Shown here piece after piece: positions 1 through 64,000 of a DNA stretch of 64,000 bases. This DNA is from Flavobacteriaceae bacterium. Its GTDB lineage: Bacteria; Bacteroidota; Bacteroidia; Flavobacteriales; Flavobacteriaceae. Every line of letters begins with the position of its first letter. The first letter of the stretch is position 1. Location: positions 8,789-72,788 of the forward strand of contig PKDY01000039.1 in assembly GCA_002862755.1 (NCBI GenBank), read 5' to 3'. Below the pieces are notes generated by a model. The model was not told the DNA's origin. It ran no database searches and was given only the letters and a program-made list of their open reading frames with translations. The position numbers and the translations under genes are program-made.

Positions 1-81
1 ACCGCCAATGATCCAAAACATATCAAATCCTCTCAAAGTATCTAAAGCTAAAAGTCGTGGTTTGGACGTATCGTTCATCAT
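1..81 (-). CDS. N-terminus of a DUF5009/HGSNAT-like membrane acyltransferase (partial, runs off window)
   Basis: Not in the ORF track. Manual translation from ATG at 81 gives MMNDTSKPRLLALDTLRGFDMFWIIGG, matching the family's RL.xLD.LRGFDMFWI.GG N-terminal motif. Confidence 0.7.
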   Translation of the reverse strand, partial: MMNDTSKPRLLALDTLRGFDMFWIIGG

Positions 82-113
82 TTGTTTGTTTTGTTGATAA
101 AGTAAATATAAAA

Positions 114-144
114 AAAACACCAAAGCAGTACTAATTGGTGTTTT
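114..144 (-). terminator. Intrinsic terminator after the 171-620 gene
   Basis: Inverted repeat AAAACACCAA(114-123)/TTGGTGTTTT(135-144); the A-run at 110-117 gives a U-tract on the minus strand. Confidence 0.55.
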
Positions 145-170
145 AGATTCTTTAGTAATGTTGGTATGAT

Positions 171-620
171 TTATACGAATGTCATTGCTGTTGCTTTCGT
201 ATTTTGGTATTGAAATAATTGAGAGCAATCCATTACATTTGGAATATGATCCAATGTACAAAGTTGAGCCACAACGGCTTCTAAACCTTTAAATAGTGTG
301 TCTTTGGAAAGTGATTTACTAGTTTTACGACTCAATTGTAAAGGTAAACTATAGCCACAATGGGTTAAAAATGCCCTTTCAATTTGTAATAATTCAAGCG
401 GTGTGTACCCATTAAAACGTTTCCCTAAACGTTGATTTACTAAACCCACATAGTTGAGTTGCAGGGAACCATGATCGTCTGATAAATGTTTCCAAGATTC
501 GGTATTATCCAAAATATTACCTACAGCACATTGAGTACACGATTCTGGATGCAACGTATTACTATGAAAAGCTTGATATAGTTTTTTTACAGCAGTATCA
601 AATCGTTTGGTAGTTTCCAT
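171..620 (-). CDS. Conserved Flavobacteriaceae hypothetical protein with CxxC (PESCTQCAVGN)
   Basis: 149-aa ORF. Recognisable small family (KLYQAFH, CAVGNILDN, WKHLSDDHGS); function unknown. Confidence 0.7.
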   Translation of the reverse strand: METTKRFDTAVKKLYQAFHSNTLHPESCTQCAVGNILDNTESWKHLSDDHGSLQLNYVGLVNQRLGKRFNGYTPLELLQIERAFLTHCGYSLPLQLSRKTSKSLSKDTLFKGLEAVVAQLCTLDHIPNVMDCSQLFQYQNTKATAMTFV

Positions 621-699
621 GACAACTAATTTAGTAGTTTAAATTTATTAAAAATAAAGGAATAACCAAAATCTATTAAAAGGAAAAAAGAATAAGAAA

Positions 700-1548
700 T
701 CAATTTTTAATGATTATTTTACTTTTTTTAATCACTTTTGAATTTTCCACTAGTTCAAATAAATAGATTCCATCATTTAAATTTTCTCTGTTGATTGTGA
801 ATGAATTACCATTTATGTTTTCAATTAACTTAACAAGTTGTCCTAATGAGTTAAACAACATCAATTTTGCATTTTGAAGACGCGTTTCTGATGAGATTGT
901 TACTTCTTGTTGAAATGGATTAGGATAGAAATTTATTGTAGTATCATTCAAATGATAAGAATCGATACTTAACATAGAACAATCTGTAGGAGTAGACCCA
1001 TTTGCAAGTCCATGATTGTATACATCTTGATCATTTTGCGAACTACAAGTTAGATAAATATGAGGATCACTAGGTAATTCATAAGTAGGAAGTAAAGGAT
1101 GACGATTACTACCTACACCTTCAATCCAAGTTTCTCCACCAGCAAAATTATATAAATTGTATTTTTTTCTAGTACCACCATCTACAGTAACGTCAGTAAT
1201 TGAAGTAACAGTGTAGGTAATGCCATTAGAAAGTGTTATCATATCTGAGACTTGTAAGTTAAAATCATATAATAATTGCTCCACTGAGTTTACGAGTCTA
1301 TACACCCTTTTTGACGCTACATCTTCCCGAATATAGACCTCGTTATTAAAAAATGGATCCACAAATTTTTTATAGGTGTAAGCTCCTACAACAACATCAA
1401 CTCCTTCATCAATTACTAAATTATATGGGCCACCAAATGTTGCAACAGTTAGATTCCACTTTGAGTTATTTAAAAAAGGAGTATAAGATTGTGAAAAGAT
1501 GAAATTAAAAAGGAAACTAAAAAAGAGTACGTGTAATTTTTTAATCAT
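700..1548 (-). CDS. T9SS type A sorting domain-containing secreted protein
   Basis: Signal peptide; C-terminal YPNPF...LFNSLGQLV...LNDGIYLFEL...KIIIK CTD signature. Confidence 0.85.
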   Translation of the reverse strand: MIKKLHVLFFSFLFNFIFSQSYTPFLNNSKWNLTVATFGGPYNLVIDEGVDVVVGAYTYKKFVDPFFNNEVYIREDVASKRVYRLVNSVEQLLYDFNLQVSDMITLSNGITYTVTSITDVTVDGGTRKKYNLYNFAGGETWIEGVGSNRHPLLPTYELPSDPHIYLTCSSQNDQDVYNHGLANGSTPTDCSMLSIDSYHLNDTTINFYPNPFQQEVTISSETRLQNAKLMLFNSLGQLVKLIENINGNSFTINRENLNDGIYLFELVENSKVIKKSKIIIKN

Positions 1549-1619
1549 AATATATTGAAAGTTAATTTGTTTATTCTTTCAAATATATAAAAAAACGGAG
1601 TGCAAATTTAATTAAAGTA

Positions 1620-2522
1620 TTATTCAACAGGAATATACAAATCGAGAATTGCTTTTTTTTCAGGATGCTTATTGAAATCATTATGATACACTTCAAACGG
1701 ATTGTGATCTGCTTTTTTATAGCCATTTTCATTCATCCATATAAATAAACCAGTCCAAGCTTTTTCTAAATCTTCAATTAACAATTCATAATGACCTACA
1801 ATATATTTTCCTTTTGGTAAGTGTCCTATATTAAGCTCTCCATTAACGGCAATAGTTTCTATCAAAGTAACCCCAATACTCATGCGTACTTTGTCTGGAG
1901 CAGTAATTTTAAAATTATCATGAAATACACGAATGATTTTGGAACGGTTGTTTTCTAAAATTTGATTAGGAGTACACCACTGAACTATTTTTTGAAAAGC
2001 TTTTTCTAATTCTTCCACACCTATATGGGTAACATAAACATAAGGTTGGGTAGCCAATTCTTTAATTTCAATTTTTGCATACATAGTCGTAAAATTTTTA
2101 AGATTTATTAGGTTACAAATGTAGGTTTCATAATTTTCCATTTGTTGACTATTCTTGCTATCTGTTTGACTTATCTTGCTAAATTTGTGTAGATGTGTTT
2201 TTCTAAAATTAGAAGGACTTTGATGGTAATAGTTTTTAAATGTTTTCGTAAAAACAGCATTGCTTGTAAAACCCAATTGATCAACAATGCTAGCAATCGT
2301 AAGTTCTTTTTTGTGTAATAATAAAGATGCAGCTTTTTCGATTTTTTTGCGAATGATATATTGGTTCAGGGTTTCATTGGTAATCATTTTAAAAATACGA
2401 TGAAAATGAAAAGGCGAATAGTAAGCGATTTGTGCTACTGTTTCTAATGACAATTCGTTATCCAAATTAGCATCAATAAATTCAAAAACCGCATTTATTC
2501 TTTTTTGATATTCTTCTGTCAT
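1620..2522 (-). CDS. AraC-family regulator with C-terminal GyrI-like effector domain (Rob-type)
   Basis: N-terminal LSLETVAQIAYYSPFHFHRIFK HTH; C-terminal GyrI-like region (EKAWTGLFIWMNENGY, FEVYHND, LYIPVE). Confidence 0.9.
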   Translation of the reverse strand: MTEEYQKRINAVFEFIDANLDNELSLETVAQIAYYSPFHFHRIFKMITNETLNQYIIRKKIEKAASLLLHKKELTIASIVDQLGFTSNAVFTKTFKNYYHQSPSNFRKTHLHKFSKISQTDSKNSQQMENYETYICNLINLKNFTTMYAKIEIKELATQPYVYVTHIGVEELEKAFQKIVQWCTPNQILENNRSKIIRVFHDNFKITAPDKVRMSIGVTLIETIAVNGELNIGHLPKGKYIVGHYELLIEDLEKAWTGLFIWMNENGYKKADHNPFEVYHNDFNKHPEKKAILDLYIPVE

Positions 2523-3316
2523 TGTAGTATTTTTTCAATTTCAGATTGATACATACTATTTTCATTCATACCATTGTGACCTAAATTATCTAGTAAAATG
2601 AGTTGGGAAACACAATTGCATTCTTTTTGTAATTTTTGCGAGGATTGAAAAGGGATAACGGTGTCTTCTTTTCCATGAAATAAATACACTGGACAGTTAC
2701 AATTTTGTAGATACTGATTGTTTTCTAATTTATATTTTAAAATAAAAGTGGGTATAAAAGGCATCTTTTGTCGCATCATATCTGATAAATTATAATAGGG
2801 AGCTTGTAAAATTAGCTTCTTCGGATGGTTCGTTGCCGCTAGATAGGAAGCAATTCCAGAACCAATGGAATACCCCGTAATTATAATACTATTTTCCTCA
2901 TATTCTTTTTTTAAGGTAGTATAGACCAATGTAACGTCATCAAAAAGTTGTTGTTGGTTTTCAATTTTACCTTCGCTTTTACCATAACCCCGATAATCTA
3001 AAATAAAAACATCATAATGTAAACGCGTATAGGTTTCAGCAGCAAAACCCCACGAACTCAAATTACCTGCGTTACCATGCAAATAAAAGAGAAGTCCTTT
3101 TGAATTTTCAGCTTTAAAAAGCAAACCATTTAATTTTTTTCCATCACTAGTGATAAAGCTTCGTTCTTCAAAAGGTTGATTGAATTTAAATTGAAAATTA
3201 GGGTTTAATTTTGTGGGTAAAAAAATGATTTTTTCTTGAAAAAAATACAAAACACTACAAAGCAGTACATAGAGTATAATTACAATTTTAAAAAAGCTAA
3301 AAATGATTTTCTGCAT
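2519..3316 (-). CDS. Alpha/beta hydrolase (ABHD13-like) with N-terminal membrane anchor
   Basis: YLHGNAGN, DYRGYGKSEG, nucleophile elbow GYSIG, HGKED and C-terminal GH. Confidence 0.9.
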   Translation of the reverse strand: MQKIIFSFFKIVIILYVLLCSVLYFFQEKIIFLPTKLNPNFQFKFNQPFEERSFITSDGKKLNGLLFKAENSKGLLFYLHGNAGNLSSWGFAAETYTRLHYDVFILDYRGYGKSEGKIENQQQLFDDVTLVYTTLKKEYEENSIIITGYSIGSGIASYLAATNHPKKLILQAPYYNLSDMMRQKMPFIPTFILKYKLENNQYLQNCNCPVYLFHGKEDTVIPFQSSQKLQKECNCVSQLILLDNLGHNGMNENSMYQSEIEKILQ

Positions 3317-4428
3317 TATTTTTTCTTCTCTTTTTTAGATTCCTTTTGCGCTTCTTGAAAAGCATCTCTAAATTCGACATCATTATCCACTTGTCTTTTA
3401 AAAGCTTCAATCCAAGCATTTTGAAAAATATGAATAACAGTGGGCCAAACTCCTGCTTTTACATTTTTTAAATCTCCTTCAATAGGAACTTTAGTAGCTA
3501 AGGTATTGGTACGTTGATTTTTGAGGACAAATTTAAAGAAACCAACAAAACCTTCCCATACTTTTTCAAAAAATCCATCTTCTTTTCCAATTAATTTTGA
3601 ATCTTTTAAAAGAGGTTTGATATATCCTTTTAAATAACCATCAGCAATAGCCACTTCGCTATACAATTCAAAAGTACCTTTTTCAAAATCAATACCAGCA
3701 TAATGCTTTGACAAATCGTTCAAAGCTGTTGCTTGGGCAGATTGAAGTGAAAAAGTAAGATCCATATCAGGAATTTCTTTAATTAAATTGATATTCCCAT
3801 CCAATGTCATTTTTCCATTGCCAACAGATACTCCAGTGGCATGAAAAGGAGAGGGTAAAGTGCGAGATTTGGCTACCACATTTCTAAGATTATCCGCGTA
3901 CATTTCAATTTTTTCAATATGTAAATCGATATCTGGACTGGCTTGTATTTGTACAAAAGCAACTTTTCCATTATGAATTTCAAAATGGTTGATATCTATA
4001 GGAATAATTTCAGTTAATGCTTTGGTCCAATCTTCTACATCGGGTTCTTTACCTTTTGAATTTTGGTCTTCAAAGACATAAATAGCATCAGGATTGTATA
4101 GTATTACTTCACTTACAATTTTGCCTTTAAACAGCGATTTCCATTCAATAGAAATGTCGCTTTTTGGAAACTTTAAAAAAGGAATTTCAGTTTTAGCATT
4201 TAATTTATTTAAATACAACCCTTTAATAACATAAGCTCCTCTAACTAAAGCAATATCAACATCATCTACATAACCATAATAACCAGGAATTGTAGCCAAT
4301 GTTTTGTTGATTTGGTTTTTTACCAATGTGGGTAAATATATTCTGAAAATTAGAAGACCTAATAACAGTATAGCGATAAAAATATATCGCTTTCTTTTAT
4401 AAAATGCTATTTTTTTTGGGTCTTTCAT
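3316..4428 (-). CDS. DUF748 (AsmA-like) protein
   Basis: N-terminal TM helix, beta-rich body, GYIKPLLKD and ATKVPIEGDL motifs, NAWIEAF tail. Confidence 0.75.
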   Translation of the reverse strand: MKDPKKIAFYKRKRYIFIAILLLGLLIFRIYLPTLVKNQINKTLATIPGYYGYVDDVDIALVRGAYVIKGLYLNKLNAKTEIPFLKFPKSDISIEWKSLFKGKIVSEVILYNPDAIYVFEDQNSKGKEPDVEDWTKALTEIIPIDINHFEIHNGKVAFVQIQASPDIDLHIEKIEMYADNLRNVVAKSRTLPSPFHATGVSVGNGKMTLDGNINLIKEIPDMDLTFSLQSAQATALNDLSKHYAGIDFEKGTFELYSEVAIADGYLKGYIKPLLKDSKLIGKEDGFFEKVWEGFVGFFKFVLKNQRTNTLATKVPIEGDLKNVKAGVWPTVIHIFQNAWIEAFKRQVDNDVEFRDAFQEAQKESKKEKKK

Positions 4429-4432
4429 AGTA

Positions 4433-4493
4433 TAAAAGTACTTGTAAAATAGCCGGACAGTGTTATAGTTTTTTCTTAAAATGTTATATAATT
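4433..4493 (-). promoter_or_regulatory. Tandem-box promoter (regulon site 1) for the DUF748 operon
   Basis: -7-like 4433-4440 (sense TACTTTTA); boxes TTATAGTTTT 4463-4472 and TTATATAATT 4484-4493 (+ strand text); 21-bp period, 22-bp gap. Confidence 0.65.
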
Positions 4494-4502
4494 TAAAAAG
4501 AA

Positions 4503-5528
4503 TTACAGGTCGCTTTTCTTTTTTAGACTTATTTTATCAACCAAGCGCGCTACTGCTTTAGGAGGATCAAATCGATAACCTACATAAAATAGCAAATAGG
4601 TTTTTCCTTGACTTACTGTTTTTGATTGCTCTTCTTTGTATGCATTAGCAGAAAAATTCAGTTGGCTACCAAAAATAAAATGATCCGAACTATATCCTAA
4701 TTGTAAGCCGCCATCTAAATATTGAGTGTTATAAGTTGCTTTAGATATTGAGATTTCGTTTGGAGATGAATTGGTGGTTTCAGAAAAGCGAATGCCATAG
4801 GCTGGAGCCAAATAAGCAGAAATAAACCCTTTTTTTTGAATCACCAAAGTATAGTAATAGCCCAAAGCCAATCGAAGATTAAAAAAATCTTCCGCTATTT
4901 TGATGGTTTCAAGTGGTAAGGAAGTTCTGTTATAATCATAGTATAAAGTGGGTACAAAACTTCCAGCACTTTTTTGTTGCCATTCCGATTGAAAGAGAAC
5001 ATTTCGAAAAGAAAATTTTGGATTGAAAACATAACTCGTATTAGCACCAATAGTCAAATATTTTAAATCCGGAAATTGGATGTAAGGATCTTTATTTTCG
5101 GTCCAATTTTCAACATAATCTTGTGAATTTTCAACATAAAAACCTCTAACTTTGGAAAACTCAAAACCTTGTACCCATTTGCCTAAGAAAAATCGAAACT
5201 TATAATTGGTATACGAAGATTTACCTTTTAAATATTCATCATTGTTATCTGAAAAGAATTTAGGTGCAAAACCAACACTACCTCCAATAAATTTATAATC
5301 TAAAGAAATAAAAAGTTTAAAACTATTGTTGGATTGTAAGGTGAGTTGGCTATTATCGTCTGAATTGTTTAAGGAAAAAAAATCTTCTTGAGTATCGATA
5401 TTAATGCGTATCGAAACTTTATTTGGAAACGATTTGATATAAGTAGAATCAATTGCTTTTTTTTCTTGCGCAGTTACACGCCAAGAAGTACTACAAATGA
5501 AAAGCAATATGATTCCTTTATACCACAA
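4503..5528 (-). CDS. DUF4421-family outer-membrane beta-barrel protein
   Basis: Signal peptide; FSFRN...QSEWQQKSAGSFVP motif; aromatic beta-strands ending YVGYRF. Confidence 0.7.
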   Translation of the reverse strand: MWYKGIILLFICSTSWRVTAQEKKAIDSTYIKSFPNKVSIRINIDTQEDFFSLNNSDDNSQLTLQSNNSFKLFISLDYKFIGGSVGFAPKFFSDNNDEYLKGKSSYTNYKFRFFLGKWVQGFEFSKVRGFYVENSQDYVENWTENKDPYIQFPDLKYLTIGANTSYVFNPKFSFRNVLFQSEWQQKSAGSFVPTLYYDYNRTSLPLETIKIAEDFFNLRLALGYYYTLVIQKKGFISAYLAPAYGIRFSETTNSSPNEISISKATYNTQYLDGGLQLGYSSDHFIFGSQLNFSANAYKEEQSKTVSQGKTYLLFYVGYRFDPPKAVARLVDKISLKKKSDL

Positions 5529-5634
5529 AATCCTGTAAATTCTAAGTTATTCAAAGATATAAAATATTGAATTATCTAATTACAGGATATTTTAAAATAG
5601 AAAATTGCTTTAATTGACTTAAAAAGTAATGTTT

Positions 5635-6744
5635 TTATTTATTTCTTTTTCCCCACCAAATAAGAATACCTGTTATGGGCAAACTGGCAATGAGTAAGCT
5701 AATTAAGAAAGCAAAAATTTTTCCAGGTAAACCCAAAATTGCACCTGTATGAATATCATAATTCATTCGCATAATTTTGTCTGAAGCAGTTGCGTGATCA
5801 AGCTTTCCGTAAATGTGTTCCACTTCTTTTTCTTCTAAAGTGTAATAATCAAAATAGCGATAATCGGTTTGCCAATAGGTGCCTTTTCCTAAATTCGCAT
5901 TGGCCGCAATTATTCCATCTGCACTTTCAGGTGGATGTACTTCAATAGCTGATGCATTGGGATATTCCTCTTGCATTTTAAACCATACTTTGTCTAAAGG
6001 GTTTTCTACGATTAAAGGAGAATTGGACTTAGTAAAAACAGGTTCTTCATACACTAATGATTTTTCACCACCAATTACCGTATAATAGGAATAGGCAAAC
6101 CAAGGGAAGCCCCAAACTAAACCCGTAACAGCAAAGATGAGTGCAATGGATAAAACATAAAAACCAGTAATATTGTGTACATCATAATTTTTACGTTTCC
6201 ATTTCGTCGTATTTTTCCATTGAAACCAAAAACGTTGTTTGGCTGCTTTTTTATTTTTGGGAAACCAAAGAATGAAACCTGATATAATGAGTAGTACAAA
6301 AATTAATGTGGCAGAAGCAATAACAGTTTGCCCTATTTTTTCAGGTAGCCAAAGATAAAAATGACCGTCTAATATGAATCTGAAAAAACCCGAAAGTTCG
6401 TTTACGGTTTGAAGTACTTCTCCTGTGTATGGGTTAATGTAACAAATATCATAATATAAAGGTTCTGCATTATAAAAGATAACTTCTGCGGCTTGTTCTT
6501 TTCCTTTATACTGAATCGCATGAATGTGTTTGTGAGGTAGTTGTTGTTGACCAATACTTTTTAATTGGCTAGGTAGTAAAAAATCTTGTTCTTGTTTTTC
6601 AACCTTTTTATAAGTTTCTGTTAGATTTAATATTTCTTCTTGAAAAGCATAGAGACAACCTGTTATTGCAACAATAAAAACAATGATACCGGAAGCCAAA
6701 CCTAACCAAAGATGTATTTTTCGAATACTTTTTTTAAAATTCAT
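5635..6744 (-). CDS. PepSY-associated TM helix protein (iron-uptake associated)
   Basis: RKIHLWLGL, DGHFYLWLP, YDVHNITGFY, YDIHTGAILG motifs; lies downstream of a TonB receptor. Confidence 0.9.
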   Translation of the reverse strand: MNFKKSIRKIHLWLGLASGIIVFIVAITGCLYAFQEEILNLTETYKKVEKQEQDFLLPSQLKSIGQQQLPHKHIHAIQYKGKEQAAEVIFYNAEPLYYDICYINPYTGEVLQTVNELSGFFRFILDGHFYLWLPEKIGQTVIASATLIFVLLIISGFILWFPKNKKAAKQRFWFQWKNTTKWKRKNYDVHNITGFYVLSIALIFAVTGLVWGFPWFAYSYYTVIGGEKSLVYEEPVFTKSNSPLIVENPLDKVWFKMQEEYPNASAIEVHPPESADGIIAANANLGKGTYWQTDYRYFDYYTLEEKEVEHIYGKLDHATASDKIMRMNYDIHTGAILGLPGKIFAFLISLLIASLPITGILIWWGKRNK

Positions 6745-6761
6745 GATTCTTTTATTAAAAA

Positions 6762-6793
6762 CTAAGACGTTTCAATGGGTAGAAACGTCTTAG
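6762..6793 (-). terminator. Hairpin/terminator between TonB receptor and PepSY gene
   Basis: 12-bp stem CTAAGACGTTTC/GAAACGTCTTAG, 8-nt loop, followed by a U-run on the minus strand. Confidence 0.55.
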
Positions 6794-6803
6794 AAATGAA
6801 GTA

Positions 6804-8972
6804 TTAAAATTTATAGGTTAAACCAGCCACAACATTTCGTAACTGTTGTGGTGTAACTGTTGACCAACCTGCATAATATTTTTCATTCAATAGATTATTG
6901 ATTTTTAATGCAAAGTTGAAATTAGATGTGTTATAGGATAAAGCCGTATTTAAAACAGTATAAGAAGGAATTTCAAAAGTACCAATATTAGCTCTATTTA
7001 AAGTTTTATAAACGCTTGCATAATTCCCTCCTAAACCTAATCCAAAACCTTTTAGCGAACCTTCTGTAAAGGTATAATTAGCCCATAAATTAAGTAAGGT
7101 TTCTGGACCTGCTTGTTCTGGACGTAAACCTAAGTAACCTCCTCCAGGTGTTTCTTTAGTCACTTCACTTTTGTTATTACTAATACCTGTAATAATGTTT
7201 AATCCCTTTGTTGGGTTTACAATTAAGCTCAGTTCAATACCTTTACTTTCTACTGCTCCACCTTGTGTAAAACTATTTGGATTACTAGGATCAGCCATTA
7301 AAATATTTTGTACAGAAATATCATAATAACTTACAGCTGCTGTTAAAATGTCTTTGAATAAATTGGTTTTCACACCAAATTCTAACTGATTAGCATGTTC
7401 TGGGTCATAAGAAGCTATTCTTTGGTTGCTACCGTCCACATTAGCAATTGTTTGTGGTGTAATGTTTTTAAATCCATTCATATAATTTCCAAAAACAGAA
7501 ACCTTATTTTCTATGATTTGATACACTAGACCGAATTTAGGTGATAAATAAGTTTGATTATCAATTTCTTCTGGATCATATTCTGAAGGTTTTCCACTAA
7601 AACTGTCCAAACGTAAACTCGTCATTACAGCTAATTTATCCGTAATATTTAGTACATCTGAAAAATAAGCGCTAAAAATTTCTTGCGTAGCTTCTGAGTT
7701 GGGACTAAAAGAACCTACCAAAGCATTGTCCACACCTGCTTGTGTTAAAACAGTTGGATTGCTACCATTTAAATCGGTGCCATTCACTAAAGAAACGGTT
7801 CCATAGCTTACCCAGCCTGGACCACCATTTGTTAGTCTTGAATTAAAATAATCTAAGCCAATAGTTAATCTGTTACGTAAAGAACCAATTTTGAAGTCAC
7901 CTATAAAGTTTTGTTGAATATCCGTTGTATAATTGGTACCAATAGCTTTAGAAATAAAACGTGTAAATTCATCACCATTAGCCGAATCCCATAAATATTG
8001 GTAATACCCATTCGTTTTAGTGGTACTTTTTGATAATACCGTTTGAGAAGTCCATTTATCAGATAATGTATAGAAGGCTTGAGCTTGTAAGTTGAAGGAA
8101 TTGGTGTTTATGGTTAAATCATTTGCGGTGAATGATTTTGTATAATTTTTTTCAAATAGATCCATAGAATCAAAAGACAATGGGGAATATCTACTCAAGA
8201 AAATCATAGCCGCTTTTGCGGAGGTATTTTTATAGATTTCGGTATTGATGTAGAACGTTAATTTGTCATTTACTTGATATTTCAAGGAAGGTGCTACAAA
8301 CAAAGAATTGGTAAAACCAGCATCTTGAAAGGATTCTCCATTTTCATAAGCTGCATTGACCCTTACTGCAGCTTTGTCATTTAAAGGAAGATTAAGATCG
8401 GTTGTGATTCTGTTCAATCCATAAGTTCCAGAATTATAACTGATTTCACCTCCAAATTTATAATACGGTTTTTTGGTAACAATATTAATTAAACCACCAT
8501 AGGAGATAACACTACTACCAAATAATGTTCCTGAAGGGCCTTTAATTACCTCAATATTATCAATATTAATTGGGTCAATTGTAGTATTACTTAAAGCAGG
8601 TAATCCGTTTATCATAGAAGGTTGAACGGAAAAACCACGCATCGAATAAAATTCTGCACCATCGCCATTTCTGCCGGTAGATTCCCAAAGTCTAGTTACG
8701 CCTGTAGCATTTTTTAAAGCGTCATTAAGGTTTGTGACTACTTGTTCTTTCAATAATTCATTAGTAACTAAATTGTAGACTTGCGGATTTTCTATGTTTT
8801 TAAGCGGCATTTTTGCAACTGTGTTACTTTTTTCTCTGCCGTACTTATAATTGCTGGTAACGGTAACTTCTTTTAGTTTCTTAACGGTATCTTTTTGAGT
8901 TTCATTAGTCTCTTGACTAAAGAGTGAGAAGGATGAAAAAATTAGAATAGCGGGTAAAATTTGTTTATACAT
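6804..8972 (-). CDS. TonB-dependent siderophore receptor
   Basis: Signal peptide, LKEVTVT TonB box, plug motif IEVIKGPSGTLFG, NNLLNEKY near the C-terminus, terminal Phe. Confidence 0.93.
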   Translation of the reverse strand: MYKQILPAILIFSSFSLFSQETNETQKDTVKKLKEVTVTSNYKYGREKSNTVAKMPLKNIENPQVYNLVTNELLKEQVVTNLNDALKNATGVTRLWESTGRNGDGAEFYSMRGFSVQPSMINGLPALSNTTIDPINIDNIEVIKGPSGTLFGSSVISYGGLINIVTKKPYYKFGGEISYNSGTYGLNRITTDLNLPLNDKAAVRVNAAYENGESFQDAGFTNSLFVAPSLKYQVNDKLTFYINTEIYKNTSAKAAMIFLSRYSPLSFDSMDLFEKNYTKSFTANDLTINTNSFNLQAQAFYTLSDKWTSQTVLSKSTTKTNGYYQYLWDSANGDEFTRFISKAIGTNYTTDIQQNFIGDFKIGSLRNRLTIGLDYFNSRLTNGGPGWVSYGTVSLVNGTDLNGSNPTVLTQAGVDNALVGSFSPNSEATQEIFSAYFSDVLNITDKLAVMTSLRLDSFSGKPSEYDPEEIDNQTYLSPKFGLVYQIIENKVSVFGNYMNGFKNITPQTIANVDGSNQRIASYDPEHANQLEFGVKTNLFKDILTAAVSYYDISVQNILMADPSNPNSFTQGGAVESKGIELSLIVNPTKGLNIITGISNNKSEVTKETPGGGYLGLRPEQAGPETLLNLWANYTFTEGSLKGFGLGLGGNYASVYKTLNRANIGTFEIPSYTVLNTALSYNTSNFNFALKINNLLNEKYYAGWSTVTPQQLRNVVAGLTYKF

Positions 8973-8973
8973 T

Positions 8974-9058
8974 TTATTTAGATTAAATTAAAATAATAAT
9001 GCAAAAATAAACTTGTTTATTGAACTACACAAAATTTATTTAGACTTATTTAATATAA
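8974..9058 (-). promoter_or_regulatory. Promoter with two Fur-box-like palindromes
   Basis: TTATTTAGA-N5-TTAAAATAA 8974-8996 and TTATTTAGA-N5-TTAATATAA 9036-9058 flank -7 TATTTTTG (9002-9009 rc) and -33 TTTG (9030-9033 rc). Confidence 0.7.
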
Positions 9059-9128
9059 ATTTATAACAAAATAATGCTTTAATGTTGTGAATTTTTAGAA
9101 AGCAATATTTAGTTATATACACAGAAAA

Positions 9129-9162
9129 AAAATCCTCAATAGAATTTTGTATTGAGGATTTT
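9129..9162 (-). terminator. Intrinsic terminator after second PepSY gene
   Basis: 13-bp stem AAAATCCTCAATA/TATTGAGGATTTT with a flanking A-run. Confidence 0.7.
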
Positions 9163-9176
9163 GAATTGAATTTTTT

Positions 9177-9725
9177 TTATGAAAAAATCAAAAATAGGAT
9201 AGGGAAGAGTAGACCAGCTAGTGTTAATTTCCAACCCCTTCTTTTAAAAGTATGTTTTCCATGTTTAATCATCATCGCACCAGTTACAGCAATTAGGATT
9301 AGAGAAATACCAAAAATGTCAGAAAAATAAATCCACCAGTTCGAAGTGTTTTTATGTAAAAACATGGTTTGGCTAATGATAGGTGTTTTAATAAAAGAAA
9401 CAATTTCACCATCGCCTGATTTTAAATCAATTTCAACTTCTGTATTTTCAAATTGCATTCTAAATTTACCTTTTCTTACATTATGTCTCCTGATTTTATC
9501 TTCAATTTTTAATTCTTTTGCTAGATTTTCAGCATATACATCATTAATATCATTTTCATTTTCTGGAAGCATAACATGAATTTCTTTGGCTTCTAACGTA
9601 TATTTTTCAGGATGCCAATTTTCTCTATGATTCATCATAATTCCAGAAAAAGCAAAGGAAATAATTAAACCGAGATATATATAGCCTAAATCTCTATGGA
9701 GGTTTCTAACAGTAGTTGATTTCAT
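9177..9725 (-). CDS. Short PepSY-associated TM helix protein
   Basis: RNLHRDLGY...FSGIMMNH, FLHK...WWIYFSDIFG; three TM segments. Confidence 0.85.
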   Translation of the reverse strand: MKSTTVRNLHRDLGYIYLGLIISFAFSGIMMNHRENWHPEKYTLEAKEIHVMLPENENDINDVYAENLAKELKIEDKIRRHNVRKGKFRMQFENTEVEIDLKSGDGEIVSFIKTPIISQTMFLHKNTSNWWIYFSDIFGISLILIAVTGAMMIKHGKHTFKRRGWKLTLAGLLFPILFLIFS

Positions 9726-9737
9726 TTCTAATTAATA

Positions 9738-11879
9738 TTAAAGATTGTATTGTAAAGCAATTGAAAAATTTCTAGGAGCTATTGGGTTTAAGCTGTTATC
9801 ATCATGAGCATTGTAGCTTAATTCATTAAAAACATTGCTTAGTTTGGCTCTTAGCGTTGCTTTTTTAAATTGATAACCAACAGTAGCATCTAATTGAAAA
9901 AAATCTTGCAAATATATTAATTGTCGGGTATCATTTGCAACTCTTACCTGTGTAGATCTTCCTGCATATCTTTCACCAAAATAAGTGTTTATTAAACCTA
10001 GGTTTAAACCTTTCAGACGTCCTGCTTCAAAGCTATAGTTTGCACTAAGATTAGCCGTGTTTTTTGGATTATAACGCAATAAACTGCCTTCTATATAGGT
10101 ATTACTTTTTACGTATTTTGTTTCATTAAAGCTATATCCAGCCACTATTTGTAAACCATTAAAAGGTTTGGTAATAATGTCAATTTCTACACCTTCACTT
10201 CTAATGGAACCTGCCAATTCTTTAAAATTTGGATCCACTAATGAAGTTTGTGCTAAGTTGTTATTGTTAATTTGATAAAAAGTAACATTGGCTTGGATAA
10301 TTTCTTTAAATAATTTGTTTTTAAAACCTACTTCATATTGATCAATGATAGAAGGTTTTAACGGTTCGTTATTAATATCGGCACCTGTATTTACGTCAAA
10401 TGAATTGGAATACGTTGCAAAGACGGTATGATTCTTCGTAGGTTGGTAAATTAAACCCACTCTCGGAGAAAAAGCATCATCATAGTTATTTGTCGCTGTT
10501 GAGGTATTATTGTTATACGTTACTACATTCGTTTCTGTATCTTGATAACTGTATCGTACACCTGCTAACACTTTCCATCTTTCAGTAAGACTTACTAAAT
10601 CTTGTACATAAATTCCAAAACGACTGATAGGAGTAGTGGTTAATCTATTTTTTGTAATATCTGGAATTGCTGTTTCCGTATCCGGATTATAGTCTTCAAA
10701 AATATTTATCGTATCATATGAGGCATTGTTGTATCTAGTGGCATAATTTTTAAAATTTTCAACATCAGCTCCAAATAAAACATTATGTTTCGTTTTGCCA
10801 ATTGCAATTAATCCATTTAAATTGGCTTGTTGAGTGAAATAATTATCTTTAGAATCTGCTTTTTGTATGCTTCTATTCCAATCCCCATTTTCAGAAATTA
10901 AACCACCTGTATTCGGACGCGCATTTGCTAAAAGTTTGGTTTGATAGTAGCGAATTCCGTTTATAAAATTCACACTCCATTTCTCATTGATTTTATGGGT
11001 TAAAGTAAGTGTACTTGATAGTTGTTCCGCATCATATGTTCCCCAACTAACACCTAAAAAGCGGTTTCTAGGTAGTGCTACAATTTTATAATTAATAACA
11101 CCTGCTCCAAAATCTGGAGTTCTAGAATCATTGGTGTAGTCCGCTTCTACTAATAATTCAGTTTTTTCAGATAGTTGGAAAAAAAAAGAAGGGTTGATGT
11201 AATATTTTTCAGAGGTTACATAATTTCTATAACTTTCAGCGTTTTCATAAGTTCCGTTAATTCGAAAAGCTACATTTTTTTTGGCTCCAAGGCCGTCATA
11301 AACATCAAATGTGGGTTTGTAAGTACTAAAACTACCTTGAGCAAAACCAATTGCACCACCAAAGTTTTTCTTCGGTTTTTTGGTAACCAAATTCAGAACA
11401 CCACCTGGTGCAACGTTTCCATATAACATAGCAGCACTACCTTTTAAAAATTCAATTTTTTCAAGACCTGATGTTTCAATCATCATACCATTATAATATC
11501 GAATTCCATTTTTAAACGTATTATCACTACGTAAAGAAAAACCTCTGGAAGCAATTTCCTCTTGATAACCACCACTAGTTCCCATGATATAAACACCATT
11601 AGCATTTTTTAAAATATCGCTAAGAGTTTTGGCTTGTTGCTTTTGTAATACATCAGAAGATATACTACTTGTAGCTTGAGGCAAATCCATTTCTTTTATG
11701 TTTGATTTACTTACGCTAGGCGTATTTTGGTGCGAACCAGCAACAATTACTTCTTCTAAAATGTATTTTTTTGGTTTTACTGTATCCTTTTCAGTTTCTT
11801 GATCTAAAAACGAATTGTCTTGAGCAGAAGCAAGGGTAGTTACCAATAATATTGTGGCAAAGTAGAATCTATTTTTCAT
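9738..11879 (-). CDS. TonB-dependent siderophore receptor
   Basis: LEEVIVAG, IASRGF, IEFLKGSAAMLYG, SNVFNELSY, terminal aromatic strand. Confidence 0.93.
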   Translation of the reverse strand: MKNRFYFATILLVTTLASAQDNSFLDQETEKDTVKPKKYILEEVIVAGSHQNTPSVSKSNIKEMDLPQATSSISSDVLQKQQAKTLSDILKNANGVYIMGTSGGYQEEIASRGFSLRSDNTFKNGIRYYNGMMIETSGLEKIEFLKGSAAMLYGNVAPGGVLNLVTKKPKKNFGGAIGFAQGSFSTYKPTFDVYDGLGAKKNVAFRINGTYENAESYRNYVTSEKYYINPSFFFQLSEKTELLVEADYTNDSRTPDFGAGVINYKIVALPRNRFLGVSWGTYDAEQLSSTLTLTHKINEKWSVNFINGIRYYQTKLLANARPNTGGLISENGDWNRSIQKADSKDNYFTQQANLNGLIAIGKTKHNVLFGADVENFKNYATRYNNASYDTINIFEDYNPDTETAIPDITKNRLTTTPISRFGIYVQDLVSLTERWKVLAGVRYSYQDTETNVVTYNNNTSTATNNYDDAFSPRVGLIYQPTKNHTVFATYSNSFDVNTGADINNEPLKPSIIDQYEVGFKNKLFKEIIQANVTFYQINNNNLAQTSLVDPNFKELAGSIRSEGVEIDIITKPFNGLQIVAGYSFNETKYVKSNTYIEGSLLRYNPKNTANLSANYSFEAGRLKGLNLGLINTYFGERYAGRSTQVRVANDTRQLIYLQDFFQLDATVGYQFKKATLRAKLSNVFNELSYNAHDDNSLNPIAPRNFSIALQYNL

Positions 11880-11881
11880 GC

Positions 11882-11965
11882 TTATTTAGATTTAATAAAA
11901 ATAATGACGCAAAAATAATAGGTGAAATTTAGTTTGCAAAATTTATTTAGACTTATTTTAAATAA
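11882..11965 (-). promoter_or_regulatory. Promoter with two Fur-box-like palindromes
   Basis: TTATTTAGA-N5-TAAAAATAA 11882-11904 and TTATTTAGA-N5-TTTAAATAA 11943-11965 flank -7 TATTTTTG (11910-11917 rc) and -33 TTTG (11937-11940 rc). Confidence 0.7.
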
Positions 11966-12038
11966 AATTTATAAAAAGCACATTTTCAGATAGTAAAAAT
12001 GTCAATTATAAACTGCAATAAGAGAATGATTTTTTTAT

Positions 12039-12046
12039 TAACTTTG
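12039..12046 (+). promoter_or_regulatory. Housekeeping -7 element for prfA
   Basis: TAACTTTG matches TAnnTTTG, 21 bp before the ATG. Confidence 0.55.
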
Positions 12047-12067
12047 CACTCCAAATAAAAGTATACT

Positions 12068-13141
12068 ATGCTAGATAGATTGCAATATGTGAAACAACGT
12101 TTTGATGAAATATCGGATTTGATTATTCAACCTGATGTTATTGCAGATCAAAAACGTTATGTACAATTAAATAAGGAATACAAAGACTTAAAGGCTTTAG
12201 TTGAGAAGCGTGACGAATATATCGTATTAGATGGTAATATTAAAGAAGCGAATGAAATTCTAGCAGATGGTTCTGATCCAGAAATGGTAGAAATGGCTAA
12301 AATGCAGTTAGATGAAGCGAAAGAAAGATTGCCTCAACTGGAAGAAGAAATTAAGTTCATGTTAATTCCTAAAGATCCTGAAGATGCTAAAAATGTAATG
12401 GTGGAAATTCGTGCCGGTACTGGTGGTGATGAAGCTTCTATTTTTGCTGGAGATTTGTATAGAATGTATACCAAGTATTGCGAGTCCAAAGGATGGAGAA
12501 CATCGGTAGTAGATATGAATGAAGGAACATCAGGTGGTTTTAAAGAGATTATTTTTGAAGTGACGGGAGAAGACGTTTATGGAACTTTAAAATATGAAGC
12601 AGGAGTACATCGAGTACAACGTGTTCCTCAAACGGAAACACAGGGTAGAGTACACACTTCTGCAGCTACTGTTATGGTTTTACCAGAAGCAGAAGAGTTT
12701 GATGTACAAATTGATATGAACGATGTAAGAGTTGATTTCTTTTGTTCTTCAGGACCTGGAGGTCAATCTGTAAATACCACAAAATCGGCTGTGCGTTTAA
12801 CTCACATTCCTACAGGTTTAGTGGCACAATGTCAAGATCAAAAATCGCAACATAAAAATAAAGATAAGGCCTTAGAAGTGTTACGTTCTCGTTTGTACGA
12901 ATTAGAATTGGCAAAAAAAGAAGCAGAAGATGCTTCAAAACGTACTTCTCAAGTGAGTAGTGGAGATCGTTCTGCAAAAATTAGAACCTACAACTATGCA
13001 CAAGGACGTGTTACAGATCATAGAATTGGTTTAACATTATATGATTTAGGTAATATCATGAACGGTGATATTCATAAAATTGTAGATGAACTTCAGTTAG
13101 TTGCTAATACAGAAAAACTAAAAGAGACCGAAGTATTTTAA
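12068..13141 (+). CDS. prfA: Peptide chain release factor 1
   Basis: [10 protein letters not shown] catalytic [12 protein letters not shown] with the RF1 PxT motif, [26 protein letters not shown]. Confidence 0.98.
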
Positions 13142-13159
13142 AAAAAAATAGTATTTTTG

Positions 13160-13193
13160 AAAGGCTATAAACTAATGTTTATAGCCTTTTTTT
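13160..13193 (+). terminator. prfA intrinsic terminator
   Basis: 13-bp stem AAAGGCTATAAAC/GTTTATAGCCTTT, TAAT loop, T-tract. Confidence 0.8.
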
Positions 13194-13214
13194 ATAACCC
13201 TAAATCCAATTTTT

Positions 13215-14528
13215 ATGATAAAGAATGCTTTTCTAGTAATCGTTTTATTACTGAGTTATACGTTGCAATCCCAATCTTTTTTTGGGAGCCAATATGATAA
13301 TTATGCTGGAATTTACAGTGTTATGAATAACCCTGCGAATATTGCAGATTCACGTTTTAAGTCGGATATTAATATAGTTTCAGGTAGTTTTTTTGCAGGT
13401 AGCGACTATTATGCAGTTAAAATAGGAGATCTTTTAAGTAATTCTGACTTTGAAGCGTATGCAAAGAAGACACCTTCAGATAATAATAATTTGTATACTA
13501 ATGTTGATTTTTTAGGTCCTTCTTTTTTATTAAATATTGATGATAATAGTACTTTCGGATTCTTTACAAGAGCTAGAGGAATTGGACATGCTTCTGAAAT
13601 CAATGGGTTATTTTTAGAAAAAATACAAGAAGATATTGAAGAAGATATCGATATTCAAAATCAAAATTTTAGTATTGCTACGAATTCCTGGTTTGAAGTG
13701 GGTTTGTCCTATGCAAGAATTTTATTTAATAATGAAAGACATTTTATAAAAGGAGGTGTTTCGGTAAAATACATTGGTGGTTTGTATTCAGGCTATATTA
13801 AAGCCAGAAATTTGTCAATTACGTATGATTACACCGGTTTAGAATTAACCAATACAACCACGACTTCAGGTGAAATAGAAACTGGAAATGTGAGTAGTTT
13901 AGAAAATTTTGACGATCCTATTGATAATCGAGGAAGTGGTTTTGGAACTGATATTGGTTTTACCTATGAATTAAGAACAAATGAATCCAATGCTAATTCT
14001 AGTAAAGCTTATAATAAGTATTTAGTAAAATTCGGAGTTTCTGTAACTGATATTGGAAGTATCAAGTTTAAAGAAGGTGAAAAAGTGGTATATGAAGCGG
14101 ATGCGTCTTATACCGATGCTGAATATGCAATTAATGATGATTTCGATTCTTACTATTCAAGAATTAGTGAAAGTAAATCGTTTAACGTTTCTTTACCTAC
14201 AGCGCTTCATTTTAACGCAGATTGGAATGCCTATGATAAGTTCTATTTGAATCTAAATACCGATTTAAATATGAATAAAGAGACTAAGCCTAATTCAAAT
14301 TATATTAAGAACACATTTAGTATGACTCCAAGATATGAAACGAGATGGTTTAGTATCTATTTGCCGTTTTCAGTTGTAGAAGATTCAGGATTTTTATCTG
14401 GATTTGGATTTAGAGCAGGACCCATTACTTTAGGTTCAGGTTCTCTTTTTAATGGCTTGTTTGGTTATTCGAATGCAGTGGATGTGCATTTAGGTATTAA
14501 AATTCCATTATATCATAATGATAAATAA
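13215..14528 (+). CDS. DUF5723-family outer-membrane protein
   Basis: Signal peptide; DNYAG...NPANIADSRF N-terminal motif; LPTALH, TPRYETRW, GFGFRAGP. Confidence 0.8.
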   Translation: MIKNAFLVIVLLLSYTLQSQSFFGSQYDNYAGIYSVMNNPANIADSRFKSDINIVSGSFFAGSDYYAVKIGDLLSNSDFEAYAKKTPSDNNNLYTNVDFLGPSFLLNIDDNSTFGFFTRARGIGHASEINGLFLEKIQEDIEEDIDIQNQNFSIATNSWFEVGLSYARILFNNERHFIKGGVSVKYIGGLYSGYIKARNLSITYDYTGLELTNTTTTSGEIETGNVSSLENFDDPIDNRGSGFGTDIGFTYELRTNESNANSSKAYNKYLVKFGVSVTDIGSIKFKEGEKVVYEADASYTDAEYAINDDFDSYYSRISESKSFNVSLPTALHFNADWNAYDKFYLNLNTDLNMNKETKPNSNYIKNTFSMTPRYETRWFSIYLPFSVVEDSGFLSGFGFRAGPITLGSGSLFNGLFGYSNAVDVHLGIKIPLYHNDK

Positions 14529-14533
14529 AAAAA

Positions 14534-14618
14534 CCGTTTGAAAGTAAATTTCAAACGGCTCTCAATAACTAAAACCTTTTTATTGAAAAAACAAACAGCA
14601 AGTAAAAGCTTGCTGTTT
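14534..14618. terminator. Two hairpins between convergent genes
   Basis: CCGTTTGAAA/TTTCAAACGG (14534-14558) and AAACAGCAAG/CTTGCTGTTT (14593-14618). Confidence 0.7.
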
Positions 14619-14636
14619 TACTTTTATCCCAAGGGA

Positions 14637-15302
14637 TTATTTTTTAGCTTCTTCATTTTCTTCAGATTTAGCACCAATTCTGTTTACAGTATACATTGGA
14701 GCAAATTTGATTTTTAAAGCTGCAATTTTTCTATTATCTTCAGACGATAAACCTTCTTTTTCAACTGTATTTTTTCTTGTGTCTAACGCTTCATAAAGTA
14801 ATTTGATTTCGTCCCAATCTTCTCTTGAATAAGAATCTTTATTATTTTCAACTGTAGTTACAAAGTTGTCATAAACACTTAAAATATTATCTTTATTAAC
14901 CCATGCAAAAGTCATATCTGCAGAACCGTCATACGTTGGTCCTAAAAGCGTTTTACGCATCGTCATTTTTGCATTTTCTGCGTCTGCTTTTTCTTTTTCA
15001 GTAACTACTTTTACTCTGTATTCTTCATATCTAACAGTAGCATTATCAATAGATTCTTTTAATTTTTGGTCTTCTTCAACACCAGTTAAAGAATTTTCAG
15101 CATTCATTTTTAAACGATCGTAATCTTTTTGAATTTCATCCCAATCGTTGGCTGCTTCATTCATTTCAACGTTGCTTACTGAGTCTACATAATTTGCATA
15201 CATCGCAACATCTTTTTCAGCTTGTAATTTTTTTTCATCTGTACATGCAGTAAACGATACTGCAACAGCTAATAGTCCTAATGTGATTTTTAAGTTTTTC
15301 AT
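14637..15302 (-). CDS. Helical lipoprotein (DUF6565-like)
   Basis: Lipobox FTAC; ILSVYDNFV.TV..NK..YSREDWDEIKLLYEALD.RKNTVEKEGL motif. Confidence 0.75.
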   Translation of the reverse strand: MKNLKITLGLLAVAVSFTACTDEKKLQAEKDVAMYANYVDSVSNVEMNEAANDWDEIQKDYDRLKMNAENSLTGVEEDQKLKESIDNATVRYEEYRVKVVTEKEKADAENAKMTMRKTLLGPTYDGSADMTFAWVNKDNILSVYDNFVTTVENNKDSYSREDWDEIKLLYEALDTRKNTVEKEGLSSEDNRKIAALKIKFAPMYTVNRIGAKSEENEEAKK

Positions 15303-15334
15303 CTTTATTTTTTATTTATATTATTATTATAGTG

Positions 15335-15395
15335 TAAAATTAGTCCAGTTTATTAGATTACTTTTTATATAATTTTTGTAATCCTTTACATAATT
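15335..15395 (-). promoter_or_regulatory. Tandem-box promoter (regulon site 2)
   Basis: -7-like 15335-15342 (sense TAATTTTA); TTATATAATT 15365-15374; TTACATAATT 15386-15395. Confidence 0.75.
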
Positions 15396-15469
15396 TTTAT
15401 TTTGAAAACATACATTAAAAACAGTAAATATTAATGTCTAAAATGCACTGATATCATAAATAACAATTA

Positions 15470-15853
15470 TTAATTTTGTTGAATATGACTGGGTTCTAAT
15501 CTGTCTTCTTTTTCTTTTGAAGTTATTTGTTCTGCCTTGTTTGTAATAAAGTTGGAAACCAAATATTGTACAATTGTAGCAGATATTTTTTTTAAGGTTC
15601 CTGCAGATTTTCCAATCATCATTTTTCGGGTTAAATAGCCACCTGCAATTCCTAAAGTTGTTTCCAATAAAGAACTTTTTATTTCTTTCGATTTTTTAAA
15701 ATCAGCAATTGTTTCTTTTACAATATTTACTGGTTTTAAACTATCTACAGTATCATTAAATTGATTACGTAAAACTTCAAAATCATGATTTCGTTTAATT
15801 TCTAGTAATCTAATTTTTTCATCTAGAAGTTGATTTTCGTCTATCCTTTTCAT
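15470..15853 (-). CDS. Hypothetical protein, partner of the holin-like/YtxH genes
   Basis: 127-aa ORF; coiled-coil then GIAGGYL hydrophobic segment; co-oriented, with a 2-bp gap to the upstream gene. Confidence 0.7.
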   Translation of the reverse strand: MKRIDENQLLDEKIRLLEIKRNHDFEVLRNQFNDTVDSLKPVNIVKETIADFKKSKEIKSSLLETTLGIAGGYLTRKMMIGKSAGTLKKISATIVQYLVSNFITNKAEQITSKEKEDRLEPSHIQQN

Positions 15854-15855
15854 AA

Positions 15856-16209
15856 TTATCTGATTTTAGTTTCTAAAAGTTTTCTAATAACCATATTTGT
15901 TATTGGCACTTTAATTAGTTGTTTTCTAAAAACAAATAATAGAATGGCAAGAACTAAATAAAATCCAGATACAATAAGAAAACCTAAGTACATTTCTCCA
16001 AGAAGTTTTCCAATGTATAAACTAATTCCAATATTGATAAACAAGGAGAACATAGCTACAATTAAACCAAATGCTAATCTAAAAGTTAAAGAGGCAGTTA
16101 TGTCTGCTGTTTTATCAATAGCATTCAATTTAAATAATTCAATGCTAGACTTTGTATAATCTTGTGCCTTTTCTAAAAGCATTTCGAAATTTGTAGCTAT
16201 CTTTTCCAT
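15856..16209 (-). CDS. Phage-holin-family/YqjE-like membrane protein
   Basis: DYTKSSIELFKL helix then two TMs (SLYIGKLLGEMYLGFLIVSGFY). Confidence 0.75.
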   Translation of the reverse strand: MEKIATNFEMLLEKAQDYTKSSIELFKLNAIDKTADITASLTFRLAFGLIVAMFSLFINIGISLYIGKLLGEMYLGFLIVSGFYLVLAILLFVFRKQLIKVPITNMVIRKLLETKIR

Positions 16210-16219
16210 CTTGTTTTAC

Positions 16220-16504
16220 TTAAATTTTTGATAATTCTTCTTTAATTTTTGTTTTACCTTCTTGAAGTTTTTCGTCTATATTTTCAGAAAGGAAATTATA
16301 TTTTTCTTGAAGTTCACCATATTTTTTTTCAAGTGTACTTACGGTGTTATCAAAACCTTCTTTTAAGTTATCTTTTAACTCATTGGCTTTTTTACCAATT
16401 TTTTTTCTTGTGTTTGAACCTTTATCTGGTGCTAATAATACTCCGATAACTGCTCCAGCTGCTAATCCAGCTACTACTCCTAATATTGCATTATTTGATT
16501 TCAT
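16220..16504 (-). CDS. YtxH-domain (general-stress-type) protein
   Basis: GLAAGAVIGVLLAPDKGSNTRKKI signature. Confidence 0.9.
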   Translation of the reverse strand: MKSNNAILGVVAGLAAGAVIGVLLAPDKGSNTRKKIGKKANELKDNLKEGFDNTVSTLEKKYGELQEKYNFLSENIDEKLQEGKTKIKEELSKI

Positions 16505-16538
16505 AATTTCTTTTTTTTAGATTTTTAATATTGTTTTT

Positions 16539-16691
16539 TTAAATTCTTCTTCCTTGAATGATTCTAACGATAATTGCTATTATAGCGATTACTAATAATA
16601 TATGGATTAATGAACCCACGCTATACACAAAGAATCCTAGTGCCCAGCCAATAATCAATATGACTGCAACGAGATATAATAAATTTGACAT
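16539..16691 (-). CDS. lmo0937-family small membrane protein (50 aa)
   Basis: Missed by the ORF track. Manual translation: MSNLLYLVAVILIIGWALGFFVYSVGSLIHILLVIAIIAIIVRIIQGRRI. Confidence 0.85.
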   Translation of the reverse strand: MSNLLYLVAVILIIGWALGFFVYSVGSLIHILLVIAIIAIIVRIIQGRRI

Positions 16692-16713
16692 CTTGATTAA
16701 ATTTTAATTGTTA

Positions 16714-17361
16714 TTAATTTAAACGAACGGCTAAGTATAAACTTAGGTTGCTATTTTTTCCATCTGGTACTGTATATGTTGTTCCAGCAAATTCTCTGTC
16801 TTTTCCAACGGTTTGTAAACCATAGTTGTATCGAACTCCTATTCCAATGGATTGAAAATCTAGACCTACACCAGCCGATAAACCGTAATCGAATTTGTTG
16901 AAATCATCATTGTCATAATTGTCTTCGAAATCGAATGTTCCACTGTCTGTTTCATTAGTAACTTGTGCATTTACAAGGTATGCTAAATAAGGTCCTGCGT
17001 GTACATTGAAACTATCTGTAATGTTTAATTTTAACAAAATTGGTAATTCAATGTAATTTAATTTAAATTTAGCTGTACCTTCAGCAAAAGCGTTGTCATA
17101 TACTAACTCAGCACCTTTTCTACTGTACAATAACTCTGGTTGAATGGCTACAGCATCAGAAATTGGTAATTTTGCATAGAAACCTGCGTTAAAGCTTGTA
17201 AGAACATTGTTGTCATCTACATCTTCTGTGTACATGTTGGAGAAATTGACTCCTCCTTTAACTCCGAATTCAGCATTAGAGTCTTCTGATTGTGCATTAA
17301 CTCCTAGTGAAGTCATTAAGGCTAATGCTAATGTGGCTACAATTTTTTTTCTTCTTTTCAT
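16714..17361 (-). CDS. Porin-family 8-stranded outer-membrane beta-barrel protein
   Basis: Signal peptide; FGVKGGVNFSN, IQPELLYSRKG, LNYIELP, AGPY, RYNYGL. Confidence 0.85.
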   Translation of the reverse strand: MKRRKKIVATLALALMTSLGVNAQSEDSNAEFGVKGGVNFSNMYTEDVDDNNVLTSFNAGFYAKLPISDAVAIQPELLYSRKGAELVYDNAFAEGTAKFKLNYIELPILLKLNITDSFNVHAGPYLAYLVNAQVTNETDSGTFDFEDNYDNDDFNKFDYGLSAGVGLDFQSIGIGVRYNYGLQTVGKDREFAGTTYTVPDGKNSNLSLYLAVRLN

Positions 17362-17478
17362 GTCAATTGTTTTTTAATGTTTGTATTTGGTTTTTATTAA
17401 TTTAATTGTTCATTATTATTGTGGCATTTGCGATTAGTGTAAAGACAATAAATACAACTAATGCTATTATCCATTTTT

Positions 17479-18048
17479 TCATGTTTCTGCAATTTTTATT
17501 TGGTTTACCTTATCTAAGGATGTATTTAGTTTTACTATAGTTTGTAAGGCTAAAATTTTAAAATCTACATCATTAGTTGTTTTTGATAGTTCCGTTAAAT
17601 CTTGAATTTGATTGGACAAAATTTTCGATACCGTTTCCAAATAAACACTGTTGTAATTGTCTTTTTTAGCTTTTTCCAATCTATTAATGCTTTGTTCTAC
17701 ATTAAGGTTTGGAATGATTATTAATTTTTCAGAAGTAATTTTACTGATTACTTTATTTATCTTACTCTGTTCCTTTATTAATTCTGTTGCTAAGCATTTC
17801 ACTCTAAAAGGAACTTCTTTTTCCTTAACATGATTACTTATTGTAATTAAGTTTAGATTCTTTTCATTAAACTTTGCCAATAGTTCTGCTTCTACATTTT
17901 TATAATTGTTGGTATTACTACTAATATTGGTTAGTATACTTTCTTCTTTTGTATTGTTTGTGAAAACACAAGAAGTAACCGTTAATAGTGTAATACTGCA
18001 CAGAATTAAATAGAAGTTTAACGTTCTCTTGGGGTTTGACTTTCTCAT
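17479..18048 (-). CDS. DUF4142-like (ferritin-like four-helix) lipoprotein, divergent
   Basis: Lipobox VTSC; helical pattern KEK...VK.LA..L.KEQ...EKLIIIP...Y.....D.DFK..A. Confidence 0.55.
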   Translation of the reverse strand: MRKSNPKRTLNFYLILCSITLLTVTSCVFTNNTKEESILTNISSNTNNYKNVEAELLAKFNEKNLNLITISNHVKEKEVPFRVKCLATELIKEQSKINKVISKITSEKLIIIPNLNVEQSINRLEKAKKDNYNSVYLETVSKILSNQIQDLTELSKTTNDVDFKILALQTIVKLNTSLDKVNQIKIAET

Positions 18049-18070
18049 TTTATTCGTTTTAATTACATTA

Positions 18071-18131
18071 CAAAGTTGGTGTATTGTGGAAAATTCTTTA
18101 TTACATCATTTTTTATATTGCTTATATCATT
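18071..18131 (-). promoter_or_regulatory. Tandem-box promoter (regulon site 3, proximal)
   Basis: -7-like 18071-18078 (sense CAACTTTG); TTACATCATT 18101-18110; TTATATCATT 18122-18131. Confidence 0.7.
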
Positions 18132-18184
18132 TCCATTTACCAACTCAAATTCAATTTCAATTTCATTTCTAAGAACTTACAAGA

Positions 18185-18245
18185 CAAAATTACGTCATAT
18201 ACAAAGAGTTTGTGTTATATCATTTTTAGGGAAGATTATAGAATT
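18185..18245 (-). promoter_or_regulatory. Tandem-box promoter (regulon site 4, distal)
   Basis: -7 18185-18192 (sense TAATTTTG); TTATATCATT 18215-18224; TTATAGAATT 18236-18245. Confidence 0.7.
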
Positions 18246-18281
18246 TTAAGTTTTATGTACCATCATTCATAAAAAACAAAA

Positions 18282-18306
18282 AAAACGCTCTTAAGGAGAG
18301 CGTTTT
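18282..18306 (-). terminator. Terminator after yihY
   Basis: Stem AAAACGCTCT/AGAGCGTTTT with a long upstream A-run (U-tract on minus). Confidence 0.75.
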
Positions 18307-18338
18307 ATATAAGGATTATGAAAATTTATTGAAGTGTC

Positions 18339-19277
18339 TTATTTGTCTGTTGGGTTTTCGTGTAAGATTTGGACACTACTTTTTTTTTCAGTGGTAGTTA
18401 TAAATTCTGCGAAGGAGGAAGGTTGAATTGGAGCAGCGTATTCTACAGCATAGGACTTTGCCAATTGCGCACCAAAATATAAAATCATGGATGAGTAGTA
18501 CACCCAAACCATAACGATTACAAAAGAACCTGCAGAACCATATACAGAGTTAATATTGGAATTAGCGATATAGAAAGAGATTAAAAATTTACCAAAAATA
18601 AATAATATAGCAGTGGTAAATGAAGCAAACTTAACCTGTCTCCACTTGATTTCTGCATCGGGTAAAATGGTAAAAATGGCACCAAATAAGAAGGAAATGA
18701 CTAAAAATGAAATTAAAGAATTAATCACATAAATGACATAATAAAGTACTTCGGGAAAATAAGAAGTCAATTCGTTACTAATAGCATCTAAAATAGCTGA
18801 AATACCTAATGATACAAGTAGAATAAAACCAATGCTACCGATTACTCCAAAGGATAATAAGCGAGCCTTAATAAATATCCAAAATCCAGAAGCTTTCTTT
18901 TTGGGTCGAATATCCCAAATAGTATTTATAGAATCTTGAATTTCTGCAAAAACAGAAGTAGCTCCAATAATTAACATGACTATACCTACTATTCCTGCTA
19001 AACTAGTACTATTAGAAATACTTAGGTTTTTGATCATTTCTTGAACCTGGATGGCACTTTCTTCGCCTACAAAATTTTTGAGTTGGTTATAAATACTACC
19101 TTCAATAGCTTCTCTTCCCCAAAAAATATCACATAAATAGAGTAGTACAAGCAATAAGGGACCAATTGAAAAAACAGTGGTATAGGCTAAGGAAGAACTT
19201 AGCTTTAAGATTTTTTTTTCTAAAAAACCTGTAAAGGTGTTTTTCAATACTTTCCAAAATCGCTTAAAATCTATCAT
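18339..19277 (-). CDS. YihY/virulence factor BrkB family membrane protein
   Basis: LSSSLAYTTVFSIGPLL, GATSVFAEIQDSINTIW, YGSAGS...VWVYYSSMILYFGA. Confidence 0.92.
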   Translation of the reverse strand: MIDFKRFWKVLKNTFTGFLEKKILKLSSSLAYTTVFSIGPLLLVLLYLCDIFWGREAIEGSIYNQLKNFVGEESAIQVQEMIKNLSISNSTSLAGIVGIVMLIIGATSVFAEIQDSINTIWDIRPKKKASGFWIFIKARLLSFGVIGSIGFILLVSLGISAILDAISNELTSYFPEVLYYVIYVINSLISFLVISFLFGAIFTILPDAEIKWRQVKFASFTTAILFIFGKFLISFYIANSNINSVYGSAGSFVIVMVWVYYSSMILYFGAQLAKSYAVEYAAPIQPSSFAEFITTTEKKSSVQILHENPTDK

Positions 19278-19279
19278 TA

Positions 19280-21493
19280 TTAAATATATTTAGGAATATA
19301 AATGGTGAAAGTTGCTCCTTTTCCAAGTACGCCTTTTGCAAAGATGTAGCCATTATGATTTTCAACAATTTTTTTACAAATTGCTAAACCTACACCCGTA
19401 CCTTGATATTCTGTCTTACCATGAAGTCTATTGAATAATAAAAAGATTTTTTCGGCATTTTCTTGTTCAAACCCGATACCATTATCAGTAAACTTAATTT
19501 TATGATATACTTCATTAGTAGGTTCGTTTAATATAGGTTCGTTTTTAGCTTTTATCTTTTTATATTTGATTACTATTTCAGGAACAACTTCTTCTTTAGA
19601 ATATTTCAAAGAATTACTAATTAAATTGGTAAAAAGTTGTTGCATTTGAAATTCTACTCCTTCAATAACATCAAAAGAATCATATTTGATGATTGCTTTT
19701 TTGTCTTCAATGTTTTGAGAAAGTTCTAGAATACTATTTGCTAATACTTCATTAAGATCTACTTGGGTGAACACATTATCACCTCTGTTAGTCCTTGAAT
19801 ATTGTAACAAATCATTAATTAAAATACGCATTCTGCTTGAAGCTTTTTCAATACGAATGAGATAATCTTTTCCAAAATCGGTTAGATTTTCTTTTTCTTT
19901 ATCGTTAATTCTAGAAATGAAAGTTTGAATTTTTCTAAGTGGTTCTTGTAAGTCATGACTGGCAACATGATTAAATTCACTTAGTTCTTTAATATTTTGT
20001 TCCAATTCATAATTTCGTTCTTCCAGTAATTCATTTTTGTGGTAATCCTCTGTTACATCTTGAGTGGTTCCAATCATACTTTCTAAACCACTTAAGTCGG
20101 TAAAGGATTTGGCTACCGTTTTGAAATGTCTTATTTCTTTATCTTTACGCACCACACGATAATTAAGAGCAGGAATCTCACCAGTTGTATTGGCATGTTC
20201 AAATGCTTTTTGGACTAACTCTCTATCATCTTCATAAATATGATCCATTAGATTTTCTAAGGTAGGTTGGAAAGATTTGGGTTCAAATCCCATTAATCGG
20301 AATTTATTTTCAGAATAGATGAATTCATTCGTTTCAAAATTAAAAATCCAGCTACCATAGTTACCTAAAATTTCAGCTTGACGACTCGATTCATCAAAAA
20401 TGATAAGTTCGTTATTTAATTTCTGTAAACTTTGAATGTTTTCTTCTAATAGTCTGTTTTTATTGATTTCATCCGTGATGTCATGCGTAACTCCTAAAAC
20501 CGTTTTATGTTTTAATTTTTCTACGAATAGTTTTCCTGTTGCTCTAAAATAGCGTATTTCGCCATCGGGTCGAATAATTCGAAAAGTGGTAGGAGGTAAA
20601 TTTTCCTCCCTTACGGTTTGGTCCATGATTCCTAGTACAATTTCTTTGTCTTCCGGATGTACAAAAGTTAGAAAATTATCATTTGTAGAAGGAAAGGAGA
20701 ACGGTTCATAACCTAGAATGCGATAAAAGTTTTCAGAATATTTAGTCACATGCGTAACTAAATCCCATTCCCAAGTACCAAAATTGGATAGAATTTCAGC
20801 TTGAGAGTTTAAAAAGAAAGCTTTATTTAATGTATTATTAGCATCTTTTAATTTTTCTAAGTCTTTATCAGTTTTATAGTACGCATAAACAATTAAAAGT
20901 ATGGTAACCAATAAAATACCAAGAGTCAATAGAGGTGTTAAACTGATTTGTTCGTTATAAATTGAATTTCTTTTCTTTAAAAAAGTATCTTCAATTTCAG
21001 TCATTTGGTTGATTTTATTACGAATGGCAACCAGTAATCGACTACTTTCATTAAAATCTTCTTTAAACTTTTTAGTCTTTTGGATTCTTTTGTTAGTGTC
21101 TGGATCAGAATATTCCCCGTTATAATCTAAACGCTTTTTAATAATTTCATATAATTCGTTTAGATTTTGTTGTTGTTTTTTATTGTCTTTGGTTAATCTT
21201 TTTAATTTGGCAAACGATTCATTAATATTGCTATTAGCTGTATAGTAGGGGTTTAGATACATACTTTCATTTGTAATCAAAAAACCTCTCATACTATTTT
21301 CCGAATCTTTGATATAAGAAAATAAATGTTCAAGTTCTAGATTCACTTCATAAGTATGCACAACCAGTTTTGATGATTTGGAGAGATTTTCGATATGTTT
21401 ATACGTTACGGCACCCACAAACAGTACCACAAATAAACTGATTGTAAAGATAATTTTATGAACTTTTGAAGTTTTAAATTTATTTTCTCTCAT
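19280..21493 (-). CDS. Membrane sensor histidine kinase: CHASE3 + two PAS + HisKA/HATPase
   Basis: TM-VVHTYEV...DSENSMRGFL (CHASE3)-TM; two PAS-PAC repeats (GTWEWD/GSWIFN, YRVVRKD); H-box ASHDLQEPLRKI; NLISNSLKY, DNGIGF, GTGVGLAICKKIVENH. Confidence 0.93.
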   Translation of the reverse strand: MRENKFKTSKVHKIIFTISLFVVLFVGAVTYKHIENLSKSSKLVVHTYEVNLELEHLFSYIKDSENSMRGFLITNESMYLNPYYTANSNINESFAKLKRLTKDNKKQQQNLNELYEIIKKRLDYNGEYSDPDTNKRIQKTKKFKEDFNESSRLLVAIRNKINQMTEIEDTFLKKRNSIYNEQISLTPLLTLGILLVTILLIVYAYYKTDKDLEKLKDANNTLNKAFFLNSQAEILSNFGTWEWDLVTHVTKYSENFYRILGYEPFSFPSTNDNFLTFVHPEDKEIVLGIMDQTVREENLPPTTFRIIRPDGEIRYFRATGKLFVEKLKHKTVLGVTHDITDEINKNRLLEENIQSLQKLNNELIIFDESSRQAEILGNYGSWIFNFETNEFIYSENKFRLMGFEPKSFQPTLENLMDHIYEDDRELVQKAFEHANTTGEIPALNYRVVRKDKEIRHFKTVAKSFTDLSGLESMIGTTQDVTEDYHKNELLEERNYELEQNIKELSEFNHVASHDLQEPLRKIQTFISRINDKEKENLTDFGKDYLIRIEKASSRMRILINDLLQYSRTNRGDNVFTQVDLNEVLANSILELSQNIEDKKAIIKYDSFDVIEGVEFQMQQLFTNLISNSLKYSKEEVVPEIVIKYKKIKAKNEPILNEPTNEVYHKIKFTDNGIGFEQENAEKIFLLFNRLHGKTEYQGTGVGLAICKKIVENHNGYIFAKGVLGKGATFTIYIPKYI

Positions 21494-21505
21494 ACAGCTT
21501 CTTCT

Positions 21506-21952
21506 TTACAGACGTAATAAAAAATTATCTTTATTTAAACCACTAGTATGATATTGCCAATTGATAGTTACTACTTCTGATAAAACTTTCTTTAGAGTAT
21601 TAAAATCACTTGGTTTTTTAATATAAATATTGGCACCCAAAACAAAAGTATTCTCAACATCTTGATCTGACGATGAGGTTGAATAGATGGCAATAGCGAT
21701 ATTATCAAATTTTTGATTTTTTTTAATTTCTTTTAAACATTCGATTCCATTTAGAATAGGCATATTTAAATCTAGAAAGATAATATTTGGTAAAACAGAT
21801 TCTGGGTGATGTAGAAAATCTAATAATTCTTTACCATTTTTAAAAGTATTGACGACTGTATTTATTTTTAATTCATCAAAAGCATCTGTAAAAAATAAAC
21901 GATCATCTTCGTCATCATCGGCTAAAGTAATTAAGATATAATCTTTCTGCAT
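21506..21952 (-). CDS. Single-domain response regulator (Rcp1-like receiver)
   Basis: ADDDEDD acidic pocket, FLDLNMP phospho-Asp, YSTS, IKKP. Confidence 0.95.
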   Translation of the reverse strand: MQKDYILITLADDDEDDRLFFTDAFDELKINTVVNTFKNGKELLDFLHHPESVLPNIIFLDLNMPILNGIECLKEIKKNQKFDNIAIAIYSTSSSDQDVENTFVLGANIYIKKPSDFNTLKKVLSEVVTINWQYHTSGLNKDNFLLRL

Positions 21953-21964
21953 GGTTTTAGTTTA

Positions 21965-22528
21965 TTAATTTATGTTTTTTGTAGCAATTTCTCTTCTTTT
22001 GGTAATAATCCTTTGAAAAGCAGAAGGAGTAATACCTGTAGTGTTTTTAAATTGAGTACTTAAATGCGCAACACTTGAATAATTCAATTTAAATGCAATT
22101 TCGGTAAGACTTAAATTTTCATTTACAATCAAATGTTTCGTCAATTCAATTTTTTGTAGGATGATAAAGTTTTCAATAGAAGTATAGGTAACTTCAGAAA
22201 AAATATTGGATAAATAGCCATAACTATGGTCTAATTTCTCTGCCAAATAAACGGAACTCTTTACATTAGGGGCCTCTTCATTAAATACCATTTCAATAAT
22301 GGCATCCTTGATTTTTTGAACCAAGATATTTTTCTGATTTTCAATTATTTCAAAACCATATTCTTCTAATAAGGCTGTAATTTGATGGTACGTATCTGTG
22401 GGTATGTTTTCTAAAAACAAAACTTCAGAAGCATTTACAATTTCAAATCGAATATTGAAACTTTTCAATTTTTCTTCTAAAATTTTTTTTGCTAAAACAT
22501 TGATGTCAAGCTTTAAAAATAATTTCAC
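21965..22528 (-). CDS. Short AraC-family HTH regulator (Bacteroidota type)
   Basis: GTG start; LAEKL.HSYGYLSNIFS, LSLTEIAFKLNYSSVAHLSTQFK.TTGITPS; short N-terminal domain; no cysteine in the protein. Confidence 0.88.
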   Translation of the reverse strand: MKLFLKLDINVLAKKILEEKLKSFNIRFEIVNASEVLFLENIPTDTYHQITALLEEYGFEIIENQKNILVQKIKDAIIEMVFNEEAPNVKSSVYLAEKLDHSYGYLSNIFSEVTYTSIENFIILQKIELTKHLIVNENLSLTEIAFKLNYSSVAHLSTQFKNTTGITPSAFQRIITKRREIATKNIN

Positions 22529-22611
22529 GGTACTGTTTTTAAATTTTAGTAAAAGTAAGAAAAATGTTTAATAAATAAATAGTTTTTATTAAACAAAAAA
22601 GTAGTCTTTTA

Positions 22612-23352
22612 TCATTTGTTATCTGCTGCTTCTTGTTTCTTTTCTGCTTCTTTTTGTGCTTCCTCTTGGGCTTTTCTTTTTTCTCTTTCTTTTTTTCTAA
22701 AATAGCCTCTTAATAGGAAATTATGCTTTGCCGCTTCCATATTTTCATTCAATCCTTTAGAACTTTTTCTTAAATTCTCCATCGTTTTTTCTAAATCTTG
22801 AGCCATACTTTCATCATTCATTAGTTTACCTAACGTTCCTTCACCATCATTAATATCAGTTAATAGAATGGCTAGTTCATCTGTAATTACTTCTGCGTTT
22901 TCAGCGGTTACTTTTACCGAAGCCATGATATCGTCCATTTCAACGGGTTCGTATGAACCAATAGTGTCACCATCTTGAATTTCTTTCGAATGAGATGAAC
23001 CTTGAGAAATAGTTAATAATTTATCCCCAATTACGCCTTCAGAACCTATAGAAGCTTTGCTATTTTTTTTGATAAACTTTTTAACATCTGATTTAATAGA
23101 TAAATCTACTTGTACGGTGCTATCGTTAATAATTTCAACATTATCAACGGTTCCCACATCTATTCCTGAGAAACGAACAGAGCTACCTACTTGCAAACCA
23201 CTCGCGTTTCTGAACTTGGTTTTTATCTTTATTTCTGAGCTAAATAAATTTTGTTGGCTACCAATTAAAAAGATAATTACAATTAAAAATGTTAGGCCTA
23301 AACTTACAAATAAGCCTAATTTTACTTTATATGATTTATTTTGTGATTCCAT
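22612..23352 (-). CDS. mlaD: MlaD/MCE-family protein
   Basis: TM + ASGLQVGSSVRFSGIDVGTV, IGSEGVIGDK; helical tail GEGTLGKL. Confidence 0.9.
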   Translation of the reverse strand: MESQNKSYKVKLGLFVSLGLTFLIVIIFLIGSQQNLFSSEIKIKTKFRNASGLQVGSSVRFSGIDVGTVDNVEIINDSTVQVDLSIKSDVKKFIKKNSKASIGSEGVIGDKLLTISQGSSHSKEIQDGDTIGSYEPVEMDDIMASVKVTAENAEVITDELAILLTDINDGEGTLGKLMNDESMAQDLEKTMENLRKSSKGLNENMEAAKHNFLLRGYFRKKEREKRKAQEEAQKEAEKKQEAADNK

Positions 23353-23367
23353 GTTTGTTGTTTTTTA

Positions 23368-24099
23368 TTAGTTGAAAAATGATTGTATGTAACTATCCTC
23401 ATCGTTTTCAAATTCGGATAGTGTTCCTTCTTTATATACTACGCCATCTTTTAGCATTATAATTCGATCTGCTACTGTTTGTACACATTTTATATCATGT
23501 GTAATAATAATTGAGGAAGTTTTAAATTTATTTTTGGTTTCATTAATGAGTTGACTAATTTCATCGGATGTAATCGGATCAAGACCCGTCGTAGGTTCGT
23601 CGTAAAGCAAAATTTTTGGATTCACGATTAACGTTCGTGCTAAACCAATTCTTTTTTTCATACCTCCAGATAATTCGGAAGGCATTTTATCAATGGCTTC
23701 TGGTAAACTAACGTCCTCTAAAACTTTTTCAATTTTTTGCGTAATTTCTTCTTTTGAGAATTTTTTATCCAATCGTGTTAATGGAAACGTTAGATTTTCT
23801 CTTACCGTCATAGAGTCATATAATGCAGCACCTTGGAATAAGAAACCGATCTTTTTTCTAACTTCAATTAAATCTTCATCCGTGCTATTTGCTATTTCAT
23901 AATCTTCTACTTTAATACTTCCTGAATCGAGTTGCAGTAAATTAACGATACATTTGATTAAAACCGATTTTCCAGTTCCTGATTTTCCCAAAATCACTAA
24001 GTTTTCATTCTCAAAAAGTTGTAAAGTAACTCCTTTCAGAATATCTTGTGTTCCAAAACTTTTGGTTACATCTTTTATGTCGATTAATGCCTTTTTCAT
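23368..24099 (-). CDS. mlaF: MlaF-type ABC ATPase
   Basis: Walker A GKSGTGKS, FQGAALYDSMTVRENL, LSGGMKKRIGLAR, LLYDEPTTGLDP, ITHD. Confidence 0.92.
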   Translation of the reverse strand: MKKALIDIKDVTKSFGTQDILKGVTLQLFENENLVILGKSGTGKSVLIKCIVNLLQLDSGSIKVEDYEIANSTDEDLIEVRKKIGFLFQGAALYDSMTVRENLTFPLTRLDKKFSKEEITQKIEKVLEDVSLPEAIDKMPSELSGGMKKRIGLARTLIVNPKILLYDEPTTGLDPITSDEISQLINETKNKFKTSSIIITHDIKCVQTVADRIIMLKDGVVYKEGTLSEFENDEDSYIQSFFN

Positions 24100-24905
24100 A
24101 ATAAATCAGTTATTTGAACGGCAATTAAGTCGACGATAATTAATAATAAGGAAGCGGTTACTACTGCTGAATTGGCAGCTACACCCACACTTTCTGTTCC
24201 TCTTCCAGCGTTGAAACCTTTGTAACATCCTACTAAACCAATAACGGCACCAAAAAAGAATGACTTAATAAGTGCAGGAAGTAAATCTATAAATTCAACA
24301 CTATCAAACGCTTGATGCATAAACAAAGTAAAACTAACATCGTCTTTGATATTCACACCTAGCCAACTTCCAAATATTCCAATAACGTCTGCATATAATG
24401 TTAAAATAGGTATCATTACCGTTGCGGCTAATACTCTCGGAACAATTAAAAAATTAATTGGATTCGTATTGGAAACTTCCATGGCATCGATTTGTTCCGT
24501 TACTCGCATAGAGCCTAGTTCTGCACCCATACTAGAACCAATTTTTCCTGCACAAATAAGCGCGGTAATAACAGGTCCCATTTCTCTAATAATGGATATA
24601 GCAACCATACCTGGAAGCATAGCAACAGCTCCAAATTCTACTAAAGGTGGTCGTGATTGAATGGTTAAAACCAATCCAATGATTATACCTGTAATTGAAA
24701 TTAATCCAACAGATTTATTTCCAATTTGATAACATTGTTTTAGGAATTCGCTTTTTTCAAATGAGGAATGAAAAATATTTTTCATCACACTTTTTAAATA
24801 ATACATTACATTGGCAACGTCTATAAAAAAGTCGATAAATTTTTGCTTGATATCATTCATAAAACTATTGGTTATGAATGAATTATTTGGTTTTAAATAA
24901 GACAT
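24096..24905 (-). CDS. mlaE: MlaE-type ABC permease
   Basis: IREMGPVITALICAGKIGSSMGAELGSMRVTEQIDAMEV, GCYKGF. Confidence 0.93.
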   Translation of the reverse strand: MSYLKPNNSFITNSFMNDIKQKFIDFFIDVANVMYYLKSVMKNIFHSSFEKSEFLKQCYQIGNKSVGLISITGIIIGLVLTIQSRPPLVEFGAVAMLPGMVAISIIREMGPVITALICAGKIGSSMGAELGSMRVTEQIDAMEVSNTNPINFLIVPRVLAATVMIPILTLYADVIGIFGSWLGVNIKDDVSFTLFMHQAFDSVEFIDLLPALIKSFFFGAVIGLVGCYKGFNAGRGTESVGVAANSAVVTASLLLIIVDLIAVQITDLL

Positions 24906-24927
24906 GGTTGGTTTTTTATTAGTTATT

Positions 24928-24988
24928 CAAAGCTAGATATAAAACCAATTGGTATGCTTACATAATTTTTTTCAAATTTTATATAATT
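24928..24988 (-). promoter_or_regulatory. Tandem-box promoter (regulon site 5) for mlaEFD and possibly the downstream AraC/RR/HK/yihY genes
   Basis: -7 24928-24935 (sense TAGCTTTG); TTACATAATT 24958-24967; TTATATAATT 24979-24988. Confidence 0.78.
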
Positions 24989-25019
24989 TACTATCTGATA
25001 GGATTCGAAAAGTACCTTT

Positions 25020-27302
25020 TTAAAAAGGATATCCAATTGCTAAATTGAATATTAGATTTTCTTTCCTCCAATTTCTGTCACCAAAATCAATTTCATCAAT
25101 TACCCATTCTTGACCTTTTGGTAAGTATGGTTTTCGTAAAGGGAAGGCAAAATCGGTTCTTAGAATTAGAAAAGAAAAATCGAATCGAAATCCTACACCT
25201 GTACCTATAGCTAATTGTTTTAGGAACTGATTGGAAAACTGAGCTCCAGGTTTATCAGAATTTTCGTTTAGTAACCAAATGTTTCCTCCATCTACAAAAA
25301 CGGCTCCTTTTATAAAATCATAAATTTTAGCTCTTAATTCGGTATTAAACTCTAATTTAATATCTCCAGATTGATCGGGTAAAAACGTATTATTTGTAGT
25401 GTCAATATACGTTCCAGGACCAATAGATCGTGCTCTAAAGGCTCTAATACTACTGGTTCCTCCAATAAAGAATTGTTTTACAAAAGGGAGTTCATTGGAG
25501 TTACCATACGGAATACCAACACCTAATATGATTCTACTAGCTAATTTGGTTTCATTACCAAAGTTTAAGTAATGTCTAAAATCGGTTTCAAATTTGGCAA
25601 ACTGACTAAAAGGAACCCCCAGAATGCTTTTTGGATTATTGGGATCATTGGCACCCATAATTAATCCTGTTGCATTAGCAGATAAATCTAATGCACCTTT
25701 AAAATAGAAAGTGTTTTTTTTCTGGGTATACATGGTGTTCGTATAGGTATAAGAGTAGGTAGGGCCAAAAATAAGTTGTTTTTGGATGACTTTCTCCAAA
25801 GAAGAATTTTCTTGAATTTGCTCTCTGTACAAGTCGGTTACTTTGTTGGGCTTGGTGTATGTAATATCAAAAACATTTAAGTTATGTTCTTTTCTTTCAT
25901 TTTCTTTCCACATATAACCAAAGGAACTTTGAAATGTATGTAAGGCATACAATTGTGTTCGTAATTGGTATTCATAATTTATGGAAGCTTTGGTTCTAGG
26001 GACAAAACCACTAGCTGTATGTACTTTAAAAGGAGTAATAAATCGAGGCCAAATTAAACTGGTTTCTCCACCCAAACGATACACATTAAATCCATTATTT
26101 TGTCCAGAAACTTGTACCTCTAAACCACCAAATGCTTTTATACTTAACAGTTCAGCACCTCTAAAGGTATTACGATTACTCCAATTGATATTTAATTCGG
26201 TACCTGAATAATTGGCTGAATTACTTTTTGCTAAGGCTTCTACTCGTATTGATTTTTTAGGTAACGGTGTGAGGTAATAATAGGCATCTAAATAATTCCC
26301 TATGGTATCACTTTCTTTAAACTGATTTTTTACAAATTTGAAAGTTCCAAGAGTGATTAATCGATTCAATGATAAATTATGATTGGTTCTATTATAGAAA
26401 TCTCCTTTTTCAAAATTCAAGGTGTTTTCAAAGACAGTAGGTTTGAAAAGTTTTTCACGATCAATAATGGTAAAGTCTTTATATTTTTCTGTTGCAGAGG
26501 AATTTTTTTGTAAGGTGTCTTGTTCCAATTTAAAATTAGAATACACATAAATTTCGTTGATATGATAGGCTTTTCTAGCTTTTTCGGGAGTTGTTTCTTT
26601 AATATCTAACCATAATTTTACTTCATGATTCCCTACAGTACTGTCCACTTTCGTTAGAATAAAGTTTTCATTAAAATAATAGTAACCTAGCTCTTTCAAT
26701 TTTACATCTATTCGGGATCTTTCCGTTTTAATTTTATCTAAATCATAGGATTCACCAAGCTTCAATAGACTGTTTTTTTTCAATCCTACAATTTCTTTTC
26801 CTAAAGAAGTAGAATCATTAGGATATTGTATTTCTTTTATTTTATATTGATAATTTAAACTAACCACATAATCTGCAGTAGCTTTTTTTCTTGTTTTAGT
26901 GGAATCAGCTTGTGTTTTTACATTAAAAAAACCTTTATTTTCTGCATGGTTTTGTATGATTTTCTTATTGTATGCTAAATCTACTTCACTAAATAAAACC
27001 GGTTTTTCCCCTAATTTATATTTTAACCAATGACGAAATCCTTTTTCTTTTTTTACATCACCAGCTAAATTGTAAAAGAAGATGCCAGGTCGCATTCCAA
27101 GAATAGAACGATTTGGTTTTGGACGAATCAATTCATACAGTGATTTTTCAATTTTTTTCCTTTCACTACGAGATGTTTTTTCTCCATTTACTTCTATTTT
27201 ATGTCCGGTATATAGTAAGTCGCCTTCGGGTATATTTTTTGTACCACTGCAACTATATAAAATCAAAAGAGTAAAAATTAGTATGGAATATCTTGTCTTC
27301 AT
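25020..27302 (-). CDS. Lipidated Omp85-family protein (TamL/TamA-type)
   Basis: Lipobox YSC; POTRA-like region; Omp85 barrel motifs GGTSSIRAFRARSIGPG, FVDGGNIW, GVGFRFD, FNLAIGYPF. Confidence 0.88.
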   Translation of the reverse strand: MKTRYSILIFTLLILYSCSGTKNIPEGDLLYTGHKIEVNGEKTSRSERKKIEKSLYELIRPKPNRSILGMRPGIFFYNLAGDVKKEKGFRHWLKYKLGEKPVLFSEVDLAYNKKIIQNHAENKGFFNVKTQADSTKTRKKATADYVVSLNYQYKIKEIQYPNDSTSLGKEIVGLKKNSLLKLGESYDLDKIKTERSRIDVKLKELGYYYFNENFILTKVDSTVGNHEVKLWLDIKETTPEKARKAYHINEIYVYSNFKLEQDTLQKNSSATEKYKDFTIIDREKLFKPTVFENTLNFEKGDFYNRTNHNLSLNRLITLGTFKFVKNQFKESDTIGNYLDAYYYLTPLPKKSIRVEALAKSNSANYSGTELNINWSNRNTFRGAELLSIKAFGGLEVQVSGQNNGFNVYRLGGETSLIWPRFITPFKVHTASGFVPRTKASINYEYQLRTQLYALHTFQSSFGYMWKENERKEHNLNVFDITYTKPNKVTDLYREQIQENSSLEKVIQKQLIFGPTYSYTYTNTMYTQKKNTFYFKGALDLSANATGLIMGANDPNNPKSILGVPFSQFAKFETDFRHYLNFGNETKLASRIILGVGIPYGNSNELPFVKQFFIGGTSSIRAFRARSIGPGTYIDTTNNTFLPDQSGDIKLEFNTELRAKIYDFIKGAVFVDGGNIWLLNENSDKPGAQFSNQFLKQLAIGTGVGFRFDFSFLILRTDFAFPLRKPYLPKGQEWVIDEIDFGDRNWRKENLIFNLAIGYPF

Positions 27303-30300
27303 TCGTTTTTTTTGTCCTTGTTTTTTTGGAATAATTCTTTAAACTTATCATAATTCATAGTAATTATGAAAGCCACTCCAGTCTCTATAACTTGTCCTTG
27401 AAGCGCAACTTGATAGTTGTTTTTTCGATAGGCTTTTAATTTGTATCTACCATCTTTAGTAATCAAATATTCAGCTGTAAGGTCACCAGCAATATTATTT
27501 GCTTGTTCATTTTCATTTTGAGTACCTTCAATTCCAAAACTACTTCCAACAGATATTTTTAAGCGATCGTCTACTAGTTCTTTAGAAATACCCACATTCA
27601 AATCGGTTCTATTTTGTTTTTGGCCCGATGTGTAATCTTCAGTAGCTTGTAAATCAAAGTCAATTTGAAAACCTTGAATTAAATCACCTGCAATTTGATT
27701 GAGTTGTTCCGATAAGATTCGACTGGCACTTTGTTTGGCCAAGTAGGATGCACTAATTCCTCCAGTTTCACTTTGGAATGGATTTTCTCCAATGAATCGA
27801 TTCAGTAAAAGAACTGCAAAAACTTGTTTATTTAGAACATCTTCTTGTTGACGAATTTGTTCTAATTTTGCTTGAGTCGTATTAATAACTTCAGCTGAAA
27901 CATCATTATTTTCTTCCGGTAAAACAATATCAAAATGAATTTCAGGTTTCATGAGTTCACCTGTCATTTTTAATTGGGTTTCAAAGGGTATTTTTTGTTT
28001 GTATGTATTTCTCACTCCAGCGGTTACTTCCCCTAATTGATCATTCACTAAATCAATAGGAGCGATATCGGTTTTGTATATTGCGGTTACATTTACATTA
28101 GCACTTGTTGGTTCACCAGTCCATACAATATAACTACCCGGTTTAATATCAAATTTTCTTTTTATAAGGTTAAAATTCATCTCATATGAACCCGAAGTAA
28201 ACTCATATTTACCAGTTAAGGTAGTTTTTCCTGATGGATCGATACCTCCATTTAATTCTGCTTCTCCTTTTAACTTTAAGAAATCTCCATTCGCTTTATC
28301 AATGATGATTGAGATTTCAGCATCTTTATCAATTTCAATATTTACAGAGGCATTCATCCCTTTTATATCGGTTTCTGTAATTGCTTTGGTAGGATCTTTT
28401 ACGGTTATTAAAACGGGCTGATCCTCATCAACAAATTTTACAATTCCTTCTCTGTCTGCAATAGAAGGGTCTTCTTGTGGTAAAACAATAGTAAATTCAG
28501 TGTCTTTATTAATTTTAATATTCCCTTCAATTATCGGACTTTCAAAATCTCCTTTTAGGATAAGGTTATTGTCTAAATATAATTTACCATAAAATAAATC
28601 ACTATCTTTTGCTTCTGAATTTACTGCTCTAAAATTGTCTGCTTTAATCTTTAAATCAAACCCTAAATTAGCATAATTAGCGCTATTAACAGTACCATTA
28701 ATTTCTAAATCATTCTCATTTTCATCTTTAAATCGAAAGGTATTGAACGTTATTGTTTGATTGTTGAAATCAATAGCGTCATTAATTAGTTTAAACTTCG
28801 AATTAAGAGGAGCTACAACAAAACCAACATTATTAAATTTGATTTGGCCTTGAATTTCTGGATTATTGGCTTGCCCAGTAATCGTTAAATTTCCATTCAA
28901 ATACCCATCACTTTCTGTCAAATTTCCTGAGGTAAAAGGTTGTATCGATTTCATTTGTAATTTTTCTAACGCCACTTTAAAATCTAAGTTTCCAGTACCA
29001 ATTTGATAATCACCTTGTATTGCTGCTTGATTGTTTTGCCCACTTAAATTAATATTAGCAGTGTAAGTATTGGCAATTTTATTATCTATTTTTAAAGCAA
29101 TGGTTCCAATGGTATCTTTTTTGAAGCTCGCATCATCAATCGTAATATCGGCTACAAAAACGGGTGTTTTATGTAGGTTTTCAATAGTGGTGAATCCATT
29201 CACTCTTCCTCCAAATTCATAATTGGAAGTTACTATATTTGTAATAGATTTTAATTCGAAATCTTTCAAATCTATTTGAATCGGCGATTCGAATGATTCC
29301 GTTTCGGATTGTATTTTTAAGTTATTCTGATTATGGTTTAAGATGAAATCTTGTATGTTAATTCCATTTTTATTGATGATAATGGTATTTTTTGAATCAA
29401 TATTCCAATTTTCATAGTTCAGTACTAGTTTTTCAGCATCAATTTGAATAGTAGAATTTGTATCAGTTTGCTTATAATTTCCAGCAAAATTGTATTTTTC
29501 AACGTCTTTATTATCTGAGATACGAAGTTGATAATCGAGTTGATTATGCTCCACTTTACCAGAAACTTGAGTTTTTGGAACGATTATATCACTATTTTTT
29601 AGTTTCCCAATTTCTACATCATATACTAATGCTTTTTCTTCTTTATCGACAGAAATTGTAACCCCATTTATTTCATTATTAGCATATTTTACATGAGGAA
29701 TAGTTCCTTTTATACGGATACTGTCATTGGCCGAATTGTAATTACCATTGATATGAATAGCTGATGTTTCTTCTAAATCAGGTACTATCTTTTTTAAAAT
29801 TTCTTCTTCTTTTATATAGATATCAAAATTTACATGTTGCGGTGGATTGGGTGCTTTTGAACCAGAAGATGAAGTACTATTAAAATAATGGTTAAACGAT
29901 TGAGAAACAGCTGTTGGTAAAGAAGCCAATTCATAGTTTCCATTTAAATTAACATTTACAAATTGCGATTTTAAAAGAATCGAATCTTGTGTTTCCGTTG
30001 CAACCGATTTTAAATAAATGGTATCTAAAGGAAATTGTTCGTTTTCAAGCGCTACTAAAAAATTAGTTGCCATTAAAGAACCATTCAAATGGTTCACATC
30101 TAAAGTTTCAAAATCTGCAGTAATATTTCCCTTCATCTTTAAAGGACCTGCATGTAAATTTAATTTGTTTAAATCGATTAAATCTAGATTTAGATGGAGT
30201 TGCGCTTTAGGGTATTTTCCATCAAAATCTCCCTTAGATTCTAATTGAAAAGTTATATTAGGATCATTACTTTTAGTTGTAACTACAAAATGGCCGTTTT

Positions 30301-32260
30301 GAATTTCTCCATTTAGGATAAGGTTTTTATAATTATAGGCATTGTAATCTGCTGAAATAACAGTAACATCAGCATTTGTATTCATTGTTTTGGGATCCAA
30401 AGATTTCCCATTAATTATCGTTTTAACCGAAACTTTACCTAATTTATCATTTTGAATGAGTTTACCAATGTCAAATTGTGTTAAGGATGCATTTAAAGTA
30501 TATTGTTCTTGATGCACTTCCTTTTGATTCAAAGTTGCATCGACTACGGCATTTCCGAAAGAACTTTTTAAATCAATATGCGTTGTGAAATTATCTAAAT
30601 ATCCAATAAAATTTCCAGTAGCTTCAAAATTTTCAGGTAAGGTTATTGAATTTGGAATTGTATTTTTAGGAAGAAAGGTATTGACGTCTTGTGCGGTGCT
30701 CACCAATGCGTTAATTTTAATGTCTAAATAGGTTGCTTTTGTATTTGGTAAGCCAGTGATTACTCCATTCATGTCAATTGAAGTGGAACCTATTCCAGAA
30801 GCTTGAACTTTCTTAATCTTTAAATTGTTTAGTTTTCCACTAACTTGCGCGGTTAAATTTACAATACTATTTTTATTGGTATTGAATGGAACTTGATCGG
30901 CTAAATCTGGCACAAGAAATAAAATATCTTTGAATCCAATTTTACTATTAGTAAAATTAGCTTGGACTTCAATACTTTCAGGATTTTTAGAAAGTGAAGC
31001 AATTGAGGGGTATTTTAATAAAAGTGTTTCCTTATCGAGGTTTGTATTGGGCGTAACTAGTACTAAATTTTTTAAGAAGGCATTTTGTGATGCATATTCA
31101 AATTGCGTGCTTAATTTGGTAACTTCAAAATCGTTACTTTCAATAAATGAGAGGTTATTTATTGTACCTTTTATAATATTAGTTGTATAGACTAAATCCG
31201 TAGCTTCCCAATTGAGTTTTTTAATAGATAAATGATTGGTATCTAAACCATAACTGCTTTTCTTTACAGCAGTATTGTCATAATCAACATTCACATTTTT
31301 AAATGTAACTTTATTAGCACTCAACTCCCAACCTTTACTAGGTGTTGAGCTATTGCTTGATGAAACTTTATTGTCTGCTAAATTTAAAGATAACTTTCCA
31401 TATGTATCTTCGAGCTGAAGATCATGTAAGGCTATTTTTTGTTGATTTAAATCAAATTCTTTAACCTTAGTGTTTAGTTTTTGGAATTGTAATTGTGTAT
31501 CTAATTGTGTGTTTTCATCTTTATACTTTATCGCTATTTTTGAAAGAGCAATGTCTTTTAACTGTAATTTAATTGTTTGATTTTGAGTCTCTTTCTTGAT
31601 TTTATCTGTTGCTTTTTCAATTGCTTCTGAAACTCCTTGATTGAGTTCTAACTTTAAACCGTCTAATTGAATTTTTGGAATATCTAAGGCTAACTTTTCT
31701 AAATCGAAAGCATCTATTTCAGTTTCAAAATAGGTTATGGAAGTGGCAAGATCATTTTTATTAATGGCATCATCATAGTAAAAGCGAGTATTGGAAATTT
31801 TAACTTTGTTTACATCTATTTCCATTGGTTCAGAGGTTGTATTAGGCTCTTTTGATGCAAATGCTTGAATAATATAATCAAAATTAAAAACTGAATCTTT
31901 GTTTTTATTTATTTTAGCAGTTATCCCATCCATATAAACATGATTGACTTCAAGTGTATTGGAAAGGAGTTTAAAAAGACTTACGTCTACATCTAGTTTT
32001 TTTCCAGATAATAAGGTGTCACCTGATTGATCTTCAAAATAAAAATCAGTTAAAATGACTTTTTTGGGTAAACCAATTTCAATTGTCCCCACACGAACTT
32101 CCGTATGAATCTTACTTTCAAGATAGCGAACTGCTTTGTCTTTTACTTTATTTTGTACAAAAGGAATTTGTAAGGCTAGTATTAAAAGCAAAATAAGTCC
32201 AAAAATTGAACTTATAATCCATAAAATTATTTTTAAAACTTTTTTAAACTTCTTTTTCAA
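27299..32260 (-). CDS. tamB: Translocation and assembly module TamB (DUF490)
   Basis: 1653 aa, TTG start, N-terminal TM, beta-taco body; C-terminal WTGEPT.A, QVFAVLLLNRF, EYLITKDGRYKLKAY; 4-bp overlap with the Omp85 gene. Confidence 0.9.
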   Translation of the reverse strand: MKKKFKKVLKIILWIISSIFGLILLLILALQIPFVQNKVKDKAVRYLESKIHTEVRVGTIEIGLPKKVILTDFYFEDQSGDTLLSGKKLDVDVSLFKLLSNTLEVNHVYMDGITAKINKNKDSVFNFDYIIQAFASKEPNTTSEPMEIDVNKVKISNTRFYYDDAINKNDLATSITYFETEIDAFDLEKLALDIPKIQLDGLKLELNQGVSEAIEKATDKIKKETQNQTIKLQLKDIALSKIAIKYKDENTQLDTQLQFQKLNTKVKEFDLNQQKIALHDLQLEDTYGKLSLNLADNKVSSSNSSTPSKGWELSANKVTFKNVNVDYDNTAVKKSSYGLDTNHLSIKKLNWEATDLVYTTNIIKGTINNLSFIESNDFEVTKLSTQFEYASQNAFLKNLVLVTPNTNLDKETLLLKYPSIASLSKNPESIEVQANFTNSKIGFKDILFLVPDLADQVPFNTNKNSIVNLTAQVSGKLNNLKIKKVQASGIGSTSIDMNGVITGLPNTKATYLDIKINALVSTAQDVNTFLPKNTIPNSITLPENFEATGNFIGYLDNFTTHIDLKSSFGNAVVDATLNQKEVHQEQYTLNASLTQFDIGKLIQNDKLGKVSVKTIINGKSLDPKTMNTNADVTVISADYNAYNYKNLILNGEIQNGHFVVTTKSNDPNITFQLESKGDFDGKYPKAQLHLNLDLIDLNKLNLHAGPLKMKGNITADFETLDVNHLNGSLMATNFLVALENEQFPLDTIYLKSVATETQDSILLKSQFVNVNLNGNYELASLPTAVSQSFNHYFNSTSSSGSKAPNPPQHVNFDIYIKEEEILKKIVPDLEETSAIHINGNYNSANDSIRIKGTIPHVKYANNEINGVTISVDKEEKALVYDVEIGKLKNSDIIVPKTQVSGKVEHNQLDYQLRISDNKDVEKYNFAGNYKQTDTNSTIQIDAEKLVLNYENWNIDSKNTIIINKNGINIQDFILNHNQNNLKIQSETESFESPIQIDLKDFELKSITNIVTSNYEFGGRVNGFTTIENLHKTPVFVADITIDDASFKKDTIGTIALKIDNKIANTYTANINLSGQNNQAAIQGDYQIGTGNLDFKVALEKLQMKSIQPFTSGNLTESDGYLNGNLTITGQANNPEIQGQIKFNNVGFVVAPLNSKFKLINDAIDFNNQTITFNTFRFKDENENDLEINGTVNSANYANLGFDLKIKADNFRAVNSEAKDSDLFYGKLYLDNNLILKGDFESPIIEGNIKINKDTEFTIVLPQEDPSIADREGIVKFVDEDQPVLITVKDPTKAITETDIKGMNASVNIEIDKDAEISIIIDKANGDFLKLKGEAELNGGIDPSGKTTLTGKYEFTSGSYEMNFNLIKRKFDIKPGSYIVWTGEPTSANVNVTAIYKTDIAPIDLVNDQLGEVTAGVRNTYKQKIPFETQLKMTGELMKPEIHFDIVLPEENNDVSAEVINTTQAKLEQIRQQEDVLNKQVFAVLLLNRFIGENPFQSETGGISASYLAKQSASRILSEQLNQIAGDLIQGFQIDFDLQATEDYTSGQKQNRTDLNVGISKELVDDRLKISVGSSFGIEGTQNENEQANNIAGDLTAEYLITKDGRYKLKAYRKNNYQVALQGQVIETGVAFIITMNYDKFKELFQKNKDKKNE

Positions 32261-32262
32261 AA

Positions 32263-33057
32263 TTAGAAAGTATATTGAATTCCTATTCCTTGATACCCAA
32301 AACCAACTTCTGGTGCAATTCTTAAGTTGCTATCTTTTTTTCTGTGTAATCTTGGTACTAAGATACCACTAGTGGCTCCAATAACATAACCCACAATAGC
32401 ATCTGATAAGAAATGATTTCCGCCTTTTACTCTATAATATCCTACTGCAGCTGGAAGTAATGCAGCACCAGCCCAAATATAAGGCTTTGCTTTGGAATTT
32501 GGATAAAAGTCTGCATAAACTTGTGCTGCAAAAAAAGTAGATGCGGCAGCTGCAGCTACATGGCCACTAAAAAAGGATCTTTGATTGTTGCTCTCAAGTC
32601 TTTCATCCAAGCTTAAATCGATATTATATACTTTTGGTCTTGATTTTTCAATAAATCCAGATGATACTGTAAATGTAGCCAAAGATAAACCTACAGCTTC
32701 TACATACATGACCGATAATTGTCCTGCATGTTGTCTGGTATCTTTATTTAAAGCAAATAGAAAGGGTATTGCTAAAGATGTATAAAGAGGAATGTCGCTT
32801 TGGTTTGATGCATTTTCATCATAATTTCCAGCTGACCATCGGTCTACAAACCAAATATCATCTGCATTCAATGCGTTTAATTTTTCTTCTGTGAGTGGTT
32901 TTTTATCTTTAATTACTAAAAGTCCCCAAGCGTTTATTCCTGCAGCACCAACAATGATAGAACCGTCAGTTAATAAATCAGTTTTGTAAGGTGATTCTTT
33001 TTGACCTACAAGATAATAGGGCAGTGCTAAAGCAAATAGAAGGGCTATCTTTCTCAT
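32263..33057 (-). CDS. PAP2-family phosphatase
   Basis: KSRP, SFFSGH, RVKGGNHFLSD motifs. Start placed at 33057 (MRKIALL) because the track ATG at 33087 lies inside the predicted -7 element. Confidence 0.85.
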   Translation of the reverse strand: MRKIALLFALALPYYLVGQKESPYKTDLLTDGSIIVGAAGINAWGLLVIKDKKPLTEEKLNALNADDIWFVDRWSAGNYDENASNQSDIPLYTSLAIPFLFALNKDTRQHAGQLSVMYVEAVGLSLATFTVSSGFIEKSRPKVYNIDLSLDERLESNNQRSFFSGHVAAAAASTFFAAQVYADFYPNSKAKPYIWAGAALLPAAVGYYRVKGGNHFLSDAIVGYVIGATSGILVPRLHRKKDSNLRIAPEVGFGYQGIGIQYTF

Positions 33058-33084
33058 TTTGTCTCTGTTTATTTTCCAATGAAA

Positions 33085-33145
33085 CAAAGTAACAGTAGAA
33101 GGTTATGATTTGTTTTATATAATGCAGACTAACTTTTATATAATT
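33085..33145 (-). promoter_or_regulatory. Tandem-box promoter (regulon site 6) for PAP2-tamB-tamL
   Basis: -7-like 33085-33092 (sense TTACTTTG); TTATATAATG 33115-33124; TTATATAATT 33136-33145. Confidence 0.72.
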
Positions 33146-33182
33146 CAAATATAATTTTGAAGGGTTAGGCATCCTTTATTGT

Positions 33183-33242
33183 AATTATGTAAATCATGAC
33201 TTGTAAGATGTAACAGTAGCGGTTCTCATATTTCTAATTTTA
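33183..33242 (+). promoter_or_regulatory. Tandem-box promoter (regulon site 7) for the DUF6268-GAF operon
   Basis: AATTATGTAA 33183-33192; TAAGATGTAA 33204-33213; -7-like TAATTTTA 33235-33242 (21-bp gap). Confidence 0.62.
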
Positions 33243-33260
33243 CTATATAAATTTAGATAT

Positions 33261-34172
33261 ATGAGATTCCAAAAACGTATAGTAGTTATAGCCCTTTTAT
33301 TTGCATCATTGGTTCATGCTCAATTTGATACTGATGCAATTCATTTAAATGTAAGTCACATTCCTAATTCGGATTTAAAAAATGCAGATGCTAGAGCCGA
33401 TTTAACGGAAGTTGATTTTCAAAGTTTTACACCCACGATTCGAATTGGAAAAAACACAAAATTGAATAGTATTATCAATTATAGATTATATGACTATAAT
33501 TTTGACTCTCCAGTCCCAGAATCTGATAATTATCCCGATAACATGCATCATTTTAAATATACGTTATTGGTTAGACAAAAAATAAATGAACATTGGAATG
33601 CATATATTGCGCCTAGGTTAAATATTCGAACCGATTTTAAGAGTAATTTTACCTATCGTGATTTATTTCCAGTTCTTACAGCTATGTTTGTAAAAGATGT
33701 GGTTCGAAATCCGCACTACAAATACGGTATTGGGATTAATTTCAATAATAATAATGGGAAATTTAGAGTGTTGCCAACCGCTTATTTTCAATATCAAAAA
33801 GACAATATGAAAATTAGTGCCTTCATTCCTTCAAAAGCTTCCATTACATTTGCTAATGAAAAATATGCCTATGGTTTTGGATATCATTCCGAAAGTAATA
33901 TAACCCATTTAAATTTGTCGGATGATCCTGCTGTTAATCCCAATAATATTACGTATCTTAGAAACATGAATGTTTTTGTGTATCCTTCTTATTCAAGAAA
34001 CTTAGGTTCAGATATTTGGGTTACTCTAAAAGCAGGAATTACGATTCTAAGATTGTATGAACAATACAACAGTAGTTTTGATGATATTACCGATTATTAT
34101 AATGATTCCTTTAAACCAAATGCCTATTTTAGTATAGGATTTAGTTATAAAGTAGATGATAGCAAAAAATAA
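33261..34172 (+). CDS. DUF6268-like outer-membrane beta-barrel protein
   Basis: Signal peptide; alternating aromatic beta-strands, YGIG, LPTAYFQY, terminal IGFSYK. Confidence 0.65.
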   Translation: MRFQKRIVVIALLFASLVHAQFDTDAIHLNVSHIPNSDLKNADARADLTEVDFQSFTPTIRIGKNTKLNSIINYRLYDYNFDSPVPESDNYPDNMHHFKYTLLVRQKINEHWNAYIAPRLNIRTDFKSNFTYRDLFPVLTAMFVKDVVRNPHYKYGIGINFNNNNGKFRVLPTAYFQYQKDNMKISAFIPSKASITFANEKYAYGFGYHSESNITHLNLSDDPAVNPNNITYLRNMNVFVYPSYSRNLGSDIWVTLKAGITILRLYEQYNSSFDDITDYYNDSFKPNAYFSIGFSYKVDDSKK

Positions 34173-34174
34173 AA

Positions 34175-36484
34175 ATGATTACTAAAGAAAACATAGTTTT
34201 ATCTCCTTATGAAGTGGAATTTTCCATTGCACCCTTTCTTGATACTTTTACTTTTCCGAAAAATCCAGAGCTAAAGGAATATTATCAAAATTTGTTTTCT
34301 AAAATACAACATGTACTGGTTAAAGAAAAAGAAATTACAGGAATTGTAAGAGATAATGCTTCTTTGTTTGAGGAGTTCTTTTCCATTCTAATTCCAGAAC
34401 ATATTTCTAAAAATGAATACAAAGCTGTTGTATTACCTGTAAAAAACACCATTTTATTTCGAAGTGAAAAATTAAACGAAATTGACTGTTCGGTGAAAGA
34501 AAGTATTCGTTTTTTTGATGCTTCCCCAGATATAATTTACAAGTTGAAAGCCATGATTGTTTTAAATTCGATTATCGAAAATAAAATAACATTGGACAAT
34601 AAAATCATTTTTGAATTCAAAGACACCAAAGGGGTTTATAAAACATTTTTTATCTCTAATAGAAATGATTTTTTAAAAATTTATCCCAAAGATTCCTCCA
34701 GTTATCCAACAACCGAACAAATCAATATGTTGTTAAACGACTTGGATAATATAGATTTATGGAAAGAAATTTTTCCTGAAGGAAGTTGGAATGTAGAGGG
34801 TTTTTGTATTTTAACTATGGTAGAAAATACGTTAGAGAATGCGGTTTCCCAATTGAAAACGAATCTGTTAAGTTCTCAAAGTGACACCTTAGTAAATGAT
34901 GAAAGTTTTAAAAAAATTTTCAGATCTATTTTTGATATTCCCGATTTGAAAATTGGTATAACTATCTACGATAGCGAAGAAAATACTTTAATTAAAACAA
35001 GTTATAATGATGTTGAGATTGACAGTTTTGTATTAAACGATAAAATGAGTAAAAATATCTCTGAGTTTAAGAGCGATTCTTTATTAAAGACTAGCATTCT
35101 AAAAAGAGAACCTATTTTTATTCAAAATTTAGAGCAATATAGTATTTCAAGTACTGAATCCGTATTGTTAAATGTATTGTTGGAACAAAATATTCAAAGT
35201 TTTATTATTGCTCCCATTGCTAGTAGAAAAGGAATTATTGGTACGATTGAATTGGTATCGGAAACCAAATATGCCATCAATAAAAAGAGTTTGAGTAGAT
35301 TGAAATTGATTTTACCGATTATAACCAATACTTTAGAGCGTTCGTTAGAAGCTACTGCCAATCGAATTGATGCCATCATTCAAAACGAATACACTTCTAT
35401 TCATCCTAGTGTGTATTGGAAATTCAAACAAGGCGTGAGAGATTTTTTGAATTCCGACAAAAATCTTGAAGAATATACATTTAAAGACATTGTGTTTAAA
35501 GATGTTTTTGCGTTATTTGGTCAAATAGATATTAAAAACTCCTCTCACAATAGACAATTGGCTACCATTGAGGATATTAGGAATCAATTACAACTTTTAA
35601 TCAACTTGTTTCAATCTATTATTAAAGAAAACAAAATTTTAATCGCCGATCAGATTCTTTTTGAATTGGATAAATTTTCTGTTGAGATTGAAAATAATTT
35701 TGATACTACCTCCGAAAGTACTTTTAAATTATATGTAGAGAGCGAAGTGCATCCAGTTTTGGAAACCATGGTTTTTTCTGAAACTATTACTGAAAAAGTA
35801 AAGGCTTATTATGAAAAATTGGATCCGAAACTGAATATTATTTATGACAATAGAAAAGCGTATGACGAATCCGTTGCTTTATTAAATAAAAAGATGTCTT
35901 CTTATTTAGATGAATGTCAGTTAGAAGCGCAAAAAATATTTCCTCATTATTATGAACGATACGCAACAGATGGCATAGAACACAATATGTACATTGGTGC
36001 TTCCATTAATCCTAGAATGGAATTTAGTCCGCTATTCTTCAATAATTTAAGATTATGGCAATTAAAATCGCTGTGTGAAACCGTTTATAATTTTCAAAAA
36101 TGGAAACATATTTTAGATTTTCCTTTAGAAGTAACGACTTTAATTTTGGTTTTTAGTTCTCCTTTAACCATTCGTTTTAGAATGGATGAAAAATTATTTG
36201 ATGTAGATGGTTCTTACAATGCACGTTACGAGGTTGTCAAAAAAAGAATTGATAAATCACACATTAAAAATTCAGAAGAACGCATTACACAAGAAAACAA
36301 AATTACCATTGTATATGCTCAAAATTCTGAAAAAGTAGAGTATATGAAATACTTAAAATATCTTATAGCGAAAGGCTTGCTCGAAGAGGAAATTGAAAAA
36401 TTTGATGTTGAAGAACTACAAAGTATTTCAGGTTTAAAAGCTTTACGAGTTACCATTAAGCCTATTCCAAATCAAGAATGTTGA
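34175..36484 (+). CDS. Large cytoplasmic GAF-domain protein, conserved Bacteroidota family of unknown function
   Basis: GAF-like QSFIIAPI...IIGTIELVS; family motifs TSIHPSVYWKF, FGQIDIKNSS, TDGIEHNMYIG, FDVDGSYNARYEVVKKRIDK. Confidence 0.8.
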   Translation: MITKENIVLSPYEVEFSIAPFLDTFTFPKNPELKEYYQNLFSKIQHVLVKEKEITGIVRDNASLFEEFFSILIPEHISKNEYKAVVLPVKNTILFRSEKLNEIDCSVKESIRFFDASPDIIYKLKAMIVLNSIIENKITLDNKIIFEFKDTKGVYKTFFISNRNDFLKIYPKDSSSYPTTEQINMLLNDLDNIDLWKEIFPEGSWNVEGFCILTMVENTLENAVSQLKTNLLSSQSDTLVNDESFKKIFRSIFDIPDLKIGITIYDSEENTLIKTSYNDVEIDSFVLNDKMSKNISEFKSDSLLKTSILKREPIFIQNLEQYSISSTESVLLNVLLEQNIQSFIIAPIASRKGIIGTIELVSETKYAINKKSLSRLKLILPIITNTLERSLEATANRIDAIIQNEYTSIHPSVYWKFKQGVRDFLNSDKNLEEYTFKDIVFKDVFALFGQIDIKNSSHNRQLATIEDIRNQLQLLINLFQSIIKENKILIADQILFELDKFSVEIENNFDTTSESTFKLYVESEVHPVLETMVFSETITEKVKAYYEKLDPKLNIIYDNRKAYDESVALLNKKMSSYLDECQLEAQKIFPHYYERYATDGIEHNMYIGASINPRMEFSPLFFNNLRLWQLKSLCETVYNFQKWKHILDFPLEVTTLILVFSSPLTIRFRMDEKLFDVDGSYNARYEVVKKRIDKSHIKNSEERITQENKITIVYAQNSEKVEYMKYLKYLIAKGLLEEEIEKFDVEELQSISGLKALRVTIKPIPNQEC

Positions 36485-37659
36485 TAGGCATATAAAAATG
36501 TAAGTACTGAAACGACGATACCCACCATAAAAATATTATAAGTAATTCTCAATAATTTATATTTTCGGTCTAAAATGATTCCTAAATAGTGTAAATCTTT
36601 CGTAAGAGAATTATATAAATAATCGTTGTCTAACATCATTTTGTTAATTTCATCTTCATAATCTTGATAGGGAACTTTATAAAAGTTTCCAAAAAATAAT
36701 AGATTTACCTTTTTATTTAAAATATCTTCTTTGGTGAATTCGGTTGAGGTTACTTTGGGGCGAGTTGCTAAAATCGCAAATACAATCGAAATCACACTAA
36801 AAAATAAAAGTACAAATGTAGGTAAGGTAAGGTATATGTTTCCAGGACTATCTAATTTAGGAATTAAAACAGATAAGGCTACTGAAATAATAACAGCATT
36901 AACCGAAAGTAAAATATTAGCCTTACTATCAGCAATATCGCTTAGTCTAGTGTGATTATTAATGGTAACTCTAAATAAAGTCTCTACACCACGTCCTAAT
37001 TTTTTTTTCTTTTTCTTTTTTTTCTTTTTTGGCGTTACAACAAGATCTTCATTTTTTTCTATTGCTCTTTTTTCTGTTCGTTTTTCTTCCAAAATTCGTA
37101 TGTTTTTTTGTTTGATTGGCTCCCAATTTTCCTTTGCGTAATTGGTATAAAATTGGTGTTTATCTTTTAAAAATGAGATGTTTTCATTCAACCATTCTTT
37201 CTCTGAAAAAATCGCTACATCACAGAGTTTCCATTCTGTGCGTAATTCTTTTAAAAAAGAGAAATAAGCATCACTACCCACGTGGTAATAATCGGAATCG
37301 CACATTATTTTTTCTAAAATGGTTTTGGGTTCATGATTAAAAACAGTAGCCATAATTAAATTACTAACCGAATCAATAGTGTTTTGATCTACTTCATTTG
37401 CAACTAAAAAAGTAGTGGCAATTTTAACACTTTCTCCTTCATGTCCATCTTTACATTTAATATAGCCTGTATCATGAAACCATGCAGCCAATTGCAAGAT
37501 CTCAATATCTTTTTCAGAAATCTGTTCCTGCTGACCAATTTCTTCAACAGCATTGACCACATTTTTAGTATGCGTTACATCATGGTATTTATATTTAAAT
37601 TCTAATACATTTTTAAATAATTCTGTAACGTATAGTTCCGCTTTTTTTACTAATTTCAT
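36472..37659 (-). CDS. HD-domain protein fused to a Pycsar-effector-like TM domain (DUF5706)
   Basis: YHDVTHT, AAWFHDTGY, GHE, DSDY HD motifs; C-terminal ADSKANILLS, AILATRP, LLFFGNF, RKYKLLRITY with TM helices. Confidence 0.85.
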   Translation of the reverse strand: MKLVKKAELYVTELFKNVLEFKYKYHDVTHTKNVVNAVEEIGQQEQISEKDIEILQLAAWFHDTGYIKCKDGHEGESVKIATTFLVANEVDQNTIDSVSNLIMATVFNHEPKTILEKIMCDSDYYHVGSDAYFSFLKELRTEWKLCDVAIFSEKEWLNENISFLKDKHQFYTNYAKENWEPIKQKNIRILEEKRTEKRAIEKNEDLVVTPKKKKKKKKKKLGRGVETLFRVTINNHTRLSDIADSKANILLSVNAVIISVALSVLIPKLDSPGNIYLTLPTFVLLFFSVISIVFAILATRPKVTSTEFTKEDILNKKVNLLFFGNFYKVPYQDYEDEINKMMLDNDYLYNSLTKDLHYLGIILDRKYKLLRITYNIFMVGIVVSVLTFLYAYQHS

Positions 37660-37683
37660 CCATTAAAATTATACTACTAAATT

Positions 37684-40600
37684 ATGAAATTTAATTACTT
37701 TAGAAAGCTTTTTTTTGTAAAAATAATTTGTGTTTTGGCTTTATTAGGCTTTCTGAACTCTTGTGCTACTTATTCTGTTCAAACGGGTAAAAATATTAAA
37801 AATCCAATTGCACCTATTGAGGTCGAAGCTCAAGAAGTGGATCATACTTTTTATTTAGTTGGTGATGCTGGAAATGCTGATGCCGTAAATTCAAAGCAAG
37901 CTTTATTGCCATTAGAAAATAAATTGGAAAAAGCCTCCAAAAACAGTACTTTAATGTATTTAGGTGATAATGTTTACCCAGTAGGAATGTCAGGTGATAA
38001 AGATACAGAAGAATATAAAACTGCTGAAAAAATCTTAGAAAACCAATTAAAAATTACTAAAAATTTTAAAGGTAAAACAATCGTTATCCCAGGAAATCAC
38101 GATTGGTATAGTGGCTTGAAAGGTTTGAATAATCAAGAAGATTTTGTTATTTCCTACTTAAAAGATAAGGAATCCTTTTCACCACGAAAAGGTTGTGCTA
38201 TTGAAGACTTTGAAATTAACGATAATATTACTTTAATTACGATTAATAGTCAGTGGTATTTAGAAGATTGGAATAAAAACCCAACGATTAACGATGATTG
38301 TAATATAAAGAGTAGAGATGAATTTTTTGCCGAATTTGAAAGCCTTTTAAATAAAAATCAAGATAAAACTGTTGTGGTTGCGATGCATCATCCGTTGTTT
38401 ACTAATGGAGTTCATGGCGGACATTTTGGAGTACGAAAAATGTTATTATCGGCTGAAAATTCATTTCCAGTACCTTTATTAGGAACTTTATATAATTTAT
38501 TGCGAAAAACTTCTGGAATTAGTTCTCAAGACGTTTTAAATAAAGATTATACCGCTTTATCCAAACGCATCCAAACCTTAATTCAAAAAAATGAAAATAT
38601 TATTGTGGTTTCGGGTCACGAACATAGTTTGGAATACATTGAGAAAAATGGTGTGAAACAAATTGTTAGTGGTTCTGGAACCAAAATAAATGCCGCAAGA
38701 GCAATCTACCCAAATGATTTTTCTTATGGAAAAAATGGTTTTGCTACTTTAGAAATCTTAAAAACAGGAGAAGGAATTCTTACTTTTTATGGGAAAGAGA
38801 ATGATAAAGAAATTGTGCTTTATAAACAATCTATTTTAAAACCAGTTAATACAGAAACAAAAGACTATCCTAACACATTTCCTGCATACAAAGAAGCAAC
38901 TGTATATGAGCCAGAAAAAACTAAAAAATCTGGTTTTTATAATTTTTTATGGGGCAAGCATTACCGCAATTATTATGGATTACCTATTAGGGCAAAAGTA
39001 GCCACTATTGATACTCTTTTTGGAGGCTTAAAAATTGATAGAGAAGGAGGAGGACAACAATCAAATTCTTTACGCGTAATTGATAAAAACAAACAAGAAT
39101 ATGTTTTGCGTGCTGTGAAGAAAAATGCAACTCGTTTTTTTCAAGCAGCTGTATTTACCGATCAATATGTACAAGACGATTTGAAAGATACGTATGTAGA
39201 AACTTTTTTAATGGATTTTTTCACAACTGGACATCCTTTTACTTCTTTCATAATTGATGATCTTTCAAAGAATATTGGTATTTACCATGCCAATCCAAAG
39301 TTGTATTACATACCCAAACACGATGCTTTAGGTAAATTTAATTCTAGTTTTGGTGATGAACTGTACATGGTTCAAGAAAGAGAATCGGATAGTCAATTGG
39401 ATGAATCTTCCTTTGGTAAACCAGATGATATTATTGGAACCGATGATTTATTTAAAAAATTGAGAAAAGATGAAAAATACCAAGTGGATGAGAAAGCATT
39501 TATTAGAGCCCGACTTTTAGATATGCTTTTAGGAGATTGGGATCGACATGCAGATCAATGGAAATGGTCGGAATTTAAAAAAGGAGATAATGAGGTCATT
39601 TATAAACCGATTCCAAAAGACAGAGATCAAGCCTTTCCTAAATATGGTGGCGTTTTAATGAGCTTAATTCTAAATCTTCCTGAATTTAGAAAAATGCAAT
39701 CTTATGATTCAGAAATTCAAAATTTAAAATGGTTGAATCATGTAGGTTATCAATTGGATATTGCTTTTTTACAATCAAACAAAAAGGAAGATTGGGAAAA
39801 ACAAGCGGTTTTTATTCAAGAAAATTTAACCGATGCGGTTATTGATAATGCCTTTTTACAATTGCCAAAAGAGGTACAAGACGCTACCAGTGATAAGTTG
39901 AAATCGGATTTAAAATCGAGAAGAGATCATTTAAAAGAATATGCAGTTCAATATCATAAATTATTAGAAAAGAGAGCGATTATTGTTGGTACAGATAAAA
40001 AAGAAGATTTTTATATTAAAAAAATTAGTCCCAATGAAATTGAAGTTTCACAGATTAGAAATAAGAAAGATGGTGAAGAACAGTTTATCATGAAACGTAC
40101 ATTTACCTCTAAAAATACCAAAGAAATTTGGATTTATGGTTTAGATGATGATGATAAGTTTATAGTTGAAGGTGACTTTAGATCGAAAATTCATGTGAAG
40201 CTTATTGGTGGTCAAAATAATGACGTTTATAAAATAGAAAACGGTCATAATGTGAAGATTTATGATTATAAGACTAAGGACAATACTTTTGAAATTGATG
40301 GAAAAACGAATACACGTTTGAGTGATGATTATGAAATGAATGTGTACACCTACAGAAAAGCCAAATACAATTCCTTTTCTGTTATTCCGGGAGGTGGATT
40401 TAATCCGGATGATGGTGTGAAATTAGGAGTAATTATGAATTATATTCACAATGGTTTTAGACAAAATCCGTATACGAGTAAGCATACTATAACGCCTAAT
40501 TATTTTTTCGCAACCAACGGTTTTGAAGTAAAATATAAAGGTCATTTCCCAAAATTAGTAGGACAACTCGATTTTAATATTGATGCTAAAATTACCAGTC

Positions 40601-41421
40601 CGAATTTTACCATTAATTATTTTGGATATGGCAATGAATCGGTTTATAATGATTTAGATGAAGATATAGAATTTGATTATAATCGAGTTAAATTAAGAAA
40701 TTTCAATTTTTATCCTTCTTTAAATAGAGTGGGAAAAAAAGGAAGTTTAGTAAGTTGGCAATTAGGATTTGAAGATTTAGAAGTTGAAAAAACTGCGAAT
40801 CGTTTTATTAGTGAACCAAATGTGGTAGCAGAACGCGTGTTTACGCACCAACAATATGCAAGTACCAAAGTAAGTTATGGTTTTGAAAACTATGATATTG
40901 TTTCTTTACCAACCTATGGCATGGGATTTTTATTGGCTGCCGAATGGAAAAGTAATTTAGAGGATACCAATAAGAATTTTTTCACTTTAGAAAGTAAATT
41001 TAATTTTTCTCATAAAATTTCTACGAAAGGGAATTTGGTTTTCGAAACCTTATTGAGAGGGAAAATAATTACAAACGATAATTTTGATTTTTATCATGCT
41101 GCAGCGATTGGCGGAAATAATGGCATACGTGGCTTACGAAATGAGCGTTTTATTGGAAGACAATCTTTTTATCAAACTTCTGATGTGCGATTGACTTTAG
41201 GAAGTATTAAACGCAGTTTTGTTCCAATGAAATATGGAATTATTGGAGGATTTGATTATGGAAGAGTTTGGACCAGTAATGATACTTCAAATATGTGGCA
41301 TACTTCTTATGGTGGAGCTCTTTGGTTAAATGGAATTAATATGGTAACTGCAAAACTGGGTTATTTTAAAAATCCGAATGACAAAGGACGTGTTACTTTT
41401 GCAGTACAATTTGGATTCTAA
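37684..41421 (+). CDS. Outer-membrane lipoprotein: calcineurin-like metallophosphoesterase + kinase-like domain + Omp85/ShlB-like beta-barrel
   Basis: Lipobox LNSC; GDAG, GDNVYP, GNHDW, HHP, GHEH; GGGQQS and GDWDRH; C-terminal GGNNGIRGLRNERFIG, GGFDYGRVW, terminal F. Confidence 0.85.
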   Translation: MKFNYFRKLFFVKIICVLALLGFLNSCATYSVQTGKNIKNPIAPIEVEAQEVDHTFYLVGDAGNADAVNSKQALLPLENKLEKASKNSTLMYLGDNVYPVGMSGDKDTEEYKTAEKILENQLKITKNFKGKTIVIPGNHDWYSGLKGLNNQEDFVISYLKDKESFSPRKGCAIEDFEINDNITLITINSQWYLEDWNKNPTINDDCNIKSRDEFFAEFESLLNKNQDKTVVVAMHHPLFTNGVHGGHFGVRKMLLSAENSFPVPLLGTLYNLLRKTSGISSQDVLNKDYTALSKRIQTLIQKNENIIVVSGHEHSLEYIEKNGVKQIVSGSGTKINAARAIYPNDFSYGKNGFATLEILKTGEGILTFYGKENDKEIVLYKQSILKPVNTETKDYPNTFPAYKEATVYEPEKTKKSGFYNFLWGKHYRNYYGLPIRAKVATIDTLFGGLKIDREGGGQQSNSLRVIDKNKQEYVLRAVKKNATRFFQAAVFTDQYVQDDLKDTYVETFLMDFFTTGHPFTSFIIDDLSKNIGIYHANPKLYYIPKHDALGKFNSSFGDELYMVQERESDSQLDESSFGKPDDIIGTDDLFKKLRKDEKYQVDEKAFIRARLLDMLLGDWDRHADQWKWSEFKKGDNEVIYKPIPKDRDQAFPKYGGVLMSLILNLPEFRKMQSYDSEIQNLKWLNHVGYQLDIAFLQSNKKEDWEKQAVFIQENLTDAVIDNAFLQLPKEVQDATSDKLKSDLKSRRDHLKEYAVQYHKLLEKRAIIVGTDKKEDFYIKKISPNEIEVSQIRNKKDGEEQFIMKRTFTSKNTKEIWIYGLDDDDKFIVEGDFRSKIHVKLIGGQNNDVYKIENGHNVKIYDYKTKDNTFEIDGKTNTRLSDDYEMNVYTYRKAKYNSFSVIPGGGFNPDDGVKLGVIMNYIHNGFRQNPYTSKHTITPNYFFATNGFEVKYKGHFPKLVGQLDFNIDAKITSPNFTINYFGYGNESVYNDLDEDIEFDYNRVKLRNFNFYPSLNRVGKKGSLVSWQLGFEDLEVEKTANRFISEPNVVAERVFTHQQYASTKVSYGFENYDIVSLPTYGMGFLLAAEWKSNLEDTNKNFFTLESKFNFSHKISTKGNLVFETLLRGKIITNDNFDFYHAAAIGGNNGIRGLRNERFIGRQSFYQTSDVRLTLGSIKRSFVPMKYGIIGGFDYGRVWTSNDTSNMWHTSYGGALWLNGINMVTAKLGYFKNPNDKGRVTFAVQFGF

Positions 41422-41442
41422 ATTGGAATAATAAATAAAGCA

Positions 41443-41480
41443 AAAAAGAGAGAGTAACCAATTCGTTACTCTCTCTTTTT
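41443..41480. terminator. Bidirectional intrinsic terminator
   Basis: 16-bp perfect stem AAAAAGAGAGAGTAAC/GTTACTCTCTCTTTTT between convergent genes. Confidence 0.85.
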
Positions 41481-41524
41481 ATAAATATATTACTGTATGT
41501 TATTTTTAATACGAAGTAGGAAAG

Positions 41525-42406
41525 CTATTCTTGAATTTTATATTCATAAATTTTACCACCTACTTTCTTTGTTTTTTCATCTGAAATAAGTAAGATGTCA
41601 TTATCTTTAAAGGTAACTCCTTCACGTTGCGTAAAAGAATTAAACTGCACCTCTTTTAGGCTACCTTTAGTGAAATTGTCTTCCACAAAATCAGAAAAAA
41701 TCCACATTCTTTTGTTACTTAATAAAACTACTTTATCTTCATCTGGACTAATAGCTACATCAGTAATAGCACAAGTTGTAAACTTATCACAAGTAACATA
41801 TTTGTTTAATAAAATGGCTTTATGTTCGCCTATTTCATTTGGAATTTTATAAATATGAGTCGTTCCATCAAAATCTTTACTTCTGTTTTTGGTAAACAAA
41901 TAGAAATAACCATCTTTATATAAGAAAGATTCACAGTCGTAAAATAACTCATCTTTTTTAGGAGGGAAATCTTCTTGATCCTCATAGTAAAATTCTATTT
42001 TTTGAATGGAATCAATAGCTTCTTTTTTTAAATCTGCTCGATTGATTTTATAAATGGCTAAATTTTTTCTTTTATTGTTGTTGTTACCAAAATCACCAAT
42101 ATATACATTTCCCTCTTCATCAGAAGTTAAAGCTTCCCAATCGTGATTTTTAATACCATTAAGCTTTACTTCGCGAAGTAGTTTTCCGTCTGTAGCTACT
42201 TGATACAATTTATCAGGATTGCCACTATCTTGAATGACCCATAAGGTATCATTAACATAAGTCATTCCAGAAACTTCATCTAATTTATTTGAAAATTCTT
42301 GTACTTCAGTTACATCAATTTGTTTGATATCTGAATCTAAAGAGATACAGGAATAGTATAATGCACTAGAAAACAAGAATGAGGTGAATATGAGGTACTT
42401 TTTCAT
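41525..42406 (-). CDS. SdiA-regulated/YjiK-like beta-propeller lipoprotein
   Basis: Lipobox YSC; DEVSGM, DSGN, DWEAL, YIGDFGNN, DCESF, QREGV repeats. Confidence 0.75.
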   Translation of the reverse strand: MKKYLIFTSFLFSSALYYSCISLDSDIKQIDVTEVQEFSNKLDEVSGMTYVNDTLWVIQDSGNPDKLYQVATDGKLLREVKLNGIKNHDWEALTSDEEGNVYIGDFGNNNNKRKNLAIYKINRADLKKEAIDSIQKIEFYYEDQEDFPPKKDELFYDCESFLYKDGYFYLFTKNRSKDFDGTTHIYKIPNEIGEHKAILLNKYVTCDKFTTCAITDVAISPDEDKVVLLSNKRMWIFSDFVEDNFTKGSLKEVQFNSFTQREGVTFKDNDILLISDEKTKKVGGKIYEYKIQE

Positions 42407-42447
42407 TTTAATTTATTTTAGTTTATAATAATTTTTAAAAGTAAGTA

Positions 42448-43293
42448 TTATTTTTCAAGCATTTTTACTTCTACAATATCGGAAGGTAATCCAAACCCTT
42501 TATCTAATAAAGATTTAAAAACTTTGAGCATAATATTACTTTTTAGTTTTACACCAGGAACTTTAATATCATTTGTCATATACCAATAAGAAACTCTTAC
42601 ATTAACGGTACTAGTCGCTAATTCATCAATTACAGCAAAAGGTTCAGGGTTTTTTAAAACACCTTCTTCATTTTGTAAAATAGATTCTATCACTTGTAGC
42701 GCTTCTTCAGTATTATCATTATAGTCTAGACCAATAACAAATTCGGTGCGTAATAAATCGTCTAAAGTATAATTCACCAAGCCATTTTTAGCAATCAATC
42801 CGTTGGGAATAAAAACTTCTTTACCATCTAAAGTTTTGATTAAGGTTTCTCTCAGAGACATATTGGTTACTTTTCCTTTGAAACCATCAATTTCAATAAG
42901 ATCTCCTATACGAAAAGGTCTTTTAAAAGCCATAATAATTCCTGAAAGGAAATTTTCTCCAATATCTTTTAAAGCAAATCCTATGATAAAAGTAGTAATT
43001 CCTGCACCAGCTAATATTTTATCTGTAATTTCACCTAAACCTAAAATACTGAGTGAAATAACCAATAAAAAGATAGTCAATACCAATGCAATTACATTCA
43101 CTAAAAAATCACTAACTAAAGGATCTTTTGATTTTTTATCAATCATATTAAAGGCCACGATTTTTAATTTTCGAATGATAAATAATCCGATGATAAAAAT
43201 ACCTAATGCAAATAAAATTGCAGGTAATGAATTGTAAAAATTATTCCAACTTTCTTGGAGTATTTCATTAATATTTTCTAATTGTCCCGACAT
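42448..43293 (-). CDS. Small-conductance mechanosensitive channel (MscS family)
   Basis: IIGFALKDIGENFLSGI...RPFRIGDLIEI...GKV..MSLRET, FIPN. Confidence 0.92.
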   Translation of the reverse strand: MSGQLENINEILQESWNNFYNSLPAILFALGIFIIGLFIIRKLKIVAFNMIDKKSKDPLVSDFLVNVIALVLTIFLLVISLSILGLGEITDKILAGAGITTFIIGFALKDIGENFLSGIIMAFKRPFRIGDLIEIDGFKGKVTNMSLRETLIKTLDGKEVFIPNGLIAKNGLVNYTLDDLLRTEFVIGLDYNDNTEEALQVIESILQNEEGVLKNPEPFAVIDELATSTVNVRVSYWYMTNDIKVPGVKLKSNIMLKVFKSLLDKGFGLPSDIVEVKMLEK

Positions 43294-43320
43294 TTTTTAA
43301 TGTATATATGAAGTAAAGAA

Positions 43321-44451
43321 TTATTGCACTTCTTTGCTTTTGTTTTTTCTAATTTTTTTCCAAATTTTCAATCGGTTTTTAGCTTTGCTACAAAAATATT
43401 TTTCATCGGCTTGACCTAAAACAAAACCAATAGGTTTAAATTTTTGTGAATTATCAAATAATACTTTTAAGGATGCTGTTATGGGTAAAGCGAGAATCAT
43501 TCCTGGAATTCCCCATAACATTGAAAAAAGTAAAATGGCTAAAATCGATACAAAAGAATTTAACGATACTTTGGAACCAGTTATTTTTGGAGTTATAAAA
43601 TTACCTTCAATAAATTGGATGAATCCAAAAATAGCAATTACACCAATCGCATACCAATACGAATCTTTAATTGCCAAAGCTACTAAAGCTGGTAATAAGG
43701 AACCAATTATAATTCCAATATAAGGTACTAATAGGAGTAAGGCACAAAGAAAACCGAAGAAAAAAGGATAATCAATGCCTAAAGCTAAAAGTCCGATACT
43801 GTTTAAAAGTCCGACTATTCCCATTACACTAACTAAACCGACTAAATAATTTTGTTGTACTTTATATAATTGTCTTAAAATAGCGCGCATGCTTTTTTTA
43901 GTACTGATTCGAGCAGTAGCTTTATATAAGAAACTTATTAAAAAGTTTCTGTATAACAACAGAAAAAACATATATAAAGGCGTAAAAAGAAAATCGCTAA
44001 TTACCGATCCTGATCGTGTAATAAAATCTAAAATCTTATTTGAATTTTGTTTTACAATTTCTTTTACTTCTAATTTATCAGTGCCTACAATATCCTCACT
44101 TTCAATTCCTGTGGAATTTTCAGTTTCTTTAATTAGGATATTTAATTTCTCTAAGATTTTATCATAATAGGTATCACTTTTATCCATTATGTCTTGAAAT
44201 TGTATTCCAATAGCAACGAAAATGACAAAAATAATGATGGTAAAAATGAGAATAGCAATTACTATTGAAACGATTCGATTAAAACATAATCGAGTTTCAA
44301 AGAATTTTACAATAGGGTAAACCAATACGCTAAGTAATATTGCAAATAAAATAGGTATTAAAAAATCTTGCAATATATATGACATGAATACAATCAATAT
44401 AAATGCAAATAAATCTTTTACAATATGAGTTTTTTGGATAGTTGTATTCAT
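43321..44451 (-). CDS. AI-2E family transporter
   Basis: LIPILFAILLSVLVYP, LLLVPYIGIIIG, QFIEGNFITPKITG, LWGIPGMILALP. Confidence 0.92.
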   Translation of the reverse strand: MNTTIQKTHIVKDLFAFILIVFMSYILQDFLIPILFAILLSVLVYPIVKFFETRLCFNRIVSIVIAILIFTIIIFVIFVAIGIQFQDIMDKSDTYYDKILEKLNILIKETENSTGIESEDIVGTDKLEVKEIVKQNSNKILDFITRSGSVISDFLFTPLYMFFLLLYRNFLISFLYKATARISTKKSMRAILRQLYKVQQNYLVGLVSVMGIVGLLNSIGLLALGIDYPFFFGFLCALLLLVPYIGIIIGSLLPALVALAIKDSYWYAIGVIAIFGFIQFIEGNFITPKITGSKVSLNSFVSILAILLFSMLWGIPGMILALPITASLKVLFDNSQKFKPIGFVLGQADEKYFCSKAKNRLKIWKKIRKNKSKEVQ

Positions 44452-44543
44452 TGTTCTTGATATAAAAAACTGTCTATAAATGTATTAATAGCTTAAGAAG
44501 TTACTAATAAATCCATAGACAGTAGTGTTACTTGATAATTAGA

Positions 44544-44729
44544 TTACAATTCAGCAATCCATTGTTTAATTTCATCTTTGGTTTTACCCACTTTCTTTTG
44601 GATACGTCCATAAAGTTCGTCTTCTTTACCTTCTTCGTAAAGTAAATCATCGTCTGTTAAATCAGCATATTTTTGTTTTAATTTACCTTTTACTTCGTTC
44701 CAGTTTCCTTTTAATTCTGTAGTGTTCAT
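44544..44729 (-). CDS. csbD: CsbD-family general stress protein
   Basis: [24 protein letters not shown]...G...EL.GRIQKK.GKTK signature. Confidence 0.93.
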
Positions 44730-44788
44730 AATGTTTGTATTTAAAAATTAATATTTGGTTTTTTTCATGTTTGTATATATGCTAAATT

Positions 44789-45268
44789 TTAGCTTAAATA
44801 TTTTCTTAAAATCCAAGATTTGGATTCATGATCTTGAAGTACACCCGTTAAGAAATCTGCTGTTCCAGCATCGTGAGCATCTTCTGCCTTTTCGATGAAT
44901 TCTCTTAATTGGATAATTATTTTTTCATGGTCGTCTAATAATTCTTCCAGCATTTGATTTTGGTTCACATATTTTGATTCTTCTTTAAGAATTGAATTTT
45001 CAATAAATTCTTTCATTGTACCAATAGTTTTACCACCTAATTTGCTGATTCTTTCTGCAACTTCATCAATAGTTTTTTCTAATTTACTATATTGATTTTC
45101 AAAAAGTTTATGCAATTCCATAAAACTATTTCCAGTTACATTCCAATGAAATTTTCTACTCTTAACATACAGAACCATCTCATTTGATAAAACCACAGTT
45201 AAGTCTTTAATACTTTGCGATAATTCTTTTTTTTCTAATCCAATTTTTGGTGCTAACATTGTTTCCAT
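44789..45268 (-). CDS. dps: Dps DNA starvation/stationary-phase protection protein
   Basis: KFHWNVTGNSFMELHKLFE..Y...DEVAERI ferroxidase motif; D.GTADFL, WIL. Confidence 0.93.
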   Translation of the reverse strand: METMLAPKIGLEKKELSQSIKDLTVVLSNEMVLYVKSRKFHWNVTGNSFMELHKLFENQYSKLEKTIDEVAERISKLGGKTIGTMKEFIENSILKEESKYVNQNQMLEELLDDHEKIIIQLREFIEKAEDAHDAGTADFLTGVLQDHESKSWILRKYLS

Positions 45269-45301
45269 GATGTATTCTTTTATTTGGTTTTTTATCTATT
45301 A

Positions 45302-45362
45302 CAAAGTTAAGTGGAGTGGTTAGGGAAATACTTATATGATTTTTGACAATACTTATATAATT
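45302..45362 (-). promoter_or_regulatory. Tandem-box promoter (regulon site 8) for dps-csbD
   Basis: -7 45302-45309 (sense TAACTTTG); TTATATGATT 45332-45341; TTATATAATT 45353-45362. Confidence 0.8.
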
Positions 45363-45381
45363 ATAAGTTGAGCCTTATCTA

Positions 45382-47178
45382 TTATAATTGCGGATCGTTT
45401 TCATAAATTTTACTTACTTCTTTTAAATCTCCACTAGGAGATTTCTTATTCTGAAAAGAAGCTACCCAATTTGCTACTACAATTTCACTGGTTGCACTAC
45501 AAGCTTGTAACCCATAAGAATAAGGACGTAAACCAGAACTATGTGTAAAACTAATATCTTGTATCGCTTCAATTGTATCTCCATTTGCATCTACAAGGCA
45601 ATAACTACTAGTAATAGTAATTCCTGGAAGTTCATAGAATGGAGTATTCTCTTTTATTGTAATTTTTTTTTCTTCATCAGAGGTTAATTCCATAGTATCT
45701 GGGTTCTTTTTAAAAGGAATTTGAGGTGGAGTAATATGTTCTTCTTTGACTAAAGATGGAAATGGATAGTCATCAACACTAATAGCACTTTGGCCACTGC
45801 AGTTGATAAACATTTGGTATAAATGAATGGTTTGTTTATCGTTATGTGTCACTTCAATTGTTGTAAAATCCTTGCTTTCCAAAATGTTTACATAACCAGG
45901 AACAATTTCTATTTTTTTAGCATCATAAAGCGCTAATAGTATTTTTGCAGAAGGAATAGGCATCGCTGCAATTACATTCATTAAAAATGGCATAATTTCT
46001 TTTCTGAAAAAAATATGATCTTCAGCAGGCAATAATTCAGCATGAAAATTAAGTGCATACATTAAATCATCAATGACTTCTTTCCAATGAATAGGTTTAT
46101 TTTTAGTAATGGAAACAGAGGCTTGTTTCATTTCTTCTCGCATGCCTTCAAAAGCATTTTCATATTCATGCTTATCTGCCATATCAGTAACGAAATCCTT
46201 AAAGGTATAATCAGTATTCGTTATTTTTTTTGATAATTGCATCAGCTTGTCTTTTTGAAAGGCTTTGGATAATGCTGGAACGCAAAATTTTGTAAAATAA
46301 GTGGAAAGGGTTAAAAATCCACCTTTGTCTAATGCATTAAAAAGTGCTTTTCTATCAAAATGTCTGTATATTTCTCGAATGGGCTCTTCTTGTTCATATT
46401 GTAGGTGTGGTAACCAACCGTGAGCAGCGTGCATGACAATTTTGAAATTATCGGTTCCTTTATAAGGTTGGTAAATATAGTTGCCCTTTGAGTCAGTTAC
46501 AAATTTGCCATGCCTTCTAGATAAAGAAGAAACTACATCAAAAGCACTAAGAGAAGCCCCAAGTGTTCCAATGGTAAAATTGTGGAAAGTTCCTTGTTGA
46601 GGTAAAATTTTATGTATAGGCCAAGGTGAAGCATAAAAACCATTTTTTTCTTGATCATCGTCTTTCCATTGATGCCCAGTTGCAATAATTACTTTGTCAA
46701 ATTCATATACTTTAATAGAGGTATGTAAACTGACCATTTTAGTTGTGTTGTCATACGTAATATCAATTATTTCAGTATTTGGGTATTCAATACATTGAAT
46801 TCCGAAATCTTTTATATTTTGGATAATAGATTGGTATTGAGATTGTAAATATTGGCCTAATGCCAAACGATTATATACTTCACTTTTACTTATATTATCT
46901 TTTTCTATTTCCAATTTTTTTAAAAAAGTAACGGATTGTTTTTTCAACCAATCTTCAAATGTGATTTCTAATTGCGGTAATTCTTCAGAGGAGATATTAG
47001 ACAAATTGTATAAATCTGTAGTAATAGGATTATAAGGCATTCCCATACCTAAAATCGTGTTCTTTTCAAAAATTGAAATAGAATAAATTTCTTTTTTTAA
47101 AATAGACATCTTATCTAAAAGATGTTTTAATAAATAAATTGAAGTTGCTCCACTTCCTATGATAGCAATGTTTTTCAT
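45382..47178 (-). CDS. FAD/NAD(P)-binding oxidoreductase (NAD_binding_9-like)
   Basis: IAIIGSGAT Rossmann motif, GMGMPY, IIATGH, GASLSAFD, INCSGQ. Confidence 0.8.
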   Translation of the reverse strand: MKNIAIIGSGATSIYLLKHLLDKMSILKKEIYSISIFEKNTILGMGMPYNPITTDLYNLSNISSEELPQLEITFEDWLKKQSVTFLKKLEIEKDNISKSEVYNRLALGQYLQSQYQSIIQNIKDFGIQCIEYPNTEIIDITYDNTTKMVSLHTSIKVYEFDKVIIATGHQWKDDDQEKNGFYASPWPIHKILPQQGTFHNFTIGTLGASLSAFDVVSSLSRRHGKFVTDSKGNYIYQPYKGTDNFKIVMHAAHGWLPHLQYEQEEPIREIYRHFDRKALFNALDKGGFLTLSTYFTKFCVPALSKAFQKDKLMQLSKKITNTDYTFKDFVTDMADKHEYENAFEGMREEMKQASVSITKNKPIHWKEVIDDLMYALNFHAELLPAEDHIFFRKEIMPFLMNVIAAMPIPSAKILLALYDAKKIEIVPGYVNILESKDFTTIEVTHNDKQTIHLYQMFINCSGQSAISVDDYPFPSLVKEEHITPPQIPFKKNPDTMELTSDEEKKITIKENTPFYELPGITITSSYCLVDANGDTIEAIQDISFTHSSGLRPYSYGLQACSATSEIVVANWVASFQNKKSPSGDLKEVSKIYENDPQL

Positions 47179-47230
47179 GGTTATTTTATCATTTATTCAT
47201 TACTTTTAAAAGGACTTTTTAAAAGTGTAT

Positions 47231-47291
47231 CTAAAGTATTTTATTATAAGTAAGTAGGTGTTACAGTATTTCATTTATGAATTACATAACT
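47231..47291 (-). promoter_or_regulatory. Tandem-box promoter (regulon site 9), weaker match
   Basis: -7-like 47231-47238 (sense TACTTTAG); TTACAGTATT 47261-47270; TTACATAACT 47282-47291. Confidence 0.55.
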
Positions 47292-47319
47292 ACCATTCAT
47301 TTTGGATAACAATACAGTT

Positions 47320-47379
47320 AGTTATATAAAAAAAGACGGAAAAGATGTAATATTTAAATCTTTTTAATAATTAATTTTA
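47320..47379 (+). promoter_or_regulatory. Tandem-box promoter (regulon site 10) for the ligase/helicase operon
   Basis: AGTTATATAA 47320-47329; AAAGATGTAA 47341-47350; -7-like TAATTTTA 47372-47379 (21-bp gap). Confidence 0.62.
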
Positions 47380-47399
47380 ACGTTTATTAATTAAGATAT

Positions 47400-48428
47400 A
47401 TGAATCCACCTCTTCTACAATTTAATAATAAAGGCATTTATTGTGCACAAGCTGATGTATATATTGATCCTTGGAGGCCTGTTAAAAATGCAATTATTAC
47501 GCACGGACACGCAGATCATTCTAGATGGGGACATCAAAATTATATTACTCATCATACTAATGTTCCCATTATAAAGCATCGATTAGGTGCTATTCATGTT
47601 ACAGGAAAAAATTGGAATGAAACCTTTATAGTTAATAATGTGAAATTTTCTTTGCATCCAGCCGGACATATAATTGGTAGCTCCCAAGTACGTGTTGAAT
47701 ATAAAGGAGAAGTTTGGGTATTTACAGGTGATTACAAAACTGAAGAGGATGGTATTGCGGTTCCTTATGAAGTTGTTAAATGTCATACCTTCATAACAGA
47801 ATGTACTTTTGGATTACCTGTGTTTAAATGGACTCCTCAAACTGAAGTTATGAATAGTATTAACCAGTGGTGGTCTGAAAATAAAGCAGAAGGAAAAACA
47901 TCCATACTGTTTGGGTATTCTTTAGGCAAAGCCCAACGTTTATTGAAATATTTGGATACTAGCATTGGTAAAATATATACTCATGGAGCCATTGAAAATA
48001 TGAATAATGTAATTCGACCTATGGTAGATTTACCAGAAACGACTTTAATTACTAGAGAAACAAAAAAGGAAGCTATTTCAGGAAATCTTGTTTTAGCTCC
48101 ACCAAGTGCTCATGGAACGACTTGGATTCGGAAAATGACTCCTTTTGTTACTGGAACTGCTAGTGGATGGATGGCTTTTCGTGGAGCAAGAAGAAGAAGG
48201 GCCATAGACAAAGGATTTGTATTAAGTGATCATTGTGATTGGGATGGTTTATTAAGCAGTATAAGAGCTACAGGTGCTGAAAAAATAATTTGTACGCATG
48301 GATATACCGATATCTTTTCCAAATATTTAAGAGAGTTGGGGTATGATGCACGTACCGAAAAAACACAATATGAAGGAGAAAATGCAGAAATGAACAAAGA
48401 AGAGGATTTAGAAAAAATAATCCCTTAA
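47400..48428 (+). CDS. Ligase-associated DNA damage response exonuclease (MBL/beta-CASP)
   Basis: ITHGHADH, AGHIIGS, TGDYK, ITECTFGLP, YSLGKAQR, LSDHCDW, THG. Confidence 0.93.
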   Translation: MNPPLLQFNNKGIYCAQADVYIDPWRPVKNAIITHGHADHSRWGHQNYITHHTNVPIIKHRLGAIHVTGKNWNETFIVNNVKFSLHPAGHIIGSSQVRVEYKGEVWVFTGDYKTEEDGIAVPYEVVKCHTFITECTFGLPVFKWTPQTEVMNSINQWWSENKAEGKTSILFGYSLGKAQRLLKYLDTSIGKIYTHGAIENMNNVIRPMVDLPETTLITRETKKEAISGNLVLAPPSAHGTTWIRKMTPFVTGTASGWMAFRGARRRRAIDKGFVLSDHCDWDGLLSSIRATGAEKIICTHGYTDIFSKYLRELGYDARTEKTQYEGENAEMNKEEDLEKIIP

Positions 48429-48438
48429 AAATTACAAA

Positions 48439-50040
48439 ATGAAGAATTTTGCCAACTTAATTAAATCGCTTGATAGTTCTAATAAAACGAATGTAAAAGT
48501 AGAGGCTTTAACAGCATATTTTAGAACGGCTTCTCCAGAAGATAAAGTTTGGACTATAGCTATTTTATCACATCGTCGACCTCCAAGACCCGTTAATACA
48601 ACTTTGTTACGACTTTGGGCAAATGAACTCGCTAACATTCCCATGTGGTTGTTTGAAGAAAGTTATCATATTGTGGGTGATTTAGCTGAAACCATTGCTT
48701 TAATTATACCTACTAATGAAGCACACTCCTCCAAAAGCTTGACTACTTATCTACAAGAAATTATAGCCTTAAAAAGTAAACCTGAAGCTGAAAAGAAAAC
48801 TTATTTACAAGAAAATTGGTTGGCTTTAAATTATTACGAACGTTTTGTATTCACTAAATTAATTACAGGTAGTTTCAGAATTGGCGTCAGTCAAAAATTA
48901 ATGACCAAAGCCTTATCTAAAGCAGAAGGGATAGATGAAAACATTTTAGCGTATAAGCTAATGGGAAATTGGAATCCTAATACAACTACATTTCATGATT
49001 TAATTCTAGCGGAAAAGAGTAGTGATTACATTTCAAAACCATATCCTTTTTATTTGGCTTATCCTATAGAAGGTGAAATTGAAAGTTTGGGCAATCCAAA
49101 GGATTGGTATATGGAACATAAATGGGATGGTATTCGTTCCCAAACTATTTTTAGAGCAGATCAAATTTTTATTTGGTCAAGAGGAGAAGAATTAATGACC
49201 GATAAATATCCTGAATTTCACGATTTGATAGGTTTAATTCCCAATGGGACTGTTATTGATGCCGAAATTTTAGCTTTTCCTGACAATCAAATTGGTACTT
49301 TTAACGATTTACAAACACGCATTGGTAGGAAAAAAATATCAAATGCACTATTGAAAAAAACACCTGTTATTTTAAAAGCCTATGACTTATTGGAATGGGA
49401 AGGAAACGATCTTCGAAATTATCCTTACGAATACCGGCGTGATATATTAGAGAAATTATATCAAGTTTTAGAAAATAAAAAAGTGCCGTTTTATCTATCA
49501 GAACGAATAAAAATCAATTCGTGGGATGAGGTAACTGCAGAAAGAATGCAAGCTCGAGAAAAAAGAAGTGAAGGTTTAATGTTAAAAAGAAAAGATTCCA
49601 CGTATCAAGTAGGAAGAAAGAAAGGAGATTGGTGGAAATGGAAATTAGAACCTTTAACCATCGATGCGGTTTTAACCTATGCTATGAGAGGAAGTGGAAG
49701 AAGAAGTACTCTTTTTACCGATTACACTTTTGCACTTTGGCAAGAAAATGAAGAAGGAGAAAAAGAATTGGTCACATTTGCCAAAGCTTATTCTGGTCTA
49801 ACGGATGCAGAATTTAGAAAAGTAGATGATTTTATCAAGAAAAATACGATTGATAAATTCGGACCGGTAAGAAGTGTTACGCCTCAATTGGTATTTGAAA
49901 TTGGATTTGAAGGTATTACACTTTCTAAAAGACATAAAAGTGGTATCGCTACTCGTTTTCCCAGAATTTTAAGATGGCGTCAGGATAAGAAAATCGAAGA
50001 AGCAAATTCTATTGAAGATTTAAAAAGCATGATTATTTAA
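48439..50040 (+). CDS. ATP-dependent DNA ligase
   Basis: Motif I EHKWDGIR, IDAEI, AYDLL, EGLMLK, WWKWK; OB-fold TDYTFA, AKAYSGL, RFPRI. Confidence 0.95.
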   Translation: MKNFANLIKSLDSSNKTNVKVEALTAYFRTASPEDKVWTIAILSHRRPPRPVNTTLLRLWANELANIPMWLFEESYHIVGDLAETIALIIPTNEAHSSKSLTTYLQEIIALKSKPEAEKKTYLQENWLALNYYERFVFTKLITGSFRIGVSQKLMTKALSKAEGIDENILAYKLMGNWNPNTTTFHDLILAEKSSDYISKPYPFYLAYPIEGEIESLGNPKDWYMEHKWDGIRSQTIFRADQIFIWSRGEELMTDKYPEFHDLIGLIPNGTVIDAEILAFPDNQIGTFNDLQTRIGRKKISNALLKKTPVILKAYDLLEWEGNDLRNYPYEYRRDILEKLYQVLENKKVPFYLSERIKINSWDEVTAERMQAREKRSEGLMLKRKDSTYQVGRKKGDWWKWKLEPLTIDAVLTYAMRGSGRRSTLFTDYTFALWQENEEGEKELVTFAKAYSGLTDAEFRKVDDFIKKNTIDKFGPVRSVTPQLVFEIGFEGITLSKRHKSGIATRFPRILRWRQDKKIEEANSIEDLKSMII

Positions 50041-50043
50041 GTT

Positions 50044-52506
50044 ATGAATAGAGCAGCCTTATATCAAATTGCTGAAAAATGGTTTGAATCACAAAACTGG
50101 AAACCGTTTGCTTTTCAAAAACAAACATGGAAAGCGTTCTTACAAGGTAAAAACGGTCTTTTGAATGCCCCCACAGGTAGCGGAAAAACTTATGCGCTTT
50201 GGTTTCCTATTATTTTAAATTATATCCAACAAGTAGAAAAAGGCAAAATAAAAAAGCAATCTGGATTGAAAGCCATTTGGATTACACCTTTACGAGCACT
50301 TTCCACAGAAATCAAACAAGCTGCTGAACGTGTTATTACCGATTTAGGTGTTCCAATGACAGTTGGGATTCGTACAGGTGATACTTCAACAACAGAAAGA
50401 ACCAAACAGAAAAATAAAATGCCAGATTTATTAATTACAACTCCAGAGAGTTTGCAATTGTTATTGGCATCAAAAAACTATGCTCAAACTTTTGCACAAT
50501 GTACAGCTATTGTTATAGATGAATGGCATGAATTATTAGGTAGTAAAAGAGGTGTGCAAATGGAACTGGCTTTGTCAAGATTAAAATCAATTTCTCAGAA
50601 TATGCGAATTTGGGGAATTTCGGCAACCATTGGCAACTTAGAATTGGCACAAGAAGTGTTACTTGGAAAAGAAACGGATGCTTTTAAAAATTCTGTTTTA
50701 ATTAAAGCAAATCTTCCGAAAAAAATAACCGTTAAATCTATACTTCCAAAAAAGATGGAAACCTATCCTTGGAGAGGTCATATGGGGTTGCATTTATTAG
50801 ATGAGGTGGTACAAATCATTCGTAAAAGTAAAACAACCTTACTTTTTACCAATACACGTTCGCAATGTGAAATCTGGTTTCAATCGATACTAGATCATTA
50901 TCCTGAATTTGCTGGGGAAATTGCCATGCATCATGGAAGTATTGCTAAAGAAACCCGAATTTGGGTAGAAAATGCTATTAAAAATGAAGAATTAAAGTTG
51001 GTAGTCTGTACTTCTAGTTTGGATTTAGGAGTAGACTTTGCCCCAGTTGAAACCATTATTCAAGTTGGTGGACCAAAAGGAGTCGCACGATTTTTACAAA
51101 GAGCAGGGAGAAGTGGTCACCAACCAGGAAAAGAAAGTGTTATTTATTTTTTAGCCACTCATGCTATGGAATTAATTGAAGCTTCAGCCTTAAAAAAAGC
51201 GGCTGCGGAAACTATTGTAGAAGACAGAATTCCCTATTTAAATTGCTATGATGTTTTAATTCAATATTTAAATACATTAGCAGTTGCGGACGGATTTTAT
51301 CCCAATGAAATCTTCAAAGAGATAAAACAAACATTTTGTTATCAAAATATTTCTGATGCAGAATGGCTATGGGTTTTAAATTTTATAACCAAAGGAAGTC
51401 AAAGTTTGCAAGCTTATGATGAATTCAAAAAAGTAGAAATAGAGGCAAACGGTTTGTTTAAAATTAATAATAAGCGAATCGCCATGCAACATCGTATGCA
51501 AATAGGAACGATTGTTAGTGATGCGGTCTTGAACGTTAAATTTTTAAGTGGTGGTTACATTGGTTCTATAGAAGAATGGTTTGCCTCTAAGTTGCAAAGT
51601 GGAGATACTTTTATATTTGCAGGTAGAAAACTAGAATTTCATTCTATAAAAAACATGATTGTTTTAGTGAAATTGGCTAATGGAAAAAAAGAATCGAAAT
51701 CGGTGAGCTGGATGGGTGGCAGAATGACTTTTTCTGCTCAAATGAGTGAACTACTCCGGCAAGAATTATACAAAGTGAATCAAGGGTTGTTAACTCCAGA
51801 ATTGAAAGCGTTACAACCTGTTTTTGAGAGACAGCAAAAAGAAAGTATTCTACCCAATGACAATCAGTTCCTCATTGAAACTTTTAAAACAAGAGAAGGG
51901 TATCATACGATTTTTTATCCGTTTGAAGGTCGGTTCGTTCATGAAGCTTTAGCCAGTCTCTTATCCTATCGAATCAGTTTATTGTCGCCAATATCTTTTT
52001 CTTTAGCCTATAATGATTACGGATTTGAATTGCTTTCCGATCAAATACTGGATTTAGAAGCACTATTTGATAATAATTTATTTAGTACTTCTCATTTGCA
52101 TGATGACTTGCAAAGTAGTTTGAATGCCACCGAAATGGCGAGACGAAAATTTAGAGATATTGCAGTTATTGCAGGTTTAGTATTTACAGGAAGACCTGGA
52201 CAACCTGTAAAAACCAAACACTTGCAAAGTGGTTCGCAATTGTTATTTGAAGTTTTTAGAGATTATGAACCCGATAATTTGTTGTTGCGACAAGCTTATA
52301 TTGAAACCTTCGAACATCAATTGGAAGAAGGAAGATTAATACAAGCTTTGGAGAGGATTAATAATCAGGAAATAGTAGTTAAAAGATGTGAAAAACCAAC
52401 ACCTTTCAGTTTTCCTATAATTACAGATCGATTGAGAGAAAAATTATCAAGTGAAACTTTAGCGGAACGTATCGCAAAAATGACAGCGAGTTATTTAAAA
52501 GTTTAA
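50044..52506 (+). CDS. Ligase-associated DEXH-box helicase (Lhr-core)
   Basis: APTGSGKT, TPLRAL, TTPESL, DEWH, SAT, HHGS, TSSLDLGVDF, QRAGRSGH, GTI. Confidence 0.95.
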   Translation: MNRAALYQIAEKWFESQNWKPFAFQKQTWKAFLQGKNGLLNAPTGSGKTYALWFPIILNYIQQVEKGKIKKQSGLKAIWITPLRALSTEIKQAAERVITDLGVPMTVGIRTGDTSTTERTKQKNKMPDLLITTPESLQLLLASKNYAQTFAQCTAIVIDEWHELLGSKRGVQMELALSRLKSISQNMRIWGISATIGNLELAQEVLLGKETDAFKNSVLIKANLPKKITVKSILPKKMETYPWRGHMGLHLLDEVVQIIRKSKTTLLFTNTRSQCEIWFQSILDHYPEFAGEIAMHHGSIAKETRIWVENAIKNEELKLVVCTSSLDLGVDFAPVETIIQVGGPKGVARFLQRAGRSGHQPGKESVIYFLATHAMELIEASALKKAAAETIVEDRIPYLNCYDVLIQYLNTLAVADGFYPNEIFKEIKQTFCYQNISDAEWLWVLNFITKGSQSLQAYDEFKKVEIEANGLFKINNKRIAMQHRMQIGTIVSDAVLNVKFLSGGYIGSIEEWFASKLQSGDTFIFAGRKLEFHSIKNMIVLVKLANGKKESKSVSWMGGRMTFSAQMSELLRQELYKVNQGLLTPELKALQPVFERQQKESILPNDNQFLIETFKTREGYHTIFYPFEGRFVHEALASLLSYRISLLSPISFSLAYNDYGFELLSDQILDLEALFDNNLFSTSHLHDDLQSSLNATEMARRKFRDIAVIAGLVFTGRPGQPVKTKHLQSGSQLLFEVFRDYEPDNLLLRQAYIETFEHQLEEGRLIQALERINNQEIVVKRCEKPTPFSFPIITDRLREKLSSETLAERIAKMTASYLKV

Positions 52507-52521
52507 TAGGAAAATGCTTCT

Positions 52522-53157
52522 ATGAATATTACAATTAAGAAACAAGTTTTTATGTTACACCCTTTTGGTAGTTTGTATTGGAAGGATAAGAATATTTTGT
52601 TAATTTCGGATTTGCATTTGGGAAAAATATCGCATTTTAGAAAAAATGGATTGGCCATTCCGAATTCAGCTATACCCAAAAATTTTGAAAAACTAAATGA
52701 ACTATTGGATGTATACCAACCTCAAAAAATTATTTTTTTAGGGGATTTGTTTCACAGTACGTTAAATAGTGAATGGTATTATTTTGATAATTGGGTCCAA
52801 TCCGTATCACAAAAAATCATTTTAATTGAAGGAAATCATGACATTGTTGCCAAACACCATTATGAAAGTCTTCATGTTGAGGTTCTAGAGCGCTTACAAA
52901 TTGATGATTTTCTTTTAACGCATCATCCAGTTGAAACGGAGAATCTATTTAATTTCTGTGGTCACATTCATCCAAGAGTTGTTTTATCCGGACTTGGAAA
53001 ACAATATTTAAAAATTCCGTGTTATTTTAGAAAGCAAAACCAACTTATATTGCCTGCTTTTGGTGAATTTACCGGAAATTATACTCTAAAACCTACACCA
53101 AAAGATAAAGTTTATGTACTCACACCTAATGAAGTAATCGAAGTGAATTTAGTATAA
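52522..53157 (+). CDS. pdeM: Ligase-associated metallophosphoesterase/endonuclease PdeM
   Basis: SDLHLGK, LGDLFH, EGNHD, THHP, GHIHP, LPAFG.FTG. Confidence 0.93.
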   Translation: MNITIKKQVFMLHPFGSLYWKDKNILLISDLHLGKISHFRKNGLAIPNSAIPKNFEKLNELLDVYQPQKIIFLGDLFHSTLNSEWYYFDNWVQSVSQKIILIEGNHDIVAKHHYESLHVEVLERLQIDDFLLTHHPVETENLFNFCGHIHPRVVLSGLGKQYLKIPCYFRKQNQLILPAFGEFTGNYTLKPTPKDKVYVLTPNEVIEVNLV

Positions 53158-53178
53158 AAAAAGGAATTAATCTTATCT

Positions 53179-53445
53179 TTATGCGTTATTGGGAGTTAAT
53201 GGATTTGAAAATCTATTCCATTTTGACCAATCAAAGGAAGTATTCGTTTTTGCTAATTTTTGTAACATAGTATGGTAAGATGTACTCACTTGAATGCTTC
53301 TTTTACATTCTACTACAAAAGAAAGTAAAAACATTTCAAAATAATTCACTTGTTTGGCGTGAATTACAAGGTCATTCGTACAAGTTGCTACAAGGATGCA
53401 AAAAGTACTGACACATAATCGATTGAATAATACTAGCGTTTTCAT
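53179..53445 (-). CDS. Hypothetical 88-aa protein
   Basis: ORF with no recognisable family; supported mainly by a well-formed tandem-box promoter immediately upstream. Confidence 0.45.
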   Translation of the reverse strand: MKTLVLFNRLCVSTFCILVATCTNDLVIHAKQVNYFEMFLLSFVVECKRSIQVSTSYHTMLQKLAKTNTSFDWSKWNRFSNPLTPNNA

Positions 53446-53465
53446 AACGTTTTATATTTATAATA

Positions 53466-53526
53466 CAAATCTATTGCGAGTAGCCTTATTCTTACTTATA
53501 TAATTTCAATAGATATTTATACAATA
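53466..53526 (-). promoter_or_regulatory. Tandem-box promoter (regulon site 11)
   Basis: -7 53466-53473 (sense TAGATTTG); TTATATAATT 53496-53505; TTATACAATA 53517-53526. Confidence 0.7.
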
Positions 53527-53580
53527 TTTATTTTAATGCGTTAAACTTTGTAGATTTGCAACAACAACAATTTTTTTCAC

Positions 53581-54405
53581 ATGACAACAACACAACTTGT
53601 GCATCAAATTCAAACCAAAAAATCTTTTTTATGTATTGGTTTGGACGTTGATCTCAACAAAATTCCTGCATTTTTATTAGAAAAAGAAGATCCTATTTTT
53701 GAATTTAATAAGGCCATTATCGATGCCACACATGATTTATGTGTTTCGTATAAACCGAATACAGCTTTTTACGAAGCTTATGGAATAAAGGGATGGCAAT
53801 CCTTGCAAAAAACCATACAATACCTCAATGATAACTATCCTGATATTTTTACAATAGCCGATGCTAAAAGAGGAGATATAGGGAATACGTCTTCTATGTA
53901 TGCCAAAGCTTTTTTTGAAGACTTAGCATTTGATAGTGTTACAGTAGCACCCTACATGGGAAAAGATTCTGTAGAACCCTTTTTAGCATTTGAAAACAAG
54001 CATACGATTATGTTAGCTTTAACTTCTAACGAAGGTGCTTTTGATTTTCAAACGTTGCAAGTAGAGGATAAGGAATTGTACAAAAAAGTATTGGAAACTT
54101 CAAAAAAATGGAAAAATGCTGAAAATTTAATGTATGTAGTGGGTGCTACAAAAGCAGAATATTTTACCGAAATCAGAAAAATTGTACCTGAAAGTTTTCT
54201 TTTAGTTCCTGGTGTAGGCGCACAAGGCGGAAGTTTGTCTGAAGTGTGTAAGTATGGAATGAATGAAAATGTTGGATTATTAATTAATTCTTCTAGAGGA
54301 ATTCTTTATGCGTCCAATCAAGAAGATTTTGCTGAAAAAGCTAGAGCTGAAGCATTGAAGTTGCAACAAGAAATGAGTGAGATTCTTAATGAAATGATTT
54401 TATAG
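53581..54405 (+). CDS. pyrF: Orotidine-5'-phosphate decarboxylase
   Basis: [52 protein letters not shown]. Confidence 0.97.
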
Positions 54406-54962
54406 TGAAATACTTTGTTAGTTGTATTCTTGTTTTGTTTATTGTTGGTTGTAAAATCAATAATGAAGAAGTTTATCAGAAAGAGTCAGAAAAGTTGATT
54501 AAGCAAGCTTTGCTTGATTTTGGAGATGATGGTTATGAAGAGCATATACTTAGTCAACAGTCAAATAAAACATTATTGGAAATTCTTGGAGCAGTTGATC
54601 GAGAGATTGAATATAGAACTTTGCTTAAAAAATCCTTGCAAATTGAAAATGATGATGTTTTTGATAAATGTAATAAATTATCAAGTAGCTTTAAATTGAC
54701 TAAAAATATATTAGGAAATCGAAATGTGATTTATTTAGAGGATTTAATTAAAATTCGAAAAGAATTTGGTTCAAAAGGCAGAGATAAAATTTATTCGTAT
54801 TATCCTAAAGGTTGGTTAACAGTTAAACCTCCAATTTTTAATGAGGGTTACGATATTGCTGTTATTGAAATAGGAAACTGTATTGGAGGATACTTGGCTA
54901 TATATAAATTTGAAAATAATAAATGGGTTTTAGTTAAAAGATTAATGAGTTGGATTAGTTAA
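54405..54962 (+). CDS. Hypothetical lipoprotein
   Basis: GTG start overlapping the pyrF stop; lipobox IVGC; no family recognised. Confidence 0.6.
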   Translation: MKYFVSCILVLFIVGCKINNEEVYQKESEKLIKQALLDFGDDGYEEHILSQQSNKTLLEILGAVDREIEYRTLLKKSLQIENDDVFDKCNKLSSSFKLTKNILGNRNVIYLEDLIKIRKEFGSKGRDKIYSYYPKGWLTVKPPIFNEGYDIAVIEIGNCIGGYLAIYKFENNKWVLVKRLMSWIS

Positions 54963-54974
54963 AATTTGTGAATT

Positions 54975-55772
54975 ATGAAATCTATCGACCAAATAGGAAA
55001 CCAACATACTTTTGATACTGTTCCAAAAAGAATTGTTTCATTAGTACCCTCTCAAACCGAATTATTATATGATTTAGGTTTGGAAGATAGTTTAGTAGGT
55101 ATTACAAAATTTTGCATACATCCGTATCATTTAAAAGCGACCAAAACGATTGTGGGTGGTACCAAAAAGATTAAAATAGATAAAATAAAAGCACTAAAAC
55201 CAGATATTATCATTTGTAATAAAGAAGAGAATACGAAAGAAATAGTGGAAGAATTAAGTAGTGTTTGTCCGGTTTGGGTCACTGATATTCTGACTATTGA
55301 AGATAATTTGAAAATGATTGATGATTTCGGATTGCTCTTTAATAAACGAACGGAAGCTAGAAAATGGATCGATAAAACCCATTTTGCTTGGGAAGATTTT
55401 AAAAAGTATATTGCCGATAAACCCATAAAAAAAGCGGCTTATTTTATTTGGGCAAACCCATATATGGTAGCAGGAAATACTACTTTCATCAATGAATTAT
55501 TACACTTAAATCATTTTAATAATATTTATGAAAATAAAGACAGTCGTTATCCAGAAGTCGAACTTAGAAAAATTAGATTAGAAGGCGATCCCGATTATGT
55601 GTTTTTATCTTCTGAACCTTTTCCTTTTAAAGACGAACATGCTTTTGAAATAGGTAGAGCAACCCATCATGCGAAAACAGTATTTGTAGATGGGGAAATG
55701 TTTTCTTGGTATGGAAGCCGATTGGTTAAAGCTTTTGATTATTTTAAAAAATTACACGAGAAAATTACCTAA
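54975..55772 (+). CDS. Helical-backbone metal receptor (BtuF/TroA-like) without signal peptide
   Basis: PKRIVSLVPSQTELL, VGITKFC, GGTK, NKEEN, SSEPFPF, VDGEMFSWYG.RL. Confidence 0.85.
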   Translation: MKSIDQIGNQHTFDTVPKRIVSLVPSQTELLYDLGLEDSLVGITKFCIHPYHLKATKTIVGGTKKIKIDKIKALKPDIIICNKEENTKEIVEELSSVCPVWVTDILTIEDNLKMIDDFGLLFNKRTEARKWIDKTHFAWEDFKKYIADKPIKKAAYFIWANPYMVAGNTTFINELLHLNHFNNIYENKDSRYPEVELRKIRLEGDPDYVFLSSEPFPFKDEHAFEIGRATHHAKTVFVDGEMFSWYGSRLVKAFDYFKKLHEKIT

Positions 55773-55801
55773 TAAATTAGTAAAGTTAAAAGCATAAAAA
55801 A

Positions 55802-55823
55802 ACCACGTTTCGGGAAACGTGGT
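55802..55823. terminator. Intrinsic terminator hairpin
   Basis: ACCACGTTTC/GAAACGTGGT stem; A-run upstream and T-run shortly downstream. Confidence 0.75.
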
Positions 55824-55953
55824 AATTTTTTTAACTAACCTTAACCAAACAAATATGAGATTTGTTACTTTTAACTCTGCAAATATCCGACTATTTTTGA
55901 CCAAGGTGTGTTAACAATGTGTTATATATATGTTATTGAATATTAAAATTTAA

Positions 55954-56664
55954 TTACTTATTATCTTGTAATGCAAATACTCTTTTTAATAAATCTGAAG
56001 TTCTCGAACTTAGCTGGGTTCTTATATTTCCTTCTTCAATAGCAATCATTTTAAAAACGCCTTCCATAGCTTTATTAGTAGTATAGTCTGTTAAGTCTGG
56101 ATTAACCTGATTTACAAAAGGAATACTGTTGTATTTGGTTATAATATTAGTCCAAACTTTATCTGCTCCCACTTTTGTGAAAGAATTCTTAATAACAGGA
56201 TTGAATTTACTATATAACGCACTTGAAGTTGTACTTTCTAAATAAGAAGTAGCCGCTCTATTGTCTCCCATTAAAATATTTTTAGCATCGTTAAATGTCA
56301 TTTGTTTTACTGCATCCACAAAAATAGGAGTCGCTTCTTTAACAGCATCTTCTGCGGCACGATTTAAAACTTTTAGACCTTCATCGGCTAATTTGGATAA
56401 ACCAATATCTCTCAACCCTTTGTCTACTTTTTGTAATTCTTGTGGCAATAAAATTTTTACCAATTCATTTTTGTAAAAACCATCTACAGCGGTTAATTTG
56501 GTAACTTGTTTATCAATTCCATTATCTAAGGCTTCTTTCAAACCATTCGCAATATCTAACTGACTTAATCCACCAGGACCTTGTGGTAATTGATTTACTA
56601 CTTGTTGTAACTCTGAACAACTTAAACTAATAAATGCCAATACGCAAAATACAATTTTTTTCAT
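55954..56664 (-). CDS. DUF4197-family lipoprotein
   Basis: Start placed at 56664 (MKKIVFCVLAFISLSC lipobox); GLKEAL, NRAAEDAV, G.F.MIA.EE..IR. Confidence 0.85.
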   Translation of the reverse strand: MKKIVFCVLAFISLSCSELQQVVNQLPQGPGGLSQLDIANGLKEALDNGIDKQVTKLTAVDGFYKNELVKILLPQELQKVDKGLRDIGLSKLADEGLKVLNRAAEDAVKEATPIFVDAVKQMTFNDAKNILMGDNRAATSYLESTTSSALYSKFNPVIKNSFTKVGADKVWTNIITKYNSIPFVNQVNPDLTDYTTNKAMEGVFKMIAIEEGNIRTQLSSRTSDLLKRVFALQDNK

Positions 56665-56792
56665 GTGTACTATTTTAGGACTTTTCTTCAAATATAATGC
56701 CTTTTTTTTTAGCATGAAATTCTACTCTGAAATAAGCAAAGAAATTTATTAAATTCGTAAATTGCACCCTTAAATTTGAGATAAAATTACAA

Positions 56793-59700
56793 ATGGAACA
56801 ACAACAACCTTATATTCCTGTTAATAAAGTAAGAATTGTTACTGCAGCTTCACTTTTTGATGGACATGATGCAGCAATCAATATCATGAGAAGAATCATC
56901 CAAGCTACAGGATGTGAAGTCATTCATTTAGGTCATGATAGAAGTGTGGAAGAAGTAGTTAATACTGCAATTCAAGAAGATGCCAATGCAATTGCTATGA
57001 CTTCTTACCAAGGAGGTCATACCGAATATTTAAAATATATGTTTGATTTGCTGAACGAAAAAGGAGCAAGTCATATCAAAATTTTTGCCGGTGGAGGAGG
57101 TGTTATCCTTCCTTCTGAAATTGAAGAATTACACGAATACGGAATTGAGAAAATCTATTCTCCAGATGATGGTCGTGCCATGGGATTGCAAGGAATGATT
57201 AATGATTTAGTGAAACGTTCTGATTTCCCTATTGGAGATTCTCTAAACGGAGAAGCAGATCATTTAATCAATAAAAATCCTCGTGATATTGCACGTGTAA
57301 TTTCTGCAGCTGAAAATTTCCCTGAAATAGCGAAAGCCACATTAGATAAGATACACCAAGAAAACCAAACGTCAACCACACCCGTTTTAGGAATTACAGG
57401 AACAGGTGGTGCTGGTAAATCGTCTTTAGTAGACGAATTAGTACGTCGTTTTTTAATTGATTTCCCTGAGAAAACAATTGGTTTAATTTCAGTTGATCCA
57501 TCCAAACGTAAAACGGGTGGTGCTTTATTAGGAGATCGTATTCGTATGAATGCCATCAATAATTCAAGAGTGTACATGCGTTCGTTGGCTACACGTCAAT
57601 CTAATTTAGCTTTGTCAAAATATGTAGCGGAAGCGATTCAAGTTTTAAAAGCAGCTAAATACGATTTAATTGTATTGGAAACTTCAGGTATTGGGCAATC
57701 GGATACTGAAATTATGGACCACTCTGATGTTTCATTGTATGTAATGACACCTGAATTTGGTGCGGCTACACAATTGGAAAAAATCGATATGTTGGATTTC
57801 GCGGATTTGGTAGCACTAAATAAATTTGACAAAAGAGGTGCCTTAGATGCTATTCGTGATGTAAAAAAACAATACCAACGCAATCATAATCTTTGGGACG
57901 CCAATCCAGATGATATGCCTGTTTTTGGAACTATTGCGTCTCAATTTAACGATCCTGGAATGAATTCGCTATACAAAGCGATAATGGATAAAATTGTCGA
58001 CAAAACAGGAATTGATTTACACTCTACTTTTGAAATTACTAAAGAAATGAGTGAGAAAATCTTCGTTATTCCGCCGCATAGAACACGTTATTTATCGGAG
58101 ATTGCTGAAAACAATCGTAAATACGATGAGACTGTTTTAACGCAGGTTGAAGTGGCTCAAAAATTATATGGAATTTTCAAAACAATAGAATCGGTAAACG
58201 GAAATTTCCCTCAAATTGATAAAGCAGGAATCGTTGAATCATCATTACAAATTAACGATTCAAACAAAGATTTCGTTTCACTTTTAGTAAAAGAATTTGA
58301 CCGCGTTAAAATGAATTTAGACCCATACAATTGGGAAGTAATTCAAACTTGGGATGAAAAAGTAAACAAATACAAAAATCCTATTTACTCGTTTAAAGTA
58401 AGGGATAAAGTAATTGAAATTAAAACACATAGTGAGTCGTTATCACATACACAAATTCCTAAAATTGCCTTACCAAAATACCAAGCTTGGGGTGATATTT
58501 TAAGATGGAATTTACAAGAAAATGTACCTGGAGAATTCCCATTTGCATCTGGATTGTATCCGTTTAAACGTGAAGGGGAAGATCCAACGCGAATGTTTGC
58601 AGGTGAAGGAGGACCAGAACGTACTAACCGTCGTTTCCACTATGTGAGTTTGGGTATGCCAGCAAAACGTTTGTCAACAGCTTTTGACTCGGTAACACTT
58701 TACGGAAATGATCCCGATCATAGACCTGATATTTACGGTAAAATTGGGAATGCAGGGGTTTCAATTTGTTGTTTGGATGATGCAAAAAAATTATATTCTG
58801 GTTTCGATTTGAGTCACCCAGCAACTTCAGTTTCGATGACGATTAATGGACCAGCACCTATGTTGTTAGGCTTCTTTATGAATGCCGCTATCGATCAAAA
58901 TTGTGAGAAGTATATTAAAGAAAATGGTTTAGAAGCAGAAGTAGAAGCTAAAATTAAAGCGATTTATAAAGCTAAAGATTTAGAAAGGCCAACCTATAAC
59001 GGGGCTTTGCCTGAAGGGAATGATGGTTTAGGATTAATGCTTCTTGGTGTAACTGGAGATCAAGTTTTACCAGCTGATGTGTACCAAGATATTAAAATAA
59101 AAACCTTAGCACAAGTGCGTGGTACCGTTCAAGCAGATATTTTAAAAGAAGACCAAGCGCAAAATACGTGTATTTTCTCTACAGAATTTGCGTTGCGATT
59201 AATGGGTGATGTTCAGGAATATTTCATCCAACAAAATGTACGTAATTTCTACTCGGTTTCTATTTCAGGTTATCATATTGCAGAAGCGGGTGCCAATCCT
59301 ATTACACAATTGGCGTTTACTTTAGCCAATGGTTTCACTTACGTGGAATATTACTTGAGTAGAGGTATGGATATCAATGCTTTCGGACCGAACTTATCGT
59401 TCTTTTTCTCAAATGGTATAGATCCTGAATATGCAGTTATTGGTCGAGTAGCACGTAAAATTTGGGCGAAAGCCTTAAAATTAAAATACGGTGCCAATGA
59501 AAGAGCCCAAATGTTGAAATACCATATTCAAACATCGGGTCGTTCTTTGCATGCACAAGAAATTGATTTCAATGATATTCGTACAACGTTGCAAGCGTTA
59601 TATGCCATTTACGATAATTGTAATTCCTTGCATACCAATGCGTATGATGAGGCGATTACAACACCTACAGAAGAATCGGTGCGTAGAGCGATGGCTATTC

Positions 59701-60218
59701 AGTTGATTATCAATAAAGAATTAGGTTTAGCGAAAAACGAAAACCCAATACAAGGTTCGTTTATTATTGAAGAATTAACCGATTTAGTAGAAGAAGCGGT
59801 TTTAGCAGAATTTGATAGAATTACCGAAAGAGGTGGAGTTTTGGGTGCTATGGAAACCATGTACCAAAGAAGTAAAATTCAAGAAGAATCGTTGTATTAT
59901 GAAACCTTGAAACATACAGGAGAATTCCCAATTATTGGTGTGAATACTTTCTTAAGTTCGAAAGGTTCCCCAACGGTTATTCCTGCGGAAGTGATTCGTG
60001 CAACAGAAGAAGAAAAGCAATTCCAGATTAAGACATTGGAAAACTTGCACAAAGCACATGCCGATAAAGTAAAAGAACAAATTGCTTTATTACAAGAAGC
60101 AGCCATTACCAACCAAAATATATTTGAAGTATTAATGAATGCTACTAAGTATTGTTCGTTAGGACAAATTACTTCAGGTTTATTTGAAGTAGGAGGTCAG
60201 TACAGACGAAATATGTAA
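56793..60218 (+). CDS. icmF: Fused B12-binding/MeaB GTPase/acyl-CoA mutase (IcmF-type isobutyryl-CoA mutase)
   Basis: N-terminal FDGHD B12-binding motif; [10 protein letters not shown]-loop, VDPS, ETSG, NKFD; mutase barrel [11 protein letters not shown] (Phe, not the Tyr of MCM), [22 protein letters not shown]. Confidence 0.88.
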
Positions 60219-60265
60219 GCAGGATGCATCTGAAACGAGGCGAAAGCTGAAGTTAAAGTTTGCAT

Positions 60266-60359
60266 ATCGCTTCTACTGAGCCTGCCGAAGTATAGCAGAA
60301 AACCAATTCTGATTTTTATCCGGAATGTGCGAATCGCTTCTACCGAGCATGACGAGGTA
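60266..60359 (+). repeat. Two degenerate copies of a 27-bp REP-like element
   Basis: ATCGCTTCTACTGAGCCTGCCGAAGTA (60266-60292) and ATCGCTTCTACCGAGCATGACGAGGTA (60333-60359); 23/27 identical. Confidence 0.55.
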
Positions 60360-60390
60360 ACTAAGACTAAAAATTAAATAGTATAAATTA

Positions 60391-60419
60391 AAAACCTTTC
60401 AGAAATGAAAGGTTTTTTT
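60391..60419 (+). terminator. icmF terminator
   Basis: AAAACCTTTCA-GAAA-TGAAAGGTTTT plus T-tract. Confidence 0.8.
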
Positions 60420-60428
60420 ATTTAATAA

Positions 60429-60690
60429 GAGCTAAAACCTATTAATTTCAGCCTAAAAGCTCTTAATAATAAGCTCAAAGCTATTAGTAATAATCAAAAA
60501 GGTTCAAATTATAACCTCAAAGCTATTATTTATAACCAAAAAGGTCCTAATTATAACCTTAAAGCTATTAATTATAACCTTAAAGCTATTAATTATAAGC
60601 AAAAAGCTATTAGTAATAACCAAAAAGGTTCTAATTATAACCTTAAAGCTTATATTTATAAAATAAAAGGTATTAATTAGTAACAAAAAG
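60429..60690. repeat. Imperfect 21-bp tandem repeat, about 12 units
   Basis: Consensus approximately ATAACCTTAAAGCTATTAATT, variant ATAACCAAAAAGGTTCTAATT; lies between two terminators. Confidence 0.8.
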
Positions 60691-60739
60691 GTATTTGCGA
60701 TAAGCTATTTGGTTTAAAATGAATATTTTCCTAAATAAA

Positions 60740-60767
60740 AAAGACCTTTCGATAGCGAAAGGTCTTT
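60740..60767 (-). terminator. pfpI terminator
   Basis: AAAGACCTTTCG-ATAG-CGAAAGGTCTTT with flanking A/T runs. Confidence 0.8.
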
Positions 60768-60798
60768 CTTTTTGTAATATAAAAAATAGAATAAAGGT

Positions 60799-61344
60799 TT
60801 ACAATACAGGTTCGTGTTTCCCTTCTTTAATTTCTTCAATCATTTTTTTGTTGAAAGCTGGTAAATCATCAGGATTTCTACTGGTTACTAATCCTTTGTC
60901 GACCACTACTTCTTTATCATGCCATTCGGCACCCGCGTTGATTAAATCTTGTTTGATAGAAGGATAAGAAGTCATTTTTCTACCTGCTACCACTTCTGCA
61001 CTGATTAGTGTTTGTGGACCATGACAAATGGCAGCTACTGGTTTTCCGGCTTCAAAAAAGGCTTTTACAAATTCCAATGCTTTTTCATTGGTACGCAATT
61101 GATCAGGATTAATCACGCCTCCAGGTAAAAGCAGCGCATTGTAATCGGAAAAATGAACTTCGTCTATGGTTTTATCCACTGGGTATAATTTTCCCCAATC
61201 TGTGGATGCCCATGCTTTAATACTTCCCGATTTCGGACTTACAATTTCTGCAATCCAACCTTCTTTTTCAAGTGCTTTTTTTGGTGATGTTAATTCTACT
61301 TCTTCAAATCCATTGGTAGCCAAAATAGCTATTTTCTTTTTCAT
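60799..61344 (-). CDS. PfpI/DJ-1 family type 1 glutamine amidotransferase-like protein
   Basis: GFEEVE, LLPGG..NPD.LR, AICHGP nucleophile, LVTSR.P.DL.AF. Confidence 0.93.
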   Translation of the reverse strand: MKKKIAILATNGFEEVELTSPKKALEKEGWIAEIVSPKSGSIKAWASTDWGKLYPVDKTIDEVHFSDYNALLLPGGVINPDQLRTNEKALEFVKAFFEAGKPVAAICHGPQTLISAEVVAGRKMTSYPSIKQDLINAGAEWHDKEVVVDKGLVTSRNPDDLPAFNKKMIEEIKEGKHEPVL

Positions 61345-61385
61345 AATTTTAATTTTTTTACTGTTTAACTATTAATTTGTTAGTG

Positions 61386-61446
61386 TAAAATTACGAAACG
61401 ATGACTCCTTGTTTGTTATAGGATTTTGTAAGATTTTTATAGAATG
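61386..61446 (-). promoter_or_regulatory. Tandem-box promoter (regulon site 12) for pfpI
   Basis: -7-like 61386-61393 (sense TAATTTTA); TTATAGGATT 61416-61425; TTATAGAATG 61437-61446. Confidence 0.7.
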
Positions 61447-61478
61447 TTTAGATTTTGTATTCAAATGAAATAGAAAAT

Positions 61479-61506
61479 AAAAAGACCTTCTTCGGAAGGT
61501 CTTTTT
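61479..61506 (-). terminator. Terminator after the choice-of-anchor I gene
   Basis: AAAAAGACCTTC-TTCG-GAAGGTCTTTTT perfect stem. Confidence 0.8.
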
Positions 61507-61531
61507 GGAATCAACAATAACACATTTATAA

Positions 61532-63694
61532 TTATTCAACAACTACTTTTTGTGCGATTCCATCTTTCGTTCTTAGAAAATAAATACCTTTTGGATAGTT
61601 CATTTCTAAGCTTTTTGTGTTTTCCTTTTCTGTAATTTTTTTACCCGTAAAATCATATAAACTGATGGTAATATTTTCTTTAAAGTATACAACTCCGTTT
61701 GTAACTGGATTGGGATAGGCAACAAATGAATTGGTTTTTTCTGTGAAATTTGGTGTAGCCAAAACATCATTTGTAATTTCATATAGACTTAAAGTAGCAC
61801 TTACTTCATTTGCCATTATGATTAACCCTTTATTACTCGGACTATTTTCAGGAGCAATGTAAATAATTCCTTCCGGACCTAAATCGCCTCCTAAACTATT
61901 GGTATTTCTACTATTGTGGTACGAAATAAAAGTAGCGTTCATTGGGTCAGTTATATCATAAACCATTAAACCACCAGTTCTTTCTAATGTAATAAAAGCA
62001 TAGGTTGCACCATTAATTTCAGCAACGGTAATCCCTTCTGGTTCCGGACCTTTATTGTCGCTTCTATTTTTAGAAGTGTTATTATCATTACTTGCATTGA
62101 ATACACTTCCATACACAGGATCAGCAGCAGTAATTCTTTCAAAATCCGAACCACTATCATACACTAATTGTCCGGTAGTAGTATTCCAAATACTAAAAGA
62201 ACGTGTACCAAATACATGTATTTCATCAAAATCACCATCATTATCTGTATCGCCTGTAGCATTGGTAACCGTTAACCTTCCTAAGTTTTTATTATTTTTT
62301 AAAAAAGAAGCATTTGGAAAAACGGTTGGATCTAAAACATAACTACCACTGCTTACTCTCTTTTCTTCTGAAAGTCCGTTATAATCTCTTGAATCCCCTT
62401 CATTTGCAGTCACTAAATACGTGGTGCCATTTACGGTGTAATTCGCAATTGCATCTGGCATATACATGCCTTTAACCGGCCAGTTACCTAAGAAAATTTC
62501 CCCGAATTGATCGGATGTATCCAATTCATTACCCGGAAGCATATGATCTTTAAAACCTAAAGGTACAATGTCTGTTATTTGTTTATTCACTACATCAATA
62601 GTAGCAATTGCGTTGTTTTCTTGTAAAGAAACCCAAGCAGTAGCACCATCGGCAGCAACTGTGATATATTCTGGCTCTAAATCTTTTGAAACCGTAGCAT
62701 TCACTCCAAATATTCTAACATTATTAGCTCTTAATGTCGCTAACTGACTGTCAAAAGCATTAAAGTTAAGTTGGGTAACATCACTTTGTTGAATGTTATT
62801 TAAACCTGCAGTTACATCAATAATGGAAATACTTCCTTCTGGATCAATCGTATAATCATCGTTTGGTTCCCCTTCGTTTGCAACGATAACCTTAGTACCA
62901 TCTGGTGTAAACGTAATCATGTCTGGTAAAATACCAGCATCAACGGTAGCACCAATAGTTCCATTAACATCCATGAAAATAACTTTACCATTAGTATAAT
63001 TAGCTCCTTGAACTGTAGCAGCAATTAAACCATTTTTATGAGCAATACTCGTTCCACCAATTCCATAAGCCGCTAAATCTACCGATTGAACAGAAGTAAT
63101 GGAATTCGGATTTGAAAAATCTAAAATTTCAATTTTTGAAGCTGTGGAATTCATTACAAATAAACGTTGGGAAACAGGATCATGTGCTACTATTTCTGCA
63201 GAACCTGCAGCATCTACTAAATAGCTTGTTAAGTAATTGATATTTAATGCAGCAGAAGTAGTTGGTACATTTTCTTCATCTTCTAAAATGTAAACTGTAG
63301 TTTGAGAGTTGCCCACAATGGCTCCGTCAACAGGATTAGAAAGCGTTAATACAAAATACGTATCTCCTTTAAAAGTCGAGTTATTTATAATAGGAATCGT
63401 TAGGGTTTGCGAAGTACTATTTAAAGGAAAAGAAACGGTTTGATTGGTGAAGGAGTATTCTTGTCCGTTTATAGCTGTACCAAATAAAGTAACAGCCACA
63501 TCAACTTGAGTAGAACCAGTTGAAGGGCTGTTTAAGTTTAGAACTACATCTACAGTAGCGGTATTTTCGTTTACGATATAAAAATCGGATGCAAAAGTGA
63601 TATCAGATGCGATTACATCTTCATTTGTGGCATATAGTATTGAACTATAAGCAGTACTTAAAATTAATAAGAATAGCGTAATTTTTGTTTTCAT
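61532..63694 (-). CDS. T9SS-secreted Calx-beta + choice-of-anchor I beta-propeller protein
   Basis: Calx-beta-like N-terminus; DLEPEYI, LQENNA, MYMPD, TANEGD, RSFSIW, KGPEPEG, LERTGG, DLGPEG, NEVS; CTD YPNP...KGIYFL. Confidence 0.88.
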   Translation of the reverse strand: MKTKITLFLLILSTAYSSILYATNEDVIASDITFASDFYIVNENTATVDVVLNLNSPSTGSTQVDVAVTLFGTAINGQEYSFTNQTVSFPLNSTSQTLTIPIINNSTFKGDTYFVLTLSNPVDGAIVGNSQTTVYILEDEENVPTTSAALNINYLTSYLVDAAGSAEIVAHDPVSQRLFVMNSTASKIEILDFSNPNSITSVQSVDLAAYGIGGTSIAHKNGLIAATVQGANYTNGKVIFMDVNGTIGATVDAGILPDMITFTPDGTKVIVANEGEPNDDYTIDPEGSISIIDVTAGLNNIQQSDVTQLNFNAFDSQLATLRANNVRIFGVNATVSKDLEPEYITVAADGATAWVSLQENNAIATIDVVNKQITDIVPLGFKDHMLPGNELDTSDQFGEIFLGNWPVKGMYMPDAIANYTVNGTTYLVTANEGDSRDYNGLSEEKRVSSGSYVLDPTVFPNASFLKNNKNLGRLTVTNATGDTDNDGDFDEIHVFGTRSFSIWNTTTGQLVYDSGSDFERITAADPVYGSVFNASNDNNTSKNRSDNKGPEPEGITVAEINGATYAFITLERTGGLMVYDITDPMNATFISYHNSRNTNSLGGDLGPEGIIYIAPENSPSNKGLIIMANEVSATLSLYEITNDVLATPNFTEKTNSFVAYPNPVTNGVVYFKENITISLYDFTGKKITEKENTKSLEMNYPKGIYFLRTKDGIAQKVVVE

Positions 63695-63831
63695 TTTGTA
63701 AGTTTATTGTTGTGCCACAAACTTACTGGTATGATGTAACGAAATCGTTATTTAAAAATTACGAAATTATTCTGAAAACTTTACTGAAATGTTTCATAAT
63801 AGTAAACAAGTAAAGTAATTGTTAATTGTTC

Positions 63832-64000
63832 TTATTTTTTAACGGTATACAAACCACCAACGAATAATGCGACTGCTAATCCAATAAATATAAAGCCTTG
63901 AGTTTGACCTGATTCATTCGATGCGTCAATTTCAATTCCTAAGAATTTAACTTCTGCTGTATTGTTTGATACTTTATTTACTCCTAAATAGCCTACATAT
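63832..64000 (-). CDS. C-terminal part of a small two-TM membrane protein (partial)
   Basis: Manual translation: ...YVGYLGVNKVSNNTAEVKFLGIEIDASNESGQTQGFIFIGLAVALFVGGLYTVKK*. Confidence 0.65.
   Translation of the reverse strand, partial: YVGYLGVNKVSNNTAEVKFLGIEIDASNESGQTQGFIFIGLAVALFVGGLYTVKK

Follow-up and report, generated by a model that had tools for sequence, protein, structure and literature searches.

Our analysis of a 64,000-nucleotide stretch of flavobacterial DNA (the window) identified twelve sites of a single tandem-box architecture. They are likely to be sigma-A promoters that are activated by a split two-component system, with a 187-aa AraC-family protein acting on the boxes. 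We found no published description of this tandem-box system. To our knowledge, Bacteroidota have no equivalent of SigB, RpoS or EcfG, and the genes for the AraC protein, a receiver and a kinase (the trio) thus provide a testable candidate for a general stress switch, which these bacteria are not known to have.

Architecture and frequency of the tandem-box sites

All twelve sites consist of two 10-bp boxes separated by 11 bp and followed, after 22 or 21 bp, by the -7 octamer of Bacteroidota (Table 1). The preliminary description of this DNA had located them, with their strands, correctly to the base. It was also right that the 21-bp period of the boxes is exact in 12/12 sites, and that the gap between proximal box and octamer is 22 nt at ten sites and 21 nt at two (those starting at 33183 and 47320, plus strand). 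The 24 boxes have the consensus AATTATRTAA, with A or G at position 7 throughout and T6, T8, A9 and A10 invariant in 24/24. The form can be written AATTnTRTAA, often with a C next after the box; distal and proximal boxes are equally conserved. The octamers match nAnnTTTR at 10/12 sites, the exceptions being TTACTTTG at 33085 and TACTTTAG at 47231. Twelve promoters had been claimed; the twelve sites stand, but they serve eleven transcription units, because those at 18071 and 18185 share one operon. The pairs 33085/33183 and 47231/47320 are divergent and lie back to back.

In the related flavobacterium F. psychrophilum, the -7 box (nAnnTTTG) is found at -12 to -5 (PMC9723704). Numbered from that octamer, and given the distance of 21-22 nt, the boxes would span about -65 to -56 (distal) and -44 to -35 (proximal). 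The sites lack a TTG at -33, which is weak evidence, since only ~20% of generic promoter-like sites in the genome have one.

The composite geometry is far commoner in the window than expected by chance, with 10 loose matches against 0.057 (maximum 1) in dinucleotide shuffles of the window; shuffling 4.4 kb of 23%-GC intergenic DNA alone gave 0.017. Genome-wide, box pairs (PWM score >=7) show a sole peak at spacing 21, where 20 pairs fall; every other spacing has 0-6. When both spacings were scanned across the genome using loose cores (TRTAA-d1-TRTAA-d2-nAnnTTTR), 24 matches fell at (21,22) and 6 at (21,21), the background in the other 518 cells having a mean of 1.8, a standard deviation of 1.3 and a maximum of 7. 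Most of these loose matches (24/30) are intergenic, each with an ATG ORF downstream of the octamer, at 4-67 nt or, for the site farther upstream in the tandem pair, at 136 nt. The six within ORFs equal the background rate. In total, the genome has ~26 promoters of this kind, of which the window contains half.

Table 1. Tandem-box promoters of the window, the genes behind them and the candidate regulator genes.
Feature	Position	Strand	Distal box	Proximal box	Octamer	Targets or product
Promoter 1	4433-4493	-	4484-4493	4463-4472	4433-4440 (TACTTTTA)	DUF748, alpha-beta hydrolase and AraC-GyrI genes
Promoter 2	15335-15395	-	15386-15395	15365-15374	15335-15342	DUF6565 protein gene, 14637-15302
Promoter 3	18071-18131	-	18122-18131	18101-18110	18071-18078 (CAACTTTG)	Operon 15470-18048
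Promoter 4	18185-18245	-	18236-18245	18215-18224	18185-18192	Operon 15470-18048; 114 bp upstream of promoter 3
Operon of promoters 3 and 4	15470-18048	-				DUF4142, OMP beta-barrel, DUF5670, YtxH, holin-X-like, 127-aa protein (Pfam)
Promoter 5	24928-24988	-	24979-24988	24958-24967	24928-24935	mla genes, 22612-24905
Promoter 5 targets	22612-24905	-				mlaE 24096-24905, mlaF-like ATPase 23368-24099, mlaD 22612-23352 (Pfam)
Promoter 6	33085-33145	-	33136-33145	33115-33124	33085-33092 (TTACTTTG)	PAP2, TamB-like, Omp85, 25020-33057; likely ATG 33055-33057, 27 nt past octamer
Promoter 7	33183-33242	+	33183-33192	33204-33213	33235-33242 (gap 21)	DUF6268 33261-34172; GAF protein 34175-36484
Promoter 8	45302-45362	-	45353-45362	45332-45341	45302-45309	Drives dps
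Promoter 8 string	41525-45268	-				Dps 44789-45268, CsbD 44544-44729, AI-2E transporter 43321-44451, MscS channel 42448-43293, SdiA-regulated-like protein 41525-42406 (Pfam)
Promoter 9	47231-47291	-	47282-47291	47261-47270	47231-47238 (TACTTTAG)	598-aa FAD/NAD(P)-binding protein, 45382-47178
Promoter 10	47320-47379	+	47320-47329	47341-47350	47372-47379 (gap 21)	Repair operon 47400-53157
Promoter 10 repair operon	47400-53157	+				MBL-fold protein, ATP-dependent DNA ligase, Lhr helicase, metallophosphoesterase (Pfam)
Promoter 11	53466-53526	-	53517-53526	53496-53505	53466-53473	88-aa protein without Pfam match, 53179-53445
Promoter 12	61386-61446	-	61437-61446	61416-61425	61386-61393	DJ-1/PfpI protein gene, 60799-61344
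AraC-family protein, candidate regulator	21965-22528	-				187 aa; Pfam HTH_18 4.7e-15, HTH_AraC 9.8e-11
Response-regulator receiver	21506-21952	-				148 aa, single domain; Pfam Response_reg; 12 bp past AraC gene
Sensor histidine kinase	19280-21493	-				CHASE3, two PAS, HisKA, HATPase_c; no receiver domain (Pfam)
BrkB/YihY-family membrane protein	18339-19277	-				Pfam; ends gene string

Genes behind the sites and the candidate regulator

The targets had been described as including dps-csbD, ytxH and similar genes, pfpI, DNA repair genes and envelope lipid genes, with which the Pfam matches agree. Hallmark protective families among the regulon targets are Dps, CsbD, YtxH, PfpI, MscS, DUF892, DUF1328, DUF2383 and Pyrid_ox_like, alongside a GSP26-like protein; the envelope-lipid targets are Mla, TamB, PAP2 and Omp85. 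At promoter 1 the ATG follows the octamer by just 4 nt, so that either the mRNA would be leaderless or the start is mis-called. Promoter 3 is the operon-proximal member of the tandem pair with promoter 4, and relatives have doubled or tripled sites at the same place. In most of them, the gene string of this operon likewise stands behind the site that comes after the kinase gene. Promoter 5 drives mlaE-mlaF-mlaD and probably also the regulator trio behind them. Strand and spacing suggest that the five genes of the promoter 8 string form one operon; its counterpart to promoter 8 in many species of Flavobacterium heads dps-csbD-araC-RR-HK.

The AraC gene of the window thus lies within the cluster, downstream of promoter 5. 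Its product starts with a small alpha/beta domain (~residues 1-62) and further contains a linker helix and a pair of AraC-type HTH motifs; a receiver domain is absent. In the AF2 model (pLDDT 88), the N-terminal domain is predicted to be ferredoxin-like. The nearest solved folds to the DNA-binding domain in Foldseek are the output domains of YesN (3lsg, 28% identity) and AraT (6swi), with further matches of the protein to AdpA, MarA and SoxS domains; no named NCBIfam family scored above its cut-off. The translated receiver gene shows a phospho-acceptor signature (acidic pocket, FLDLNMP, KKP). The receiver and the DNA-binding domain are not one polypeptide, being encoded by separate genes (21952 / 21965), and the genes of the trio are 12 bp apart. 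The gap between mlaD and the AraC gene is 84 bp in this genome, because of which we can only infer autoregulation by read-through from promoter 5.

The sites are conserved in position in related genomes. The same sites border the trio in 80 further species, sampled from Flavobacterium, Chryseobacterium, Dokdonia, Kordia, Mariniflexile, Gelidibacter and others; the 0.93 Mb around it hold 168 sites, of which 162 share the strand of the AraC gene. Upstream of that gene, a site is present at <=3.5 kb in 57/70 loci; behind the module, one is present in 70/74 (median distance 94 bp). Of the loci taken from other genera in the family, 15/20 have a trio-adjacent site. The receiver gene follows the AraC gene in 80/80 loci, always as a separate gene, and is itself followed by the kinase gene in most relatives. 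Other trio-bearing Flavobacterium species have 7-20 strict sites, against 0-2 in the control. Among 150 genera, the strict motif occurs in 20/22 of those holding the trio and in 35/128 of the others (Fisher p = 1.8e-8), with ~0.19 matches per genome to the reversed pattern. The recognition helices of the AraC family are near-invariant across genera. Members in other orders and classes have the pattern TRTAA-N16-TRTAA-N21-23-nnnnTTTG beside their genes, mostly right after the stop codon, as does a paralog on contig C29 of this genome. An activator had been proposed, with repeats typical of AraC-family class II activation, and the sites around the short AraC gene in 80 species, together with the co-occurrence across genera, lend strong support to such a regulator for the boxes at the level of sequence.

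Mechanism of activation and alternative readings

Our results suggest that the housekeeping sigma factor would read the twelve sites as promoters that depend on an activator. The boxes would be two helical turns apart, with the proximal one ending at the usual position of the -33 element. Two copies of the 187-aa AraC protein most likely occupy them (putative binding), and the bound protein would recruit RNA polymerase in a class II manner. The single-domain receiver and the CHASE3-PAS kinase probably set its activity. The trio would then be a two-component system in which the response regulator comes as two proteins, one with the receiver and one that binds DNA. We infer binding, activation, a stress signal and its path from kinase through receiver to AraC protein; for the phosphotransfer, the pointer is the conserved gene order. 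Since a site directly precedes the operon holding the trio in most relatives, the circuit may feed back positively on itself. As counterpoints, the receiver might serve as a phosphate sink instead of partnering the AraC protein, and the box is a contiguous 10-11 bp; well-studied AraC monomers bind bipartite sites of 17-20 bp.

The proposed arrangement resembles class II activation by AraC/XylS proteins at tandem direct repeats, modelled by AraC at araI1-I2, XylS at Pm, RhaS and MelR. The regulator has two AraC-type HTH motifs, the half-sites are two direct repeats with a period of 21 bp (~two helical turns), and the proximal one would abut the -35-equivalent region if start sites follow the F. 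psychrophilum numbering. Unlike these models, the regulator has 187 aa and a ferredoxin-like N-domain in place of a sugar- or effector-binding dimerisation domain, the boxes are contiguous and part of the -7/-33 promoter system of Bacteroidota, and ~26 promoters of stress-type genes are concerned instead of one catabolic operon. Kinase, receiver and AraC output also work together in systems with receiver-AraC response regulators of the YesN/AraT type and in the hybrid two-component systems (HTCS) of Bacteroides; the predicted HTCS motifs are direct repeats of 16+5, 12+9 and 14+6 bp with a period of 20-21 (PMC3878776). Yet, the HTCS fuse the three parts and YesN two of them, whereas here they are three proteins, and the targets have stress and envelope functions instead of lying in polysaccharide utilisation loci.

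The earlier preference for an activator over an alternative sigma factor also holds: given a sigma-A octamer and a distal box conserved like the proximal one, an activator fits better. It is highly improbable that an alternative (ECF-type) sigma factor uses the proximal box as its -35-like element or that the boxes are repressor operators. The boxes would sit in the -35 region, and TGTAAC is like some ECF -35 elements. Yet, a sigma factor would not explain a conserved box exactly 21 bp further off, the genes of the window yielded neither a sigma nor an anti-sigma gene, and the sites are upstream of the core promoter, not across the start site. A LytTR-type response regulator is barely credible as the reader of the boxes. 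AgrA, ComE and PlnC-type sites are direct 9-10-bp repeats with an 11-12-bp spacer and a 21-bp period just upstream of the -35 region, which our sites match in repeat length, spacer and period and would match in position, and 12 LytTR-domain proteins are encoded in the genome. However, none of the 12 genes lies on the window's contig (C22) or beside any site, and in 120 comparative loci the sites had no LytTR gene beside them and always an AraC gene. The family might also be right and the member wrong, with paralogous short AraC proteins, singly or combined, serving some or all sites. At least four full-length paralogs are encoded in the genome, with near-identical recognition helices and similar boxes; that on C29 (186 aa, C29:5750-6286) has a second HTH almost identical to that of the trio protein, and its tandem-box site lies right after the stop codon, before a CsbD-like gene. 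We consider this quite unlikely, because the sites flank the trio itself in the species sampled and strict AATTnTRTAA sites track its orthologs across genera, whereas paralog-linked boxes have another 5' half (ATAT or ACTT instead of AATT) and the window-trained matrix found no match beside the paralogs of this genome.

The label of general stress is suggested by gene content. General stress responses are modelled by SigB in Bacillus and Listeria, RpoS in gamma-proteobacteria and PhyR-NepR-EcfG in alpha-proteobacteria. The Dps, CsbD, YtxH, DUF892 (YciE-F), DUF1328 (YtjA), GSP26-like and PfpI families are common to SigB, RpoS and EcfG regulons and, with MscS, belong to general-stress regulons in model organisms. 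By analogy, the regulon described here encodes protective proteins that other phyla put under these sigma factors. The systems would further share a regulator operon under its own type of promoter and, with PhyR, input through histidine kinases and a receiver; in contrast to them, there is no alternative sigma factor here, the housekeeping -7 box being kept and an activator site gained. We tentatively propose, at somewhat less than even odds, that the trio of AraC, receiver and CHASE3-PAS kinase is the master general stress or dormancy switch of Flavobacteriia, with related forms across Bacteroidota. It would be an activator on housekeeping-sigma promoters, switched on when the phosphorylated receiver docks on the ferredoxin/HMA-like N-domain of the AraC protein, a domain that in paralogs keeping an MxCxxC motif would bind metal directly.

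It is rather doubtful, in our view, that this is a real regulon for a single cue, such as desiccation, freezing, envelope or lipid damage or a dormancy signal, perceived by the CHASE3-PAS kinase and leaving the genes silent under ordinary osmotic, oxidative and stationary-phase stress. A dedicated sensor kinase does suggest one input, and many targets concern envelope lipids, but the families shared with SigB, RpoS and EcfG regulons speak for a broader role. A region of F. psychrophilum, alike in gene content only (180-aa AraC gene, kinase, receiver, BrkB-like, Dps, UspA, Mla-like), belongs to the 4.4% of genes with weak expression in 32/32 conditions, several stresses included (PMC9723704, Table S4). 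This would fit a single cue, but such uniform silence could have another cause.

Architecture of the tandem-box promoters

Twelve promoters of the window share one rigid architecture, and re-reading them on their respective strands bore out the geometry of the preliminary description. Each site consists of a 10-bp direct-repeat box, 11 nt, a second box and, after 22 nt at ten sites or 21 nt at the other two (33183 and 47320, both +; sites are named by their left coordinate), the octamer that forms the -7 element of Bacteroidota promoters. The 24 boxes yield the consensus AATTATRTAA, with T6, T8, A9 and A10 invariant and always a purine at position 7. Ten of the 12 octamers fit nAnnTTTR, and the off-pattern pair, at sites 33085 and 47231, consists of TTACTTTG and TACTTTAG. 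The sites serve 11 transcription units. One operon has two complete tandem promoters (18071 and 18185), 114 bp apart with no intervening ORF, and the same place in relatives carries two or even three copies (for example at loci L052, L067 and L078). Sites 33085/33183 and 47231/47320 form back-to-back divergent pairs. At the leftmost site, site 1, only 4 nt separate the octamer from the first ATG of a DUF748 ORF, which implies a leaderless mRNA unless translation really starts further inside this ORF.

The G+C content is 31.5% in the genome and 23% in the intergenic DNA of the window. A deliberately permissive form of the site (TRTAA-N16-TRTAA-N21/22-nAnnTTTR, the loose composite) occurs ten times in the window, as against a mean of 0.057 and a maximum of 1 in 300 dinucleotide-preserving shuffles; shuffling confined to the intergenic blocks gave 0.017, and the claimed geometry thus withstood both controls. 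When the two spacings were scanned in the real sequence of the 3.70-Mb genome, period 21 with gap 22 returned 24 matches and period 21 with gap 21 returned 6, against a background mean of 1.8 in the other 518 cells (sd 1.3, maximum 7). A position matrix built from the boxes gave a single peak, again at period 21. The tandem-box pattern is not an artefact of AT-rich DNA.

Target genes and extent of the proposed regulon

Across the genome, 24 of the 30 loose matches are intergenic and aim at an ATG-initiated ORF 4-67 nt past the octamer (136 nt at the upstream promoter of the tandem operon), and the six within long ORFs correspond to the background rate. Together with the two window sites that have off-pattern octamers, the intergenic matches make about 26 promoters, 13 of which lie in the window or just past it. 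The window corresponds to C22:8789-72788 of the assembly. The thirteenth is a complete site 119 bp beyond the right end; its target, a gene interrupted by the window end, encodes a 71-aa membrane protein with a weak DUF5963 match.

The units served in the window encode an 88-aa protein and, by Pfam, DUF748 / hydrolase / Rob-like AraC-GyrI; DUF6565; DUF4142 / OMP barrel / DUF5670 / YtxH / holin-X-like; MlaE-MlaF-MlaD, followed by a regulator trio and BrkB; PAP2 / TamB-like / Omp85; DUF6268 / GAF protein; Dps / CsbD / AI-2E transporter / MscS; an FAD/NAD(P)-binding protein; MBL-fold protein / ATP-dependent ligase / Lhr / phosphoesterase; and PfpI. These domains show that the gene content had been described correctly. 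Targets outside the window include DUF892, DUF1328, DUF2383, a GSP26-like Pyrid_ox_like protein, a CitMHS/TrkA_C transporter, DUF4382, small hydrophilic proteins and OMP barrels. The SigB, RpoS and EcfG regulons have many of these families in common.

Some genes among the regulon units have no tandem-box site. A 1141-aa fusion of B12-binding, MeaB GTPase and methylmalonyl-CoA-mutase-type domains, IcmF-like in architecture, is an ordinary neighbour in the island, and two TonB-dependent receptor / PepSY_TM pairs between regulon units are probably an unrelated uptake cluster.

Coordinates of the features discussed (window positions unless a contig is named)
Feature	Position	Strand	Description
Rob-like AraC/GyrI gene	1620-2522		target of site 1
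Octamer of site 1 to DUF748 ATG	4428-4440	-	octamer just ahead of ORF
TonB-dependent receptor / PepSY_TM pairs	5635-11879	-	two pairs
Sites 18071 and 18185	18071-18245	-	tandem promoters
Kinase of the trio	19280-21493	-	CHASE3 / PAS / PAS / HisKA / HATPase, without receiver
Receiver of the trio	21506-21952	-	single-domain
AraC-family protein of the trio	21965-22528	-	187 aa
mlaD-AraC gap	22529-22611	-	84 bp, contains TACTTTTA
Fusion gene	56793-60218	+	IcmF-like architecture
Target of 13th site	63832-64000		interrupted by window end
13th site	C22:72907-72937 (= window 64119-64149)	-	AATAGTATAA-N11-AATACTGTAA-N22-TACTTTTG
AraC paralog	C29:5750-6286		followed by tandem boxes
AraC paralog	C24:20347-20802	-	MxCxxC start
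AraC paralog	C33:3365-3901	+	MxCxxC start
AraC paralog	C8:8850-9374	+	MxCxxC start

Linkage of the sites to a family of short AraC proteins

Behind mlaEFD, downstream of the fifth site from the left, lie three tightly packed genes for an AraC-family protein, a receiver and a kinase (the trio), none of whose products reaches the cut-off of a named NCBIfam model. The closest match of the AraC protein is in Flavobacterium profundi TP390 (99% identity), which puts the organism very close to that strain. The trio is conserved in 20-kb ortholog loci of 20 other genera of the same family (G+C 28-47%), and box-N11-box-N22-nnnnTTTG adjoins it in 15 of these loci. We also assembled the best loci of a genome collection, from 80 species of Flavobacterium, Chryseobacterium, Dokdonia, Kordia, Mariniflexile, Gelidibacter, Polaribacter and others (0.93 Mb). 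They hold 168 composite sites, of which 162 share the strand of the regulator. Species that carry the trio include F. aquidurense, F. piscis and F. denitrificans, which are closely related to F. johnsoniae. The usual layout is a site, (dps, csbD, AI-2E), araC, receiver and kinase, then a second site and (OMP barrel, DUF5670, ytxH, holin-like and others). The 3.5 kb ahead of the AraC gene hold a site in 57/70 loci, and a site follows the module in 70/74, at a median distance of 94 bp. Since sites stand ahead of the trio in most of the 80 species, the regulator operon lies behind its own type of promoter there. In the present genome, TACTTTTA in the gap between mlaD and the AraC gene, 22 nt ahead of the GTG start, may be a weak promoter without boxes and could supply basal expression of the trio.

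Co-occurrence points the same way. A strict pattern (AATNNTRTAA-N11-AATNNTRTAA), sought in 150 other genera, matched in 20 of the 22 with a trio-type ortholog vs 35 of the 128 without (Fisher p = 1.8e-8), or 1.8 vs 0.34 matches per genome, the reversed-pattern control giving about 0.19. Other trio-bearing Flavobacterium species have 7-20 strict sites (0-2 in the control), so that a large regulon is the norm in this genus.

AraC proteins of roughly 180-200 aa form a family that includes the 187-aa protein; 141 of the 301 Bacteroidota genomes sampled have members (E <= 1e-35), other orders and classes included. In distant lineages, a tandem TRTAA-N16-TRTAA adjoins the family gene in 15 of 20 loci, with a gap of 21-23 nt to nnnnTTTG; these sites mostly begin a few tens of bases from the stop codon, and two precede csbD. 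Independent and recurrent adjacency of gene and site over a phylum is a classic comparative-genomics sign of a regulator and its operator. Both HTH regions are almost invariant in trio-type orthologs, which fits the conserved box.

Gene-adjacent boxes also occur at other short AraC proteins (paralogs) of this genome and of relatives. The C29 paralog, for example, is followed by AAATGTGTAA-N11-ACTTGTGTAA-N22-CACCTTTG and a CsbD-like gene. The window-trained matrix had no matches near the paralogs of this genome; a looser core pattern found related boxes there, with a different 5' half. Three paralogs outside the window start with MxCxxC, like heavy-metal-associated domains (Pfam HMA in one only, weakly and below cut-off, E = 0.0098). 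Downstream of the C24 paralog lie AATTTTGCAA-N11-AATTGTGTAA-N21-GAAATTTG and the gene of an HMA-type (GMTCxxC) protein, and this family member may therefore respond to metal; the C33 paralog precedes a further lone receiver gene.

Mechanism, alternative readings and significance

In F. psychrophilum the sigma-A octamer TAnnTTTG lies at -12 to -5 (PMC9723704). This numbering places the proximal box at -44 to -35 and the distal box at -65 to -56. In a logo of 149 non-identical gap-22 sites of relatives, the two boxes are equally conserved, C is frequent directly 3' of each box and an A-rich run precedes the proximal box. The logo lacks TTG at the expected -33 element, because the box and the next bases occupy that place; this absence is weak proof of activator dependence, since TTG is present at just about 20% of the generic promoter-like sites of the genome. 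AraC at araI1-I2, XylS at Pm and RhaS likewise use a pair of direct repeats that are offset by two helical turns, with the proximal repeat next to the -35-equivalent. A similar layout was predicted for AraC-output hybrid two-component regulators of Bacteroides, with direct repeats of 16+5, 12+9 and 14+6 bp and a period of 20-21 (PMC3878776).

An AlphaFold model of the 187-aa protein (21 orthologs; pLDDT 88) comprises, from the N terminus, a small alpha/beta domain, a linker helix and a two-HTH domain. The solved structures that it matches best are output domains of receiver-AraC response regulators, namely those of YesN (28% identity) and AraT, followed by AdpA and MarA. We therefore interpret the trio as a two-component system with a split response regulator, the receiver being one protein and the DNA-binding part another. 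Judging by gene order, the kinase would phosphorylate the receiver, and the simplest way for the receiver to switch the AraC protein would be to bind the N-terminal domain of the latter. This domain, considered for an HMA fold, has a weak top Foldseek match when isolated (CopA metal-binding domain, E = 0.18).

Other proteins might read the boxes. The 21-bp period would fit a LytTR-type response regulator, but none of the 12 LytTR genes of the genome lies near a site and none occurs within the comparative loci, and we reject this reading. The Rob-like AraC/GyrI gene is itself a target and stands beside sites in none of the comparative loci; we thus read it as a regulon member, not the regulator. 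An alternative sigma factor would leave unexplained both the housekeeping octamer and the distal box, conserved no less than the proximal, and these two features uphold the original preference for an activator. A repressor is unlikely because the boxes sit upstream of the core promoter. The identity of the activator is seriously uncertain in one respect: the paralogs have an almost identical second HTH and related boxes, so some sites may be served by a paralog and not by the AraC protein of the trio. The function is seriously uncertain too, since the regulon might answer one specific cue instead of general stress.

The class of mechanism, an AraC-family class II activator under two-component control, is known. 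Our full-text literature search found no account of the motif, in line with the claim of novelty, and with NCBIfam included it found no description of the regulator family, the box or the split receiver/AraC arrangement; nor did the literature yield a large stress-type regulon under such a regulator or any general stress circuit of Bacteroidota. To our knowledge, Bacteroidota lack the alternative sigma factors that run the general stress response of Firmicutes, gamma- and alpha-proteobacteria. For such a response in Bacteroidota we offer a concrete candidate: a defined DNA site, a 187-aa regulator together with its kinase and receiver, and about 26 promoters to act on in this genome. Eighty other Flavobacteriales species share the regulator and its sites, and other orders and classes of the phylum have short AraC relatives with the same tandem boxes; many such carriers are environmental flavobacteria, fish pathogens or opportunistic pathogens. 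If the reading is true, one switch governs poorly understood sets such as the ligase-Lhr repair operon, MlaEFD without MlaA or MlaC, TamB/Omp85/PAP2 and many DUF proteins, which would open a way to their function. The promoter module, being rigid and portable, could become an inducible expression tool for Bacteroidota.

Published expression data offer a lead. Six box variants had no correctly placed match among the start sites listed for F. psychrophilum (PMC9723704 supplements). In strain THCO2-90, 4.4% of genes are weakly expressed in all 32 conditions, which include growth phases and several stresses, and about 40 of these 103 genes fall in THC0290_1129-1210, about 75 kb (PMC9723704 Table S4), a clustering on which that study does not comment. 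The region contains a 180-aa AraC gene, a hybrid kinase, a receiver, a BrkB-like 'ribonuclease BN', Dps, UspA and Mla-like ABC genes (PMC9723704). If this putative counterpart corresponds to the island, the inducing cue would lie outside the 32 conditions.

Follow-up and report, generated by a model that had tools for sequence, protein, structure and literature searches.

The window, by which we mean the whole stretch of 64,000 nucleotides that was analysed, carries on its minus strand three consecutive genes for an AraC-family regulator (187 aa), a receiver-only protein (148 aa) and a CHASE3-PAS-PAS histidine kinase (737 aa). These and the neighbouring features, all on the minus strand, are as follows.

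24928-24988, minus strand: tandem-box promoter (site 5), with box 1 at 24988-24979, box 2 at 24967-24958 and a -7 element at 24935-24928
24905-24096, minus strand: mlaE (Pfam MlaE; ATG at 24905)
24099-23368, minus strand: mlaF (Pfam ABC_tran)
23352-22612, minus strand: mlaD (Pfam MlaD)
22529-22611, minus strand: mlaD-araC spacer of 83 bp, free of terminator-like hairpins in a terminator scan
22557-22550, minus strand: -7-like sequence TACTTTTA within that spacer, 21 nt ahead of the araC GTG
21965-22528, minus strand: araC, short AraC-family regulator with a GTG start (Pfam HTH_18 and HTH_AraC)
21506-21952, minus strand: single-domain receiver of the Rcp1/phytochrome response regulator type (Pfam Response_reg only)
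19280-21493, minus strand: membrane sensor histidine kinase (Pfam; TM, periplasmic CHASE3, TM, PAS_3, PAS_3, HisKA, HATPase_c)
18339-19277, minus strand: brkB, YihY/BrkB-family inner-membrane protein (Pfam Virul_fac_BrkB, 156 bits)
18282-18306, minus strand: terminator-like hairpin directly after brkB, a 10-bp stem followed by a T run (terminator scan)
18245-18215 and 18131-18101, minus strand: two tandem-box promoters directly past the end of the unit, heading a cluster of DUF4142, OMP-barrel, YtxH and holin-like genes

The open reading frames and their coordinates agree with the tight, co-oriented trio described in an earlier sequence-only reading: gaps of 12 bp separate araC from the receiver gene and the receiver gene from the kinase gene, while 2 bp lie between the kinase gene and brkB. 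That reading also placed the trio 83 bp past mlaD with no strong terminator between them, and this holds, as the scan from mlaE to brkB returned zero terminator-like hairpins and the hairpin at 18306-18282 is the sole such site on the minus strand from mlaE to the next promoters. The brkB gene, whose product also matches NCBIfam yihY_not_rbn above cut-off, follows the kinase gene in many relatives and is here the putative final gene of the transcription unit. The mla genes (22612-24905) stand between the box promoter and araC, an arrangement repeated in eight relatives with a box upstream of mlaE, and TACTTTTA in the spacer could drive basal araC expression.

The kinase has a CHASE3 domain at residues 41-176 (84.9 bits, cut-off 28) between two hydrophobic segments (about 11-31 and 183-206), two PAS_3 stretches, and HisKA (38.2 bits) and HATPase_c (71.7 bits) domains that each score above cut-off in Pfam. 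Its H-box, VASHDLQEPLRKI (also given as ASHDLQEPLRKI), contains His513. Orthologous kinases tested from Flavobacterium undicola and Kordia keep CHASE3 and have one PAS domain. In the receiver, Pfam finds Response_reg alone (67.4 bits, residues 8-124), in line with the earlier statement that it has no output domain. The acidic pocket (DDD, residues 12-14), the phospho-acceptor Asp61 in FLDLNMP, Ser91/Thr92 and Lys113-Pro are all present and are also conserved in a paralogue, and the protein ends in a conserved C-terminal tail, INWQYHTSGLNKDNFLLRL. Its sequence matches in the PDB (5te9, 5ic5, 6xvu, 5brj, 4zyl, 1k66, 1k68 and 1i3c; E values of 1e-17 to 1e-10) include Rcp1, RcpA, RcpB and the BRRs of Deinococcus, Agrobacterium and Ramlibacter, and the best solved relatives of the kinase core are the 8f71 kinase first and then bacteriophytochromes, which supports the likeness to Cph1/Rcp1 pairs proposed from the sequence. 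The partner encoded beside this receiver is the CHASE3-PAS kinase; a phytochrome partner occurs only in a paralogous trio on contig C33 of the same genome. Adjacency in more than 100 loci, together with family membership, suggests phosphotransfer from kinase to receiver.

The AraC protein has at its C-terminus the double helix-turn-helix domain, about 100 aa long, that marks the AraC/XylS family (HTH_18, 56.1 bits against a cut-off of 33.6, residues 95-173; HTH_AraC, 42 bits against 26.6). Among solved structures, the closest to the HTH part come from the DNA-binding domains of response regulators of the YesN type (REC-AraC), and NCBIfam similarity to SoxS and others is weak and far under the cut-offs. 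Ahead of the MarA-like DNA-binding domain there is an N-terminal domain of only about 60 aa, and the whole protein contains no cysteine, so the earlier description of a short, Cys-free N-terminal domain with no large ligand-binding module was correct. Modelling suggests that this domain probably adopts a beta-alpha-beta-beta-alpha-beta fold (AlphaFold2 pLDDT 73), with the metal-binding domain of CopA (3fry) as the best Foldseek match at a non-significant E of 0.45. Pfam HMA matches the N-termini of paralogues below threshold (E = 0.0023 and 0.14) and does not match the AraC studied here, for which hhalign against one HMA sequence gave no signal. The paralogues carry an M-x-C-x-x-C motif (NMVCNRC, NMACESC) at the position where this AraC reads LDINVLA. 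JGI labels some of the paralogues as 'AraC-like.../copper chaperone CopZ'.

Judged by gene order across genera, the trio is a widely conserved flavobacterial signalling unit. Among 80 related loci kept from 499 species hits (Flavobacterium, Kordia, Mariniflexile and Dokdonia among them), the order araC, receiver, kinase is retained in 80 of 80 with enough contig; it is also kept in most of 26 more distant loci. By genus, it is retained in 16 of 20 in which the AraC is only 44-55% identical, and it occurs in other Bacteroidia families as well. By this comparison the trio behaves as one conserved unit, and the receiver gene lies directly 3' of araC in every locus with enough contig. Across the 80 loci the receiver is 69-100% identical and the AraC 66-99%, with the HTH half almost invariant. 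Conservation within the AraC is lowest in the N-terminal domain, which falls to 26-35% identity in distant orthologues; this is odd for a docking surface. Full-text literature searches found no paper on the trio or the motif, and no curated family model was found for the trio, which as far as we know is unstudied.

At site 5, box 1 (AATTATATAA) is spaced 21 bp from box 2 (AATTATGTAA), and 22 nt past box 2 comes the -7 element (TAGCTTTG), which confirms the box-bearing site 5 of the earlier reading. With 33.5 bits it is the top-scoring site of the genome under a weight matrix that we built from 11 sites of the window and applied with search thresholds of our own choosing. Although the matrix derives from this window, its recovery of sites in other genera is independent. 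The genome itself (3.7 Mb) holds about 23 matrix sites, 13 of them within the window, and a scan of the 80 loci (1.47 Mb) gave 164 sites above 16 bits, 160 of which are on the strand of the trio. The consensus across species is ATGGaAATTcTATAAcA ... AAAaATc.TATAACAc. In other genera a box promoter most often sits directly after the kinase gene. Putative targets in the window comprise Dps, MscS, YtxH, DUF4142, an OMP barrel, Mla, a PAP2-TamB-Omp85 group and a ligase-Lhr operon, a collection that suggests a programme against envelope, osmotic or stationary-phase stress.

The geometry of these promoters is highly regular. In 80 of 99 sites from different genera an nAnnTTTG element follows box 2 at a distance of 21-22 nt, box 2 ends precisely at the would-be Bacteroidota -33 element, and position -33 reads CAC rather than TTG, which gives the promoters an activator-dependent look. 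Given this placement, the AraC would act as a class II-type activator. In Escherichia coli AraC at araI1-I2, and in the class II activators MelR, RhaS and XylS, two protomers occupy direct repeats with a spacing of about 21 bp, the promoter-proximal one abutting the -35/-33 region; the same direct-repeat geometry is found here. These activators differ in possessing a sugar-binding or cupin dimerisation domain, which the present AraC lacks, in that its promoters are of the Bacteroidota -33/-7 type, and in that its input would be a phospho-receiver. An ECF-sigma promoter was considered as an explanation of the boxes and rejected, as both boxes carry one directly repeated sequence that is followed, at a fixed distance, by a sigma-A -7 element. 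A site ending exactly at -33 would also suit a repressor that occludes this region and is displaced by the receiver in its phosphorylated (or unphosphorylated) form, in which case feedback on its own operon would be negative. Flavobacterial promoters reportedly rely mainly on the -7 element, as studies of the F. johnsoniae ompA promoter are said to show, and this too would fit occlusion. We nevertheless regard repression as very improbable, since a distance from box to -7 that is constant to within 1 nt in those 80 of 99 sites is typical of activators that contact RNA polymerase and the CAC at -33 likewise points to activation.

We surveyed the strict promoter pattern over 300 genera, with the backwards pattern as a control. 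Of the 12 genomes whose AraC orthologue reaches 61% identity or more, 10 contain the pattern at least four times; of the 289 others, 8 do so (Fisher p = 2e-12). Three of these eight exceptions hold a diverged or sister-clade AraC system, and the remaining five equal the number given by the backwards control. In genera with a diverged AraC orthologue, matches are few and located beside the AraC gene. The expectation that the motif would be absent where the trio is absent is thus borne out, with the box promoter frequent almost only alongside a close AraC orthologue. The survey supports the AraC as the one DNA-binding protein whose occurrence across genera follows that of the tandem boxes, and the AraC is the best candidate for switching on the stress and envelope genes that share the tandem box.

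A different regulator might bind the boxes, with the trio merely a member of the regulon, and the likeliest such protein is the orphan short AraC that this genome encodes on contig C29 (5729-6289). In G236, G261 and G307 a C29-type protein, 59-63% identical to this paralogue, is the sole short AraC next to tandem boxes, the boxes there (GTGAATTATGTAAC ...) are nearly identical, and the second recognition helix, YSSVAHLSxQFK, is common to both clades. Orthologues of the C29 protein are, however, present in most genera, many of which have 0-1 pattern matches (G255, G133, G297, G181 and G137 among them), and there is no box near the C29 gene itself. We therefore consider control by another regulator quite unlikely, although cross-talk with the sister clade is possible because the genome contains an orphan member and near-identical boxes occur elsewhere. 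A Rob-like AraC-GyrI protein (1620-2522) was rejected as the box binder: its orthologues are missing from box-rich genera that have a close AraC orthologue (among genomes with at least four pattern matches, only G204 and G261 have one) and present in many box-poor ones. LytTR-type regulators likewise use direct repeats spaced by about 21 bp; none occurs among the annotated open reading frames of the window, and neither a LytTR protein nor any other regulator is common to the loci.

Site 5 is the putative autoregulatory promoter of mlaEFD-araC-RR-HK-brkB, where RR and HK denote the receiver and kinase genes. A box on the same strand lies within 4 kb upstream of araC in 54 of the 80 loci, with 0-3 co-oriented genes between, and a box promoter reading into araC fits the autoregulation that had been proposed. 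Twenty-five of the 80 loci have no such upstream box, at least five of them with less than 1.7 kb of upstream sequence. Feedback is not universal, as about a quarter of the loci with adequate upstream sequence have no box before araC.

Partnership between the receiver and the AraC is supported indirectly by a conserved gene pair, a duplicated module and one lineage of fusions. The pair remains adjacent where no kinase gene adjoins it, for instance in Chryseobacterium gleum and in G400. The paralogous trio on contig C33 comprises a short AraC, a lone response regulator and a bacteriophytochrome, and within this clade the AraC-receiver pair is kept in all three other species examined. Natural fusions of 340-343 aa, found on three independent contigs of a single metagenomic lineage, consist of an N-terminal domain, AraC, a linker and REC, so that the domain order of HTH then REC is the order of the separate genes. 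They are 49-50% identical over the whole AraC-receiver concatenate, are encoded 10 bp past a PAS kinase, and form three clusters that are mutually 84-90% identical. A search of 1.84 billion representatives brought up no other AraC-REC fusion within its best 150, and the two-stretch matches were REC-REC, AraC-AraC and canonical REC-AraC proteins. Folded as a single chain with AlphaFold2, the natural fusion gave a pTM of 0.67, notwithstanding a disordered 16-aa linker, a value that is only suggestive of partnership, and its REC domain superposes on 6xvu, 1i3c and 1k68 with TM scores of 0.83-0.89. The fusion contigs contain no box of at least 10 bits, a search that is uninformative because the fusion HTH is only about 45-50% identical to that of the present AraC.

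These observations also bear on the alternative that the AraC binds its boxes in the manner of MarA and SoxS, through abundance set by its autoregulated promoter, while the kinase-receiver pair acts as a phosphate sink, in kinase feedback or on another target. The protein is indeed little beyond a MarA-like DNA-binding domain and some 60 residues, its N-terminal domain is poorly conserved, and two of the four short AraCs in the genome have no adjacent receiver, which indicates that the fold needs none. To our knowledge, moreover, the outputs of Rcp1-type receivers are generally unknown, a question open since Rcp1 was solved. Against this, the AraC-receiver pair persists without a kinase gene beside it, recurs as a duplicated module alongside another kind of sensor, and has fused in one lineage with gene order retained. 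We judge control by abundance alone to be unlikely. MarA, SoxS and Rob resemble the present AraC in being essentially a two-HTH domain of about 120 aa, but they bind one asymmetric 20-bp box as monomers under abundance control, whereas here there are tandem boxes, an N-terminal domain and a kinase-receiver pair.

Our preferred reading, to which we assign a probability of roughly 0.55, is that the trio constitutes a non-covalent 'split' response-regulator system. The kinase, in which the catalytic motifs are all present, would sense an extracytoplasmic and/or cytoplasmic cue and autophosphorylate at His513, and adjacency and family suggest that the phosphoryl group would pass to Asp61 of the lone receiver. 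The phospho-receiver, probably dimeric like its solved relatives, would then bind the short AraC and promote or stabilise occupancy by two protomers of the two 10-bp boxes (approximately AATTnTRTAA) at their 21-bp spacing. Bound in this way, the AraC may activate sigma-A promoters that have no -33 TTG of their own. As a box promoter heads mlaEFD-araC-RR-HK-brkB, the system would, with read-through, raise its own level.

The proposed system has parallels among known ones. The YesN type, UirS-UirR and the Bacteroides hybrid systems (HTCS) also unite, in one pathway, a histidine kinase and a receiver with a two-HTH output of the AraC type; UirR is described as a response regulator of the AraC family that serves a photosensory kinase (PMC7332365). 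In YesN, UirR and HTCS the receiver is N-terminal and shares one polypeptide with the HTH (HTH_18), whereas here the two are separate proteins encoded 12 bp apart with araC first; even the rare natural fusion carries its receiver at the C-terminus, and the AraC here has a small N-terminal domain of its own. With Cph1-Rcp1 and the bacteriophytochrome-BRR pairs the trio shares a kinase core with an SHDLQEPLR H-box and a single-domain receiver with a C-terminal extension, but its sensor is CHASE3-PAS instead of a bilin photosensor and a dedicated transcription factor is co-encoded. PhyR-NepR-EcfG of Alphaproteobacteria, in which a receiver phosphorylated by kinases alters expression through protein contact instead of a DNA-binding domain of its own and governs a broad, autoregulated stress regulon, is alike in outline only. 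The trio does not belong to that family, whose sigma/anti-sigma partner switch is unrelated to an AraC activator.

It is possible, though we put it at somewhat less than even odds, that the split arrangement is general: Rcp1-type receivers of Bacteroidia, those of bacteriophytochromes included, would dock on a dedicated small AraC with an HMA-derived N-terminus to form non-covalent response regulators served by CHASE3-PAS, phytochrome or hybrid-kinase sensors, and in Flavobacteriaceae the CHASE3 version found here would act as master activator for a general stress and envelope regulon. A co-encoded AraC partner, occasionally fused, offers a concrete and testable hypothesis for the output of phytochrome-type single-domain receivers. 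Bacteroidota lack RpoS, SigB and EcfG, and we know of no general stress regulator for the phylum; a conserved regulator that has a distinct cis-element and Dps, MscS, YtxH, Mla, TamB and DNA-repair targets would be a first candidate for a flavobacterial general stress controller. The sharply defined promoter, with two boxes at a 21-bp period and 22 nt to the -7 element, permits prediction of the regulon across hundreds of genomes and could serve as an inducible-promoter part in Bacteroidota genetics.

Our analysis places the AraC-family gene, the lone receiver gene and the CHASE3-PAS-PAS kinase gene in one tight run of a window with a G+C content of about 30%, and the features concerned are as follows.

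Upstream, minus strand: mlaE, mlaF and mlaD, in this order the first genes before araC, then an 83-bp spacer
22528-21965, minus strand: AraC-family protein, 187 aa, GTG start (Pfam)
21952-21506, minus strand: receiver-only protein, 148 aa (Pfam)
21493-19280, minus strand: kinase, 737 aa (Pfam)
19277-18339, minus strand: YihY/BrkB membrane protein (Pfam)
18306-18282, minus strand: terminator-like hairpin directly 3' of brkB, the only one on the strand of the unit from mlaE as far as the promoters that follow

The intergenic gaps are 12 bp between araC and the receiver gene, 12 bp between the receiver and kinase genes, and 2 bp between the kinase gene and brkB. These coordinates agree with the sequence-only reading, which had described co-oriented genes with 12-bp gaps beginning 83 bp after mlaD, and Pfam verified each of the domains that it had named; no NCBIfam model matched the AraC, the receiver or the kinase at cut-off. 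The kinase carries His513 within ASHDLQEPLRKI and its CHASE3 domain between two hydrophobic segments, the receiver has the complete D-D-D/D61/S-T/K set, and the AraC contains zero cysteines, in agreement with the earlier claim of a Cys-free N-terminal domain. This AraC is 99% identical to that of Flavobacterium profundi TP390, and the two genomes are nearly identical. Relatives of it are encoded in 499 species of the genome collection, and across the 80 related loci kept for comparison the AraC is 66-99% identical, with a nearly invariant HTH half, and the receiver 69-100% identical. The order araC, receiver, kinase holds in all of the 80 loci with enough sequence; mlaEFD lies 5' of araC in the closest relatives only, the trio being the constant part. 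The shorter kinases of other species, in those tested, are CHASE3-PAS-HisKA-HATPase proteins with one PAS fewer than the kinase of the window. Even where the AraC is merely 44-55% identical, 16 of 20 genera have the receiver directly 3' of araC with the kinase adjoining, and the arrangement is also kept in representatives of three other Bacteroidia families; in Chryseobacterium and one further sampled genus (G400) just the AraC-receiver pair is adjacent. Comparison across genomes thus gives strong support to the trio as one conserved unit.

The window contains about 12 sites where the motif AATTATRTAA recurs with a 21-bp period. When the genome was scanned with a weight matrix derived from 11 of these sites, the nine top matches all fell within the window and a dozen further ones on other contigs; the top-scoring site of the genome (33.5 bits) is site 5 (24988-24928), which heads mlaE. 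A Bacteroidota -7 element follows the second box: nAnnTTTG starts 21-22 nt 3' of it in 80 of 99 sites of other species and in 9 of 12 window sites. The usual spacer between the -33 and -7 elements in Flavobacterium promoters is 19 nt, so that a -33 element would start at the base right after the second box, where the consensus is CAC and not TTG. The sites have the geometry of activator-dependent, class II-type promoters. In the classical AraC I1-I2 arrangement, direct repeats are spaced by 21 bp and the proximal site abuts the -35/-33 region; the tandem boxes share both the spacing and the position of the proximal site, which speaks for an AraC as their binder. Two such promoters stand back to back at 47261-47350, one predicted to drive a FAD/NAD-binding gene (45382-47178, minus strand) and the other a plus-strand operon encoding metallo-beta-lactamase-fold, ligase, Lhr and phosphoesterase proteins. 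At 60432-60695, between two hairpins with T runs, lie 12.6 tandem copies of the 21-nt unit CTAAAAGCTATTAATTATAAC, which has the period of the boxes and contains a box-like TTATAAC core; the array gave no score with the box matrix, and we pose as a question whether it is a decoy array or a coincidence.

The distribution of these boxes follows that of the trio. In 1.47 Mb of related loci the matrix found 164 sites above 16 bits, 160 of them on the strand of the trio, at a density about 40 times that of the window's own genome outside the window. They typically lie about 125 nt 5' of araC or 5' of one to three co-oriented upstream genes, and a further usual position is directly 3' of the kinase gene. 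We also surveyed 300 genera of the family, at one genome per genus, with a strict promoter pattern (AWTNNTRTAA-N16-TRTAA-N24-28-TTTG), which has 13 real matches in the own genome against 0.2 in shuffles. Of the 12 genomes whose orthologue reaches 61% identity or more, 10 have the pattern at least four times, compared with 8 of 289 others (Fisher p = 2e-12); among those eight are one genome with a 51% orthologue, two with a sister-clade system and five remaining, the same number in which a backwards control pattern reaches four. As these counts across the 300 genera indicate, the motif is not retained in genomes that lack the trio; its retention there is what the sequence-only reading had named as a refutation. 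No other DNA-binding gene is common to the related loci. The window itself encodes a Rob-like AraC that also has a GyrI-like effector domain (1620-2522, minus strand), the last domain-annotated gene of a DUF748-hydrolase operon under a box at 4493; as a box binder it is rejected, since those box-rich genera in which the trio's AraC has a close orthologue encode no orthologue of it. Another candidate comes from a sister clade of short AraCs, named after an own-genome paralogue on contig C29, to which most of the ~40%-identical relatives in other genera belong (M-V-S-x-R-C N-terminus). In three sampled genera (G236, G261 and G307) the C29-type AraC adjoins a kinase with receiver domains, either carried or next in line, and is flanked by near-identical tandem boxes, GTGAATTATGTAAC; in G236 the kinase is a hybrid and a lone receiver is present as well. 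Two loci illustrate this system.

L100, 7446-11934, and L136, 3386-5881: C29-type AraC and a kinase with receiver domains fused to it or next to it, the variant box GTGAATTATGTAAC lying 5'

The L136 kinase has a CHASE3 domain and L100 a lone receiver, and the second recognition helix is common to both AraC clades. Because the own-genome C29 copy is an orphan without boxes nearby, and many genera that lack boxes have C29-type genes, we consider it a much weaker candidate than the trio's AraC, although cross-talk may occur; the trio's AraC we predict, with considerable confidence, to be the protein that binds the tandem boxes.

Site 5 is the only box promoter 5' of araC in the window, and since no hairpin lies between them, read-through from it into the trio is plausible; the single terminator-like hairpin, 3' of brkB, is in keeping with the earlier claim that no strong terminator separates mlaD from araC. 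The mlaD-araC spacer holds a -7-like element, TACTTTTA (22557-22550, minus strand, 21 nt 5' of the araC GTG), that may provide a basal trio promoter independent of the box promoter. Elsewhere, a same-strand box site lies within 4 kb 5' of araC, with zero to three co-oriented genes between, in 54 of the 80 loci; the intervening genes include mlaEFD and, in Kordia, an AI-2E transporter gene (Pfam), and perhaps Dps- or DUF4142-sized ORFs. No such site was found in 25 loci, at least five of which are short of upstream sequence. The proposed autoactivation therefore stands in part: a box promoter reading toward araC in most loci lends moderate support to an autoregulation that is likely and widespread, though not universal. 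The sign of the feedback is set by whether the AraC activates.

The AraC-receiver pair is the invariant core of the system, being kept even without an adjacent kinase. The own genome encodes three additional short AraCs, one of them in a paralogous trio.

Contig C33 (L081), 3359-6760: short AraC of 193 aa (NMACESC N-terminus), receiver of 150 aa, bacteriophytochrome of 752 aa

This receiver is 42% identical to that of the window, and the bacteriophytochrome has the domains PAS_2-GAF-PHY-HisKA-HATPase. Orthologues of the C33 AraC have a lone receiver next to them in all three other species examined, and one relative (L131) has the phytochrome and an adjacent heme oxygenase gene as well; the AraC-receiver module appears to have duplicated as a unit. 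Natural fusions of the two proteins also occur.

L104 (6001-7032), L105 and L106, metagenome contigs: fusion genes, separated by 10 bp from a preceding gene for a multi-PAS kinase of 1012 aa

In the fusion proteins (P0124, P0125 and P0126; 340-343 aa) the N-terminal domain is followed by the AraC HTH, then by some 20 aa of linker and by a receiver that ends, like that of the window, in an INWQYH..LNKENFLL tail; they are 49-50% identical over the full length to the concatenated AraC and receiver. P0125 is present in three independent assemblies, 10 bp 3' of a PAS kinase gene. None of the three contigs contains a tandem box, and the known fusions form a single lineage, no second one appearing in the best 150 of 1.84 billion representatives. 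An AlphaFold2 model of the fusion (pLDDT 80, pTM 0.67, linker disordered) hints at a defined domain arrangement, and the solved structures nearest to the AraC HTH are output domains of REC-AraC response regulators. Counting against control of the AraC by the receiver, conservation within the AraC is lowest in the N-terminal domain, and two of the own-genome short-AraC paralogues have no adjacent receiver; the indirect evidence for direct control is suggestive, and we put it at about even odds. Flavobacterium wongokense has a tandem pair of phytochrome-clade short AraC genes (L130, 4331-5573), and a 329-aa metagenomic protein (P0389) with two HTH_18 stretches is an AraC-AraC fusion; each observation is compatible with short AraC factors that act in pairs. 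The trio would work like AraC-type response regulators such as YesN, UirR and HTCS, but lacks their defining feature, one polypeptide chain that starts with the receiver. The suggested likeness to Cph1-Rcp1 pairs is borne out for the kinase core and the receiver, whereas the sensor differs and a dedicated transcription factor is added. The individual parts (HisKA kinase, receiver, AraC HTH) are ordinary; the trio is conserved in hundreds of species with a clear cis-element, and full-text literature searches yielded no paper dealing with the trio or with the box motif. Taken as a whole, the earlier interpretation is supported in part, with strong comparative support for the unit and for the AraC going with the boxes and moderate support for autoregulation, and we give the complete proposed mechanism a probability of roughly 0.55.

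Residues 1-88 of the AraC, which include the N-terminal domain, were modelled by AlphaFold2 with moderate confidence (pLDDT 73) as a helix (9-22), two strands (28-32 and 35-38), a helix (44-55) and a long helix (65-82), the last of which we take to align with helix 1 in DNA-binding domains of the MarA type. Paralogues have M-x-C-x-x-C at residues 8-14 (NMVCNRC, and NMACESC in the phytochrome trio), where the AraC of the window reads LDINVLA. Pfam HMA is the top match on the paralogue N-termini, below threshold; a fold search gave the metal-binding domain of CopA as best match, not significantly, and hhalign of the domain against HMA gave no signal. We read it as a candidate domain of HMA origin in which the metal site has been lost. 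A third short AraC, on contig C24 (L083, 4735-7893), has an intact M-V-C-N-R-C N-terminus and is likely a metal-sensing member of the same family; its gene lies directly 5' of that for a heavy-metal P-type ATPase (HMA, HMBD, E1-E2 ATPase).

Follow-up and report, generated by a model that had tools for sequence, protein, structure and literature searches.

A previously unannotated kinase-fold domain between the phosphatase domain and the Omp85 barrel of a Bacteroidota outer-membrane lipoprotein

Here we describe an outer-membrane protein of Flavobacterium, encoded in a window of 64,000 nt (the whole stretch of DNA analysed), that combines a lipoprotein signal peptide, a purple-acid-phosphatase (PAP)-type phosphatase, a kinase-like domain, an all-beta linker and a 16-strand Omp85 barrel (Table 1). 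The kinase-fold domain (aa ~402-762) was previously unannotated; databases label such proteins "metallophosphoesterase" and nothing more, as the original prediction had said they would. That prediction had read the protein as a phosphoesterase and an atypical kinase carried on one beta-barrel, together making a lipidated, envelope-located writer/eraser enzyme for a lipid, sugar or protein. Its observation is confirmed: every motif that it quoted lies where it had been placed in the translation of 37684-41421, and Pfam, NCBIfam and AF2/Foldseek put the phosphoesterase, the atypical kinase-like region and the Omp85/ShlB barrel on one chain. Its interpretation is supported, and a true phosphoinositide-kinase role is unlikely. 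The best explanation, which we think reasonably probable, is an outer-membrane-anchored periplasmic phosphatase joined to an active kinase-fold domain that acts on an envelope substrate. The family is present in 41% of 301 sampled Bacteroidota genomes, and the full-length AF2 model of the protein is compact and confident (pTM 0.82).

Table 1. Coordinates of the kinase-barrel gene, its parts and its neighbours in the window.
Feature	Coordinates	Strand	Remarks
GAF-domain protein, 769 aa	34175..36484	+	Pfam GAF_2, weak
Cytoplasmic HD + inner-membrane PycTM (2TM-effector-like) protein	36472..37659	-	Divergent; Pfam PycTM 1e-34, HD 1.7e-9
ORF	37684..41421	+	1245 aa, TAA stop; Flavobacterium
Lipoprotein signal peptide, lipobox L-N-S-C (Cys27), then A-T-Y-S-V-Q	37684..37764	+	Translation
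PAP-type metallophosphoesterase, aa ~52-385	37837..38838	+	PF00149, PAP ligands, GAP50 match
Protein-kinase-like (PI4KII/CtkA/HipA-like) domain, aa ~402-762	38887..39969	+	AF2 + Foldseek; no Pfam model
Gly-rich loop R-E-G-G-G-Q-Q-S, aa 453-460	39040..39063	+	Between two N-lobe strands
YVLRAVKK, aa 473-480			Translation; includes Lys480
Lys480, candidate ATP-phosphate-binding Lys	39121..39123	+	End of third N-lobe strand; equivalent to PI4KII-alpha K152
DMLLGDWDRHADQW, aa 613-626, helix end and catalytic loop (D613-M-L-L-G-D618-W-D620-R-H-A-D-Q625-W)	39520..39561	+	
PIPKDRDQAF, aa 642-651, DFG-equivalent predicted metal-binding segment (D646, D648)	39607..39636	+	Directly after beta hairpin
All-beta linker, aa ~764-880	39973..40323	+	DSSP of full model
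16-strand Omp85-type beta-barrel	40372..41418	+	Model, Foldseek, profile matches
L6 loop motif G-I-R-G-L-R-N-E-R-F, aa 1147-1156	41122..41151	+	
16-bp-stem hairpin between convergent stop codons	41443..41480	.	Candidate bidirectional terminator
SdiA-regulated/phytase-like beta-propeller lipoprotein	41525..42406	-	Convergent; PF06977, 2.6e-10

By its sequence and modelled fold, the N-terminal domain is a PAP-type metallophosphoesterase with a complete set of metal ligands. Enzymes of this type are defined by the blocks GDxG / GDxxY / GNH(D/E) / xxxH / GHxH, which hold seven metal ligands. Here the blocks read GDAGN (60-64), GDNVY (94-98), GNHD (137-140), MHHP (234-237) and GHEH (311-314), Pfam PF00149 (Metallophos) matches aa 56-314 with an E-value of 9e-11, and the seven ligands, D61, D95, Y98, N138, H236, H312 and H314, are invariant or conserved in at least 90% of homologues. 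Pig PAP (1ute) gives a weak sequence alignment that spans GDxxY, GNHD and GHxH, while Foldseek finds a calcineurin-like sandwich fold and matches it to the PAP-fold protein GAP50 (3tgh; E 3.3e-9, TM 0.67).

The region between phosphatase and barrel has no match in Pfam or NCBIfam, and PDB profile searches with the kinase-like domain gave no significant match. Structure prediction, in contrast, gave a kinase fold: in a test set beforehand, the top 50 PDB matches found by Foldseek for the AF2 model of aa 401-800 (pLDDT 84.9, pTM 0.83) were protein-kinase-like folds and no others. They are led by CtkA (3akl), PI4KII-alpha (4hnd) and HipA (3tpv), each with a probability of 1.00 and E-values down to 1e-5, and Fam20C (4kqb, probability 0.99) and Rio2 follow; the TM-scores, 0.38 when normalised by the query and 0.54 by the target, are modest. 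The elements of the model run in the order beta1 - Gly loop - beta2 - beta3(K) ... alphaE - catalytic loop - beta hairpin - DxD, with the Gly-rich loop between strands 50-54 and 60-66, strand 72-80 terminating at Lys480 and PIPKDRDQAF coming after strand 238-244 (all in model numbering), and the spacing from D620 to Q625 is the canonical +5. With PI4KII-alpha, CtkA and HipA the domain has in common the G-loop, the beta3 Lys, a D-x-[HG]-x-x-[NQ] loop and a post-hairpin Asp followed by A-F-P. It differs from them in its extracytoplasmic location, in about 60 more residues between the Lys and the catalytic loop, in a Gln for the Asn, in the extra invariant D618 and in the D-R-D motif, and it has no significant sequence or profile similarity to any of the three. 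As judged from these models, then, the relationship to known kinases is structural only. HipA_C (PF07804) has no Pfam match in the protein or its homologues and none in this genome, alignment with hhalign to E. coli HipA and to the HipA-family alignment is non-significant (probability 0.08-0.09), and no HipB partner accompanies the protein. The original likening to PI3/4-kinase-, HipA- and CotH-like enzymes stands for PI4KII-alpha and HipA as structural matches; CotH was not found among the top 50 PDB matches, and sequence profiles lend the likening no support.

Fam20C and CotH are nevertheless precedents for kinase folds outside the cytosol; Fam20C acts in the ATP-supplied lumen of the Golgi, and neither has a sequence relationship to this domain. 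A PIK-like Bacteroidota family that was likewise found by structure, SEAE1, has the core K...D(+5)N...D-x-D (bioRxiv 10.64898/2026.09.18.752743, Sept 2026). Its description sets it apart as intracellular and unfused, with no Omp85 or PF00149 fusion mentioned, and its Lys-to-Asp spacing is 76 residues compared with 140 here. SEAE1 adjoins a lipid phosphatase (PAP2), and PAP2 genes also adjoin the module described below in 3 of 16 short-form loci.

Conservation of the motifs was assessed in 148 cluster representatives (33-52% identity) and in an alignment of 41 full-length homologues. In the 41, the beta3 Lys, D613, D618, the D-R-H-x-D-Q loop and the D-R-D motif show no variation, and across the 148 the beta3 Lys, the catalytic loop and the D-R-D residues are conserved at 86-100%. 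Position 480 is Lys in 146 of the 148 representatives (99%) and Arg in the other two; D613 and D618 are found in 100%, R621 in 99%, H622 in 90%, D646 in 92%, and R647 and D648 in 98% each. D620 is present in 86%, and in 96% of phosphatase-fused forms; Gly, Ser or Asn takes its place in the remaining 14%, and in 30% of short forms. At position 625, 98% carry an amide, usually not Asn (8%) but Gln (90%). In the Gly-rich loop, whose family consensus is GGGxQ[TS]xSLRL, G455, G456 and G457 are conserved at 82-91% and Q459 at 86%. The pattern D-x-R-H-x-x-[QN] occurs only once in a six-frame translation of the whole window, and this single occurrence, together with the (near-)invariance of the motifs in homologues, argues that they are not the product of chance. 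Sequence conservation of this kind indicates that the active-site-like residues are under purifying selection. The original prediction had staked its case on conservation of the DRH Asp and of the Asp residues downstream, and D620, D646 and D648 are indeed conserved, but the Asp that never varies is not that of DRH but D618, in GDW. Since D620 varies and D618 does not, the chemistry may differ from that of textbook kinases.

[quoted passage not shown] PI4KII-alpha, whose activity is abolished by K152A, is among the best structural matches and is likewise held at its membrane by lipid anchors (PMC3974213), and some Bacteroidota make inositol lipids (cited in preprint 10.64898/2026.09.18.752743). 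However, inositol-phosphate synthase (MIPS, PF01658) is encoded neither in this genome nor in any sampled genome of the genus and family, and nearly every one of these genomes has the kinase-barrel gene; in a lineage with no MIPS and no inositol-lipid pathway, an inositol-lipid substrate is unlikely. Across the phylum the gene is found in 28 of 57 MIPS-positive genomes compared with the 41% background, which is no real association, and PF00454 (PI3/PI4-kinase) has no match at E<=10 in this protein or in 34 homologues. We therefore give this reading hardly any weight.

A pseudokinase-type sensor or scaffold, which would bind nucleotide, metal or a phosphorylated ligand without transferring anything and would control the phosphatase or the module allosterically, has more in its favour. 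The periplasm is generally regarded as free of ATP, and to our knowledge no ATP pool has been described there; the Gln that stands at the Mg-binding position in 90% of representatives, in place of the canonical Asn, counts against kinase activity; and the loss of D620 in 30% of short forms leaves D618, R621 and R647 invariant. A non-catalytic kinase-like fold has also been proposed for the bacterial envelope protein SrfA-N (preprint 10.64898/2026.09.18.752743). Yet the fused subfamily keeps each canonical catalytic position, G-loop and beta3 Lys included (invariant or 96%), such conservation exceeds the usual needs of ligand binding, and the Q/N swap at 625 fits metal coordination. We consider a pseudokinase possible but unlikely, and prefer the reading of an active kinase-fold domain.

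The barrel model has 16 long strands and resembles TamA (TM 0.74), Sam50 (0.68) and BamA (0.65) in Foldseek searches, with E-values down to 4e-10. Pfam ShlB/Omp85 (PF03865) matches the C-terminus (E 4.6e-5), as does NCBIfam Omp85_fam; among 34 homologues, 16 match Pfam Omp85 (PF01103), with E-values as low as 7e-18, and profile matches to BamA chains reach 1.8e-7. The L6 motif, whose Arg and Gly columns are invariant, is carried by the long loop that joins strands 11 and 12; at its fourth position, relative to the superfamily motif (V/I)RG(F/Y), the consensus has Tyr and this protein Leu. The linker occupies the position usual for the POTRA domains of Omp85 proteins, but aa 764-880 of the full model consist, by DSSP, of 11 short strands with no beta-alpha-alpha-beta-beta unit, and there is no POTRA match in Pfam. 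Its beta-roll-like motifs YGLDDDD and IGGQNND are conserved in their G and D columns, and the linker may possibly bind Ca2+.

With PF00149 N-terminal to an Omp85-type barrel, in Bacteroidota, the protein is a member of the Omp85 "Metallo" subfamily, whose barrels resemble those of the POTRA-less "noNterm" group (Heinz & Lithgow 2014, PMC4104836), and all of the best 80 loci have this architecture on a single polypeptide. In that survey PF00149 was miscalled a metalloprotease, no function was assigned, the kinase-fold domain of ~360 aa between phosphatase and barrel went unnoticed, and the subfamily was called genus-level, whereas the kinase-barrel core proves to be phylum-wide in the Bacteroidota. 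The subfamily was still listed as uncharacterised in 2024 (PMC11116518). The best working analogy for its topology, and for the barrel as anchor, is PlpD, another enzyme tethered N-terminally to a 16-strand Omp85 barrel, whose patatin domain was shown experimentally to stay periplasmic and acts on membrane lipids (PMC11116518). Where PlpD combines its patatin lipase with an alpha-helical linker and a single POTRA, this protein pairs a PAP-type phosphatase with a kinase fold, has an all-beta linker and no POTRA, and adds a lipid anchor at its N-terminus.

As originally predicted, the protein appears to be lipidated, for S-C-A-T of the lipobox is nearly invariant in homologues. The surface-export signal is defined as C-X-K-(D/E)2 or SDDFE (PMC5080379), and among 27 orthologues with a lipobox not one carries two acidic residues side by side at +2 to +6. 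Export signals are present in all three architectures: short form P0170 has a signal peptide, and four stand-alone forms begin with MKK and a hydrophobic stretch. The lipobox without a surface-export signal and the export signals in every architecture make the periplasm, not the surface, the most likely location of the phosphatase and kinase-like domains; the invariant pair Cys171/Cys206 in the phosphatase domain, the only Cys of the mature protein, was also counted toward this orientation. By analogy with PlpD, it seems fairly secure that barrel and N-terminal lipid anchor the protein in the outer membrane and hold the enzymatic domains on its periplasmic face, against the inner leaflet. The same layout could instead belong to a type-Vd-like autotransporter whose barrel exports both domains to the surface or medium, for example for phosphate scavenging: the secretion first proposed for PlpD assumed this order, with the enzyme N-terminal and the Omp85 barrel C-terminal, purple acid phosphatases typically scavenge outside the cell, and Heinz & Lithgow raised this option for "Metallo" (PMC4104836). 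We think this very unlikely, because the PlpD enzyme domain remains periplasmic (PMC11116518), the lipid-anchored N-terminus has no acidic export signal, the layout of passenger enzyme - POTRA - barrel is incomplete with the POTRA absent, the full model is compact and confident, and the linked genetic partner is an inner-membrane protein.

That partner, the HD-PycTM protein, is together with the propeller lipoprotein and the GAF protein a member of a genetically coupled module. Among the best 80 orthologous loci, the HD-PycTM gene is adjacent in 61, the propeller gene in 61 and the GAF gene in 49. Across the phylum, (HD-)PycTM co-occurs in 105 of 122 cases (odds ratio ~117), and 83 of these 105 kinase-Omp85/(HD-)PycTM pairs lie no more than 15 kb apart; the median distance between the two genes is 4 kb. 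In the present window the hairpin downstream of the gene is probably a bidirectional terminator, which would make the gene the last of its transcription unit. Elsewhere (loci L133, L136, L137 and L139) the propeller gene lies directly beside the kinase-Omp85 or the HD-PycTM gene, in the same orientation, and in L136 and L137 the kinase-like and phosphatase parts are encoded by two neighbouring genes that share a string on one strand with HD-PycTM, propeller and GAF, the GAF gene lying within the string of L137. Fused here and adjacent there, the two parts appear to be functionally coupled. PDB and NCBIfam searches with the GAF-domain protein found no match.

The PycTM domain suggests a different setting, in which the module is a Pycsar/CBASS-type anti-phage defence system and the protein an accessory effector. 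The partner's membrane domain does match the models for Pycsar PycTM and CBASS 2TM effectors, and the adjoining GAF protein is suspected to be cyclase-like. PADLOC, however, matches only this membrane domain and none of the other four proteins, and the partner has an HD domain, fused or adjacent, in place of a cyclic-nucleotide-binding domain. A Pycsar system would comprise a PycC cyclase and a cNMP-binding effector. Defence islands are patchy and mobile, whereas this gene set occurs as a single copy, in conserved synteny, in all 12 sampled genomes of the genus and in 22 of 23 of the family; the module looks vertically inherited and housekeeping in character. A role in defence is, in our view, extremely improbable.

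In the reading that we favour, the kinase-fold domain would be catalytically active, which we propose with moderate confidence, and is predicted to bind nucleotide-Mg through the G-loop, K480, Q625 and D646/D648. It would pass a phosphoryl (or nucleotidyl) group on to a substrate in the envelope, perhaps a lipid head group, a glycan or a protein at the outer membrane, and the tethered phosphatase would then remove or process the transferred group. Such an enzyme would mean that phosphate is transferred in a compartment normally taken to be without ATP, in a Bacteroidota family that is both large and unstudied.

The kinase-fold-Omp85 gene encodes 1245 amino acids in a single open frame that ends in a TAA stop codon, and its product opens with a lipoprotein signal peptide in which the lipobox L-N-S-C places the lipidated cysteine at residue 27. 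All four motifs quoted in the original prediction lie in this translation at the positions claimed for them. Pfam recognizes a calcineurin-like phosphoesterase (aa 56-314, E 9e-11) and a C-terminal ShlB/Omp85 barrel (E 4.6e-5), the NCBIfam match is Omp85_fam, and the approximately 400 residues between phosphoesterase and barrel have no match in either library. Every detail of what had been observed in this gene is therefore borne out by translation, Pfam and NCBIfam. The protein has 1721 homologues in a 90%-clustered collection and, as had been anticipated, nearly all of those bearing any name are annotated as metallophosphoesterase. The genomes encoding a relative come from at least 598 species, and the genome studied here holds one copy. 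The sequencing runs in which the gene occurs are metagenomic DNA only, none being RNA, and a scan for sigma-70 promoters was uninformative, with 26 sites seen against 32 expected.

Coordinates of the features discussed (L numbers denote loci compared, G numbers sampled genomes)
Feature	Source	Coordinates	Strand	Remark
PAP2-family lipid phosphatase gene	window	32263-33087		in TamB/TamL operon, ~4.6 kb upstream of kinase-fold-Omp85 gene
DUF6268 protein gene	window	33261-34172	+	303 aa, Pfam E 1e-13
GAF protein gene	window	34175-36484	+	
HD-PycTM gene	window	36472-37659	-	
HD-to-PycTM linker	window	37000-37029	-	ten-lysine run
Kinase-fold-Omp85 gene	window	37684-41421	+	
DMLLGDWDRHADQW	window	39520-39561	+	
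PIPKDRDQAF	window	39607-39636	+	
Hairpin	window	41443-41480		perfect 16-bp stem
Propeller lipoprotein gene	window	41525-42406	-	
PAP2 gene	L135	14735-15574		
PAP2 gene	L136	16024-16872		
PAP2 gene	L139	13747-14634		
Separate PycTM gene		G044:C55:275173-275703		
Separate PycTM gene		G245:C89:2997-4173		
Separate PycTM gene		G172:C2:929366-930590		
Tandem kinase-fold paralogues		G155:C27:62422-66811		
Tandem kinase-fold paralogues		G043:C25:102192-110602		
Tandem kinase-fold paralogues		G281:C2:1838720-1841932		

The N-terminal domain bears the motif set of a purple acid phosphatase (GDAGN, GDNVY, GNHD, MHHP and GHEH) with all seven metal ligands conserved; it aligns weakly with pig purple acid phosphatase. 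In a near-full-length model (aa 46-1245, pLDDT 86.2, pTM 0.82), this domain matches GAP50, a protein of the purple acid phosphatase fold (Foldseek, E 3e-9, TM 0.67). The same model shows a linker at aa 764-880 that is all-beta and carries conserved YGLDDDD and IGGQNND motifs, no POTRA unit, and a barrel of 16 strands with the sequence G-I-R-G-L-R in the long loop between strands 11 and 12, which Foldseek matches to TamA (TM 0.74), Sam50 and BamA. Downstream, where the Omp85 and propeller genes converge, a hairpin flanked by A-runs and T-runs separates their stop codons and is probably a bidirectional terminator.

The region between phosphatase and barrel had been read as an atypical kinase, and this interpretation is supported overall, with corrections to the key aspartate, to the orientation and to the nature of the likeness, which is structural only. 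With 34 sequences as input, AlphaFold2 gave a confident model of aa 401-800 (pLDDT 84.9, pTM 0.83), and all of its top 50 Foldseek matches among 350,542 PDB chains are protein-kinase-like folds: H. pylori CtkA (E 1e-5, TM 0.52-0.54 normalised to the target), human PI4K II-alpha, HipA of several species, the Golgi casein kinase Fam20C, Rio2, COQ8/ADCK3 and a few eukaryotic protein kinases. Since the structure paper on PI4KII-alpha names CtkA and Fam20C as its closest structural analogues (PMC3974213), the domain sits in a coherent structural neighbourhood. In the models, the domain begins with an N-lobe made of a strand, the Gly-rich loop GGGQQS, a second strand and a third with Lys480 at its end, followed by a helical region, a helix that ends in R610-x-x-D613, the catalytic-type loop G-D618-W-D620-R-H-x-D-Q625, a beta hairpin, and then D646-R-D648-Q-A-F; as modelled, this is the order of secondary structure in a kinase, at modest TM-scores. 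Pfam (E<=10), NCBIfam, phmmer of the PDB and a profile hmmsearch of the PDB found no kinase domain by sequence, which leaves the fold as the only means of recognizing it. When a 148-sequence profile of the domain was compared by hhalign with E. coli HipA and with a HipA-family alignment (12 members, taken from genome matches), the probability was a non-significant 0.08-0.09; the motifs of the domain and HipA are aligned there, which is not independent and is not counted as support.

Conservation was scored in 148 representatives with 33-52% identity to the query. R610, D613, D618 and D692 are present in all 148, R621 in 147, K480 in 146, R647 and D648 in 145 each, D646 in 136 and H622 in 133, and the metal-binding-type position 625 is usually Gln (133) and uncommonly Asn (12). 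The residues of the DRH motif and the downstream aspartate are thus kept across homologues, in line with the kinase reading, but the invariant aspartate is D618 and not that of DRH, D620, which is found in 128 (Gly in 11, Ser in 6, Asn in 3) and is present in 76 of 79 phosphatase-fused forms compared with 23 of 33 short forms, which have no fused phosphatase. All twelve positions, Q625 included, are invariant across 41 aligned full-length homologues, 34 of which represent 24 named genera plus several Flavobacteriales lineages without a name. This active-site-like set is under strong purifying selection. The main rival reading, which we consider rather unlikely, takes the kinase-fold domain to be a non-catalytic sensor of a nucleotide or phospho-ligand; the most likely reading, favoured with moderate confidence, is a predicted active phosphotransferase (or nucleotidyl-transferase) together with its phosphatase.

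The orientation of this predicted enzyme pair is revised toward the periplasm. The residues after the lipidated Cys27 are A-T-Y-S-V-Q, and none of 27 lipobox-bearing orthologues has the two neighbouring acidic residues by which surface export in Bacteroidota is signalled (PMC5080379). The kinase-fold domain, which is usually joined to an Omp85 barrel, occurs in three architectures, each with an N-terminal export signal: the long form has a lipobox, the short form (read in one homologue, P0170) a signal peptide, and the stand-alone form of ~423 aa (four forms) a signal anchor. The mature protein has only two cysteines, both invariant and both within the phosphatase domain, and such a pair would be compatible with a disulfide. 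In the analogous protein PlpD, the N-terminal enzyme domain is experimentally periplasmic (PMC11116518). Because of the lipobox without the surface-export signal, the export signals across architectures, the cysteine pair and the precedent of PlpD, we infer that the enzymatic domains face the periplasm; their display on the cell surface is unlikely.

An exhaustive search with the domain only returned 2175 clusters at 50% identity, and among 301 evenly drawn Bacteroidota genomes the gene is found in 122 (41%), in 55 of 143 genera and in up to five paralogues, so that the family is both large and old. The paralogues often lie in tandem arrays: one genome has three adjacent copies of ~530-590 aa, and others have pairs separated by 2-7 kb. 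Stand-alone paralogues at four loci (L124-L127, in genomes G219, G279, G291 and G091) share their genomes with a fused gene; beside their N-terminal signal anchor, they have a conserved C-F-E-C motif near the C-terminus and the loop DWDRHxKQW, with Lys in place of the Asp of the fused forms, and HipA likewise has Lys.

The genetic context is stronger than the original prediction had seen. In a survey of 80 loci from Flavobacteriaceae, Weeksellaceae and Myroides, the divergent HD-PycTM gene and the convergent gene for the SdiA-regulated/phytase-like propeller lipoprotein each adjoin in 61, and the gene for the GAF protein, which has no PDB or NCBIfam match, in 49. Four loci from other lineages show variants: L137 has five abutting genes on the same strand (HD-PycTM, propeller, a separate PF00149 phosphatase, GAF and kinase-fold-Omp85), L136 has the propeller, a separate phosphatase and kinase-fold-Omp85 alongside PPK1, HD-PycTM and a PAP2 phosphatase, and in L133 and L139 the propeller gene sits immediately upstream of kinase-fold-Omp85. 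Since the phosphatase is separate in L137 and L136, the fusion in the window serves as a Rosetta stone for a module of several genes. Of the 122 genomes that carry the kinase-fold gene, 105 also have a strong (HD-)PycTM homologue, and (HD-)PycTM occurs alone in 9 of the 301 sampled (odds ratio ~117, Fisher p 4e-51, uncorrected for phylogeny); the two genes are within 15 kb of each other in 83 of the 105, at a median of 4 kb.

Further observations concern the neighbours. The HD motifs of HD-PycTM are intact (H-D at aa 26-27 and 62-63), and the codons of its ten-lysine linker form an A-rich tract (T-rich when read on the + strand), a kind of sequence on which polymerases or ribosomes tend to slip. 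PycTM is a separate gene of ~200 aa in a different class of the phylum, where it lies about 4 kb from the kinase-fold-Omp85 gene, sometimes directly adjoining a separate HD gene of ~210 aa, so HD and PycTM are fused or split by lineage. The DUF6268 gene ends 2 bp before the GAF start, which makes their co-transcription probable; it is not a conserved neighbour across the 80 orthologous loci. Of 16 short-form loci, 3 (L135, L136 and L139) have a PAP2-family gene next to the module.

Architecture, fold, conserved residues and genetic coupling are observed features. The protein can be pictured as two phosphate enzymes that are tethered to the membrane in two ways, face the periplasm and act at the outer membrane's inner leaflet. 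Its close genetic link with a PycTM-type protein of the inner membrane hints, speculatively, at a route for donor supply or signalling. In such a scheme, (HD-)PycTM, possibly under GAF control, would release a nucleotide of the cytoplasm, either ATP or a cyclic one, into the periplasm; with it the kinase-fold domain would phosphorylate a lipid, glycan or protein of the outer membrane, and the mark would be reversed or cleared by the phytase-like propeller and the tethered phosphatase of the purple-acid type, giving a regulated cycle of periplasmic phosphorylation with its own donor supply. We regard this role, as the outer-membrane end of a trans-envelope system, as a long shot.

Other candidates fared poorly. 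An inositol-lipid (PI) kinase is unlikely in this lineage, the inositol-phosphate synthase MIPS (PF01658) being absent from the genome and from all sampled genomes of the genus and family; across the phylum, MIPS has no association with the kinase-fold gene. PPK1 is found within the module at a single locus (L136) out of the 96 compared, GCA_002862755.1 has it on a different contig, and its linkage is not general in the Flavobacteriales version. A defence role was checked with PADLOC, which recognizes only the PycTM/2TM domain; inherited vertically, in single copy and in synteny, the module does not resemble a defence island.

The PF00149-Omp85 'Metallo' subfamily was catalogued by Heinz & Lithgow in 2014 as a metalloprotease, with no function given and the kinase fold not seen (PMC4104836), and was listed as uncharacterised as late as 2024 (PMC11116518). 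No named entry among the kinase-like families of KINtaro corresponds to it. A preprint of September 2026 (10.64898/2026.09.18.752743) presents new structure-based Bacteroidota kinase-like families, including the PIK-like SEAE1, and leaves a further 17 undescribed; SEAE1 and the other described families are reported there as intracellular and unfused. A literature search for experimental work on the family yielded only an unrelated T9SS-secreted metallophosphoesterase of Riemerella. The protein combines known kinds, a kinase-like fold, a purple acid phosphatase and an Omp85 anchor, in an unexpected setting.

To our knowledge, there is no ATP pool in the Gram-negative periplasm, and kinase-fold enzymes are therefore unexpected there. 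Activity of the domain would mean either that a donor gets into the periplasm, for which the tightly linked PycTM-type protein is an obvious candidate route, or that the fold has adapted to another donor. In both cases envelope biology would gain a new field in Bacteroidota, a phylum that matters in soils, in the oceans, in fish disease and in the gut. If true, this would give a function to an Omp85 subfamily misnamed 'metalloprotease' since its first description, and thousands of entries now labelled 'metallophosphoesterase' or 'hypothetical protein' could gain a new annotation.
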